From positions 15,895,210 to 15,959,209 of the forward strand of contig NC_081360.1 in assembly GCF_030684315.1 (NCBI RefSeq): 64,000 nucleotides of DNA. The letters run 5' to 3'. This document shows, piece by piece, positions 1-64,000 of this stretch. The notes under the pieces are model-generated. The model was not told the origin of the DNA. It worked only from the letters and a program-made list of their open reading frames with translations, and ran no database searches. The position numbers and the translations under genes were made by a program. Origin of the DNA: Stegostoma tigrinum (taxonomy: Eukaryota). Each line of letters starts with the position of its first letter. Positions within the stretch are counted from its first letter, which is position 1.

Positions 1-424
1 TACCTAAAGTTGGCTATCGATCACCAAAATTATGGCACTCTCCATGGTGGGATTTGAACACTCAGGATTCCCAGTGCCATTCTGCCATAATCATCCAGCT
101 GGAATGCCAACAAGATCTTCATCAACAGCAAATATCTGCATTATTACAGCCAGTAATGATCTGGTACAGATTCCCAAACAGAAGCGTCGTAAGATGTATA
201 GACTTCTCTCTACATTCCTGCAGCATTGTGGACAGGAATTCTGCTCTGCTTCTCTGTCTTTTGAGCAAAAAAGTGTTTGACCTGTGGTTTCACTTTCATG
301 GTTCTAAAGAATCCTAGTGCATTTTCCTGAAATTCTTCAGATGATATTCCAGTAAAGAATTTGAAAACTCTCACTATGGCCACAAGGGACACCTGCTACT
401 ATTGGTACTGGCATCTGAGTAAAA

Positions 425-886
425 CCTAGGATGAAAGGGTTATCATATGAGGAAAGGTGGGCTCTGTATCCAGTGGGGTTTAGAAGAATGAGAGGTGATC
501 TCATTGAAACATATAAGAATGTGAGGGGACTTAAACATGGTGTCCCTGAGAGGATACCTTCCCTTGTGAGAGACACTAGAACTACAGGACGGGGTTTAAA
601 AATAACAGGCCTCGTATTTCTTGCGGGAATAAAAAGGTATCTTTTTCTATGTAGAGTGTCATTGATCTATGGAATTTTCTTTAAAGAGACCAGGAGTGAA
701 GGGGGACGGTGTTGGTTATTGAATATTTTTAATATTGAATTGGACTTTTTTTTAGTGCGAAGGGTGTCAAAGATTATCAGGGCAGGCAGAGCTGAGGCCG
801 CAGTCAAATTAACCATGACTTATCAAATGGGGCAGCAGGCTCGAGGGGCTAAATGGCTTACTCCTGTTCCTCATTCATGTTTATGT
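425..886 (+). mobile_element. CR1 LINE 3' fragment (ORF2 C-terminus + 3' UTR), decayed
   Basis: Translates GLSYEER...GFRRMRGDLIETYK, a typical CR1 ORF2 C-terminus, and ends in a CR1-like tail (ctcctgttcctcattcatgtttatgt). Confidence 0.85.
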
Positions 887-962
887 ACATCTTGGACAAT
901 AGAAATTTCATAGAAATAATACCACAGCTAAGCTACCTCTCTCTCTCTGTCTTTAAATGCAG

Positions 963-1142
963 AGACCGGTGACAACTGTCATTGACCATCTACAGCAACA
1001 TCCCCAACACCCAACGACAGCCTCAGATACACCAGCCAGCCAACACAAGATTACCTCCGTTTTTGTCTTAGAGACTAATTTCCACGAGACTTGGGCCATG
1101 CCACAAGAAGTGCCGTCCGGGACGGCTAGACACCCGAAGCAG
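963..1142 (+). CDS. Putative internal exon (180 nt, phase 0-0) of unnamed host gene: RPVTTVIDHLQQHPQ...GTARHPKQ
   Basis: Polypyrimidine tract + tgcAG acceptor, open 60 codons, CAG|GTGCAG donor (weak); same phase as the downstream exons. Confidence 0.55.
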
Positions 1143-2064
1143 GTGCAGCGTTTTTGGCATTGCTTCGTTCACTGATCTTTGTATAGAGTCAGCCGCCATC
1201 TCAGTGCCTCACTTCTGAATCGCGAATTACGCTGTTGAGTCAAAAAAAAATGTCCAAGTTGATGCTCCAGTGCAGCACTGAGAGAGTGCCACCTTTCAGA
1301 GCTGAAGCTGCCTGCATGACTTGTCAGTGCATTAGCTTGTGCTGGTAGCAAGCAGACAGCAGCACAATGGAGTTTACTGAGCTGGCTGCCATTGCTGTCA
1401 CTCCATCACCACGTGAGACATTCTGCTATTCCCTGGCCAGCTTAGTGATCTTCTCCCTCAAAGTGGGGACAAGTCTGATGCCTGACCCTGTCCGCCCTGG
1501 AGATCTCAGCCCAGTTTTTCCCAGAATGTGAGTAAGGGAAGGATTTATGTTTGATGGAATTTGACGCAACAGCAACTGGTAATGCCAGGGGCTGTAATTC
1601 ATACCCGCGGCAAGAACTATGCTGAGCGATTGAGTTAGAGGGAGTGATAACCCCCTGAGTGGGAGGGAGCAGAGAGAGGGCAGTGTCACTTACCATTGCA
1701 GAAGTACCTCTGGAGGTCATTAACTTTCTTCCTGCACCAGCTGGGCCTCCCCTTTTCACAGGGGAGAGATCGCCGACCGGCGAGGCTATCTCTGCCTGAG
1801 TTGCCTGGGTGTGATGGCTGTTGTGGTCAGCAGGGAAGAGCACTGGCCTCCCCTCTGTTACCCCATCTACCCGTACCTTGATAACCTTCCCCTTGAAAAG
1901 GAGTATACAAGGTTATTTTTCCTCTGTGCCATCTGATTTTTGGGAGGTGTGAGGGCCAGTTGCTAACTTGCAGCGTTTGAAGTGATATCCAGCTGCCCTC
2001 TAAAAATGCATTGTACTTGGGAAGGTCTATTCATGGACACAAACTTCCACCTTGTTTGCTGTAT

Positions 2065-2190
2065 TTTTTTTTATTATTCACTCTTGGGACATGGGCATCA
2101 CTGGCCGTGCCAGCTTTTATTGCCCACCACTAGCTTGAGAAGTTGGCGGTGAGCTGCCTTCTTGAACGGCTGCAGATGATGTGCTGTAGG
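2065..2190 (-). mobile_element. 3' tail fragment of CR1/L2-group LINE (family 2)
   Basis: Matches the tail seen at 16205 and 24735 (attcact..gggacatgggcatcactggc..ttattgccca..gagctgccttcttgaac). Confidence 0.7.
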
Positions 2191-2303
2191 TAACGCAACA
2201 AGTAACTCATTCAGCTCCTCGCGTACATATCTGAGAAGCAAGTGAGTGTGCAGGACAATTTGACCTAGTCAGTGACAGATACGATGCTGTACAACTGCTC
2301 CCC

Positions 2304-2458
2304 AGCACTGCAGCCTCACAGCACCAGGGACCTGGGTTCAATTCCAGCCTCGGGCGACTGTCTGTGCAGAGTTTGCACATTCTCCCCGTGTCTGCATGAG
2401 TTTCCCCCGGGTGCTCCGGTTTCCTCCCACAGTCCAAAGATGTGCAGGCTAGGTGGAC
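2304..2458 (+). mobile_element. tRNA-derived V-SINE (HE1-like), partial
   Basis: B-box gggttcaattcc followed by the V-domain gagtttgcacattctccccgtgtctgc...gggtgctccggtttcctcccacagtccaaagatgtgcagg. Confidence 0.85.
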
Positions 2459-2595
2459 CCTGTTGTGTTGGCCCAGAGTTTCCCTGCAGTGGGAGCTGGG
2501 CTCAGAGCCGTTGTTGTTGGGGGAGGCGGGGTGGTGCAGAGGGTCAGAAAATTACCTGCAGTTTTGCTCAAAAAGCTTCTCCTACTTTTTAACAG

Positions 2596-2718
2596 AGATT
2601 TTTAGATAATTGGACCAGGCAGGATTTCTCATTGACCACACCTCCTCAGTCAACACTGAAAAGTGACATGGACGACGAAGAGAGTACAAATGTCCCCGAA
2701 CCATTCATCACTTCCAAG
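2596..2718 (+). CDS. Putative exon (123 nt, phase 0-0): RFLDNWTRQDFSLTTPPQSTLKSDMDDEESTNVPEPFITSK
   Basis: ctactttttaacAG acceptor, AAG|GTAATG donor, only frame 0 open, length divisible by 3. Confidence 0.7.
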
Positions 2719-2849
2719 GTAATGGCAGATCTGCACTGATCCAGGGTCATGTGTCTGAAGAGATTGACCAGCAACAAGGGGTCAGTGAAGTTTGTTTAAT
2801 CTTGTTAGGTTGAGGATGGGAGTGAACTGCTGTTCGGACAAACATTCCC

Positions 2850-2863
2850 ACGCACATGCACGT

Positions 2864-2923
<60 letters not shown>

Positions 2924-3150
2924 GCACGCACACACACACACGTGTACACACTTACACACTACACACATACACACACTCACACATACAACACACACTCATA
3001 CACACGCACACACACGCATACACTCCTTCACACACTCTCACACCACACATGTACATACGCACACTCACAAGCATACACACTGACATGTACACACTCACAC
3101 TTACACAAGCACATACACATATACAAAGGGTCATGTACACACACACGCAC
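2850..3150. repeat. (CA)n microsatellite with degenerate flank
   Basis: Pure CA run about 2865-2921 followed by imperfect CA/TA repeats. Confidence 0.97.
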
Positions 3151-4356
3151 TCGAGTTTATTTGTGCCCATTTTATGATTTTTGGAACTTTTTGTCCTTTG
3201 GATACATTTGGTTTGTTCAGGCTCCGCTGTCTTGGGCCATCAAGCAACGTTGGTATCACTGATGGTGATTAGAGACAGCAGATTGAGAGGCCTGGCCGTG
3301 TGATCGAACCTGTAGGATCCATTGTGCAAGCTCCTGTTGGAATTGATGCTCAGGATGTAACGTGTGAATGAGTGAGATATGCAACCAGTATCTCTCTCCA
3401 CAGCATGCGGGCAAAGGCAATTGAATTTCAGAATTTCTGACACACCTCGAAGACACTTGGCTCCTTGAATCGTAGAATCTCTACATTGCAGAAAGAGGCC
3501 ATTCAGCCCATCAAGTCTCCCTGACTAACCAACAAGCATCCCATACAGACCATCTTGCAATGGAGGCTGGAAAAATACCTCATTGCATACCTCACCACTC
3601 TCCACAGGTCACAGCACAAAATATAATGTTTTACAGTTTCGACTTTGAAAATTCAACACTTGATCTACAAGATCAATCCATCATGTGTCTTAATCAACAC
3701 TATTATGGGTTTATCAAAACAGAATATATGTATTAAAGATGCAAAAATTGGTGAACATACACAGTAGGTAAAATAGAAATAGAAATGCTTGTCCTTCGAA
3801 ATACCCCTAAATTGCATACACAAGCACACAGATGAATACTCTTCAGGAAGACATTAAAAAGAACCAGGTTGCTCTTCAAATTGAGTAACATTTGGCAAGG
3901 GAGAAACAGAGTGAACCTTTCAGATCAGTGACCTTCCATGGACACTGAAAGATGTTCTACATTCAACAACATGTGAGCAAATACAGAGTGAAGAGGGTGG
4001 GGTGAAGGTAGGAAGGAAACAAAGGGAAGGGTCTGAAAGAATAGGATGAAGGGCCGGAAAGATTCCCCATTTGATTCCTGACATTTGCCACTCTGCCAGT
4101 TTGTGTGTCTGTGCTACTGGGTCAAAGGTGTTTGCTGCCAGCAGTCACCCCTTTGTTTTTACTTTGTCTCAGCCCGATCTAGTGCTCAGGGATAGAAGAT
4201 GCACCATTTTAGACTATTTATAGAACAGCACTGTTAATCATAAGGTGATTTCTTGTGTGATAGCAATAAATGGATCCACATTTATTTTGGCATCATTGCT
4301 GGAGCTGTAGGGATAAAGATATCTGCTTCCTCCAAAAATGCATTGTCCGTTCACAG

Positions 4357-4445
4357 ACTGAGAAAGATATTAGGAGAGGGGGAGGGCCCGATGGAACATG
4401 AACATCAACCCCTTTGGAACCATTACCTCATACAGCAAGGACAAG
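4357..4445 (+). CDS. Candidate exon, 89 nt (not frame-preserving; possible frameshift or pseudo-exon)
   Basis: ttgtccgttcacAG acceptor and strong AAG|GTAAGA donor, but frame 0 hits TGA; one extra base in the G-run would give 90 nt open. Confidence 0.35.
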
Positions 4446-5172
4446 GTAAGAAAGATGAGAATGGAAAGAATATAAAAATAATATGTTCAAGCCCACAGCG
4501 CCGCAAATGATTAAAGCAGGATAGCAGAGGGAAGAGGAAGCACAGCGAGTCTGACAAAGTGGAGAGTATTTACATGGTCCAAAAATATCATGAAAAAAAG
4601 AGGAATCATCCCCAAAAGATGCTGGAATATTTCCTCCTGTCAGTTAAAGATGGACAATAAATACTGGTCTAGCCTGTGGTGCCCACATCTCAGGAACAAA
4701 TCAATAATATTCTATATGTTCTCCTATTTAATGTCAGTATTTCTCCCAGCTATCATTGAACAAGCTCCAACCATCACCAGGAGAAAAATGACCAGTCTCC
4801 TAATCCCTGAAATGTGTAACCCTTCCTTGTCATCTGAATATTAGATTTAATTTGACCAAAACAGAATCCCCGTCGACCTCACACACCACCCCACCAACCC
4901 CCGGATCCAATACATCATCCTCCGACACTTCTGCCATCTGCAATCGAACGCCATCACCAAAGACATTTTTCCCTCCCCACCCTTGTCTGCTTTCCGGGGG
5001 GACCACTCTCTCCGTGACTCCCTTGTCCACTCCACACACCCCGCCAGTCCCACCATACCCGGCACTTTTTGCTGCAACTGCAGGAACTGCTACATCTGCC
5101 CCCTCACCCCCATCCCAGGCCCCAAGAAGATCTTCCACATCAAGCAGATGTTCACCTGCACATCTGTTAATG

Positions 5173-5464
5173 AGTTTTGAGAAGATTTGGAGCTCAGGTT
5201 GAGGTTCTGGATGTGAGTTTGCTCGCTGAGCTGGAAGGTTAGTTTTCAGACGTTTCATCACCATTCTAGGTAACATCATCAGTGAGCCTCCGACGAAGCG
5301 CTGGTGTTATGTCCCGCTTTCTATTTATAATATTCTATATTATAAATAGAAAGCAGGACATAACACCAGCGCTTCGTCGGAGGCTCACTGATGATGTTAC
5401 CTAGAATGGTGACGAAACGTCTGAAAACTAACCTTCCAGCTCAGCGAGCAAACTCACATCCAGA
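5173..5464. mobile_element. Fold-back (palindromic) insertion of Penelope family-2 pLTR ends, 13-bp TSD acatctgttaatg
   Basis: Arms about 5204-5332 and 5338-5466 are near-perfect reverse complements; TSD at 5160-5172 and 5465-5477; arm homologous to 39780-39900. Confidence 0.9.
5388..5421 (+). ncRNA. Minimal hammerhead ribozyme core (mirror copy on - strand at 5249-5282)
   Basis: CTGATGA-T-GTTACC-tagaat-GGTGAC-GAAAC-GTC: catalytic boxes, stem II and GUC cleavage triplet; minimal HHRs are known in Penelope pLTRs. Confidence 0.7.
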
Positions 5465-6676
5465 ACATCTGTTAATGTGATATACTTTATCCATTGTTCC
5501 CGTTGTGGCCTCCTCTGCATCAGGGAAACCAAGCAGAGGCTTGGGGATCACTTTGCGGAACACCAACACTCAGTTCGCACGAAACAACTGCACCTCCCAG
5601 TCGCGAACCATTTCATCTCCCCCTCCCATTCCTCAGACGACATGTCCATCCTGGGCTTCCTGCAGTGTCACAGCAATGCCACCTGAAGGTTGTAGGAACA
5701 GCATCTCATACTTCGCTTGAGAACCCTGCAGCCCAATGGTATCAATGTGGATTTCACAAACTTCAAAATCTCCCCTCCCCCCAAACACATCCCAAAACCA
5801 GCCCAGCTTGACCCCGCCTCCCTAACCTGTCCTTCCTCCCACCTATCCCCTCCTCCCAACTCAAGCCCCATGCCCATCTCCTACTACTAGCTTCACCTCT
5901 TCCCCTTGACCTGTCCGTCCTTCCTGGACTGTCCTATCCCTTCCCAAACTCCCCACCTACTTTTACTGGCTCCTCTTTCACCTGTTTCTCTCCTCTCCAC
6001 CTATCTTCTCCTCTATCCATCTTTTATCTGCTTCCCCGTCTCTCCCTATTTATTTCAGAATCCCCATCCGTTCACCCATTTCTGAAGATGGGTCTAGGCC
6101 CAAAACATCAGCTTCCTGCTCCTCTGATGCTATTTGGTTCATCCAGCTCTAGATTTTGTTATCTCACTAAATCTGGACCAGCAATCTGTTTACAGTTTTG
6201 TCTCCCTGAAATCAGACTTCTATTAGCACGGTCCTCAACCACTGACAGGAGCTGGCAAGTTATTTCCGAGCTGATTCTGTCATTGTTGCCAGACCCCTTT
6301 ACATTTCTGTGACAGAATTTTGTGTAACTGGAAAGAATAAAGGAGTCCAGGGTTACGCGGGACACAGACAGGAAGCTGGAGATGAGACCACACCCAGATC
6401 AGCCATGAAATAATTGAATGATGGAGCAGGCTTGCCCCAAAGACCAAGTTGGAGATCATAGTCATTTGCAGATGATAGCTCATAATAACCTGAGGGGAAG
6501 GACATGGAAATGACCTGAGCTCATCAATAACATTTAGCATCGAGGTTAAGGTCCAAAATAATGAAAGTCAATAAGCGCTGATAATGGGAACTGCAGATGC
6601 TGGAGAATCCAAGATAATAAAATGTGAGGCTGGATGAACACAGCAGGCCAAGCAGCATCTCAGGAGCACAAAAGCT

Positions 6677-6704
6677 GACGTTTCGGGCCTAAACCCTTCA
6701 TCAG
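6677..6704 (-). ncRNA. Minimal hammerhead ribozyme core in Penelope pLTR
   Basis: Reverse complement reads CTGATGA-AGGGTTTAGGCCC-GAAAC-GTC. Confidence 0.7.
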
Positions 6705-8299
6705 AGAGGGGGATGGGGTGAGGGTTCTGGAATAAATAGGGAGAGAGGGGGAAGCGGACCGAAGATGGAGAGAAAAGAAGATAGGTGGAGAGGAGAATAT
6801 AGGTGGGGAGGTAGGGAGGGGATAGGTCAGTCCAGGGAAGACGGACAGGTCAAGGAGGTGGGATGAGATTAGTAGTTAGGAGATGGAGGTGCAGCTTGAG
6901 GTAGGAGGAAGGGAAGGGTGAGAGGAAGAACAGGTTAGGGAGACAGAGACAGGTTGGACTGGTTTTGGGATGCAGTGGGTGGAGGGGAAGAGCTGGGCTG
7001 GTTGTGTGGTGCAGTGGAGGGAGGGGACGAACTGGGCTGGTTTTGGGATGCGGTGGGGGAAGGGGAGATTTTGAAGCTGGTGAAGTTCACATTGATGCCA
7101 TTGGGCTGCAAGGTTCCCAAGCGGAATATGAGTTGCTGTTCCTGCAACCTTCGGGTGGCATCATTGTGGTACTGCAGGAGGCCCATGATGGACATGTCAT
7201 CTAAAAAAATGGGAGGGGTAGTGGAAATGGTTTGCGACTGGGAGGTGCAGTTGTTTGTTGCGAACCGAGCGGACGTGTTCTGCAAAGCGGTCCCCAAGCC
7301 TCTGCTTGGTTTCCCCAATGTAGAGGAAGCCCTCATTCTCACACACCATCCCACCAACCTCCAGATAGAACGCATCATCCTCCGACACTTCCGCCATGTA
7401 CAATCCGACCCCACCACCCAAGACATTTTTCCATCCCCGCCCTTGTCTGCCTTCTGGAGAGACCACTCTCTCCGTGACTCCCTTGTTCGCTCCACACTGC
7501 CCTCCAACCCCACCACACCCCGCACCTTCCCCTGCAACCGCAGGAAATGCTACACTTGCCCTCACACCTCCTCCCTCACCCCTACACCAAGCCCCAAGAT
7601 GACTTTGCATATTAAGCAGAGGTTCACCTGCACATCTGCCAATGTGGTATACTGCATCCATTGTACCCGGTGTGGCTTTCTCTACATTAGGGAAACCAAG
7701 CGGAGGCTTGGGGACCGCTTTGCAGAACACCTCCGCTCGGTTCTCAACAAACAACTGCACCTCCCAGTCGCAAACCATTTCCACTCCCCCTCCCATTCTT
7801 TAGATGACATGTCCATCATGGGCCTCCTGCAGTGCCACACTGATGCCACCCGAAGGTTGCAGGAACAGCAACTCATATTCTGCTTGGGAACCCTGCAGCC
7901 CAATGGCATCAATGTGGACTTCACCAGCTTCAAAATCTCCCCTTCCCCCACCGCATCCCAAAACCAGCCCAGTTCGCCCCCTCCCCCCACTGCACCACAC
8001 AACCAGCCCAGCTCTTCCCCTCCACCCACTGCATCCCAAAACCAGTCCAACCTGTCTCTGCCTCCCTAACCTGTTCTTCCTCTCACCCATCCCTTCCTCC
8101 CACCTCAAGCCGCACCTCCATCTCCTACCTACTAACCTCATCCCACCTCCTTGACCTGTCCGTCTTCCCTGGACTGACCTATCCCCTCCCTACCTCCCCA
8201 CCTATACTCTCCTCTCCACCTATCTTCTTTTCTCTCCATCTTCGGTGCGCCTCCCCCTCTCTCCCTATTTATTCCAGAACCCTCACCCCATCCCCCTCT

Positions 8300-8327
8300 C
8301 TGATGAAGGGTCTAGGCCCGAAATGTC
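8300..8327 (+). ncRNA. Minimal hammerhead ribozyme core in Penelope pLTR (GAAAT variant)
   Basis: CTGATGA-AGGGTCTAGGCCC-GAAAT-GTC. Confidence 0.6.
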
Positions 8328-8971
8328 AGCTTTTGTGCTCCTGGGATGCTGCTGGGCCTGCTGTGTTCATCCAGGTCCACACTTTATTATCTTTAAAGTC
8401 AATAAGCGGATCATTTTAATCAACTTGATAATTTTACTGTTACTACAAAGCCCAGTGAATAGTTTTACAAATGTTTATATGTGAGCAGTGAGTAGAGCTA
8501 ACAATTGGAGGCAGCGGTTATGATCAGAAATTGTTGAACTCCAGGTTGAGTCCAGAATCGCGGTCTTCGACGTGTGTCTTGCATTCCTTTACTTGGCCCA
8601 TTGTGAGCTCCCTCTAGTGCGGAAACTTTCTCATCTCCCTTCCACCTCATGACTTCTGTTCATTCATGTCCCCTCCCCACCCCATCCCTTGCCTACCTTT
8701 TTAAAAAATGTTACATCTTGAAGTATTCCCAGGTCATTTACAGCCTGAATGTTAATTCTGCTTCTCTTGTCAGAGACACTACTGGTCGGCTGAGATTTCC
8801 AGTGGTCACGGTGCTTTGTCCTTGACTCAGTTGTTACCTCGGCCTCATCTGTCACAGTGTATGAGTATGCTGTAGATGTTCTGCCTTGTTCAGTAGAAGA
8901 GACAGAGTGAAAGTTCGAGACTCGTGCATCATTGCAGAAAGTAATCACATCCTTTCAATTTTTCGATACAG

Positions 8972-9100
8972 AAAGATGCAGGCAAAGATCACAAACCAAC
9001 ATACTCAAAAACTACAACCTCAGTTTTCTCACCGGATATTTCAGAGACTGAAACAGAAGCTGAAGAACACATAGGTGTGTCAGATTTCTGGAAATATCAG
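8972..9100 (+). CDS. Putative exon (129 nt, phase 0-0): KDAGKDHKPTYSKTTTSVFSPDISETETEAEEHIGVSDFWKYQ
   Basis: cctttcaatttttcgatacAG acceptor, CAG|GTAAAA donor, only frame 0 open. Confidence 0.7.
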
Positions 9101-9207
9101 GTAAAAATGAATATTATTATAATTCTCCAGAACTGACAAAAGGGGGTTGAGGAAAGATTCTCAGCAAAACTCACAAAAATATTAAATCGTAGAGAAGTAA
9201 TAGTAAG

Positions 9208-10174
9208 TGCTATGATTCCAACATATGGCAACTACTGGACAAGTTAGATCCCAGAGCGAAAACTGGCCTGGTGGATCATATGTCTAATTTGTGCAGTTGG
9301 TTAGCATGGTGCTCGATCACTGAAACATATTCACATGAGACTGCAAATGTTCCTTAACATAGCTTCAATACACTAAAGAAAACTGCCAGTCAAAACTAGA
9401 TGTTTAAAACTGTTTTTAAACAAAATCTAAACACAATCGACAAAATAAAATTTCAAACTATCTCCTAACACTAATCTTTTGCAAAGACTCAACTCCAGAG
9501 AAGGGTCTGAAAGAACAGGACGAAGGGCAGGAATCATTCACTGATCAAAGCAAAATTGCTGTGGTGATCTCTCAGATGACCACTCCCGGCAGCTTGTGGC
9601 ATTTGCCACCTCTGTCAATATGCGGTGCTACATCTCTTTGATATCAACTGATAAGTTTACTTATTGGACTGTGCAGTTTCTTCTCCTTTTACTACTGAAA
9701 CAATTTGATGAGTCTGTTGGCATAAATATTTTTCAACTCTGACAGCATAAACTTTTTCCTCGTCTAACAACTTGAAATTGTCTCTATGAACTCACCTGGC
9801 TTGGAAGATTCACAACCTAAAAGCAATTTGGCTAAGGAATCTGGTTTCACTTAATTCTTAACTTAATTCTCCAGAAAGGAGAGAAGTTTCCTACCTCCTG
9901 AACTGAACTCCGGATTCTTCTGACCTGTCTAAAAGCTAAACTCATGTATCTAGTTTGTTTTAAACTCAACAGCACCAATTTTAATCCATTAATACGAGAG
10001 GTAGCCTACTGGGCACTTGACTGAAGTTATATGCCAACTTGGCAATGATGTGTTTAGGTCACTGTTCCAAATGACTTTCTGACCTTTTAACAGCAAATCA
10101 TTTTCACAGAAGCGACCATATTTGACCTGCCTTCATTTAAGATCCAGATCCCATTTTTCAGTTATCCTAATACA
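9208..10174 (-). mobile_element. Decayed LTR (homologous to 13216-14056)
   Basis: Starts tgctatgattccaac..ctggacaagt..aaaactggc..tggatcata, like 13216; TG...CA ends. Confidence 0.6.
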
Positions 10175-10239
10175 GACGGAGGAAAATGTAAAGGGCACAG
10201 GGCTTAAAGAAATCCAGAAGAAAATACACATAGATCTAT

Positions 10240-10800
10240 TTTAGTCCAATAAAGAATGAAACAGTTTTAGATCTAATTCTGGGGGATGAAGTAGGGGAAG
10301 TCAAGTAGATTGCAGAGAACATTCAGGCAATAACAATCATAATATAATCAGATTTAAAGATATTATGGAAAGATGTCACAAAAATCCAACAGGGAAATTA
10401 TTTAAATTGAAGAGTGTGATTTGATGGAAGATGGTCAAGATGACAGTAAATTCACTTTGGGAAGCCTTTGGGAAGAGAGATTTAAGTATGCAGGAAGCAT
10501 ATTCCTCTAAAGTGGTTATTGCAACCCTGGAAAATGTGAACTATGACAAATTTCAAGTACAGAATATCACAGAAAATGAGCAGTATGTAGAGAGAAAAGA
10601 GGTCAAGTAAGAAATGATATGCAATGCATTCGAAAAAAGATTGTAAAGTATTAGTGGGTAATAGAGGGAGTACTTAAATTTGATATCAGTTGATATCAAA
10701 GTTATTTTATTATCAGATAAAAGAAGTGTTAAAGACCTGATGTAGTCAATGAAGAACAAGAAGACAAGTCATCTTGTAGGACAGAGGCATGACCAGGGGA
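10240..10800 (+). mobile_element. Highly decayed CR1 ORF2 endonuclease-region fragment
   Basis: LDLILGDE...NNHNIIRF-like remnant typical of the CR1 EN C-terminus. Confidence 0.45.
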
Positions 10801-11324
10801 CTGAATGAGTGTTTTGCGGTCATTTTCACAGACATAAGTTCAAGATAGTCCAAAATTAATTCCTAATTTGGTTTAAAATTAACAGTCAGCATTGATTTCT
10901 ATCCAATAGACAAAGCTCATCTCACCATTCTCAATAAATTGGATAAAATGATGTATAAACATTTCATCCGCTCACCGTTAACATTATTTGTCCAGTCAGT
11001 GGTGATCCAATTGAGCTTGCAGTTTCAATAATGGTTCAGTATTTATCTTTGTTTCCTAACTTGAGAAGCATAAATTTCTCTAGACCTCATTGGCCTGCCC
11101 TGTTCAGTATTGGAGACGGTGCTCAGTAATTCAAAACTATCTGTAGAGCTTGAAGAAGATAGCAATCGTTCCGCTTCCAACCACAGAGACATGCACGTGA
11201 AGCAACCAGTACAAATCAGCCAAGAGACTCATCGACATATGTATTACTGATGGCCTCAGCTAGTGAATCAAATTTTGATGAAAGTGCATTTACAGTGCTT
11301 TAGGTACTAACAAGGCAGCATTTA

Positions 11325-11820
11325 ATATTGACCCCTTTCACTTTAAACCTGTGCGCCCCCAAGTATTTGACATTTCAACCCTGGAAAACTCCTCCGACTA
11401 TCCACACTATCCATGTCTCTCACAATTTTATATACTCCATCAGGTTGACCCTCCGTCTCCAAGACTCCAGCGAAGAACAATCCAAGTTTGTCCAATTTCT
11501 CCTTATTGCTAATAGATTCCAATTCAGGCGACATCTCGATAAACTTCTCATGCATCCTCTCCAAAGCCTCCACCTCCTTCTTATAGTATAGGCACCAGAA
11601 CTGCACACAATACTCCAGATGTTACCAAACTAAAGTTTTATACAGCTGCAACATGACTTGCCCACTGTTCCCATTAGTGCCTCGATGGGTGAAGGCAAGC
11701 CTGCTGTATGCCTTCTTTACCACATTAGCCACTTTTGTTGCTACTTTCAGGGAACTATGGACTTGCACCCTAAGATACCTCTGTAAATCAATGCTCCTAA
11801 GAGTCCTGCCAATTACTGTA
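11325..11820 (-). mobile_element. CR1 LINE fragment
   Basis: LRVQVHSSLKVATKV..VVKKAY..MLQLYKTLV / QFW..YYKKEVEALER. Confidence 0.85.
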
Positions 11821-11829
11821 TATAGCATG

Positions 11830-13215
11830 TCAATGGCTTTATTTGTTAAATCATTGAAAAGTTGCTGGTGCATTTTTCATTCCAAATGACATAATTCTAC
11901 ATTGAGAATATCCATCTGGTGTTAGAAAAGCTGATTTTTCTTTGGCTTGATCAGTCAGTGGATCTTGTCAGTATTCTTTAATAAGTCAATTCTTGTAAAA
12001 AATTGTGGTTCTCAACTTCTCTCAGTACAATCTTCCAATCATGGAATTGTAAATGAATCTTTTATTCCAAGTTCACTTTGCAATAGTGAGTAAACTAAAT
12101 AATCTCTAATACTTAGGTGATCATTGGAATTTCATGAACCACTCGTAAAATTTCTTCTTGTATGACTCCCATCTCTTCCTGTATAACTCAATGAGCCTGA
12201 GATCTAGTCACAACACAGTCATGGAACAGCCCAAGATGTTATTCCAACAGTTTCTCAGTTCCCTTTATGTCTACTGGTTGTTCCATTACATTCAGTGAGG
12301 CCAATAGGCGTTTGTTGTCCAGTTCGAACTACATCTTCACCATTTTCTAAACCAGTCTTCAAATCCAATGCTGTATAATGGCACCATTTTGTGTCATCTC
12401 CATGTATATATTCAATTAATACCTTTTTTCCTTCAATAATCCTCTGGAAGACAAATGGTAACCTCAGCCAGTATTAATGACTGTCATTCTCCACTATCTC
12501 TCAATATTCTTTATTGATTTACCTCCTTGATGAATAAGGAACTATCTCTAATTTTTATTTAAAAAATCAGAACTGAAGTGGTCTGATTCTCAAAAGTTAA
12601 AGACTTTTGTGTACTGTCCCGAGTCATCTCTCCCTCCCCAGTTGGGTTAGGGTTAGGTCCCAAGGAAATATACCCTACTTTTGCTCTAGCTACAGTTTTA
12701 ATGCCCATTTCCTTTCTTGATGCACTCTTTTCCAAACACTCCTTAGGCATTCCTATTATTGCAACAATTCTTCCATTGCACTTCAAGCAACTGCTTTAGT
12801 ATGCTCAGTCTCATTACAATGAAAGGATGTCATATTTTAAATCTCTTTTCAGCTCTAACCTTTCTCGTTTATAATTTTAGAATTTTTCTGTTTGCTTCCT
12901 TGGCGATACGAATGTTGAACATTCATCTTAATCATCCCTAAAAAATCATGCTTTTCTTTCCACTTTCAACTCACCTGCTCAATTTTTCAGTTTAGCTTTA
13001 GCCAAAGATATCAAATAATCCACTGTTGTTCTGCCTTTCACCTCCAGAAACATTTTAGCAATATCCACAGCCATTTTGAAATTCCAATCTGCGTGATATA
13101 CTTTAAAATAGCATTCCTCCTTTATGTCCAGTACCTTCATGCGCTAATTTCTTTACGAGAGACACAGATCTCTCTCAAATTTTGTGAAGTCCTATCTTAC
13201 TAAAGTCTCCCACTT
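11830..13215 (-). mobile_element. Decayed Gypsy (Gmr1-like) internal region: gag, Zn-knuckle and RT remnants
   Basis: - strand reads MAVDIAKMFLEV (gag start), FHCNETEHTKAV (CCHC remnant) and DSFTIP*LEDC...AFLTPDGYSQCRIMSFGMKNAPATFQ (Gypsy RT). Confidence 0.75.
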
Positions 13216-14056
13216 TGTTATGATTCCAACCAATGCTAATCCTGGACAAGTCAAACCCCAGAATGAAAACTGGCTTGATGGATCATAATTTTTTTTCACT
13301 TGTTTACCCTGGTGATTGGTCATTGAACATATTCATTATGAGGCTGCCAGTATTCTTTAACAACTTCATTACACAAAAGAAAAACAAAAAATAAGCTGTA
13401 TTATAGGAATATATGTATGTAAGTCAATTTGAAAAGATCTTAAACAACTATAACAAAGATTCAACCCTTTATTCCATCATTATCTTTTTCATATACTCAA
13501 TTCCAGAGAAATGTCATTCCTATCTCAATTCTCTAATTTCTTATTAATTGATTGTTTCCATTTCTCTTTGGAACGCTGAGATGATTTACGACACATTTCT
13601 AGTTTAGATGCCTGATGCCTGAATTTCCATTCTGACAACTTGAAAATGTCTATTCAAGCTCTTGCAACCTGGAGCCTTCACAAAATAAAAATGTTCTGCT
13701 AGGGTGAAACTACTCCCTTGATCTAAGTTCTTCTGCTAGGATGAAAATCAGCTCCTAAGATGAAATCTTCATTCTTCTGAACTGAACTCAAACTGAAATA
13801 ATTGCCCCTGGTCTGTTTTCTCTACAAGTCATAAATGTTCGTCTTGTTAAAATCTTTATCAGTAACCCCATTGTACTCTGCTAGGCATTTGACTGAAATG
13901 CATGCTTCCTTGCAAATGATATATTTATGTTAATATTCCAAATATCTTTCTGACCGCTTGAAAATTGCCTTTGCAAAACTGAAAACAAATATTTCTATTT
14001 TAAAATTCCAAATTCCCAAATTATGAATATATACATCTTACATCTTTATCGTAACA
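13216..14056 (-). mobile_element. 5' LTR of the Gypsy remnant
   Basis: TGTT...AACA termini, adjacent degenerate PBS-like aagtgggagact, directly upstream of gag on the - strand. Confidence 0.65.
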
Positions 14057-14339
14057 CAGTAGATGCTATTCATTGTGAATAATTAGGAAGTAACATACTT
14101 AGGGAGAGTGTGAGAGACATTCCCACACAGAATGTTAAAAATGGTTGTAAATTGATGCGGGTGAGGAAACAGAACGACTGAGAGCTGCACGCTCAAAAAT
14201 CTTTGAAGGTGGCAAGGTGAGTTGATGAGATGGTGACGGTAGCGTTTAGAATACCTGGCTTTTTTTGGGGAACAAAGCATGGAGGTAAGGCTAAGCCTTT
14301 CCAAATCTCAGGTTACTTCTCAGCTGGGAAAAACCATCA

Positions 14340-14900
14340 TTATGTAACTCTCTCACTCACATTCTCTCTCTACCTCTCTCACATGTTCATCCTCACTGTA
14401 TCTCTCCTGCATACTTCTTCACAATGTCTCTCTCTGTCACTTCATTTACTTTCTCTCTCTCTCACTCTCTCTCATCCTCACTATATCCCTGTGTGTCTAT
14501 CACTCACTCCCTCACTAGTTCTGACTTCCTTTCTCAATCAACTCCCTCACTATTTCTCTATCTTTCCCTTTCACTCAGTCCCACTCTCTTTCAATCATCC
14601 TCTTTCTCTGAATCATACTCTCACAATCTCTCTCTCCCCCTCACTACTTTTCTTTCTCACCTCCTCACTGCTTAGCCACCTCAATTCCTTACCAACTCAT
14701 CCTTAGCTCTGTAATACCTCATCTCCTCAGTCCCCACCTCTTCACCCTTCTCTCCCACACTCACCACTTCACTGTGCCTCTGACTGTTCCTCACTCAATC
14801 CCTCACTATTTCTCTTTCTTTCACATCCCCTTACCCCATAGTTAGCTCCTGACTCTGCCACCCCTCTTCCCCTCACACACTCACTCTTTCCCTCAGATAC
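14340..14900. repeat. CT-rich low-complexity tract
   Basis: Degenerate (CT)n/(CTCA)n sequence. Confidence 0.9.
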
Positions 14901-14959
14901 AAACTTGGGAGGCTAGCCCTATCATCTTGATGGTCTCTGTGGGAAGGAGTAGAATTCAT

Positions 14960-15095
14960 CTTCTGAAGAAGGGTCACTGGGCCTGAAATGTTAACTCAGT
15001 TTCTCTCTCCCTGGATAATGCTAGACCTGCTGAGTTTCTCCAGCAATTTCTGCTTTTGTTTCTGATGGCCAGCATCTGCAGTTTTTTTTTTGTTT
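14960..15095 (+). mobile_element. Solo Penelope-type pLTR fragment with degenerate hammerhead
   Basis: ctgaagaagggtcactgggcctgaaatgtt..agacctgctgagtttctccagcaatttctg..gcatctgcag. Confidence 0.6.
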
Positions 15096-15433
15096 TGTCA
15101 ACTTATCTGCCTTAGTTTCCAGCATTCTGCCTCCTGATTTTCTAAAACAGAATTGCATTTGCTACTTTCCAGTCTGTTGGGACCTTTCTAGCATCCAGGG
15201 CACTTCATTATATTATAACCAATGCATCTACTATCTCAGCAGCCACTTCTTTCGTAGCTGCAAGCTCATCAGGACAAGGGAACTTGTCAGACTTTAGCTC
15301 AAATTTGTTTACCAGTATCCCCCTATCTGTTGTGCCTTTAATTAAGTTTCCACCCCAGTAGGCAGCAAGAACTCATTGAATATACATGCAGCAGTACAAA
15401 CAACAACTGTGACTTATTTCCTTTTCATTGCAG

Positions 15434-15550
15434 AAAAACAGGAAATCACACGGGAGCTTGGAGTTGCCGCTGGATGAATATTTACACTCAAATAGAAGTT
15501 CATTAAGTGATATAGATGATGAATTCCTCATGTCACTGACATCTTATAAG
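15434..15550 (+). CDS. Putative exon (117 nt, phase 0-0): KNRKSHGSLELPLDEYLHSNRSSLSDIDDEFLMSLTSYK
   Basis: tttccttttcattgcAG acceptor, AAG|GTAATT donor, open frame. Confidence 0.75.
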
Positions 15551-16204
15551 GTAATTAAAGAACTTCTCAAAGCTGAGGTGCACTCCACGCCAGCAACAAC
15601 AAGAGAAAGACAGAAAGGAAGGTGTCAGTGATGTGTATTAAAGGCTGGAGGCTGGCGATCGTGCTTTGACAGAGCCCATGGGCTTACTTATACGCAATGT
15701 GTTCCGTTTGGGAGTTGTTCCTGGACAGGAGGAGAGATCAGCCCAATTCCATCTCCCCCAGCACCCAGAGTAACTTGGCACAAAGGGTCAAAGGCCTGGA
15801 GAAGGAAGCTTTCCTTCCATTGAGTACAAATTGTGGGTGAGAGGGAAGGGTGTTTATGTCCTCCAGCCATATCTGTCCCGTGATGAGTCATGGCTCCTTA
15901 ATTCCTGAGTTCAAAACATTGATGCAAGTGATGGACTGTGGTTCCAATACTGACTCAGGGTGACCTCCATGTGACTCCAGACCAGCAGCAATGTGGTTGC
16001 ACTTTAACTATGAGCCCTTACTCCACTCAGTTGGATAGGAGTGGGCAAGAAATACTGGCCTTGTCAGTGATACCAAAATCTCCTGAATAAACTAAGTCAA
16101 GTAACTGATAACATTAACCAGAGAAAGGATGACTGACAGGAAGGCAGTGAATAATCAAGTCTAGAAACCAGCAAACTGGGCACGAGGTGCAGATGACACA
16201 TGTT

Positions 16205-17285
16205 TGTTGTAATTCATGGGATGTGAGTGTCACAGGCCAGGGCAGCATTTATTGCCCAGCGCTAGTTGCCCTTGAGAAGGAATTGGTGAGCTGCCTTCTT
16301 GAACCACAGTAGTCCGTGTGCTATAGGTAGACCCTCATTGCTGTTAGTTCTAGGATTTTGATCAGTGACACTGAAGGAATGTAGATATGCTTCCAAGTCA
16401 GGATCAATACAGGTTGGAGGAAACTTGCAGGTAACGGTGTTCCCTTCCATTTGTTACCTTTTTTGTTCTAAATGCTAGGGTGGTCAGGGTTTGGAAGTTG
16501 CTATCGAAAGAACCTTCTGAAGTGTGTATTTTAAACAGTATATGGTGCTGCTACCCTCGAACCATGCTTGTGGTGCCAATCAAGCATCCTGCTTTGTCCT
16601 GGGTGGTGTCAAGCTTCTTAAGTGTTTTTGGAGCTGCACCCATCCAGGCAATTGAGTAGTATTCCATCACATTCCTGACCTGTGCCTCATAGATGGCAGA
16701 TAGGCTTTGGGGAGACAGATGATGAGCTACAAAGAAGCATAGGAATTAGGGCCAGGAGTAAGCCATTAATCCATTCAAACCTCCTCCACTATTATTATGA
16801 TCATCCAACCCAATAACCTGTTCCCTCTTTTCCCAATATCCTTTGGTTGCTGCAAGATTCCTAGCCTCTATAACCTGCTCTTGTAGCCATTGTATTACTG
16901 TATTATGTGGCTAATGCAGTTCAGCTTCTGGATAATGGTTACGAATATAGATGGGGATTCAGTGATAGCAATGTCAGGGGAGACATTTAGATTCTGTCTT
17001 ATTGGTCATTGCTTGGCACAGTTGTCATTTGCCACTCCCCAGCCCAAACATGGATAATGTCCAGATCTTGCTGCATTTGAGCGTGAAGTGCTTAAGTATC
17101 TGAGGGATCATGAATGGTGCTAAACATTGCACAATCATCAGTCAACATCCCAACTTGTGGCCTCATAATGGAGGGGAAGTCATTTGTAAAGCAGCTGAAG
17201 ATGTTTGGGCCTAGGACACTACCTTGAGGAACTCCTGCAGAGATGTCCTGGAGCTGAGATGACTGACCTCCAACAGCTGCAAGGC
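16205..17285 (-). mobile_element. CR1/L2-group LINE (family 2), decayed, with a nested CR1 tail at about 16731-16845
   Basis: GVPQGSVLGPNIFSCFTND...GMLTDDCAMFSTIHD RT motifs; 3' tail at the left end. Confidence 0.85.
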
Positions 17286-17700
17286 AGTGAGTATTAATCA
17301 TGCTACTTAATCATGGTGCAGAATTTGTGTTAACAAAGTTGCTTCTCTCCTTTTTGTCTTAGTTTCTTCAGAAATCCTTTTGTCCCTTGAAGTAAAATTG
17401 TGCCCCAACAATTGCTTCTAACCTTTAACAAAGCCAAACTGTTTAATTTCCTCAGAGACTCATATGACCATATTTATCAAAAGTTTAGTTGGCGAACTTC
17501 TTGGACTCACTACTAATGACCTCTTTTCCACTTACTACTTTGCTAATTGCTGATGTTGGATCATCTCTTAGCTTTTTGCCATCCAGGACTGACATTAAAA
17601 TGTCAACCAGACTAGCCCCGGTCCCAAACAGCATCAACACTTCCTGAGAAAAGCCACTTCTACCTAATCTTTGCTGAAATCTTTCTGCTTCTGAATACAG

Positions 17701-17898
17701 AAACCAAAAGCAATGTCCAACTCCAAATCAGATGCAAAGAAAGACAAGCATGGTGAAGGAAGAGATGTGAGTTCAAAAAGTGAAGAATGGCCTGATCAAG
17801 GGGTAGAAATTGCCATTTCATATGTTAGGGATTTGGTTCACTCACATCAGCCCACATCTACGGAAACAAGTGAAGGAGAGAGCGAGCAGCTGGAAGGG
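17701..17898 (+). CDS. Putative exon (198 nt, phase 0-0): KPKAMSNSKSDAKKDKHGEG...TETSEGESEQLEG
   Basis: ctttctgcttctgaatacAG acceptor, consensus GGG|GTAAGT donor, 66 open codons. Confidence 0.75.
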
Positions 17899-18004
17899 GT
17901 AAGTGATTTGTATTAAAAATTAAAGGTTTGTGACAAAACTGTAGTATATATTTGTATATATGCAGCTTGAAGTACCACAGTAACCACAAGTTTGTCAGAA
18001 AGGC

Positions 18005-20262
18005 ATGGAGATAAGGGTAGAAGGTTTTAATCTACATATAAACTGGAAAAGTCAGATGGACAAAGGTAGCCTGTACAAATAATTCATTGAACGTTTTCAA
18101 GATAGCTTCTTCGAGCAGCATTTTCTGGAGCTGACCAAAGAGAAGTCTATTCTGGCCCTGGTGTTGTGCAACAAAATGGGATTAATTAATGATCTCCTAG
18201 TGAAGGCATCCCTAGATTGGCAGCAATCATAATGTGATTGAATTTTAAAGCCCATCTGAAAGAAGAAGGAATGGTCCAGAGACTTATTAAATATTCAAAT
18301 AAGGGCAGTTAGGAGGGCATGAAAGCAAGGATGGCTAAAGTGAATTGACAAATTATGTTGCAGGATATAACAATAGAGATGTAGTGGCAGACATATATCA
18401 GGATACACTGAATAGATACTTTCCAAACAATAAGAAAAATACCAAGGAATGGACTGAATATTTTAAAAAAGCAAAGAATGACTAAAACGTTTAAAAAGGA
18501 GAAAAATTACGATACAAGAGAAAGCTAGACAGAAATGCCATAACAGATATTAAGAGCTTCTAACTTTTTTTAAAGCTGTAGCAAACTGAATACAAATTCT
18601 GTGGAAAATGGATCTGGTTAATTGGTAGTGGAAAATAAAGAGATGGCAGATGAATAGAAAAGGCATTTCTGTTAGGCTTCTATGACAGAGGTCACAAGTA
18701 AATCTGAGAAGCATCTATAAATTAGAGAATGGAAAGAAAGGAGGAACTCAAGAAAATTTTGATTGCCAGAAATATTGGAGGTGCGAGGTAACAAATGCTG
18801 GATCTTGATAGAGTGCATTCCAGAGTTATGAAAGAAGTGGCCAGTAAGCTAGTTGATATGTTAGTTTAATTTTTCAAACTGCCTTGATACAGGAAACATT
18901 CTACTTTATTGAACAATAGCAAATGTAATTATTTTATTCAAAAAGAGAGGGAGACAGAAACAAGAAATCTGCAGGTCAGTTAGTGTCTGTCACAGGGAAA
19001 ATGTTTGATGCTATTAATAACAAAGTTATAGCAAGCATATGATAAAGCCCGAAATAATCAAGCAGAATCAATATGATTTTGTGAAAGAAAAATCATGCTT
19101 AACTTGAGGGAGTAACATACGCTGTCGATAAAGGAGAATCAATGATGTATTGTACTGTACTTAGGTTACCAGTAGGTATTTGAGTGCCACATCAATGGTC
19201 AAAGAAAAGGAAAGCTCACAACGTACAGACTACATATTGGAATGGATAAAAGTTGGCTGGGCTTACAGAAGATAGAGAAGAGGCATAACTGGGTAATTTT
19301 CTGTTAGGCGAGATGTAAAGAGTATTATGTCACAGGGATTAATGTTAGAATCTGAACTGTTCACAATTCACGTAAATGACTTGGATAAACAGATGGAAGG
19401 GATGGCTGCTAAATTTGCTGATGTGGAAAGATCGGTAGGAAAGCGAGGAGGATGTAAGGAGGCTACAAAAAAATACAGACAGGTGAAGTGAGTAGACAAA
19501 ATCCTGGCAAATGGAGCATAATGTGAAATTACCCATTTTGCCTTGAAAAATATAAAAAAACAAAGTTGTCCAAATGCTGAGAGATTGCAGAGCTTTGACA
19601 TACAGAGGAATCTGGGTGTCTTAGTGTATGAATCACAAAAGTTTGTATGCAGGAAGCAAGTAATTGGGAAAGCTAAGAAAATGTTTTTGTTTGTGCAAAA
19701 GGAATGAAACACAAATGTAAAGAGGGTATGCTTCTGGTATACAGGATATTGTTGAGATCACTTATGGACTGTTTTGTACAGTGGTGGTTGCTGTAATCAA
19801 GGAAGGAGTATACCTGGAAAGAGAATGTTAACTTATGAGGAAAGGTGGATGCTTTAGACTTCTAACTGCTGGTTTGAAGAATAAAAGGCAACAAGATTGT
19901 AACATATAAAATCCTAAGGGGCTTGTCAGATTGTCTGAGGAGGATGATGTTTCCTCTTAGGGGAGAATGAAGAAAAACGGGGTCATTGCTTAACATAAGG
20001 GGTTGCCCACTTAAACCATAGAGGAGATGAATTTTGTTTCCCTGGGGGTCATGAGTCTTTGGAACTATCTTCCTGAAAAGCTGCTGGAAGCTAAACCCTT
20101 GAAAGCAGAACTGGATAGATTCTTGTAAGCAAAGGGTTGTTAGATCAGTGGGTAAGCCAAAATGTGGACTTCTACAATCGGATTAGCTATGATCTCATTA
20201 AATGCTGGAGCAAGCTTGAGAAATTACTTCCTTGCTACTCCTTGTTTGCATGTTCAAATGTT
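18005..20262 (+). mobile_element. Long decayed CR1 LINE (EN to 3' UTR)
   Basis: GFNLHINW, ILALVLCN, AKFAD and RNLGVLVYESQK remnants plus a CR1-type 3' tail. Confidence 0.85.
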
Positions 20263-20654
20263 AATGCAGCTAGGTGTGATTTTAGATTTTTCTTTTCTCC
20301 CTCAGAAAAATCTCATTTATTCACAGCAGATTAAATTTTATTAGTTTCATTTGTCCATCATCAGTAATCAGGTCACACTATCCACTAGATAAACCTCCGT
20401 TTAATTTTTGCAAGAAATCTAATGAACTAATTCACAAAAGGTTCACATGTTCATAGTTAATATTCATTACCTAGTAACTAATAAATAATCTGCTTGGCAC
20501 ATGTGATAAAGGCTCAGTATCATAGCTTTTTATTCTGTGACCTATTAATGTGATTTCAGTCTCAAGGGTCTGCCTCGTTCAGTGTCAGAGACAGAGTTGA
20601 GGAAGAGAAAAATGTACAGAGCAATGCTGAATATAATCAGATCTTTTTATTTAG

Positions 20655-20780
20655 CATGATTCAGAGGTATCATTAAACGTGGATTCAAAACTGCCTTCAG
20701 AATCATCAGCTTCAAGTTTGGAGAATGGCTTGGAGAAAAACAAAATAGCTCATGCGTCCGCATCATTTGGAACCAATGAG
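20655..20780 (+). CDS. Putative exon (126 nt, phase 0-0): HDSEVSLNVDSKLPSESSASSLENGLEKNKIAHASASFGTNE
   Basis: atctttttatttAG acceptor, GAG|GTAATC donor, open frame. Confidence 0.6.
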
Positions 20781-21989
20781 GTAATCACTTAATGATTCTA
20801 AACTGGGGCCATAGCCTGATGGAGGTCCAGCATGAAGACCATAACTGGCAGGAAGAGATCAGTGATCTAGTCTGTATTAGTAACTGTGGGCTCCATTTAG
20901 ATGTGACATGATTTTGTGAGCACATAGTGCACTGAGTTGATTCGTATCCTGGTTTTGAGGAATTTCCTTTTTTTTTGTTTGGTAAAGTTTGATCTATTCA
21001 AGGTGTCTCAGCCTGATTGTCACCAGTGTTGAATAGATGAGAGACCTGGGCATCAGATAAACCCCTCTTCCCCCCACCTTCCCACCTGAAATGGGTAACA
21101 GAGGGGCTCACGCACACACTGTGTAAGTAATTGTCTCAGGCCATATAAGTATCACAGATGAGGCAGGCAGATGACTCTACCTGAGCTGCTGTTTGCTGGC
21201 AAACCTCATGGAGGAAACCTGATTGTGAGTATCCATGAAGCCCCCTTACAGATAGCCAACGCCAGCTCAGGGCAGGCATAACTATGTGAGATTAGGAATC
21301 GAGTAGACATGATGTAGTGGTTCCTTTCCCAGACAGTGGTCAACCTCACAAATACTTTGCCAGCTTGTAGACCAAATGCTCACTATCTCACCAACCAGGA
21401 GGATTAGGGAGCAAGGGATTTGGGAAGCAAGATTGGAGGCGAGCAGGAGGTGCTGTAACATACATTTTTCTTTCCTGTTATTAAATTTATTTTGTACGTT
21501 ATTTTGTTACTAATGTAGGAAGTTAGCAATGTAAAACATGTCATCTTTCAGTGTATAATGTTTTAATGGGCTGTATTTTACCAAAAAACTGGCTAAGTGT
21601 CAGTTTCATGGAGGGTTTTGCTCTGGTTTTGCTGGGGCCTCCAACATCAGCACCATCTTTAAAGCTCTGCCATGGGCCAGGAAAATGCTGCCCCTCCCCC
21701 AGGAGATGCCCTTTACAGAGTTCATAGATGGAGGGGAATGGAAATGAAATGCTTCTCAGGACACATATGTGGTTCAGGTAACACTTCATTTTCAGTACAA
21801 GTTTATGTTCATGAAACTATTGCTACTTCACATCGCCACCATCCCGACTGAGATCGTAACTTCAGCTTAAAAGAGAGGTCACACATTCTTAGTGCCATAC
21901 TTTCTTAGAACCCTGTTGTAGGGACTGCTATTCTTTCCCCAGTGTCCAGCATAACATACCATCTTCTCACTGCTCAATGTGGGGCCATC

Positions 21990-22215
21990 ATGTACTTGAA
22001 AGACTTCAAAAGGTTGAAGACATTAACTTTGACCCAACAGCACAGGAATCTGAAGCTGAGGCGACTGACCTCTAACAGCCACACAATCTTTTTCTGTGTG
22101 AGGTGTGACTCCAACTATTGGACAGATTTCTCTCTGACTCCCATTGACTCCACTTTTGCTAGAGGTCCTGGATACCTCGCACTGTCAAATGCAACAACTT
22201 TCATGTCATCAGTGG
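21990..22215 (-). mobile_element. CR1/L2-group LINE (family 2) fragment
   Basis: Homologous to 25600-25830 (tgacctctaacagccacacaatc..aggtgtgactccaac). Confidence 0.6.
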
Positions 22216-23095
22216 TAGGAATTCAATTGGAGAAGATTCTGAGGGCGAAAATTAATCTTCACTTGGAGACATTCGGTTTGATCAGGAATAGTCAATGTGG
22301 CTTTGAAGTCACGCCTAACAAATTTGATTGAACTTCTTAAGGATGTAACTAAGTATACAGATGAAAGCAGTGCAGTTGATGTAGTTTTTATGGGTATTTT
22401 TCCCACGTGGGAAACAGATAAATAAGATCTAAGGTAGCTTGGCAAGCTGCATCCAAATTGTCTTAGTGATAGGAGACAGAGGGTAGTTAATAGAAGGCTG
22501 TTTGGGTAGCTGGAGCTCATTGTGCAGTGGCATACCACAGGGATCACTGCTCAGACGCTCATTGTGATACAATATAAATATATATAAACGATATAGATGA
22601 GCAAGTGGGAGGTATGATAGGCAAGTATGCAGATAACACAAGGATTAGCCGGGTGGTTGACAGTGAGGAAGATGGTCTTATGTTACAGGAGGATATACAT
22701 CAATTCTTCAAATGGGAAGATCAGTGGCAGATGGAGTTTCACCCTGACAAGTGTGAGGTGATGCACTTTGAAACAAGCAACAAGACAAAGGAGTACTCAA
22801 TGAATAACATTAGGAAGCTCACAGGAATCAAGGGAACTTGGGGCACTTGTCCACAGATCCCAGAAGGTGGCAGGACAGATAAATAGGACATTTAAAAAGG
22901 CAAACGGATACTTTCCTCTATTTGTTTTGACATAGATTATAAAATCAGGGAGATTATGTTGGAGCTGTAGAACATTTTGGTTTGGCCACAGCTGAAATAT
23001 TGTGTGTGGTCTCGTCACCAAATATACGAAGGATGTGATTGCACTGGAGGGAGAACAGAGTAGATTCACCAGGATGTTGCCTAGGCTGAAGGCGA
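22216..23095 (+). mobile_element. CR1 LINE RT fragment
   Basis: GGMIGKYADNTRISRVVDSEED..LQEDI..WEDQWQMEFHPDKCEVMHF. Confidence 0.88.
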
Positions 23096-24734
23096 CTGGG
23101 TCTCTGGACCCGCAGGATTGACTGTGACCCATTTCTCAGACTGTAGTGATATACTTCCTCTGATTTTAGATGCCCAAAGTGATTAACTGATCATGTTCGA
23201 GCCCCCAAACAGATGTCAGATGCTGTCCTTGGCTTACTGAGCCAGGGGCCCATGAGGGAAGTCTGTCTTCCTTGGTCCAATTGAGGATGACTCACCTTGG
23301 ATCTTGAGACATGACCATGTGGTTGAAATACATGGCACATTTACTGTTGGCATGTGGTGCAGACATATCATTGATGTAGCATGGCGCTGTACAGCAACAT
23401 AGCCATTTCCTTGACCAATCACTGCTGAAAATAGTGACAAATTACCTGTCTTTATGTCTATGCTAAGGAAAGTCAGAAGCACTGTCAGCTTTTCAGCTCT
23501 GGCCGAAGGGTTGAAAAACTAAAAGGGAAGGCAGAGTTTCTGTGAGTAGGTGCACGGCAATTGAATGTGTGGACAGCAAGCAAGAATCTGCAGACTGGTT
23601 GGATCAATGACCTGGCTGCTTGTCTCTGTATACAAAATGTATCAGTAGCAGCCTCACAATGATAGCTGCCAGTGTACTCCAAAGTGCAGAACGATATTAT
23701 AAATGGGTCAGAGAAGTGCCATGCGGTTGTGGTGGGACAGGCACATGCCCAATGCCAACCTCCATGGACATTGGTGACTGCTGTCCAAGGTGGAGACCTG
23801 GAGGAGCAAGCATGGAGCTGGATCTGCCAGGTACCTGCTCTGGTTTTCAAGGTGGGAGTGGTCACAGGCTAGTTTGTACGCACCACATGGGAAAATAAGA
23901 AACAGCACATTCATGAACTGGGATTAGGTATTCATTTTGTGCTAACGAATGCAAATAGACCTCTCACTGCCCACCAGTGAGATCTCACCTCCTTGTTTAA
24001 AACTAGGTTGGGAGGTCAGACTTCCTTTTTCTCCAAATTGAGACACTCGATTCTGCTGATCTTGACATATTTTCGCAGTTGACTTGCCAGTGTACATGGT
24101 CATCCAAGGACTGGGAAGGTTCTGCCCTACATTTCACTTAAAGTCACAATTTTCAGGAACACAAAACAACTTTAAGTGAGGACTTACTACAATCACCAAT
24201 AGGACCTTCTGAGTTCAGCTGCCAAGGGTGCCTTGATGATCAGAAGGAAGCTCACTAGATCTTGTGTCCATCAGGCACTTGAGTGGATGGTTAGGGAGAA
24301 AGTTAACTGCTTTTGGGGAGTTGAGAGATATTCAAACAGGGGTAGGGGGAGAATTGATGCAGTTGTCCACAGCTAGCCCCAAGCCCATGCTCTCAATTAT
24401 TCAGAAATCATTGTAGATAACTACTCCCCACCAAAAAAACAGGCAGCCCACGCAGGTTTATTCAAGGGGTGGGTGGACTGGAATTTGTTTTTTGGCAAAT
24501 CAACCTGTTTGGACATATTATGATGCGCTTCTATGTTCATCATATCTTGAAGTAGAGCTTGTACCTTTTGGCCCAGAGGTAGGATCACCAATAGTATGCC
24601 AGAAAGCACCTTGTGTGAGGTGCCTGTTATTTGTCCTGCCTGATGCTGAAGCAATTGCAACTCTGGTGGGAATATGCCCTTGAGATGTTCTTAAAAGATC
24701 ATTTGTTGGCCACTGGATGGTCTTAAGTGTAGGT

Positions 24735-25890
24735 GTTTTTTTTTCTATTCATTTGTGGGATGTAGGCGTCACTGGCTGGCCAGCATTTCTTTCCCATCCC
24801 TATTTCCCCTTGAGATGGTGGTGGTGAGCTGCCTTCTTGAACTACTGCAGTCCATGTGCTGTAGATTGACCCACAATGCCATTAGGGAGGGAATTCCAGG
24901 ATTTTGACCCAGCGACAGTAAAGGAATGGTGATATATTTACAAGTCAGGATGGTGAGTGGCCTGGAGGAGAACTTGGATATGATGGCGTTCCCATGTATC
25001 TGCTGCCCTTGTCCTTCTAAATGGATGTGGTCGTGGTTTTAGAAGGTGCTGTCCAAGGATCTTAGGTGAATTTCTGTCGTGCGTCTTGTAGCACACACTG
25101 CTGCTACTGAGCGTGATGGTGGAGGGAATGGATGCTTATGGATGTAGTGCCAGTTTAGAGATCTGCTTTGCTTGGATGGTGTCAAGCTTCTTGAGTGTTG
25201 TTGGGGCTGCACTCATCCAAGCAAGTGGCGAGTATTCCTTCACAAACCTGATTTGTGCCTTGTAGATGGTGGACAGACTTTGAGGAGTCAGGATGTGAGT
25301 TACTCTGCACAGTATTCCTAACTTGCAGCCTGATCTTGTAGCCATTGAACTTCAGTGGGTGGTGGTTAGATTGTCTCTTATTGGTGATGGTCATAGCCTG
25401 GCATTTCTGTGGCACGAATGCCACTTGCCACTTGTCAACCCAAGCCTGGATATTGTCTAGATCTCGTTGCATTTGAACACAGACTGTTTCAGTATCTGAG
25501 GAATCACAAATGGTGCTGAACACTGTGTAATCATCAGCTAACATCCCCACGTCTGACCTTGTGATGGATGGAGGGTCATTGATGGATCAGCTGAAGATGG
25601 TTGAGACTAGGACACTATCATGAGGAACTCCCGCAGAGATGTCCTGGAACTGAGATGATTGACCTCCAACAACCACAACCATCTTCCTATGTGTCAGGTA
25701 CGACTCTAACCATCGGAGAGGTTGCCCCTGATACCCACTGATTCCGGTTTTGCCAGGGCTCCTTGATGCCACACTTGGTCGAATGCAGCCTTGATATTAA
25801 GGGATGTCACTCTCGCCTCACCTCTGGAATTCAGCTCTTTTGTCCATGTTTGAACCAAGGCTGTAGCAAGGTCAGAAGCTGAATGGTCAG
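24735..25890 (-). mobile_element. CR1/L2-group LINE (family 2), 5'-truncated with 3' tail
   Basis: LRWLESYLTHRKMVVVVGGQSS..GVPHDSVL, MLADDYTVF..QRDLDNIQAWVDKWQV; T-run at the left end is the poly(A). Confidence 0.9.
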
Positions 25891-27235
25891 GTGTGCCATC
25901 TCATCCGGCACATACTTGGGTAGAGATGGAGCAAGGAGTGGATGACAACTCACCTCATATTAAAATCTTTCTATCTCCTTCCTCAGCTCCTGCAGACCCA
26001 TAAGATTCCATCCCACGTTGTGAATAGTAATTATTGCTTTTATTTGCATGGTTATCATGACATGGCCCTTGCTACCAAGATAAATTTTCTGCCAACTGCT
26101 GTAGACTCCTGTTCAGGTATTCATTGTTTGGAGAGAGTAATGGTTCAAACCCTACGTAGCAAAATGTCATGCAGCCTCTTCAGTGAATTTTAGCAGGGAA
26201 TTTAAATAACAATAACACTTCCTGACTGTCTGGTGGCTATTTCTGATGGTCTTCTAATAGCTAAGCCCAGTCACATATACTACAAAGAGTGGGTTCTGGT
26301 TGAGTCTGATATCTTGAAGTTTATTTACACACAAACCATTTACAATGCCGCAATACCAGAGACATATGTACACAATCTTGTTTCTGTGCTTAATGTCACT
26401 GAATATCACAGATACATGAACAACTGGCTCCATTACACAGACAGTACGACTGAGGGTAAGGCAGGTACCTTTGTACTTGAATGTCCCATCTTATGATGTT
26501 ATGTGATTATCTTAAAGGTACAGACTGGTCCAGTCTGGAATCTATGCTCCAATATAACAATCCTTAGCATATGCTTCCCTTAACAAAATAGCACTCTTCA
26601 TTAAAGGATAGGCTAAATTAATCCTGCAGCTCTGACAGCTTGTTGTGGCTATCTCAGAGGCACTTGAGTAGTCAAATATGTCAGGAAAACCAGCCCTGAA
26701 CAACTCAATATTCTTTATATCACATATTTAATAAGAACAATAGTTTCTTTAATGTTTGAGGCATCTCCCAGCAATGAAGATCATTCAACTTCAATCACTT
26801 TCAACCTCCTGGTCATCAGTGGTAGCTACAGCTAGATGGTTTCAAAGTTGAACATACTGTACTGTAGTTTGTGTACCTCTATATTTCTGATAAAATAAAA
26901 CAGATGGAATCCGAGATACTTGTATAACTTTACACAACCTGAAGGAAGATTTTTGGAAAGTCTAACATCAACTATAAGGGTGTACTTCCTCTCACTAATC
27001 ATTGAATGAATGGATGTATGAAAGATGGGTGTATTCATTGTCAACTTTCCATTCAGAACAATAAGCAAATCACTCATATTGACAATTGTGAAAATCAAAT
27101 GGATAAGATTTACTTATGCTTCTGAATTTGCAAAGCGTAAATATATCTAGGATCTCAAAGTTGGTGGTTCAGAGTATTAGAAAAATGTCTGTAGTGTTGC
27201 TGATAATAATCCTGTCCTTCTTAATTTCCATGCAG

Positions 27236-27322
27236 ATACCTTTAGCAATGCATCAATCTCTGGATTGGTCAAACATTAATATTTCATTAGAATCTATAAT
27301 AGCAGAACAAGAGAGAAATGAA
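27236..27322 (+). CDS. Putative exon (87 nt, phase 0-0): IPLAMHQSLDWSNINISLESIIAEQERNE
   Basis: cctgtccttcttaatttccatgcAG acceptor, GAA|GTAAGT donor, open frame. Confidence 0.65.
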
Positions 27323-28448
27323 GTAAGTCTCCGTCTGTGTTCTCAGATTTCCAAGTAATTAGAGTGCAGCCTAAAACTGGGGATTACTTCTTATGAAGAC
27401 AATCAAAGACGGAGTGATGTGTGGGGAGGAGTCAGTCATCCATGAGATTTAAATATTGAGGGGTCGGGACAAGTGTCCAGTTACTTGCAAGGAAACAGGG
27501 CAATGGATAATGTGTGTACCCAGGTATAATGTAGTTTTTTTTTCTCACTTGTGGTGAAGATTAAATTTATTCAAGAAGAGACCTTGTGATGGAATGGGTA
27601 GGTTCCCTGCCTCTGAGCCAGACTCCTTGTGGCCAAACAGAGTTAAATATTGACACAAAAATCCATGCAATACACATGGGCATTAGGAGCAGGAGAGATT
27701 CCTGGTCAGCTTCGTGGTTTTAAGAAATTGGACTCTCTACTGTGAACTCTTCATAGTTTCAGACTACAACATGCTGGTTAAAGTAGATGTTGTCACAGTG
27801 GCTATGATTCCTTGGTGCTGATTGGCACAATTGGCTGGTCAGTGACAGTCAGATTGCTGCCAACAGCATGGGATTCAAACGCCATTCTGTGTGGGGTGGA
27901 TATGGGACCTGCCTCCTTGCCCCAACTATGGTCGAGGTTGTGATGCTGTGGGTTGAATCTGCCAATGGGCGGAGAGAACTCACGAAAAAAATGAATGAAT
28001 TCAAGATGCCTCCATCTGCTGCCCCAGGTCATTAAGCAACTTTGGCATTGCCAACTGTAGTTGGATTGAAAAACTGGGGCATCCAATCAAACCAGGACAC
28101 AGGCAGGCAGAATTTGGACTGTTGTTATTGTTTGACAATCGATTCGGTGGTATATAACAAAATACTCTGAGTTAAATAACTCTAAATTGCAAGTTTAATG
28201 GTGGTTTTATATACATATATATGCCATAAATGAAGATATTGAGCAGTAAGTATTTATTAAGCAGTAGATATACATCTAAACCAGTAGATAAATATATGTA
28301 CGGATATATAGCAGTAAATATATATAAAAAGCAGTGGATGTGTAATAACAATCTATAATCTACTTTAGAAACATAGGCAAACTAATGAGTGGATTTGTTA
28401 GCTTAAATTACTTTAGACCTGTTCAACACGTCTGACATGCCCATTGGG

Positions 28449-28669
28449 GATAACAAGGTGTAGAGCTGGATGAACACAGCAGGCCAAGCAGAATCAGAGG
28501 AGCAGGAAGGCTGACGTTTCAGGACTAGACCCTTCGGAAATTTCTGAAGAAGGGTCTAGTCCCGAAACGTTAGCCTTCCTGCTCCTCTGATGCTGCTTGG
28601 CCTGCTGTGTTCATCTAGCTCTACACCATGTTATCTCAGATTCTCCAGCATCTGCAGCTCCTGCTATCT
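28449..28669. mobile_element. About 220-bp fold-back Penelope pLTR element with two inverted hammerhead cores, 15-bp TSD
   Basis: Arms reverse-complementary around apex GAAATTTC; TSD catgcccat(t/c)gggga at 28436-28450 and 28670-28684; right core CTGAAGA-AGGGTCTAGTCCC-GAAAC-GTT. Confidence 0.88.
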
Positions 28670-28730
28670 CATGCCCATCGGGGAGCTAGTTTTATGGCAG
28701 CTGGTCCTGGAGAACTCGGGTTACCTGGTA

Positions 28731-28758
28731 CCTTCAGAAATTTCTGAAGGGTCTAGCT
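28731..28758. repeat. 28-bp micro-insertion containing the perfect palindrome CCTTCAGAAATTTCTGAAGG, flanked by 18-bp direct repeats
   Basis: aactcgggttacctggta (28713-28730) and aacttgggttatctggta (28759-28776); insert matches the apex of the fold-back elements. Confidence 0.75.
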
Positions 28759-29218
28759 AACTTGGGTTATCTGGTAACAGCCACGATTTCAGTCCAAGAC
28801 AGAGTCCCATGAGTGCTGCAGAGTCCCTGACATTAGTACTATTCGGTGTGTTCTGAGTACATTCCCACACAATTCATTGTGCAGAAAGCCATCTTCCAGG
28901 TGACCATGTCACGCGGTTCCCAGACAGTTGAAATGACTGTCTTACACCAAACCAGTAATTTTCCACTCGTCTTCAATTGCTTGTTTGTCATGTCCAATTC
29001 AGCGGTAACAATTAACCCTTGTTTGATGATATTTTTAATTCTACCACTATAAATGTGAACAGCATATGTCTTTTTGAACTGACACAGGGGGACGTACATA
29101 TTTTTTATAAGGAACGTTGTTTGCAGCCAGAACACTCACAATGATCATTGGCTACGTATCTGTAAGTGGGGTCCAGATTTCAGGACTCCCTACAGCACAT
29201 GTAATAGCTCTTAAACAG

Positions 29219-29440
29219 GGGCAGCATCTGACTGCACACACCCTGGAGAGACACCTGGAGGGAGAGATGTCGCTGCCATTGCTCCTAAGTGGGCACCGCT
29301 CTGTTCCAGAGGCCCCGGATGTGAGGAGAGACAACGCCTTCTCGCCATCTGGTGGCCGGAGGACCTCCAATCAGCAACACCGGGAAGAAATCGCTCGGTG
29401 TATGAGCAGCAAGGAACCTGCCAGCTCCAGGTGTGTCCCT
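29219..29440 (+). CDS. Weak candidate exon (222 nt, phase 0-0): GQHLTAHTLERHLEGEMS...KEPASSRCVP
   Basis: ctcttaaacAG and CCT|GTAAAT sites (both weak), 74 open codons, locally GC/CpG-rich. Confidence 0.3.
29342..29357 (-). promoter_or_regulatory. CTCF-like motif GGCCACCAGATGGCGA
   Basis: Close match to the vertebrate CTCF core CCASYAGRKGGCR; motif match only. Confidence 0.45.
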
Positions 29441-29529
29441 GTAAATACTGGAGCTGAGAGTGTGTCTTGCAGGCCCCCATGCAGCCCTTTATAAACTGAA
29501 CCTTTAGCAATGAGCTCATCAGTTTTCTT

Positions 29530-29751
29530 GGATAGCAGGAACTGCAGATAAGGGAGAATCTGAGATAACAAGGTGCAGAGCTGGATGAACACAACAGGCC
29601 AAGCAGCATCACAGGAGCAGGAAACTGACGTTTTGGGTCTGGACCCTTCTTCAGAAATTTCCGAAGAAGGGTCTAGTCCCGAAACGTCAGCCATCCTGTT
29701 CTCCTGATGCTGCTTGGCCTGCTGTGTTCATCCAGCTCTACACCTTGTTAT
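29530..29751. mobile_element. Second fold-back Penelope pLTR element of about 220 bp (opposite orientation), perfect 15-bp TSD ctcatcagttttctt
   Basis: TSD at 29515-29529 and 29752-29766; apex ttcttcagaaatttccgaagaa; arms reverse-complementary. Confidence 0.88.
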
Positions 29752-30560
29752 CTCATCAGTTTTCTTTGCACTTTTATTGCTCTGATCAGTTGAACTGCTA
29801 CTTTCGATGATGTGAGAATCTGCATCCTCCACCTGTCCTTATTTGCTCGTTCAGTCAGACTCAAATGGTCAAATTTTACCAAACCCTCCCAGAAAGTGGG
29901 CACTGAGTTGGGAGCAAGCATCTGGTTAAATACTGGGAAGCCATATTAAGGCCACTCCCCATTATTTTCCTGCCACCATGATCCAAACAGGAGAACCTGA
30001 GCATCAATCGTGGCTTCAGCCAGTCAGTAATCTCTCCGGAGGGTTTCCCATGGCATCTACATCCTGGTCCCTGAAACTTTTTCCTTTGCAAACACATATT
30101 TAAGGACCCCTCTATTTAACCACTGTCCTGCAGTGGTCCTCGCTTGTATCAGTGGAGCTGCTTAGGTTTCTGAGCTGCTGATCCTCTAATTGGACCGCAA
30201 GTGCCAGGAAGCCATGCCCCTTCCTTAATTGGTGGCATGTCCACAAATGGCAGTTACAAGATCTTCTGCAATAAAATCACTAAAACCAGTCTTGCTGCCA
30301 ACATATGCGTTTTTCACCAGGAGAGCAGTCTATTGTTTGGATAGCTGTGACAATGCTTGGCTGAGTTTCAAGTGCTAATAGGTTTCAGCACTGCAAATGT
30401 TGCATTTATCTGAGAATGAAAGACAATTTCAAGAAGTCATATTAACAGATTGTGCCTTTGAAGTTGTTGGTATATCGACACACGCTATTAGACTGGTAAG
30501 TTTTATAAGGATGTTTTTCTTGTGACAGACTCTTTATTCTCTCAGCATTGTCATGAAAAC

Positions 30561-31956
30561 TTTTTTTATTCAAAAATAATACTTTATTCATAGAATATAC
30601 AAAAAAATAAACCTATCTATACACTAACCCCGTCACACTAGCTGCTCCGGGTTACCCTGGGGGTACGTACACCAACTAAAGGAAAAAGCAAAACAAAACA
30701 AAGAAAAACCCCAGCGATCGTCTCCCCGCACAGTCCCCGTTGGCTCCCTGACCAGCTAGGGAAGGCGCCAGCTGGGCCCAGTTACCGAGTGGGGCCCCTG
30801 TTACATCGCGGCCGAGGGGTATCATACGGTGGTCTTTCCCCACCGCGCCTTGGCGGCGGCTGCCCAAAGCTTTAGCGTGTCCGTCAGCACATAGTCCTGG
30901 ACTTTGGAGTGTACCAGTTTGCAACACTCGGTCGGGGTCAGTTCTTTCAGCTGGAAGACCAGCAAGTTGCAGGCAGACCCCAAAGAGCACCTTTCACCGC
31001 ATTGATGGTCCTCCAGGCGCAGTTGATGTTGGTCTTGGCGTGCGTCCCAGGAAACAGCCCGTAGAGCACGGAGTCCCGTGTCACGGAGCTGCTCAGGACA
31101 AACCTCGACAAATACCACTGCATCCCCCTCCAGACCTCCTGCGCACAGGCACACTCCAGAAGGAGGTGATCGACAGTCTCGTCCCCCCCACAGTCGCCTC
31201 GAGGGCAGCGTGTGGTGGTGCAGAGATTCCGGGCATGCACAAAGGATCTCACTGGCAGAGCCCCTCTCACCGCCAGCCAAGCAATGTCCTTGTGCTTGTT
31301 TGAAAGTTCTGGCGATGAGGCATTCTGCCAAACGACTTTGGCAGTCTGCGTGGGGAACCACACGATGGGATCCACCCTCTCCTTTTCCCCCTGATGGCCT
31401 TGTGGTCAAAGGTGTTTCCTTTCAAAAATTTCTCCACAAATGACAGGTGGTAGGGGACGGTCCAACTACTCGGAGCGTTCTGTAGCAACGAGGCCAGGCC
31501 CATCCTTCGCAACATCGGGGACTGGTAGAACCTCAGTAAGTAGTGACACTTGGTGTTTGCGTACTGAGGATCTACGCACAGCTTGATGCAGCCGCACACA
31601 AAGGTAGCCATCAGGGTGAGGGTGGCGTTTGGTACATCCTTTCCCCCGTTTTCCAGGTCTTTGTACATGGTGTCCCTGCGGACCCGGTCCATCCTCGACC
31701 CCCAAATGAAGTGGAAGATGGCCCAGGTGACCGCGGCGGCGCAGGTCCGGGGAATAGGCCAGGCCAGCGCCACACACAACAGTACTGAAAGCCCCTCACA
31801 CCTGACAACCAGGTTCTTACCCACGATGGAGAGGGACCGGAGCGTCCACCTGCCCAGCTTCTGCCTCAGTTTGGCGATACACTCCTCCCAAGTCTTAGGG
31901 CACGTCCCAGCTCCACCGAACCAAACACCCAGCACCTTCAGGTAGTCTGTCCTGAC
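30561..31956 (-). mobile_element. Tx1-clade (L1 group) non-LTR retrotransposon, 5'-truncated, 16-bp TSD gcattgtcatgaaaac
   Basis: LKVLGVWFG..LSIVGKNLVVR..GGKDVPN; C-terminal CCHC CPRGDCGGDETVDHLLLEC; AATAAA and poly(A) at the left end; TSD at 30545-30560 and 31957-31972. Confidence 0.92.
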
Positions 31957-32194
31957 GCATTGTCATGAAAACATGTATTTTAACAAAAAAAAATTTTAAA
32001 TATATTTCTGAAATTTTCTAAAAGACAACAATTTTAAAAATCAGATCAATGCACATTCTAGTGATTGTTACTGGCAAAAGATGGCTACATACTTTGCATT
32101 ACCATACCTTCCATATCGAGATGTGGAACTATTGAGATAGAAACTACTTGTCTGCAAAAGTTCACTAAAGACAATGACCAGATTGAGTGACAGG

Positions 32195-32720
32195 AAACTA
32201 ATGACAGGTGCTTTTGCAAATGGAGATGGTTTCCAATGATGTTTGACAGTGCTCAGTGTCGAGTCCCTTACAGATGACACAAAAATATTGGCCATGTGGT
32301 GGATAGCGAAGAGGACAGCTGTCGCTTACAGGGAGTAATCAAAGGTTTGGTTGACTGGGTGGAAAAGTACAAATGGAACTGAGCCCAGGGAAGGCTGTGC
32401 ATTTGTTGGTGATAAAACAAGGCAAGGGAATGCCTAATAAACAAGAGGGCATTGACAGGAGTAGAGGAAGTGACATACTTTGTAGTGTATGCTCACAGGT
32501 CCATGAAGGTGGCAGGACAGAAGTTTAGGTGGTAAAGCCAGCCTCTGGGATGCTTTTCTTCACGTGGACATAGAAGTAATGCTGAAACTACACAACACAT
32601 TAGGCCAGAACTGGATTGTGTGTAAATTTCTAGTCAACATGTTTCATAAAGGGCTTAATTGCTCTTGAGAGACTATGTAGGAGACTTAGAAGAATGTTGC
32701 CAGGGCTTCAGAGTTGCCTT
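32195..32720 (+). mobile_element. Decayed CR1 RT fragment
   Basis: TDDTKI..VVDSEEDSCRLQG..LVDWVEK remnant. Confidence 0.7.
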
Positions 32721-33079
32721 TTCTTCATAATCCTTATTTCCTCTAACAATGAGAAATCTGTCTATCTTGGCCTTGAATGTGCTTAACAACCCAGCCTTGG
32801 CAGCCCTCTGCGGTAAAAACATTCCACAGATTCACTACCTTATGAGAGGAGAAATTCCCAGTCTTAAATTTGTGATTATGCGTCCGGCCCGAGATACTCC
32901 ATGAAGCCGTGCTGACTCCGCATTATCATATTATGCATTTCTAAATAGGAGTGTGCCTTTGTGAACTCGCTGCTAACTTTTATCTATGACCCTATAGGTA
33001 GTTCAGAAGTCATTAAAGTTTGGCATCCAGCTTAGGGAGAGGTCACTGCTGCAGCCCCCCTCAAGATACATAGGGTGCA

Positions 33080-34010
33080 CAGAAGGACCAGAATTTTTCA
33101 GACCTGACTCTACATCCTGAGGATAAGTGAGGTGCATTGTCAAAGCAGTGACAGACATGTGACAGATGCCAGAGTGGGATGTGAAGACTGCACAAATGGG
33201 AGGCACTCTTCTTCCAGTGGATGTCAAGGTCACTGTCACACAGATTTCCTATGCGATTGACTCCTTCCAAGGAGCAGCGGGGTGTCTCAGTTGTGCGTCC
33301 ACAAATGCAACTGGTCAGTGACAAACGTCACTTGCAACACTACCACTGGTTCATTTCACTGACGAGGTCAAAATCACAGCTCAGGCTCTTGGACTTGGGA
33401 ATGTAGCTGGGTTCCTCACAGATGAAGGGCACCATCAGCTGTACACCCGTGGCACTGAGAGGGCTGTATCCCAAACACTGTGGCGTTTATCAACAGGAAG
33501 AGGTTCAATTTGATTAATGTCTAGGCAATCTGTGATCACCATTATCACTGGCTAGAGTTTGTGGCCCCTGCTCTGGAGCTCACATCATCGAGTTGCCCAA
33601 TCAATCTGCAAGAACCACTTGTACATTTTGGAACGCACTCATGTACTGGAGCATGTAAGGGTCCAGGTGCCTTACAAGTCTGGCGCTGGGGAAAAAGTGA
33701 AATAACACCACAGAGGTTGGTATCCCGTCACCAAGTCATCTTTCACTTACATGTGGCAAGTTCTTGACACTGACCCAGCTCCTTCAGAGCCAGCTCTCAG
33801 AGTGAACAGAACCTCTGATATTCCTGTTTATATCTGTCAGCCGAGGCTCCCTGACTGGACCAGATTAACAGCCCCAATCGGGGAACTCATTTTCAGTGAG
33901 ATCTTTCTGGCTGACTTCATTACAATCATTACAAAAAGGATCACCCATTGCTACCATAGTTCACGACAATGTTGCGCAGTCCCCCAATCAGTGTGCAGAA
34001 GCAATGCTGA
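33080..34010 (+). mobile_element. Decayed PIF/Harbinger (HARBI1-type) DDE transposase, split by a solo LTR
   Basis: LPVDVKVTVTQISYAIDSFQGAAG, NVAGFL..GTISCTPVALRG, AFINRKRFNLINV*AICDH, and a GxKGSP remnant of the GDKGYP motif across the LTR. Confidence 0.75.
33698..33933 (-). mobile_element. Solo Gypsy LTR, 236 bp, 5-bp TSD AAAAG
   Basis: TG...CA termini; AAAAG at 33693-33697 and 33934-33938; reverse complement homologous to the LTR at 59888 (gattgggg, tgacttggtga.gg..tacca.cctctgt). Confidence 0.85.
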
Positions 34011-35135
34011 CCGATACCGTGACCTGGACCTTCTCCAGAGCTGAAGGTCACTGGACTCGAAATGTTAAGTCTACTTTCTGTCCACAGATACTGCCAGACC
34101 TGCTGAGTCTCTCCACTATTTCTGTTTGTGTAAGAATCAGTCCTCTGGGTATACATCAGAGCATGGTAGACTCGACATATACAGTCCCATCTTGGCCAGC
34201 AACACACAGGCACTGCATCTGCAAGGACTTGGGGTTATGTTCTGTTCAAGGAAAAGCTTTTGTGATGGTTATTTGTGCAAAATTTGTGTGTGTCTGTGTG
34301 TGTGTAAACTGTACTAGTCTTCCTTTTGCGAGTCTCATGCTAGTGTGGCATTGTGCCTAATGACAGGTGTCAGTGTTTCCTAAACATCTAATTTAAAGTG
34401 TTGTCTACATAAAGTAAACAAACACCTTCCAAAAGTTTCATACTGAAGGTGATGTTTCATTTTTTTTCACCTTCTTCATTACCGTTGTGAAATTCCACAG
34501 AAGAAATAGTAAGATTCAGTGAGACGCATTCAAAATCAAAATTGCACATACTGTTAACAAATAGATTAATTCATTCTCTGTTGAGGCTCCCTCTGTTGAG
34601 ACATATATGTATGGTAGCCTTAAGTGGATGTAATGCACAGTGCAATTCTCAATATACTGCACTTGCCTCGGCAGGCAATGTTAATACAGTTAACGTCAAG
34701 CGTCAACTCAAAAATTCCCCAGAATCCTCTCTGTTTGCTTCGGATTTTCAGCATCCACAATAATTAGCTTTTTATTTGAATGCCTAAGGTGAAGCACAAA
34801 TTTTATTTTCTGAGTTGGAAGGCCCCCAATTAAATGTCCATTCTACAGTGTCTATCAATTAGAGAACCCCCCCTCACATTGGATTTCTTGAGAAGAATAA
34901 CAGAATGAATAAAAGGTTCTATTTGCATTATTGACACTTATTGTCCATTAAATAGCACATCTCCTGACTGTTGCGGGTTTAGTCTTTGCCTTTACTTCCC
35001 ATTCCACAAGGCATAAATAATATTGGAATCTTACTGGCTTGCTGATCTTACTGATCTTGTTTGTTTGATTGTAAGGGGCAGTAGGAATGCAACATGTGCT
35101 CAAAAAAAATCCCATTTTTCTATTCAATCACACAG

Positions 35136-35264
35136 AAAAGACAAAGAAGACATCACAGCATGGATTTTTCACAGAGCAGAACTCCATCCATGCTACTGTT
35201 AGTTCCAGAAGTCAATGAACCACAGCAGCCTTCAAAACCCGTCAAACCTGGCGTGGGTTATCAG
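35136..35264 (+). CDS. Putative exon (129 nt, phase 0-0): KRQRRHHSMDFSQSRTPSMLLLVPEVNEPQQPSKPVKPGVGYQ
   Basis: cccatttttctattcaatcacacAG acceptor, CAG|GTGATT donor, open frame. Confidence 0.7.
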
Positions 35265-37195
35265 GTGATTAGAGAATTGTTCCAAAGCAGGATCAGCTGT
35301 GAAGAGTGACTACCAGAGAACGGTCAATGAGCCATAAAAGCTTAAAGTTGAAGCAATGACAATCATCCTCACAATATACCTTGTGTGCGGTCTTTTCTTT
35401 TCAATTTAGCTACCTTTTGTATTGAGAGGATGCACATGTTTGGTTTGGAATAAGCACAATGGCAAGAAATGATCTTGGATCGGAAGGTTTAGAATCCATG
35501 TGGGTGGGGGTTAACCTAACAAGGAGAAGACAACACAAGTGGGAGTAGTTTAGAGGTCCCACAACAGTAGTTGTTGTCTAGGAAAGAAAATAAAATTAGG
35601 AGCTAATGAGGGCATGAAAAAAACAGCAGAATATTAATCATAAGTTACTTTAATTTTCATGTAGATTGGTAAAATTAAATTGATACAGTTGACACAGTTA
35701 GCCACATGCCTAAAAAATTTCCAAGAGATATGTAAAGCATAATTTCCCTTCCACAATCACATGCTGACTTTGTCGAATCCCTTCAACACTTTAAAAAGTT
35801 CTGTTATTACATCATTTATAATAGACACCAACATTTTCTTTACGATGGATGTTAAGCTAACTGGTCTGCTAAAACTCTGTTTTCTCTCCCTCCTTTTTAA
35901 AATAGTTGGGTTACAGTTGTCACCCTCCAATCAGTGTGAACTGATCTGTAGGCTATAAAATTTGAGAAGATGACTACGAATGCATCCAATTATTTCCAAT
36001 ATGACATCCTTTCATATGGTGGGATGTCGATCAGAAACTGAGGATTTGTTATCTTTTAAGCCCCTTAATTTCTGTAGCACCACCTTTTTTAAGATTAATA
36101 CTGATTTTCTTCAACTTTTTGGACCCTTGGCTGTCTAACATTCCTGGGAAATTATTTGTTTCCTCTTGTGAAGATAGAACCAAAGTTGGAGTTGAACTCT
36201 TCTGTCATCTCTGTCCCCTGATAATTTCTCCCTTTTCTTACTGAAAGGGACCTAAACTTGTCTTCATTAATCCTTTACTCTTCACCTATGCATGGAAGCT
36301 TCTACAGTGAGTTTTAATGTTCCCAGCATGTGGACTGTCATAATTTATTTGCCCTCTCTTGGTCCTTTTTTTTTATCTTCTATTGTAGAATGCTAAATCA
36401 CTCCCAATCTCAGGCTTGCTGATGTTACTATCAATTTTACATGTCTCCTATTTCAACCTAATACTCTCCCTAATTTATTTTGTAAGACATGACTGAGCCA
36501 CCTTTCCTGTTTTATTTTGGTGCCAAATCAGAGGGAATAATTCTAGTAATTTATGCATACTTTCCTTCAATATTAACCATAGGCTGTCAACCGTTTTGTA
36601 AGGTTGCCTAATCCATCACTGTCAACACATACATCATATCCTCGTAGTTGCTTTTATTTAGATTCAGAAGCCTCATTTCAAATTCTGTCTTCAACTGTCC
36701 AACTAAATGAACAGTTCTATTGGTTTGTGTTTGCTCCTCCCAAACTGACAATGCACAACAACATTGTTAGTCAATGCCTTCTCAATTCACAAAACACTGT
36801 CCAGGAACACCTAATCTCAAGTTGATTTCTCAATGTGTCTAAAAAGATCACATATACACCCTGGGAAATCCTCCTTAAAGTATGGCTTTTCCAATCCATA
36901 TTTAGATCAATCTTACTCATGATCAGAGTTCTGCACTTATTGCACGTGTCTAACAATGCTATCAGCATTAATCAATATGTTTGGTTATGATAGAGCTGTA
37001 ATTAAGGAGATATAGCTACAAGGATGGAAACTGAACACTAGGAGTAGTCAAGATTTGAAAGGGCAAAGTGTTCAAGATGGTGGCTCACTACTGCCGGCTT
37101 GAGGGCAATCAGGGATGAGAAATGAATGCTCTGTGGTGGTCACATCTAATTAATGATTAAGTAAACAAACCGTCTCTTTTTATTTTTCCATACAG

Positions 37196-37327
37196 AAATA
37201 TTCGTCAAAGCTACAAAATGTGGATTTGGCCAAATTTAGCCCATCGTTAACAACATTTGTAAATCCGCAGTTTGATGAAAAGCAGGATGAACCAGTGAGA
37301 GTCTCCTCACAGCTGTCAGTTGCTCAG
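37196..37327 (+). CDS. Repeat exon R1 (132 nt): KYSSKLQNVDLAKFSPSLTTFVNPQFDEKQDEPVRVSSQLSVAQ
   Basis: tttttccatacAG / CAG|GTAATT, open, homologous to the other repeat exons. Confidence 0.8.
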
Positions 37328-39014
37328 GTAATTCTGAACAGCTGAAACTCGAATCTCACCTCGATAATCCAAAGGTGAAATGAGTTACCAATTGGAAGGG
37401 TCACTAAAATCTATTTGAGGTTAATGGGTCAGGGTGTACGTGTAGTGATTTTATACATACACAGCACAATGCAGTTTATTCACAGCCTCCTCAATGTCGC
37501 TTCAGAGTTTTATGTTCTTTTGGTGTTGTTTAATTTAACCATGATGTTCTTGAGTAGCTGCCTCAAATCATTAATCAGCAGTTTTATTATCAAATGTAAT
37601 TAGAGGCAGCAGATTGAAAGACCTGTGTTTCTGATCAAACTTGGAACAGGAAATGGATGTGGGGCAGGAGTAGTGAATGTGTTGTAATCACATATGCAGA
37701 CCACACAAAAGTAGGTGGAAAGGCAGGCTGCCAAAGGGATACAAACAGTTTGCAGAGAGATATTGATAGGGTAGGTAAGTAAGCAGAATGTTAGCAAATG
37801 GAATATCATATGGAATAATGTGAAATTGTTAATTTTGAAAGAGAGCACAAAAGAACAAGATATGATTTGAATAGAGGGAAACTGCAGAAAGCTGCAACAC
37901 TAATGGACTTCCAGGGTTTCTTGTGCACAAAACACCGAATGCTAGCACACTGTGCAATGGGTAATCAGGAAGGCTAATGGAATGTTGACCCTTATTTCAA
38001 TAGGGTTGGAGTCATGGCACGGTAACCCAATCTGTCATTGCCAACTCACATCCCTACCCTTGTAGTTTCCCTTATTAAGATTCTGGAGCCTAGATTCAGA
38101 GTCAACGCCTTCACTCTCCATTTCAATGAGCAATTCTATCATGTTATGTTTGATCTTCCCTAAAGGACCCTGCACAACATTGTTGTTAATTCATCCATTC
38201 TCATTGCAAAATGCGCAGGCTCAGATCACCTGATTCCCTAGCTTGTTCTTCTATATACCAATTCCAAAGGCATCACATATTTTATCCAGGAAATTCTCCT
38301 TTGCTAATATTGCTAATTTGTTTAGTTTAATCTATGTAGATTGATGTTGCCAATGCTTACAGTTGTACAGATATTACATATGTCCAACAATGTTACTAGT
38401 GCTATATGTTATTCATGATCATGGCATAGTTGCTGTTATGGAAATCTGGTTGCAGATTAACTGAAGATGGAATCTGAACACTGGGGGTATTTAATATATT
38501 TGAAAGACAGACAAAGAGTGAAAGGAGGTGAGGTGACATCGTTAGGAAGGGAGGATATGGGATTTTATGTGGAGTGAGTGAAATATCAAGGGGGAGAAAC
38601 ATTGATGGGGATTGTCTATCAGCCTCAAACAGCAGCAGCTGTAGAAGGGAAAACATTAATCAAGAGATTGGAGACACAGGCACTAAGAAGGGCAGTGTCT
38701 CTCACTTCACTTCTGGAATTCAGGTCTTTTAAACATGATTGGAGCAATGCTCTAGCGAGGTCTAGTTATTGACAAATAAATGCCACACACTATGCTGATG
38801 TAGAACTAATCTGTGTTCCTTCCCTGTTGCTGGGTCAAAGACCTGGATCTCCCTCCCTGATGGAACTGTGGGTATTCTTACATCCCTGCTGTGTTACAGT
38901 TCAAGATGATGACTCACTACTGCCCTCTCAAAAGGGCACTCAGGAAGGGGCAATAAATGCTCAATAGTTGTCATGTCCCATTATTGTACAAGAAAACAAA
39001 TCCTCCCTGGATTT

Positions 39015-39923
39015 TCGGTAGGCATCTGCGGATGACGTTTTGGGGGTTTCCATCCATAGCAAAGAATTTGGACACAGGCTGTTCCTCTTTCTTGCATAGC
39101 TGTATTAGGAAACTATTTAAACAGACCATGACACACTGCAACACTCCGGAACTACACAGGAAAGAGGAAGAGCACCTATACAGAATCCTCACCATAAAGG
39201 GATATCCCACAACTTCATCTGCAGATGCCGACTAAATAGACAACAACAAGAGGACACAGTACACCCTAACACACTGGCCACACTGCCCTACATCAAGACT
39301 ATATTGGAACTTACAACCAGACTCCTATGGCCATGAGGAATCAAGATAGCACACAAGCCCACACCATGCTACAATAAACACTCACAAGGATTAAAGACTC
39401 CATTCCCACAACATGCAGAACCAAAGTGGTTTACAAAATACCATGCAATGATTGCCACAGACATTAGGTCGGACAGACAGCAAGGAAACTAGCCATTAGA
39501 ATACGTGGACAACAACTAGCAGCAAAATGGCATGGCGCACTCTCCTTAATATCTGTATATTCAGACAATGAAGACCATTGGTTTAACTAGGTCAAGGTAA
39601 CTATAGTAGCTCAAGTGAAACATAGACATGCTCGGGAATTCCTAGAGGCATGGTTCTCCACCTGTAATGCAATCTACAAACATATAGAATTGGACCCCAT
39701 ATACAAACCCATGCAGATCAAAACCAGAAATGACACTACTCACCATAACGGCCCAGACAGTATAAATTCCAAGCAGAATAGAACAACATCGCTTCACCAG
39801 AGGCCTCACTGATGATGTCACCTAGCATGGTGATGGAACATCTGACTGAAAACAAGCCAGCTCGACCAGCAAGTCAACAACCTCACCCACAATCCAAGCT
39901 TTAAATCTTTGCTAAAACTTTAA
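39015..39923 (+). mobile_element. Penelope-like element (family 2), decayed, with a short 5' inversion
   Basis: CIRKLFKQTMTHCNTPELHRKEEEHL, VVYKIPCNDC..VGQT (GIY-YIG), HAREFLEAWFS; pLTR with degenerate HHR ctgatgatgtcacctagcatggtgatggaac. Confidence 0.85.
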
Positions 39924-41432
39924 ACTGATTTTCTTCATTTTCTCTCTGGGCCCTTGGTCTCACATTTCTGAGAAATTATCTGTGACCTCTTCTATGAAGA
40001 TAGAACTGAAATAGGTATTCAATTCTTCTGCAAACTCCTTGTTGTCCATTGTAATTTCCCCCACATCTGACATGGGGCCTAAATTTGTTTCCTCTAATCG
40101 TATTCTCTTCACATGTTAATAGAAGGTAATACAAACAGTATTTTATAGTCCCTCCATGTTTACTCTCATTCTTTATTTTAGCTCTCTGATCAAATTTTTG
40201 TCCTCTTTTGCTGATTTCTGATTTGCTCCTAGTCCTCAGGCTTGCTGCTTTTTCTGCCTCTTTTGATCTAATACTCTTCCTAGTTTATTTTGTAAATCAA
40301 GTTTGCACCATGTTTCCTGTTTTATTTTTGAGCCAAATCAAGCATAATTCATTGTAATTCATGCATATATTGCTTCAATATTAATCATAGCCCATCCGCT
40401 GCCAATCCTTTTCGTAAGATTCCCAAAACATCGTTGCCAACTCATAACCTCATACGCTCAGTTTCCTTTTTTTAGATTCGGGACACTAGTTACTAGTTTC
40501 AGAGTCAACATCTTCACTGTCCATCTAAATGAACAATCCCATCCATCTATGTTTGCTGTTCGCAAATATACCCAGCACAACAACATTGTTAATTAATCCT
40601 TACTCAATGTAGAACACACAGTCCAGCTTCATCCATACTCAGATTGGTATTTCAATGTATCAGTCTAAAATGTACCACAACTAGAACCAAGAAACCCTTG
40701 TCCACACTATTATTGCTAACTTGGTGTGCACCAAATATATGTATGTCACCTATGTTTACATTCTACACTTTTTGCATATGTCTAACAATACCACCAGCTC
40801 TGAACATTATCAATGGTTATGATACAGTTGAATTTATGGAGATATGGCAGCATGTTCAACAAGGATGGGATCTGAACACCAGGGCGATTCAATACTTGGG
40901 ATAGACAGGCAAAGAGTGATAGGAGGACAGATAGAGTTGTCAGTAAGGGAGGATATTGGCTGGGAAAATCGTGATATGGAATTGCTTGGGGAGCAAGTGA
41001 AATACAAAGGGGCAAAAACATTGATGGGAGCTCTGCTTCAGCCCCAAACTGTGGCGGACCTGTAAGGGAAAGCTTTAAATCGGAGATTAAAGACATACGC
41101 AGTGAGAGGCATGTAACTCTCGCTTCACTTCTGGAATTCAGTTCTTCTGAACATGTTTGGAACAAGGATCTAGTGAGGTCTGGTTATTGCTGAATAAATG
41201 CCACACACTGTGCTGACTTGGAACTAATCTGCATTCCTTCACTGGGTCAAACACCTGGATCTCCCTCCTAATGGAACTGTAAGTATTCCTACCATCCCGC
41301 GCTGCAGCACTTCAAGATGGTTGCTCACTACTGCCCTCTCAAGGGCAACCAGGAATGGTTAACAAATGCTCAGCGATGCTCACATCCCATTAATGTTCAA
41401 GAAAACAAATCTCTTTTTATATTTCAATACAG

Positions 41433-41546
41433 AAACTTTTATCAGAACGACGAAGTAGTCCCTCCTTATCAGCATCTGTAAATCCACGAGACAATGAAAA
41501 GCAAGATCAAGTATCAGGGACAGCCTCAGAGCCGTCAATTCTTCAG
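41433..41546 (+). CDS. Repeat exon R2 (114 nt): KLLSERRSSPSLSASVNPRDNEKQDQVSGTASEPSILQ
   Basis: atttcaatacAG / CAG|GTAATG, in-frame 18-nt deletion relative to R1. Confidence 0.8.
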
Positions 41547-41570
41547 GTAATGACCAACTCCCAAACTGGA

Positions 41571-41669
41571 AGTTCTGAGGAAGGGTCACCAGATCTGGAA
41601 AGTTAACAGTGATTTTCCTTCACAGATACTGCCAGACCTGCTGAGCTTTTCGAGCAACTTCTGTTTTTG
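41571..41669 (+). mobile_element. Short pLTR-type insertion, TSD tcccaaactgg (duplicate copy at about 43306-43404)
   Basis: tctgaggaagggtcaccagatctggaaagttaac..gacctgctgagcttttcgagcaacttctgtttttg between direct repeats. Confidence 0.7.
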
Positions 41670-43167
41670 TCCCAAACTGGTATCTCACTGCAGTAATCCA
41701 ACAGTCAAATGATTTACTCATAGGAAGGGTCACTAAAATGTGTTTGAGGTTGATGGGTCAGGGCGTGTGTGCGGTGATTTTGCACAGACACAGCACAATG
41801 CAGTTTATTCATCCCCCATCAACGTCATTTCAGAGTTTTACTTTTTTTTGGTGTTGTTTGATTTAACCAGGGTATTCTTGTGTGACTGCTTTAAGGTCAT
41901 TAATCAGCAGTTTTATGATCAAATATAATTAGAGGCAGCAGCTTGAAAGGCCTGGATTTCAGACCAAACTGGGAACAGAACATGGGATGTGAGGGAGGGG
42001 CTGAGATGTGCTCTTTGATGTATTCAACAAATAACAGGGTAATGTGTGAGCTGCGCAGACTGAACGCCAAACACTCTCATGGCCTAAAAAGGGGTGGGCT
42101 TGAAGGTGTTGATTCTGTGCAAATAAAGGCAACAAATCTCTTTGGTGGTGCAGTGGTCACGTAACTGGGCAATAATTCCGAAGCCCAGAGCTGTGGTCTC
42201 GAGACCTGGGTTCAGATCCCACTGAAGCGGAGAGGAAGGAATGAGAGTAGAAATTCAGGAAATGGGTTGGACACAGATGAACGCCCTGTCCGCAGCAATG
42301 AAGGGGACTCCTCATTGAGAGGAGGAGGAAAGCATGTCAGAAGTACCATTGTGGAAGGTGCATCCTCAGCACAAGGGTAGAGGAGATGGAGGAAATGAGG
42401 GAGTGCAATGGAATTCTTACAGCAAGCAGGATGTGAGGAAGTATAGTTAGGCAAGCTGTAGGTGTCTCTATGGGATTGAGATGAGCATTAGTAGACATTG
42501 GACCCCGGAAACTGAGATGTAAAAATCAGGCATAAAAAGAGTCAGGGATGGATTCGGTAAAGGTGAGAGAATGATGACGATTGGGAAATGAAACTGATGA
42601 TAGTTTTTAGTTCTGTCAAGAGCTGGAAGGGATGAAGACATGAGTGTTAATTTACTGGGAAAAGAATATGGAAAGTGGAGCCTGAGACTTTCCAGGTATC
42701 CTGTTAATGTATCTTTTAGTATTGACTCCAACGTTTTCCCCATGACTGCTGTTAAGCTATCTGGTCCGCAATTCTCTGTTATTTCTCTTCCTCTTCTTTT
42801 AAATAGTTGTGTTAGGTTTGCCACCATCCAATCTGTAAGAACAGTTCCATAGTCTATAGATTTTGAGAAAATGACCTCCAAAGCCACTTCCCTTAATCAG
42901 GGAATAAGGCTTGAGTAATCTTTGGTTATTGCTGAATATGCTGACTTGGAACAAATCTGTGTTCCTTACCTGTTGCTTGGTCAAAGACCTGGATCTCCCT
43001 CCCTGATGTAACTGTGGGTATTCCTACAGCCCTGCCCTGTAGCAGTTCAAGATGGTTGCTCACTACTGCCCTCTCAAGGGAAATCAGGGATGGGCAATAA
43101 ATGCTCAGTGATGCTCGCATTCGATTAATGTACTAAAAAGCAATTTTTTTTTAACATTTCAATACAG

Positions 43168-43281
43168 AGATATTTATCAGAGCAACAAAGAAGTCCATCC
43201 TTATCAGCATCTTTAAATCCACAGGACAATGAGGAGCAACATGAAGTATCAGGGACAGCCTCAGAGCTGTCAATTCTTCAG
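43168..43281 (+). CDS. Repeat exon R3 (114 nt): RYLSEQQRSPSLSASLNPQDNEEQHEVSGTASELSILQ
   Basis: catttcaatacAG / CAG|GTAATG, sister copy of R2. Confidence 0.8.
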
Positions 43282-44079
43282 GTAATGACCAACTCCCAAA
43301 CTGGAAGTTCTGAGGAAGGGTCACCAGATCTGGAAAGTTAACAGTGATTTTCCTTCACAGATACTGCCAGATCTGCTGAGCTTTTCGAGCAACTTCTGTT
43401 TTTGTCCCAAACTGGTATCTCACTGCAGTAATCCAACAGTCAAATGATTTACTCATAGGAAGGATCACTAAAATGTGTTTGAGGTTGATGGGTCAGGGCG
43501 TGTGTGTGGTGATTTTGCACAGACACAGCACAATGCAGTTTATTCATCCCCCATCAACATCATTTCAGAGTTTTACGTTTTGTTTTGCTGTTATTTGATT
43601 TAACCAAGGTGTTCTTGTGTGACTGCTTTGAGATCATTAATCAGCAGTTTTATGATCAAATATAATTAGGGACAGCAGATTGAAAGATATGGATTTCAGA
43701 GCAAACTGGGAACAGAACATGGGATGTGAGGGAGGGGTTGAGATGTGCTCTTTGACGTATGCAACAAATAACAGGGTAATGTGTGAGCTATGTAGACTCC
43801 AGGATTGACTCCAGTATTTTCCCCGTGACTGGTGTTAAGCTATCAGGTCTGTGACTGTCTGTTATTTCTCTCCCTATTATGTTCCTTCCCTGTTGCTGGG
43901 TCAAAGACCTGGATCTCCATCCCTAGTGGAACTATGGGTATTCCTGCAGCAGTTCCAGATGGTTGCTTACTACTGCCCTCTCAAAAGAGCACTCAGGGAG
44001 GGACAATAAATACTCAATAGTAGTCACATCCCATTAAGGTATAAGAAAACAAATTCTCTCCGTTTATATTTCAACACAG

Positions 44080-44208
44080 AAATATTTATCAAGACAACTA
44101 AGTGTGAATAGAAACAAATCAAGCCCATCCTTAGCAGTATCTGAAAATCCACAGGGCAAAAAGCAAGATGAAGCAGTTCGGACATCCTCAGGGCTGTCAG
44201 TTCATCAG
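44080..44208 (+). CDS. Repeat exon R4 (129 nt): KYLSRQLSVNRNKSSPSLAVSENPQGKKQDEAVRTSSGLSVHQ
   Basis: atttcaacacAG / CAG|GTAATT, open. Confidence 0.8.
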
Positions 44209-44359
44209 GTAATTATTAACTGCCTAAACTGGATTCTCACTGCAATTGCCCAATAGTGAAATGTTTATCTAATAGGAGGCATCACTAATATGTGTTTGAG
44301 GTTGACAGGTCAAAGCGAGTGTGTGGTGATTTAGTACAGACACAGCACAGTGCAGTTTA

Positions 44360-45601
44360 GAACATAGAACACAGAACAACTCAGCGCAGAACAGGCTCTT
44401 CGGCCCTCGATGTTGTGCCGACCTGTGAACTAATCTAAGCCCCTCCCCCTACACCATCCCATCAATATCCGTATGCTTACACAAGGACTGTTTCAATGCC
44501 CCTAAAGTGGCTGAGTTCACTACATTGGCAGGCAGGGCGTTCCATGCCCTTACCACTCTGAGTAAAGAACCTGCCTCTGGCATCTATCTTAAATCTATCA
44601 CCCCTCAATGTGTAGCTATGCCCCCTTGTACAAGCTGAAGCCAGCATCCCCGGAAAAAGACTCTCACTGTCCACCCTATCTAATCTTCTGATCATCTTGT
44701 ATGTCTCTATTAAATCCCCTCTTAGCCTTCTTCTCTCCAAAGAGAACAGACCCAAGTCCCTAAGCCTTTCTTCGTAAGGCCTGCGCTCCAGATCAGGCAA
44801 CATCCTGGTAAATCTCCTCTACACCTTTTCCAATGCTTCCACATCCTTCCTGTAATGGGGCGACCAGAACTGCACGCAATATTCCAAATGAGGCCACACT
44901 AGCGTTTTGTACAGTTGCATCATGACATCACGGGTCCGGAACTCAATCCCTCTACCAATAAAACCTAACACACCGTAAGCCTTCTTAACAGCACTATCAA
45001 CCTGGGTGGCAACTTTCAGGGATCTATGTACATGGACACCAAGATCCCTCTGCACATCCACACTACCAAGAATCTTTCCATTGACCTGGTATTCTGCCTT
45101 CCTATTATTCCTCCCAAAGTGAATCACCTCACATTTATCCATATTAAACTCCATTTTCCACCTTTCGGCCCAATTCTGCAGTTTATCCAAGTCTCCCTGC
45201 AACCTGCAACATTCTTCCACACTGTCCACCACTCCACCAACTTTAGTGTCATTTGCAAACTTACTAACCCATCCACCTATGCCTGCATCCAAGTCATTTA
45301 TATAAATGACAAACAGCAGTGGCCCCAAAACAGATCCTTGAGGCATGTCACTAGTAACTGGACTCTAGGCTGAATATTTTCCATCAACCACCACTCGTTG
45401 CCTTCTTACAGAAAGCCAGTTTCTAATCCAAACTGCTAAATCTCCCTCAATCCCGTGCCTCTGTATTTTCTCCAATAGCCTACCATGTGGAACCTTATCA
45501 AAGGCTTTACTGAAGTCCATGTACACCACGTCAACTGCCCTTCCCTCATCCACATGCTTGGTCACCTTCTCAAAAAACTCAATGAGGTAAATTTCAATGA
45601 G
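44360..45601 (-). mobile_element. Fairly young 5'-truncated CR1 LINE, TSD gttta
   Basis: VDVVYMDFSKAFDKVPH, PQGSVLGPLLFVIYINDL, FANDTK; GTTCTAT-type tail; one stop and frameshifts; TSD at 44355-44359 and 45602-45606. Confidence 0.95.
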
Positions 45602-45935
45602 GTTTATTCATGCCCCCGTCAGGATCATTTCAGATTTTTATGTTCTTTAATTTAACCAGGAGTGTTTTGAGTACCTGCCTCAGATTATTAATCAGACATT
45701 TTGTGATGAGAGGCAGCAAATAGAATATTCTGGAATTCTGATGAAACTTTTAACAGGATGTAGGGTAGAAAGGAGAGGTTATGGGGTGCTCTGGGCGGTC
45801 TTTGATGTATGCAACATGTAACACTGTAATGTTTTGGCTGTGTAGACTCAGCAACCTCACGGTTTGTAAAGGGGTGGGCTACAAGGTGTGGATTCTGCAT
45901 ATCTGTGAGGCCACGTAAAGGCACAAAATCTGTTT

Positions 45936-46240
45936 GGTGGTGCAGTGGTAATGTAACTGGGCAATGATTCAGAACTCCAGACGTGTGATGATTGCCATAA
46001 GATCATTGTTAATTCTCATAAGAATCCATCTAGTTCACTAGTATGCTTTATGGAACGAAACCTGCCATCTTCACTTGATCAGCCCTATGTGTCCATCCAG
46101 TTCCACAGCAAGGTGGTTGACTTTTCATTGTGCTCTGAGATGACCCAACTAGCCACTCACTTCAAGTTCAATTAGTGATGGGCAACAAATGCTGGCCCTG
46201 TCAACAACACCCAAATCCCGTGAGAGAAGAAAAGAAAGAA
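45936..46240 (+). mobile_element. tRNA-derived Deu-type SINE (SacSINE1-like), internally deleted
   Basis: A-box ggtggtgcagtggt, central catctagttcacta..aaacctgcc..cacagcaaggtggttgact, and the tail shared with the family-2 LINE. Confidence 0.65.
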
Positions 46241-46259
46241 ACAGCTCTTAAATGAGAGT

Positions 46260-46910
46260 GGCTTTCTGCTTCAGTGGCCCACTTCACAGCGCAGGAATAT
46301 GGCTAATGAACTTATCATAGTGGCAATGATATACTGCAATATATTGCGCTGGCACCCCAGAGGCAGAGGGACAGGTAATAGATGAGAGGCGAGGGGAAGA
46401 GGTATTTGGTGATGACATCACACGGGACATGGTGGAAATGGTAAAGGATAATCCTTTGAATATGGAGCCCGTTGGAGTGGAATGTGTAGACAAGGGGAAT
46501 CCTATTCTGTTCTTGAGAGGGAGGAGCAACAGTAGAAACTCAGAAAATGGACGGGACACAGTTGAACACCCCGTCCATCACAGTGAAGGGGAATGCACAT
46601 TAAAGGAGATGGAAGACATGTCCAAAGTACCTTGGTAGAAGGTACTTCATCAGCACAAAGTAATGGAGATGGAGGACCTGAGAGAGTGGAATGGAGACCT
46701 TATGGCAAGCAGAATGTAAGAGGGTCTAGTCGAGCAAGCTATGGGTGTTTCTGTGGACTTGTGACAAGCATTAATAGACACTTATCCCCAGAAATTCAAT
46801 CATAAAAGTCAGGTATACAAATTGTCAAGGACGGGTTGGGTGAAGGTGAGAGAACGGCCGAAAATTGGAAATGTAAGTTGATGACAGATTTTTGTTCCAA
46901 GCAAAAGCTG
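46260..46910 (-). mobile_element. Old Penelope-like fragment (paralogous copy at about 42227-42640)
   Basis: NRIGFPLSTHSTPT-like remnant of RIPLVLTYHPT; homologous to 52900-53350. Confidence 0.6.
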
Positions 46911-48127
46911 GAAGAGCCTTAGATACAGTTGTTAATTTATTGGGTAAAGAGATGGGTGTGAGACTTTCCAAGTATTCTGTTATTGTATCTTTTGGAATGG
47001 ACTCCAACATTTCACCATGACTGATGTTAAACTATCTGGCCTGTGCTTCTCTGTTATTTTTCTCCCTCCTTTTTTAAATAGCTGCATTACATTTGCCACC
47101 CTCCAACCTATAGGAACTGCTCCATACTCTACAGATTTTGAGAGAATGACCACCAAATACGCTTCCATATTTCCAAGGCCACTTCCTTTAATATGCAGGG
47201 ATGTTGATTATCAGGAACTGAGAATTTTTCAGCCTTTAGTCATGTTAATTTCCAAAGCTCCATTTCTTTTCTTACCACTGCTTTTCTTCAATTTGTACCA
47301 ACTCCCTGGATCTCTGGTTGCCTAATATTTCTGGGTAATTATTTGTGCCCTTTTTTATGATGACAGAATTAAAGTAGTTCAGTTCTCTCTGCTATTTCTT
47401 TGTTTCCCATTATAATTTATCAGTTTCTGGACTGCAATGACATAAATTTGTCTCCTCTAATTTTATTCTCTTCATCTATTTGTAGAAGCTTTCACGGTCA
47501 GTTTGTATGTTTCTGACAAATGTATGCTCACACATTATCTTCCCTTTTTAGATCAATATTTTGTCCTCATTTGCTGAACTCTGAGGTGCTTCTAGTCCTC
47601 AGGCTTGCTGCTTTTTCTGTTTCACTTCTTAATTTATTCTTGGAAGTCATGATTGAGCCCTAAACGATACCAGTGCTGGAAGGGAAGGCATTAAATGAGA
47701 GATTAGACACCATAGCCTGTCCACTGCCATGTCTTTTCGGCCACTTTCCCCATCTGTCAGGGCCAACTTAGACTCCGAGTTACATTTACTTACATTCCAG
47801 GACCTGAGTTTCAGAATCAATGTCTTCACTCTCCATCTTAATAAACAATCCAGTCGTTTTATGTTTGATCTTCCCTAATGGAATAAATGCAACACACAAT
47901 GCTAATGTGGAATTAATATGTGTTCCTTCCCTGTTACTAAGTCCATCATCTAGACCCCCCTCACTATCGGAGCTGAATATTCCTACAGCCCTGCCCTGCA
48001 GGAGTTCAAGGTGGCGGATTAATACTGCCCACTGAAGGGCAATCAGATATGGGCAAAACCCGCTCAAAGCTGCTCACTTCACATAATGGATATGAAATGA
48101 ATCTTCTCCTCTTATGTGTCAAATCAG

Positions 48128-48259
48128 AGATATTCATCACGGCGAATAAGTATGAATGTGAACACGTGGCACACATCAGCAGAAGAATTTGGAAATCAAC
48201 ACAACGATGAAAACCAAGATGATGCAGAACCCGATTCTTCACATACTACAGCTGCTCAG
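48128..48259 (+). CDS. Repeat exon R5 (132 nt): RYSSRRISMNVNTWHTSAEEFGNQHNDENQDDAEPDSSHTTAAQ
   Basis: tgtgtcaaatcAG / CAG|GTAATA, open. Confidence 0.8.
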
Positions 48260-49465
48260 GTAATAACTAACTGCCTAAACTGGGATCTCACTTCAATAAT
48301 TCAACAGTGACATGAGTTACCAAACAGGAAGGGTCATTAATATCTGTTTGAGTTTGATAGGTCAGGGTGTGTATGTAGTGAATTTGTACATGCACATCAC
48401 AATGCAGTCGATTTGTAAGAACTCAATATCACTTGAGTTTTTTTTCATTTGATATTATTTAATTTAAGATTTAATGCTTCAGATCATTAATCAGCATTTC
48501 ATTCTCAATTACACTTAGAGGCAACAGATTGAAAGACCTGGATATCTGATGATATATGGAACAGGACATGGGGTGGGAAGGAGATGTTGAAGTGTGCTCT
48601 GGGTAGTCTTTGACCTATCCAACATGTAACAGTGTGCAGTGTGCGGCTGTGCAGGCTGAAGCCCAAACAACCTCATGGTTTGTAAAAGGGTGGTCTACGA
48701 GGTTGATCCTTTGAATATGGAACCTCTCAGTTGGAAGATGTAGACAAGTTGAATAACCAAACCTGTTTCAGAGAGGTCTCTATGTTCCTCCAAGTTCACT
48801 GTTGTACTTTATTAAACCCCAAATGATCCATTCTGTTGTGCTATTACCCTGAATTCTAAACAGCTTAGTTAGCAGGCTGGCTGATTTTAATGATGATCAT
48901 TTATGTCTCCTCTTTCAATGGAAAGCCACCTTAATTTTGTTTTATAATTCTGGTTAACACCACGTGATTTGTTTTGCATTTGTGCCAAATAAGTGTAAAG
49001 AACTACAGGAACTCATATCTCCAATCCTTCAATGTTAACTGTAGTCTGTCCACTGCCATGTCTTCTAGGTCAGTTGCCCCATCTCTCAGTATCAAATTAG
49101 ATCGCAAAACCTCCTAGTTCCCTTTAAACCCAATCCAGTATCTTAGTTTCAGAATGAATGTCTTCACACTCCATCTTAATAAACAATTCAGTCGTTTTAT
49201 GTTTGCTCTTCCCTGATTAAACAAATGTGATACACAATCCTGACGTGGAACTAATCTGTGTTCCTTCTGTTTTGCTGGGTCCACAAACTGGATCTCCCTC
49301 CATAACAGAACTCCATATTTCTATACCATGGCCCTGCAGGGGTATAAGGTGCCGCTCAAAACTGCCCTCTAGGGGCACACAGGGATGGGCAATAAAGGAT
49401 CAATGGTGCTCACATTCCATTAACGTGCAAGAAAATAAATCCTCTCCTCTTATGTGTCAAATCAG

Positions 49466-49597
49466 AGATATTCATCACGGCGAAAAAGTGTGAGTGTGAA
49501 CACATGGAACTCATCAACAGAAGAATTTGGAAATCAACACAACGATGAAAACCAAGATGATGCAGAACCGGGTACTTCACATACTACAGCTGCTCAG
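49466..49597 (+). CDS. Repeat exon R6 (132 nt): RYSSRRKSVSVNTWNSSTEEFGNQHNDENQDDAEPGTSHTTAAQ
   Basis: tgtgtcaaatcAG / CAG|GTAATC, open. Confidence 0.8.
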
Positions 49598-50066
49598 GTA
49601 ATCATTAACTGCCTAACCTGGGGTCTCACTTCAATAATTCAACAGTGAAATGAGTTACCAAATAGGAAGGGCCATTAATATCTGTTTGAGCTTCAGTGGG
49701 TCGGCGTTGTATGTAGTGACTTTGTACATGCACATCACAATGCGATCTGTTCGTAAGAGCTCAGTGTCATTTCAGATCTTTTTTCTCTTGGTATTTTTTA
49801 ATTTAAGAGTTAATGCTTCAGATCGTTAACCAGCATCTCATTAACGATTACAATTAGAGGCAACAGATTGAAAGACCTGGATTTCTGATTATACATGGAA
49901 CATGTGGGGTGGGAAGGAGAGATTGAAGTGTGCTCTGGATATTCTTGAACGTATACAACATGTAACAGTGTAATGTGGGGGCTGTGCAGACTAAATGCCA
50001 AGCAATGTCATGGCTAGTACAAGGGTGGTCTACAAGGATGATCCTTTAAATATGGAACGTCTCAAT

Positions 50067-50438
50067 TGGAAGATGTGGACAAGGTAAACCCTCTAACCTG
50101 TTTCTGAAAGGTATCTATGTTCATGAATGTTCACTGTTATACTTTGTTTTCCCCCAATGATCCATTCTGTTGTGCTATTACCCTGATTTCTAAGCAGCTT
50201 AGTCCTCAGGCTGGCTGATTTTAATGTTGATCTTTTCTGTCTCCTCTGTCAATGGAAGATGTGGACAAGATTGATCCCCTAACATGTTTCTGAGAGGTCT
50301 CTATGTGCCTGCATGTTCACTGTTATACTTTATTTTCCACAATGATCCATTCTGTTGTGCTGTTACGCTGAACTCTAAACAGCTCAGTGCACAGGCTTGC
50401 TGATTTTAATGATGATCTTTTATGTCTCCTCGTTCAAT
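50067..50438 (+). repeat. Local 186-bp tandem duplication inside one array intron
   Basis: tggaagatgtggacaag... starts at both 50067 and 50253. Confidence 0.85.
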
Positions 50439-50973
50439 GGAAATCCTCCTTAATTTTGTTCTTTAATTCAAGGTAAAGCCACATGATTTGTGCCAAATCA
50501 GAGGAAGTGATCGCTGGAATACATGTCTCCAATCCTTCAATATTTACCATAGCCTGTCCACTGCCATGTCTTTTCGGCAAGATCCCCCATTTATCAGTGC
50601 CAACTTTGATCTCATAACCTCCTAGTTCCCTTTAAATCCAATCCAAGACCTTAGTTTCAAAATCAATGTCTTCACTCTCCATCTTAATAAACAACTCTAT
50701 CATTTTATGTTTGCACTTCCCTGATGGAATAAATGCCACACACAATGCTGACGTGAGACTAATCTGTGTTCTTTCCATTATGCTGGGTCCACGAACTGGA
50801 TCTCCCTCCATAACAAAACTGAATATTTCCACAGCAATACCCTGCAGCATTCAAGGTGATGGCTCAAAGCTGCTCTCTAAAGGGCACACAGGGATGGGCA
50901 ATAAAGGATCAATAGTGCTCACATTCCATTAACATGCAAGAAAATAAATCCTCTCCTTTATTTGTCAAATCAG

Positions 50974-51105
50974 AGATATTTATCACGGCGAAAAAGTGTG
51001 AGTGTGAACACATGGAACTCATTAGCAGAAGAATTTGGAAGTCAACACAACGATGAGAACCAAGGTGGTGCAGAAGGGAGCTCCACACAAACTGCAGCTG
51101 CTCAG
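50974..51105 (+). CDS. Repeat exon R7 (132 nt): RYLSRRKSVSVNTWNSLAEEFGSQHNDENQGGAEGSSTQTAAAQ
   Basis: tttgtcaaatcAG / CAG|GTAATC, open. Confidence 0.8.
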
Positions 51106-51954
51106 GTAATCATTACCTGCCTAAACTGGGATCTCACTCTAATAATTCAACAGTGAAATGAGTTACCAGATAGGAAGGGTCATCAATATCTGTTTGAGTT
51201 TGAATGGTCAGGGTGTGTATGTAGTGATTTTGTACATGCACATCACGATCCAATCTATTCATAAGACCTCAGGGTCCCTTAAAAGTTTTTTTTTCCTGTT
51301 GGATTTGTTTCTTTTAAGAGTAAATGCCTCAGATCATTAATCAGCAATTCATTATCAATTAATTATTAGAGAAAGCAGATCGAAAGGCCGGGATTTCTGA
51401 TGATACATGGAACATGCCATGCGATGGGAAGTAGAGGTTGAGGTCCACTCTGGGTATTCTTTGTCGTGTACAACATGTAACAGTGTAATCTGTGGGCTGT
51501 GCAGACTGAATGCAAGCAATCTCATGCCTTGTATGGTCTTCAAGGATGATCCTTTGAATATGAAGCCTCTCAGTTGGAAATTGTAAACAAGTTGACTCTC
51601 CTAACCTGTTTCTGAGAGGTTTCTATGTTCCTGCATGTTCACTGTTATTCTTTATTTTCCACAATGATCCATTCTGTTGTGCTATTACGCTAAATTCTAA
51701 ACAGCTCTTAGTCCTCAGGTTTGCTGATTTTACTGATGATCTTTTTTGTCTCTCCTCTCAATGGAAAGCCTCCTGAATTTTGTTTTAGAATTCAAGTTCA
51801 AACCCCATGATTTGCCTTACCTTTGTTCCCAATGTGTGTGAATAATTGCTGTAACTCATATATACAATCCTTCAACATGGACCGTAGCCTGTCCACTGCC
51901 AAGTCTTATCATATGGTTCCCCCATTTGTCAGTGCCAGCTTAGATCTCATCACA

Positions 51955-53467
51955 GATAACAAAGTGCGGAGATGGCCAAGCAGCATCTCAGGAGCACAAA
52001 AGCTGACGTTTCGGGCCTAGACCCTTCATCAGAGAGGGGGATGGGGAGTGGGAACTGGAATAAATAGGGAGAGAGGGGCAGGCAGACCGAAGATGGAGAG
52101 AAAACAAGATAGGTAGAGAGGAGAGTATAGGTGAGGAGGCAGGGTGGGGATAGGTCAGTCCAGGGAAGACGGACAGGTCAAGGAGGCGTGATGAGGTTAG
52201 TAGGTAGGAAATGGAGGTGCGGCTTGAGGTGGGAGGAAGGGATGGGTGAGAGGAAGAACAGGTTAGGGAGGAAGAGACAGGCTGGGCTGCTTTTGAGATG
52301 CAGTGGGGGGAGGGGATGAGCTGGGCTGGTTTTGGGATGCAGTGGGGGAAGGGGAGATTTTGAAGCTGGTGAAGTCCACATTGATACCATTGGGCTGCAG
52401 GGTTCCCAAGCGGAATATGAGTTGCTGTTCCTGCAACCTTCGGGTGGCATCGTTGTGGCACTGCAGGAGGCCCATGATGGACATGTCATCTGAGGAATGG
52501 GAGGGGGAGTTAAAATGGTTCGCGACTGGGAGGTGCAGTTGTTTATTGCAAACCGAGCGGAGGTGTTCTGCAAAGCGGTCCCCAAGCCTCCACTTGGTTT
52601 CCCCAATGTAGAGGAAGTCACATCAGGTACAATGGATACAATATACCACATTGGCAGTTGTGCAGGTGAACATCTGCTTAGTATGGAAGGTCATTTGGGG
52701 CCTGGGATGGGGGTGAGGGAGGAGGTGTGGGGGCAAGTGTAGTACTTCCTGCGGTTGCAGGGGAAGGTGCCAGGTGTGGTGGGGTTGGAGGGCAGTGTGG
52801 AGCGGCCAAGGGAGTCGTGGAGAGAGTGGTCTCTCCGGAAGGCAGACAAGGGTACGGATGGAAAATTGGCTTGGGTGGTGGGGTTGGATTGTAGATGGCG
52901 GAAGTGTCGGAGGATTATGTGTTGTATCCGGAGGTTGGTAGGGTGGTATGTGAGAACGAGGGGGATCCTCTGGGGGCGGCTGTGGTGGGGGTGGGGTGTG
53001 AGGGATGTGTTGCTGGAAATGCGGGAGACGCGGTCAAGGGTGTTCTCGACCACTGCGGGGAGAAAGGTGTGGTCCTTGAAGAACGTGGACATCTGGGATG
53101 TGCGGGAGTGGAATGCCTCATTCTGTGAGCAGATGTGGCGGAGGTGGAGGATTTGGGAATAGGGGATGGAATTTTTGCAGGAGGGTGGGTGAGAGGAGGT
53201 GTATTCTAGGTAGCTGTGGGAGTCAGTGGGCTTGAAATGGACATCAGTTTCTAGCTGGTTACCTGAGATGGAGACTGAGAGGTCCAGGAAGGTGAGGGAT
53301 GTGTTGGAGATAGCCCAGGTGAACTTGAGGTTGGGGTGGAAGGTGTTGGTGAAGTGGATGAACTGTTCGAGCTCCTCTGGGGAGCAAGAGGCGGCGCCGA
53401 TACAGTCATCAATGTAACGGAGGAAGAGGTGGGGTTTGGGGCCTGTGTAGGTGCGGAAGAGGGACTG
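51955..53467 (-). mobile_element. Penelope-like element (family 1): RT C-terminal half + GIY-YIG + pLTR, 15-bp TSD ttagatctcatcaca
   Basis: FLRYIDDCIGA, FHPNLKFTW, TFLDL, KPTDSHSYL RT motifs; LYIGETK..LGDRFAEH; TSD at 51940-51954 and 53468-53482. Confidence 0.95.
52005..52032 (-). ncRNA. Minimal hammerhead ribozyme core (intact consensus)
   Basis: Reverse complement reads CTGATGA-AGGGTCTAGGCCC-GAAAC-GTC. Confidence 0.72.
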
Positions 53468-53837
53468 TTAGATCTCATCACATCCTAGTTCCCTTTACTT
53501 ACATTCCAGGACCTTAGTTTTAGAATCAATGTCTTCACTCTCTATCTTAATAAAATATTCCATCATTTGATGTTTGCTCTTCCTGAATAGAATAAATGTC
53601 ACCTATAATGCTGACGTGGAATTAATGTGTGTTTCTTCCCTGTTGATAGTTCAACAAACTGGATCTCCCTCCCTAAAAGAACTGAATATTCCTCCAGCCC
53701 TGCTCTGCAGTAATTCAAGGTGATGGCTCAAAACTGCCCTGTAAAGGGCACACAGGGATGGGCAATAAACGATCAATGGTGCTCACATCCCATTAACGTG
53801 CAAGAAAATAAATCCTCTCCTTTATTTGTCAAATCAG

Positions 53838-53969
53838 AGATATTTATCACGGCGACAAAGTGTGAATGTGACCACACGGAGCTCATCAGCGGCAGCATTT
53901 GGAAATCAACACAACGATGAAAACCAAAGTGATGCAGGAGCGAGTTCTTCACATACTACAGCTGCTCAG
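53838..53969 (+). CDS. Repeat exon R8 (132 nt): RYLSRRQSVNVTTRSSSAAAFGNQHNDENQSDAGASSSHTTAAQ
   Basis: tttgtcaaatcAG / CAG|GTAATC, open. Confidence 0.8.
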
Positions 53970-54180
53970 GTAATCATTAACTGACTAAACTGGGATCTCA
54001 CTTCAATAATTCAACAGTGACATGAGTTACCAAATAGGAAGGGTCACTAATATCTGTTTGAGTTTGACGGGTCAGGGTGTGTATATAGTGATTTTGTACT
54101 TGCACATGACAATACAGTCTATTCATAAGACCTCAGTGTCACTTAAAGGAATTTATTTTCTTTTTGGTTTTGTTTCATTT

Positions 54181-54540
54181 TATTCATTTATTCATTAATG
54201 GGATGAGGTCATCGCTGGTTAGGCAGCATTTATGGTCTGTCTCTCATTGCTCAGAGAGCAGTTGAGAGTCAACCACACTGCTGCAGGTCTGGAGTCACAT
54301 GTCACCCAGATCAGGTAAGGATGGCAATTTCCTTCCTTAAAGGGCATTCGTGAACCAGATGGGTCTTTTCCTGACAATCGGCAATGGATTCAGGGTCATT
54401 GTGAGATTCTTAAATCCACACACTTTATCGAATTCAAATTCCACCATTTGCCATGGCAGGATTTGAACCCAGGTGCCCAGAATGTTATCCTGGTCTCTGG
54501 ATTAACAGTCCCGTGATAATACCACTTGAACATTGTCTGC
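54181..54540 (-). mobile_element. Full-length tRNA-derived Deu-type SINE (SacSINE1-like)
   Basis: B-box cctgggttcaaatcc on the - strand, central domain, (AATG/AATA) tail; flanked by ttgttt(c/a)attt. Confidence 0.8.
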
Positions 54541-55553
54541 CTATTGTTTAATTTGAGAGTTAATGCATCAGATCATTAATCAGCATTTCATTATCAATTA
54601 TAATTGGAGGCAGCAGATTGAAATACCAGGATTTCTGAAGATCCATGGAACAGGCCATGGGGTGGGAAGGAGAGGTTGTGGTGTGCTCTGGGTAGTCTTT
54701 GATGTATACAACATGCAACAGTGTAGCATGTAGGCTTGTAGACTGAACACCAAGCACTCATGTGGCCTGTAAAAGGGTGGTTTAGAAGGATGATACTTTG
54801 AACATTGCGCCTCTCAGGTGGAAGATGTAGTCAAGGTGAATCTCCTAACCTGTTTCAGAGAGATCTCTATGTTCCTGCAAGTTCACTGTTATACTTTATT
54901 TTCCACCTATGATCCATTCTGTTGTGCTATTACCCTGAATTCTAAACAGCTCTTAGCCCTCAGGCTTGCTGATTTACTGATGATCTTTTATGTCCCCTCT
55001 TTCAAGAGAAAGCCTTCTGAATTTTGTTTTATAATTCAAGGTTAAACACCATGATTTGTTTTACATTTGTGCCAAATCGGTGCAAAGAATTGCTGTAACT
55101 CATGTATACAATCCTTCAATATTAACCGTAGCCTGTCCATTGCCAAGTTTTTTCGTAAAGCTCCCCCACCTGTCAGTGCCAACTTAGATCTGATAACCTC
55201 GTAGTTCCCTTTAAATCCATTCCAGGGCCTTAGTTTCAGAACCAATGTCTTCACTCCCCATTTAAATAAACAATTCTCTCATTTTATGTTTGCTCTTCCG
55301 AAATAGAATAAATGCCACACACAATGCTAATGTGGAATTAATGTGTGTTCCTTCCCTGTTGCTTTTTCAACAAGCTGGATCTCCCTCCCTAACAGAACTG
55401 AATATTCCTCCAGCCCTGCTCTGCAGCAGTCCAAGGTGATGGCTCAAAACTGCCCTCTAAAGGGCACACAGGGATGGGTAATAAAGGATCAATGGTGCTC
55501 ACATCCCATTATTGTACAAGTAAATAAATCCTCTCCTTTATTTGTCAAATCAG

Positions 55554-55685
55554 AGATATTTATCACGGCGACAAAGTGTGAGTGTGAACACATGGAACTT
55601 ATTAGTAGAAAAATTTGGAAATCAACACAACGATGAAAACCGAGATGATGCAGAAGAGAGCTCCACACAAACTGCAGCTGCTCAG
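55554..55685 (+). CDS. Repeat exon R9 (132 nt): RYLSRRQSVSVNTWNLLVEKFGNQHNDENRDDAEESSTQTAAAQ
   Basis: tttgtcaaatcAG / CAG|GTAATC, open. Confidence 0.8.
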
Positions 55686-55879
55686 GTAATCATTACCTGC
55701 CTAAACTGGGATCTCACTTCAATAATTCAACAGTGAAATGAGTTACCAAATAGGAAGGGTCACTAATATATCTGTTTGAGTTTGAATGGTCAGGGTGTGT
55801 ATATAGTGATTATGCAGTCTATTCATGAGGCCTCAGTGTCATTTAAAAGCTTTTCTTTCCTTTTTGATTTTGTTTCATT

Positions 55880-56232
55880 TTATTCATTTATTCATTAACG
55901 GGATGAGTACATCACTGGCTCGGCAACATGTATTGCCCATCCCTCATTCCACAGAGTTCAGTTGAGAGTCAACCACATTGCTGTGGGTCTGGAATCACAT
56001 GTAGCCCAAACCCGGTCAGGATGGCAGTTTCCTTCCTTAAAGGGCATTAGTGAATCAGATGGGTCACAATGGGCAATGGATTCATGGTCATCTTTAGATT
56101 CTTAATTCCACATACTTTCTTGAATTCAAATTCCACTATTTGCCATGGCAGGATTTGGACCCAGGTCCTCAGAATATTATCTGGATTTCTGGATTAACAA
56201 TCCAGCAATAATAGCACTAGACATTGCCTCCC
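55880..56232 (-). mobile_element. Duplicate of the SINE at 54181, at the equivalent site of the next unit
   Basis: Same flanks ttgtttcatttt / ttgtttaattt and same internal sequence. Confidence 0.8.
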
Positions 56233-57886
56233 CATTGTTTAATTTAACGGTTAATGCATCAGATCATTAATCAACATTTCATTATCAATTATAATTAGTG
56301 GCAGCAGACTGAAAGACCAGGATTTCTGACAATAAATATGTTGGGAAGGAGAGGTTGCGGTGTGCTCTGTGTAGTCTTTGACATATACAACATGTAACAG
56401 TGTAATGTGTGGGCTGTGCAGACTGAATGCCAAGCGCTCTCATGGCCTGTGAAAGCTTAGGCTAGAAGATGATCCTTTGAAGATACAGCTTATTTGTTAT
56501 TAGATGTCAGCAAGGGCATTCCCCTGTCCATTCCTGAGACTGTCCTCTGCACCCTGCAAGTTTACTGTGAAACTTTATTTTCCCGCTAATGATCCATTCT
56601 GTTGTGCTATTTTGCTGAATTCTAAACTCTCCCTTGTCCTCACGTTTGCTGATGTTTCTGCTGATCTTTTACGTTTCCTCTCTCAGTGGAAAGCCTCCTT
56701 ATTTTTATTTTATAATTTAAGGTTAAGTCACATGACCTGCTTTATATTTGTGCCAAATCAGTATGAATAATTGTTGTAATTCATGTATGCAGTCTTTCAA
56801 TATTAACCATAGCATATCCAACTCTTTTTGCAAGCTTTGACAATACATCACTGCCAAATCAGAACCCAGACCCTCTTAGTTCTCTTTCACTTTCTGTTCA
56901 GGACCCTAGTTTCAGAATCATTGTCCTCACTCTCTGTCTTAATTAATAATTCTATCATTTTATATTCATTCTTCCCTAACAGACTCTAGAAAACAGCATT
57001 GTTCATTAATCAGTTCTCATTGCACAATCAACAGTCAGGATCCTACTATCTCTCTCCCTCACCTGATCTCTGGTTGGTTTCTCAACGTGTGAGCCTAAAA
57101 AGCATCAGATATAAAATCCAGGAATTCTTCCTCCACAGTATGATTGCTACTTCAGTTTGTTCAGTCTCGAGTTATATTAATGTTACATGTGATCACATTC
57201 GTAACTAATTGCACGTGTCTAAGAATGCACCCAGTGCAAAACTCTATCCACGGTTATGATATAGTTGAAATTATGAAGATATTGCTGCAGGTTGCTATAA
57301 GGATGTAAGCTGAACAACAGTCAGGGGTATTCAATCTTTTGGAAGGACAGACAAATAATGAAAAGAGGTGAGGTAACATTGTCAGTAAGGGAGGATAATG
57401 GCTTTGAAAGTCATTACATGGAATTTTTTTGGGAAGTGTGTGAAATGTCAAGGGTCATCAACATTGACGAGCATTTCATCTAGGCCCTAAACAGTAGCAG
57501 CAGTGTAAGGGAAAGTGTTAAACAAGAGATTAAAGACACAGGCTATAAGAGGGTAGTAACCCTCAGTTCATTTCTGGAATTCAGCTCTTTTTAACATGTT
57601 TGTAACAAGACTGTGGTGAGGTCTGGTTAACACTGAATAAATGCCACAAATTAAGCTGATGTGGAACTGGTCTGTGTTCCGTCCTTGTTGCTGGGTCCAA
57701 GACATTTATCTCCCACCCTAATGCAACTGTGGATGTTCCTGCGATCCAGATCTGCAGCAGTTCAAGCTGGTGGCTCACCACCGCCTTCTAAAGGGCACAC
57801 AGGGATGAGCAATAAATGCTCAATGGTGCTCACATTCCATTAATGTACCAGAAAATAAATTGTCTCCTTTTTTTTTCTCAAATCAG

Positions 57887-58035
57887 AAATACTTATCAAG
57901 GCAATGAAGTGTGGATGTGGACATACTGAACCCATCATCCACAGTATTAGTAAATCCACAGTATTAGTAAATCCACAGGAAAATGAAAACAAAGGTGATG
58001 CAGAAGAGAGATTCGCACAAACTTCAGCAGCTCAG
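57887..58035 (+). pseudogene. Repeat pseudo-exon psiR10
   Basis: TGA at codon 7, 17-bp tandem duplication (atccacagtattagtaa; 149=132+17 nt), donor mutated to CAG|ATAGTA; acceptor intact. Confidence 0.85.
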
Positions 58036-58133
58036 ATAGTAACTAACTGCCTAAACTGGGATCTAACTTTGATAATTCAACAGTGAAATGAGTAACCAAT
58101 AGGAAGGGTCACTAATATTTGTTTGAGCTTGAT

Positions 58134-58253
58134 GGGTCAGGGTGTGTGTGTGCTGAGTTTGCAGGGTCAGGGTGTGTGTGTGGTGAGTTTGCAGGGTCAG
58201 GGTGTGTGTGTGTTGTGAGTTTGCAGGGCCAGGGTGTGTGTGTGGTGAGTTTG
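58134..58253 (+). repeat. Minisatellite, 4 x about 30 bp (gggtcagggtgtgtgtgtggtgagtttgca)
   Basis: Direct tandem copies; single copy in the other units. Confidence 0.9.
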
Positions 58254-59887
58254 CGCATGCACAGCACAGTGTAGTCTATTCATAAGCTCTCAGTGTCATT
58301 TCAGAGATTTATCATTTTTCCTGTGTTGTTTAATTTAACCAGGGCATTCTTGACATATTGCATCTGATCATTAATCAGCAATTTTATTATCAAATGAAAT
58401 TAGAGGCAGCAGTTTGAAAGACCTGGATTCCAGCTGAAACATGGAACAGGACATGGGGGTGAGAAGGAGGGGTTGAGGTGTGCTCTGGGTAGTCTTTGAC
58501 ACATCCAACATGTAACAGTGTAATGTATGGGTTGTGTGGGCTGAACACAATGATGGCCTATGAAAGGATGGTCTAAGAAATGCTCTGTTGAATAGGGAGT
58601 CTGTTGGAAGATGTAGACAAGGGAAATGTCCAATCCATTTCTGAGAGTTTTATATGTTTCCTACAATTTTACTGTGATACTTTATTTTCCTCCTATAGAT
58701 CCATTCTGTTGCTGAATCCTAAATGGCTTCTAGTCCTCCAGGCTACTGATATTTCTGCTGGTCTTTTATGCCTCAATCGAAAGCCATCCTAATTTTTCTT
58801 TGTCATTTCTGGCTAAACCACATTACCTGTTTTATAACTGTGCCAAATCAGTGTGAATTATTGTTGCCATTCATACATTAAATCCTTCAAGATTCACCAT
58901 AGCCTGTCTACTACCAAGTGTTTTAGTATGGTTCCCTAATCCATCATTGCCAACTCACATTGCAGACCCCCTTTAGTTACTTTTCAGGACCCTAGTTTCA
59001 GAGACAATATTTTCACACTCCATTTTAATAAACAGTTCTATCATTTTATGCTTGCTTTTCCCTAACGGACACTAGAATACAACATTGTGCAATGAGAATT
59101 GGTTAAGTAACAATCAACAATCTAAGATCATCTGATCTCTGGTTGCAAGTCTGAAAAGTATCAAATAGATAGCCCAGGAATTCCTTCTCTACAGTATTAT
59201 TGCCAATTCAGTTTGTCCAGTCTAAAAGTAGGTTAATGTTTGGCATGACGACATTCGTACACTTATTGCTTGTGTCTAACAATGCGACTAGTGCAAAGCA
59301 ATATCCATGGTTATGTTATAGCTGCAATTACAGAAACATAGCTGCAGGTCAAATAAGGATGGAATTTGAACTGCCAAAGATTTTCAATATTTTGGAAGGA
59401 CAGACAATAGGTAAAGGAGCCGAGGTAGTATTGTCAGTAGGGGAGAATATTGGCTCGGAAAATCATAACATGAAATTTTTTGGGTGTTGAGCGAAATGCC
59501 AAGGGACAGAAATATTGGTGGGGTTGTATGTAAACCCCAAACAGTAGCAACGGTGTAAGGGAAAGCATTAAACAAGAGGTTAAAGACAGAGGCAATAAGA
59601 GGTCAGTAGTTCTTGCTTTGCCTACGGAGTTCAGCTCTTTTGAACATGTTTGGAACAATGCTCTCGTGGGGTCTGGTTAATGCTGAATAAATGTCATGCA
59701 CTATACTGACTTAGAACTAATCTGCTTTCCTTCCCTTTTGTTGGGTCAAAGACCTGGATCTCCCCTTCTAACAGAACTTTGTGTATTCCTTCAGCCCGAC
59801 CCTGTGGCAGTTCAAGGTGGCAGCTCACTACTGCCCTCTCAAGGGCAATCAGGGATGGACAATAAATGCTTAACGGTGCTCACATCC

Positions 59888-61620
59888 TATAGTGATTGGA
59901 ACCAGGTTGACTATAATGACTAAGGGATACTTGATTGGGGTTGTTCACCTTGGTCAATCAAGAAAGCCCTGGGTGACCAATATAACCGGGAGATTAGAAA
60001 CTCCTCAGTTCAGGGGACTGACTCCAAGCTGGCTGGTGCACAAATAAATGAAGGGTGACTTGGTGATGGGTACCAGCCTCTGTACATGCCTGAAGAAAAT
60101 TCGCGTGCAACGGCCATCTTGGAGTTGGGTAAGCATTTCTGGCATTATGTCTTTATTTGAGAACGTTGACTCTTTTGATCCTGCAGTCGAAGACTGTGCC
60201 CAGTATGTGGAATTCATGCAATTTATTTATGGGCAAATGATGTTGGGGTGGACGAAAAACAATAAGTAATCATTCTGGCATGCTGCGGAGCTGCAGCATT
60301 TTCTGTTATAAGAGGCTGAACTTTCCAAGGGGCACCCAACACTAAAACCTTCCAAGTGTTACGGAATATCATGCCTCAAACCTCCTCTAATTCTGAGACG
60401 CTATTGGTTTTATTCGGCTGTTAGAGAACCGGGGGAATCTATATTGGGATTTTTGATGAGGTTAAGTTGACCAGAAGAGTCATTTGATTTTGGCTTTACC
60501 CTGAATGAGATGCTGAGAGACCGTTTGGTATGTGAAATTAATGGCGAAACTGTGCAGACCCATCTACAAGCTGAAGACCAACTGGGCGCAAACGGGCACT
60601 ACAACTGGCTTTGTTGTTTGAAAATGCAGCAGGTGGAGCACGGGAAATGCAGGGCATCCCAATGCAAGTGGACACCCTCACCTGTCTGACTGAGCTTGGG
60701 GAACACCACTTGAGTGCAGGCAATCACAGAGCCTCAAGCAGGGCACATCCTGAGCAGAGGGACCGGAGGCCAGACCACAACAAAGCCAGGCCTCAGCCAA
60801 GTGGCTAAAAAGTTCTTCAGGATCTGGGCCAGCAGGCCATGGTATTTGCTGCTGTTTGCAGACTCGAGACAACAAAAGAGCCCTACAAGGCCCAACTTGA
60901 GTAAGAAAACTTGTAGGGCAGTACTAGGAGAGTGCTCACCCCGGAATGTCCCTCGACGTGTGGATTGGAACGATTAAATTGCTTAGTGACGTCCAAGTCA
61001 GAGCCGATTAAAATTAATGTTTGGTTAAATGGTCACCAGCTCCCATGGAGATCGAAACTGGTGCAGCTGTATCTGTAGTTGCAGAAGCTGTCTCTTGCAA
61101 AATTCACTCAGGACTCCAAACCTTAAGCTTGTACAAGACGTCAGCCAGAGTGAGAACGTACACTTGGGAACCATTGCAGACTAAGGGTTCTGATCACCTA
61201 TGAGTAGCAATTAATGCAGTTACCACTGATGGTGTGAAAGGCTCGAGTCCAAGCCTGCGCCCTTTTCCAGCAGACCACGGAGAACATTTTACAAGGACTA
61301 CCCCAGGTCACCTGGATGATGTGTTAGTAACAGGAAGGACCATTAAACGGGCACTTGGAGAACTTTGAACTAGTGTCTAAATGTTTCTCCCAGGTGGGTG
61401 TACTCCTGAGAAGGGAAAAATGTGTGTTCCAGGTGCCGCAAGTGACCTACTTGTGTAACTGGTTTTGTTGACTCTGTAACACCCATTGGAAGAGAAAGTG
61501 AAGTCGATCAAAGGGTCCCTGGCACCAACATCTGTACCAGAGCTTTGGTCTTTTTTTGGCTTATTGAATTATTACAGAAAATTCATCTATAACCTGGCCT
61601 CCATCCTGGCACTCTAACAC
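59888..61620 (+). mobile_element. Decayed Gypsy LTR retrotransposon (5' LTR, gag, protease, partial RT), 3'-truncated
   Basis: MSLFENVDSFDPAVEDCAQYVE gag, EMLRDRLVCEIN, MEIETGAAVSVV (DTG protease remnant), LDDVLVTG, REKCVF, FFGLLNYYRKFI. Confidence 0.9.
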
Positions 61621-62231
61621 TCGTTGCAATTACAGAGACATGGCTGCAGGTTAAATAAGGACAGAAACTGAACTGCAAGGAGTAGTCAGTCTTTTGGAAG
61701 GACAGGCAAATAGCGAAAGGAGGTGAGGTAACATTGTCAGTAAGGGAGGATAGTGGCTAGGAAAATCATCACATAGCATTTTTTGAGAAGTTACAGAAAG
61801 GCCGAGGACCGAAACCATTGATGGGAGTTGTAAATAGGCCTGAAACAGTAACAGGAGTGTAAAGGGAAAGCATTAAACAAGAGATTAGAGACACAGGCAA
61901 CAAGAAGGCAATAACTCTCTGGAGTTCAGCTCCTCGCAACATATTTGGAACAAGACTCTACTGAGGTCTGGTTGATGCTGAATAAATGCCACACCCAATG
62001 ATGATTTGGAACTTGTCCGTGTTCCTTCCTTTGTTACTGGGTCAAAGACCCGGATTGCTCTCTCAAACAGAACAGTGAGTATTCCTACAGCCCTGCTGTG
62101 CAGCAGTTCAAGGTGGTGGCTCACTACTGCCATCTGAAGGGTGATCAGAGATGGGCAAATAGCACTCAATGCTGTTCACATCCCATTAATGCATAAGAAA
62201 ATAAATCCTCCTCTTTTAGTTGTCAAATCAG

Positions 62232-63926
62232 AGTTAGTTGTCACAGCAACAGTGTGGATGTGAACACATGGAGCCCATCATTCACAGCATTTGTAACTCA
62301 ACACAAGGATGAAATCCAAGGTGATGCAGAAGAGAACTCCACACATATTAGGATTGACAAGATTGACAAGTCGCCAGGCCCGGACCAGATTTGTCCTCGG
62401 CTGCTTTGGGAAGCGAGAAATGCAATTGCTTCGCCACTTGCGAAGATCTTTGCATCCTCGCTCTCCACTGGAGTCGTACCTGAGGACTGGAGAGAGGCAA
62501 ATGTAATTCCTCTCTTCAAGAAAGGAAATAGGGAAATCCCCGGCAATTACAGACCAGTAAGTCTCACGTCTGTCGTCTGCAAGGTGTTAGAAAGGATTCT
62601 GAGGGATAGGATTTATGACCATCTGGAAGAGCATGGCTTGATCAAATACAGTCAACACGGCTTTGTGAGGGGTAGGTCATGCCTCACAAACCTTATCGAG
62701 TTTTTTGAGGATGTGACTAGAAAAGTTGATGAGGGTCGAGCTGTGGATGTGGTGTATATGGACTTCAGTAAGGCATTTGATAAGGTTCCCCATGGTAGGG
62801 TCATTCAGAAGGTCAGGAGGAATGGGATACAGGGGAACTTAGCTGCCTGGATACAGAATTGGCTGGCCAACAGAAGACAGCGAGTGATAGTAGAAGGAAA
62901 ATATTCTGCCTGGAAGTCAGTGGTGAGTGGGGTTCCACAGGGCTCTGTCCTTGGGCCTCTACTGTTTGTAATTTTTATTAATGACTTGAATGAGGGGATT
63001 GAAGGATGGGTCAGCAAGTTTGCAGACGACACAAAGGCCGGAGGGGTCGTTGACAGTATAGAGGGCTGTTGTAGGCTGCAGCGGGACATTGACAGGATGC
63101 AGAGATGGGCTGAGAGGTGGCAGATGGAGTTCAACCTGGATAAATGCGAGGTGATGCATTTTGGAAGGTCGAATTTGAAAGCTGAGTACAGGATTAAGGA
63201 TAGGATTCTTGGCAGTGTGGAGGAACAGAGGGATCTTGGTGTGCAGATACATAGATCCCTTAAAATGGCCACCCAAGTGGACAGGGTTGTTAAGAAAGCA
63301 TATGGTGTTTTGGCTTTCATTAACAGGGGGATTGAGTTTAAGAGTCGTGAGATCTTGTTGCAGCTCTATAAAACTTTGGTTAGACCGCAGTTGGAATACT
63401 GCATCCAGTTCTGTTCGCCCTATTATAGGAAAGATGTGGATGCTTTGGAGAGGGTTCAGAGGAGGTTTACCAGGATGCTGCCTGGACTGGAGGGCTTATC
63501 TTATGAAGAGAGGTTGACTGAGCTTGGTCTCTTTTCATTGGAGAGAAGGAGGAGGAGAGGGGACCTAATTGAAGTATACAAGATAATGAGAGGCATAGAT
63601 AGAGTTGATAGCCAGAGACTATTTCCCAGGGCAGAAATGGCTAGCACGAGGGGTCATAGTTTTAAGCTGGTTGTAGGAAAGTATAGAGGGGATGTCAGAG
63701 GCGGGTTCTTTACACAGAGAGTTGTGAGAGCATGGAATGCGTTGCCAGCAGCAGTTGTGGAAGCAAGGTCATTGGGGTCATTTAAGAGACTGCTGGACAT
63801 GCATATGGCCACAGAAATTTGAGGGTGCATACATGAGGATCAACTGTTGGCACAACATTGTGGGCTGAAGGGCCTGTTCTGTGCTGTACTGTTCTATGTT
63901 CTATGTTCTATATTACAGCAGCTCAG
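62232..63926 (+). pseudogene. Repeat pseudo-exon psiR11 (62232-62350 + 63916-63926), split by a CR1
   Basis: TAG at codon 2 and a 2-bp deletion (130 nt total); last codons and GT donor resume after the CR1 tail. Confidence 0.85.
62351..63910 (+). mobile_element. Young 5'-truncated CR1 LINE with uninterrupted RT ORF (to stop at 63822), TSD atatta
   Basis: KSPGPD, NYRPVSLTS, QHGF..GRSCLTNL, DFSKAFDKVPH, VPQGSVLGP, FADDTK; (GTTCTAT)3 tail; TSD at 62345-62350 and 63910-63915. Confidence 0.97.
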
Positions 63927-64000
63927 GTAATCATTAACTGCCTAAACTGGGATCTCATTTCAATAATCCAACAGTAAGATGAGTTACCAAATAGGAAGGG

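Follow-up and report, generated by a model that had tools for sequence, protein, structure and literature searches.

The downstream part of the window (the whole 64,000-nt stretch of the Stegostoma tigrinum genome analysed here) is occupied by duplicated intron+exon units, which raises the question of which gene carries these exons and whether they are maintained as coding sequence. The initial annotation had assigned them to a lineage-specific protein. This assignment did not hold, as the array lies in the tail of C2CD6/CatSper-tau, which is a gene of vertebrates with a product known to assist the sperm calcium channel, and the repeat is common to bamboo sharks and catsharks. Overall, the repeats are probably CatSper-tau tail exons that are gained, lost and skipped in frame, with selection acting on the frame and on a few columns.

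Host gene and neighbourhood

A profile search with the repeat matched a 1913-aa protein of Chiloscyllium plagiosum (E 1.6e-141), in which PF15729 (CTSRT) is detected at E 1.6e-26. The exons of this protein map in order around the array, the first of them 70 kb before the window and the last 28 kb beyond it, in a host gene of ~165 kb. The PF15729 (C2) exons lie 60-70 kb upstream of the window, and the matching exons as a whole stand in order 47-70 kb upstream, with 67-96% identity. PF15729 was over the cut-off in 4/4 full-length shark and ray relatives scanned (E 1.6e-26 to 5.8e-30) and was the sole Pfam family in them; the relative P0002, which is N-terminally incomplete and lacks PF15729, stands outside these four. 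The skate relative was modelled with eight strands, at low confidence (pLDDT 40-54) though consistent with a C2-type beta-sandwich; C2 domains make up nearly all of the top Foldseek matches of this model (best E 1.2e-4, rmsd 8-13 Å). A direct PF15729 search of the genome gave no match, with an equally silent positive control, a PDB sequence search with protein P0001 gave 0 matches and an ESM Atlas search with the repeat region gave no usable match. The repeat itself had not been recognised as a known domain in the initial annotation. In Pfam, 12/12 single exons gave nothing over the cut-off, and no family reached a meaningful E-value; nor did these 12 exons show any relation to Olduvai or ankyrin-family repeats. 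A novel orphan protein was rejected, since PF15729 exons lie in the same gene and homologous repeats occur in other sharks.

A single-exon search of the genome returned exactly two loci, the host gene and paralog B, an inverted copy without the repeat array. The gene order is HAP1_N/Milton exons (-), STRAD-like (+), paralog B (-), a peptidase S51 gene and the host gene (+), in which the TRAK-like and STRAD-like exons (the latter matching STRAD-alpha, E 2e-5) immediately follow paralog B on its far side. TMEM237 is found on this contig as well, at a distance of 4.4 Mb. The arrangement corresponds to the human order TRAK2-STRADB-C2CD6-TMEM237. The four genes are merely named together in PMC11893943. 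From the CatSper complex, CATSPERG (E 1.7e-21) and CATSPERB (E 1.4e-11) were found in the genome, together with a weak CATSPERD match (E 0.007).

With mammalian C2CD6/CatSper-tau (ALS2CR11) the shark gene shares the N-terminal PF15729 C2-type domain, a long low-complexity tail, several splice forms (in S. torazame as annotation models) and the TRAK/STRAD neighbourhood. The tails are built differently: the mouse gene has a long 3' part including a coding exon of ~5 kb (Als2cr11b), whereas the shark gene, which is present in two copies, has a tail of at least 25 short exons, all in phase 0-0 and partly repeated in tandem. According to two mouse studies, CatSper-tau is testis-specific and flagellar, and both the organisation of CatSper and the fertility of males depend on it (10.1101/2021.07.06.451342, 10.1101/2021.08.16.456347); according to the first of these, the two mouse isoforms are not known to differ functionally (10.1101/2021.07.06.451342).

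Anatomy and history of the array

At least 13 units with nine intact exons, two dead exons and two exonless units had been counted before, and all these counts are reproduced here (Table 1), the acceptor-side intron module being present in 13 copies between 37,001 and 62,243. AG/GT sites, phase 0-0 and open frames were confirmed for the nine exons at every coordinate. However, phase 0-0 is not a speciality of the array: all modelled tail exons share it, so that gain, loss or skipping of a copy would leave the frame unchanged. In R10 the donor has changed from GT to AT, a lesion that had been missed, and the LINE-like insertion splitting R11 (130 nt in total) is flanked by a 5-bp target-site duplication. 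A mobile element begins at the expected exon position in both exonless units. After removal of insertions, the period of R5-R9 is near-constant as proposed (1338, 1323, 1351 and 1355 bp).

Table 1. Array features and other tail exons, with positions in the 64,000-nt Stegostoma tigrinum window
Feature	Position	Strand	Remarks
Tail exon	963..1142	+	3' part replaced vs paralog B after ~1087; possible donor at 1142, weak and in phase 0
Tail exon	2596..2718	+	phase 0-0, near-identical to paralog B exon
Tail exon	8972..9100	+	phase 0-0
Tail exon	11187..11303	+	ends in TAG, degraded splice signals, likely skipped
Tail exon	15434..15550	+	phase 0-0
Tail exon	17701..17898	+	phase 0-0
Tail exon	27236..27322	+	phase 0-0, absent from paralog B
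Tail exon directly before array	35136..35264	+	phase 0-0, absent from paralog B
Array, 13 intron+exon units	35730..64000	+	last unit continues to ~64,350
Repeat exon R1	37196..37327	+	132 nt, 44 aa, without RRxS motif
Exonless unit	38795..39005	+	acceptor-side module only, then mobile element
Repeat exon R2	41433..41546	+	114 nt, 38 aa
Repeat exon R3	43168..43281	+	114 nt, 38 aa, sister of R2
Repeat exon R4	44080..44208	+	129 nt, 43 aa
Repeat exon R5	48128..48259	+	132 nt, 44 aa, RRxS-hydrophobic motif, weak acceptor
Repeat exon R6	49466..49597	+	132 nt, 44 aa, motif, weak acceptor
Repeat exon R7	50974..51105	+	132 nt, 44 aa, motif
Young retroelement insertion in unit R7-R8	51955..53467		15-bp target-site duplication
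Repeat exon R8	53838..53969	+	132 nt, 44 aa, motif
Repeat exon R9	55554..55685	+	132 nt, 44 aa, motif, sister of R8
Dead repeat exon R10	57887..58035	+	149 nt, TGA, 17-bp internal duplication, donor lost
Exonless unit	59706..59885	+	then mobile element
Dead repeat exon R11, 5' part	62232..62349	+	stop at codon 2
LINE-like insertion inside R11	62350..63914	+	
Dead repeat exon R11, 3' part	63915..63926	+	with donor

The proposed tandem duplication is supported by the intron tree, in which neighbours are sisters (R2/R3 100, R8/R9 94, R6/R7 88); R2 and R3 also have repeat insertions in common at matching positions, and so do R8 and R9. Birth and death of copies is likewise supported. Ongoing expansion, as claimed before, was rejected for the present genome, because there is no recent duplication and even the closest pair, R2/R3, is ~11% apart in its introns; relatives' proteins, by contrast, hold identical repeat copies. 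Judged from its sequence, the Stegostoma tigrinum array is an old one that erodes rather than grows. Its copies would have been gained and lost through unequal crossing-over, and the dead ones would simply be omitted from the mRNA.

Five other shark species have annotated proteins with homologous repeats. Seven other shark proteins contain 9, 6, 1, 6, 18, 2 and 2 copies; bamboo-shark proteins have 6-9 copies of the 44-aa repeat and those of catsharks 2-18, the catshark maximum being 18 copies plus 16 of a second repeat. The C2CD6-like proteins of bamboo sharks and catsharks (XP_043550413, GCC37326, XP_038646194, XP_072338559) agree with the Stegostoma tigrinum gene in the 44-aa repeat, its tail position and the motif; their copies, however, are identical or near-identical, which points to recent expansion, whereas those of Stegostoma tigrinum are at least 13% apart and two are dead. 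These records are labelled ‘uncharacterized’, ‘hypothetical’ or ‘futsch-like’, and several mis-labelled shark proteins thus gain a name (C2CD6-like). Copies cluster by lineage, with 16 label changes vs 31.6 after shuffling. In the ray and skate proteins checked, Narcine included, the repeat was not found; in a search of 1.84 billion representatives it matched no more than four proteins, all from sharks, and protein searches, weak in scope owing to word-based methods and length limits, gave matches only in cartilaginous fishes.

In-frame skipping, which had been suggested to tune the repeat number, is seen in the annotation models of a relative: of seven S. torazame isoforms compared with X1, four show a difference of one or two complete 44-aa repeats and one a difference of a 61-aa second repeat, these being RefSeq annotation models in which reads may mis-map between near-identical repeats. 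In Stegostoma tigrinum, R5 and R6 have the weakest acceptors.

Frame retention and the RRxS motif

Frames and splice sites of the array are retained far above the neutral expectation. The alignment of exons R1-R9 contains only gaps of 3 and 18 nt, and 22/22 pairwise gaps, which go back to two events, are multiples of 3; among distinct intron indels, 34/39 are not. The random-window control proposed in the initial annotation found 0/1334 overlapping intron windows x strands open and in frame across all of R5-R9. Selection on the frame is also borne out by neutral simulations: at least 9 of 11 exons stayed intact in 0/4000 at the measured frameshift rate and in 4 and 1 of 4000 without any indels, and R5-R9 were all intact in 6/10000.

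Within R5-R9, pN is 0.144 and pS 0.092 (dN/dS ~1.6, from few sites and without a significance test), and tail dN/dS between this gene copy (A) and paralog B is 0.81. Purifying selection on the whole repeat sequence was rejected; residues vary freely outside a few columns, those of the R-R-x-S-hydrophobic motif among them. What selection would retain is the frame, the length class and columns Y2, R5, R6, S8, F21, D27, Q30, D31, S37 and Q44. Both CpGs of the Arg-Arg codons are kept in 5/5 of exons R5-R9 and lost in both dead copies, and 0/32 intron CpG columns survive in at least 4 of 5 units. Since a third exon CpG, with its C at a synonymous position, is likewise kept 5/5, part of this result may reflect splicing constraint or gene conversion.

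The PKA-type consensus is R-R-x-S/T-hydrophobic. Such a motif is found in 5/9 live exons (R1-R4 lack the full motif), and across sharks [RK]R-x-[ST]-hydrophobic occupies the same columns in 42/53 aligned copies, in an alignment from which one row of the second catshark repeat was dropped and with counts that are not independent because copies share descent. Motif copies number 5 in Stegostoma tigrinum, 9 in a bamboo shark and up to 34 in a catshark, where the second repeat (16 copies) carries the motif too; the ray protein tail has 0 such motifs. The model of the repeat region has no secondary structure, with 801/863 residues at pLDDT < 50, which is also expected because the alignment had 6 rows. 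Taken at sequence level, the repeat exons probably provide the CatSper-tau tail with a flexible series of predicted phosphorylation sites that can be skipped. The least certain step, which we put forward tentatively and with less than even confidence, is that repeat number may set the PKA-site count and hence the switchable charge of the tail.

Competing readings and meaning for the CatSper-tau tail

The same exons could be real and translated, with the tail acting as a disordered spacer that tolerates changes in length and charge and with RRxS inherited but not regulatory. A dN/dS near or above 1 fits this, as do the persistence of R1-R4 without the motif, paralog B, which manages without the whole block, a ray protein without repeat and motif, and the mouse short isoforms of ~557 aa, which keep the C2 domain without a long tail (10.1101/2021.07.06.451342). 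We nevertheless consider a mere spacer unlikely: residues R5, R6 and S8 are among only 10/44 columns shared by three lineages, the motif is present in expanded families and missing from the unexpanded copies of short catshark paralogs (4/4), and the different second repeat expanded in S. torazame carries it as well.

Considerably less probable still is that the tail of this gene copy recently ceased to be translated, its nine open exons being left over from earlier selection. This would agree with the in-frame TAG (11187-11303) upstream of the array, with several lost or dead tail exons (vs paralog B three exons missing, a dead exon near +68.4 kb, a cut exon at +963 and one GT-to-GC donor), with the two dead repeats, and with the lack of recent duplication and the ~30% of the array made up of dispersed repeats. 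Inclusion of the TAG exon would end translation before the array, so that array translation needs its skipping; however, this exon lacks both splice signals, as expected for a skipped cassette (acceptor 2.2 and donor -0.7 vs 7.3 and 6.6 in paralog B, scored with a simple weight matrix, not MaxEnt). Moreover, the last exon of the host gene has an intact frame of 142 codons, 70% identical to Chiloscyllium plagiosum, and it is paralog B that carries an early stop there, AG/GT and frame are kept in all nine live repeats, and the single exon variant among the matches listed is synonymous. An assembly artefact, or a neutral tandem repeat with chance open frames, is largely refuted and retains hardly any probability. 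Although no single contig spans the whole array, the units are 11-30% apart with private insertions, and stretches specific to single units (e.g. 45559-47844, 57368-60000) are matched with 0-7 differences by contigs from short reads of two samples, both samples coming from one study that is possibly the assembly's own source. Homologous repeats in the five other species likewise speak against an artefact, and neutral simulations and window controls fail to yield the open frames by chance.

Symmetric exons in repeated copies that arise, die and are skipped in frame are known from NBPF/Olduvai, ANKRD36, titin PEVK and TCOF1. The shark array would be analogous to these in layout, as the initial annotation had suggested for the first two, without homology, there being no Pfam family at a meaningful E-value for the repeat. 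Another case is the cytoplasmic N-terminus of CATSPER1, which belongs to the CatSper complex too and for which positive selection for indels in primates and rodents is reported in PMC2572835, credited there to Podlaha and Zhang 2003 and Podlaha et al. 2005; those are small indels within one exon, whereas the shark array involves gain, loss and skipping of whole exons. Among the matches listed in the literature searched, which lies mostly outside subscription journals, there was no description of the array. With the repeats read as CatSper-tau tail exons, the locus represents a known gene and a known mechanism, neither a new protein family nor a new mechanism.

It is conceivable, if rather improbable, that sharks repeatedly and independently multiplied exons with one PKA site in the CatSper-tau tail, next to a sister gene with few or none, and that exon number and skipping would form a phosphorylation dial on the targeting subunit of the sperm calcium channel, which sperm storage or competition would adjust in each species. 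In any case, sharks provide a natural series of a tail made wholly of in-frame exons, in which genes and species range between 0 and 18 repeats, with live copies beside dead ones and a sister gene without the block, which makes the function of the tail and the role of its PKA sites testable by comparison.

Identity of the host gene

The repeat array lies within a gene that we identify with high confidence as C2CD6/CatSper-tau. A profile of the nine live repeats matched a 1913-aa Chiloscyllium plagiosum protein (E 1.6e-141) and an 863-aa C. punctatum protein, and a HMMER scan of 1.84 billion representatives gave further matches only in Scyliorhinus canicula and Hemiscyllium ocellatum, one protein each. 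The C. plagiosum protein contains PF15729 (CatSper targeting subunit tau, E 1.6e-26), and within the 664 kb around the window its exons map collinearly to the plus strand between about -70,100 and +92,088 (offsets from the window start), with one additional matching exon at -73,300; the array falls after the exon encoding residues 1064-1106 and before the one encoding residues 1546-1578. The initial annotation had assumed a lineage-specific protein, but with PF15729 in the homologue and its exons around the array the protein is no orphan, and the HMM search it proposed does find the repeat in bamboo-shark and catshark proteins. For a skate relative, a low-confidence model has an eight-strand N-terminal domain with Foldseek matches mostly to C2 domains. 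TRAK-like and STRAD-like exons are located beyond paralog B, the inverted sister gene, and TMEM237 is found on the same contig, 4.4 Mb off; in human, these three genes are neighbours of C2CD6. CATSPERG and CATSPERB exons are present in the S. tigrinum genome, and CatSper genes are reported from cartilaginous fishes in an earlier study (PMC2572835).

The S. canicula protein XP_038646194 is named "microtubule-associated protein futsch-like", yet has PF15729 and the repeat; it also shows two- or threefold duplication of further tail segments. The gene itself is already known, as is tandem exon duplication as a mechanism; no description of the exon-modular tail in sharks, of its expansions by lineage or of the two paralogs was found in the accessible parts of the literature searched.

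Conservation of the repeat exons

Comparison of the window with itself shows a family of units that are 70-88% identical from about 35.8 kb to the window end. Thirteen copies of the acceptor-side intron module are present, nine units have intact exons, and the exon is absent from two; R5-R9 recur with a net period of 1338, 1323, 1351 and 1355 bp. All array numbers of the initial annotation were reproduced on re-measurement. Unit-specific stretches are matched with 0-7 differences by contigs built from short reads of two samples, both from a single study; no contig covers the whole array, and one of the samples may be the assembly source. The LINE-like insertion in R11 is flanked by a 5-bp duplication. 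The ~180 bp 5' of each acceptor (e.g. window 49269-49465) belong to a dispersed SINE-like repeat, of which the surrounding 664 kb contain dozens of copies.

Features of the array, the host gene and its surroundings (L numbers denote pieces of the 664 kb around the window; signed values are offsets from the window start)
Feature	Position	Strand	Description
Live repeat exons R1-R9	within 35730-64000	+	132, 114, 114, 129 and 5x 132 nt; open phase 0-0, AG..GT
Dead copy R10		+	149 nt; stop, 17-bp duplication, donor lost
Dead copy R11		+	130 nt; stop at codon 2, interrupted by LINE-like insertion
Decayed mobile element	window 59887-61620		by eye LTR-retrotransposon-like; at expected exon site of second exon-less unit
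Cut exon	window +963		in this copy
Exon ending in TAG	window 11187-11303		CAG in paralog B
Dead exon	L008 ~4340-4445, window ~+68.4 kb		2-nt deletion, donor lost; paralog B counterpart intact
Exon with GC donor	L009:9235-9438, window +83.2 kb; donor at +83.4 kb		GT in paralog B; homologue in 16 copies in S. torazame
Paralog B	-182,400 to ~-297,500 (L046 to L058)	-	full-length second copy, head to head
Open frame between paralogs	L038:5599-6528, window -104.4 kb	+	310 codons; Thr/Pro-rich repeats, then poly-Asp run; only match low-complexity Cornifin
C2H2 zinc-finger frame between paralogs	L036:1109-2110		334 codons
Peptidase S51 gene between paralogs	L043-L044		dipeptidase E-like
Methyltransferase exon, downstream	L013:7810-8022	-	
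Run of N, downstream of gene	+189,488 to +209,203 (L020-L022)		19.7 kb

In a neutral simulation, in which a natural exon with its AG/GT evolved along the intron tree, at least 9 of 11 exons stayed intact in 0/4000 runs, whether the frameshift rate was set to the measured value or to half that value; without any indels this happened in 4/4000 and 1/4000 runs; R5-R9 all remained intact in 6, 26 and 95 of 10000 runs. Frame retention in the repeat exons also exceeds that of intron windows, a comparison the initial annotation had called for, with 0/1334 (overlapping) windows matching R5-R9. The amino-acid sequence appears not to be held overall: pN and pS for R5-R9 are 0.144 and 0.092, values from few synonymous sites and without a significance test. 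The commonest residue is common to three lineages in 10 of 44 columns, including R5, R6 and S8 (column numbers). Both CpGs of the Arg-Arg codons are kept in all five of R5-R9 and gone in R10 and R11, and 0/32 intron CpG columns are kept in at least four of five units. Since a third exon CpG with its C at a synonymous position is likewise retained, splicing constraint or conversion may contribute.

Paralog B and growth of the repeat

A single-exon search found only this copy and paralog B, which is a natural control for the array: paralog B lacks the block equivalent to +27 to +68 kb and with it the entire array, and a search of the locus found neither unit module nor repeat. Its last exon, intact in this copy, has a 14-nt deletion and an early stop. 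The N-terminal exons are 93-99% identical between the copies and the tail exons far less (pN 0.021 versus 0.205); about 10 kb (window -373..9352) is ~89% identical versus 72-82% elsewhere, and the high identity of the N-terminal exons and of this stretch suggests gene conversion between the copies. Two catshark species each have a repeat-rich and a repeat-poor protein of this kind.

The history of the array fits stepwise tandem duplication, because the intron tree pairs the neighbours R2/R3 (100), R6/R7 (88) and R8/R9 (94), with R5-R9 together (97), and because R2/R3 and R8/R9 have common repeat insertions at an identical place within each pair; unequal crossing-over is the presumed route of copy gain. 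Judged by divergence, growth in S. tigrinum is old, since its closest units are already ~11% apart; identical copies exist in C. plagiosum and S. torazame. The proposed comparison among species gave 0 to 18 copies in eight proteins (E under 1e-4): nine in C. plagiosum, six in C. punctatum, one in H. ocellatum (partial model), six and two in S. canicula, 18 and two in S. torazame (besides one row assigned to a second repeat) and none in Narcine. None was found in a skate protein, which may be partial. Copies group by lineage (16 label changes versus 31.6 shuffled), a clustering over 44 columns only and with many forks open. Phase is 0-0 in 15/15 non-repeat tail exons tallied, and in both paralogs the intron flank on the unit's donor side recurs behind or close to several further tail exons (E 4.5e-7 to 0.008); earlier duplications of this kind therefore likely produced part of the tail.

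Exon skipping and the proposed role of the tail

Among the annotated isoform models, four of seven in S. torazame are without one or two whole 44-aa repeats relative to the reference model X1 and one is without a 61-aa repeat, while 17/17 Narcine models have in-frame tail deletions relative to X1. Skipping would also be necessary for translation of the array here, because one exon ends in TAG; its two splice signals are both degraded (scores 2.2 and -0.7, versus 7.3 and 6.6 in paralog B), as expected of a silenced cassette. This TAG, three paralog B exons missing from this copy, and the dead, cut and GC-donor exons all agree with an open frame when the broken exons are left out, but they leave room for an alternative that we regard as very unlikely, namely recent disuse of the tail. 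The array is probably still translated, a reading in which we have considerable confidence. The dead exon in L008 has the donor-side flank of the unit and so may be an older unit.

In each repeat a short basic head is followed by a serine and then by an acidic body rich in Ser/Thr; the repeats are predicted (from a shallow alignment) to be without structure. R-R-x-S-hydrophobic is the PKA consensus; it occurs in 42 of 53 aligned copies, including five of the nine live exons here, and 16 further times in the second catshark repeat, and is lacking in 4/4 copies of the short catshark paralogs. Mouse C2CD6 is testis-specific, flagellar and required for CatSper organisation and fertility, is reported to be tyrosine-phosphorylated on capacitation, and has long and short forms that are not known to differ in function (10.1101/2021.07.06.451342, 10.1101/2021.08.16.456347); on capacitation, PKA regulatory subunits are described to relocate beside CatSper domains (PMC12167957). 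On account of repeat make-up, motif counts, the mouse role and this proximity, we propose, tentatively as regards PKA, that the array would form a modular, length-variable disordered tail of the channel's targeting subunit, which the repeats likely supply with multiple candidate PKA sites.
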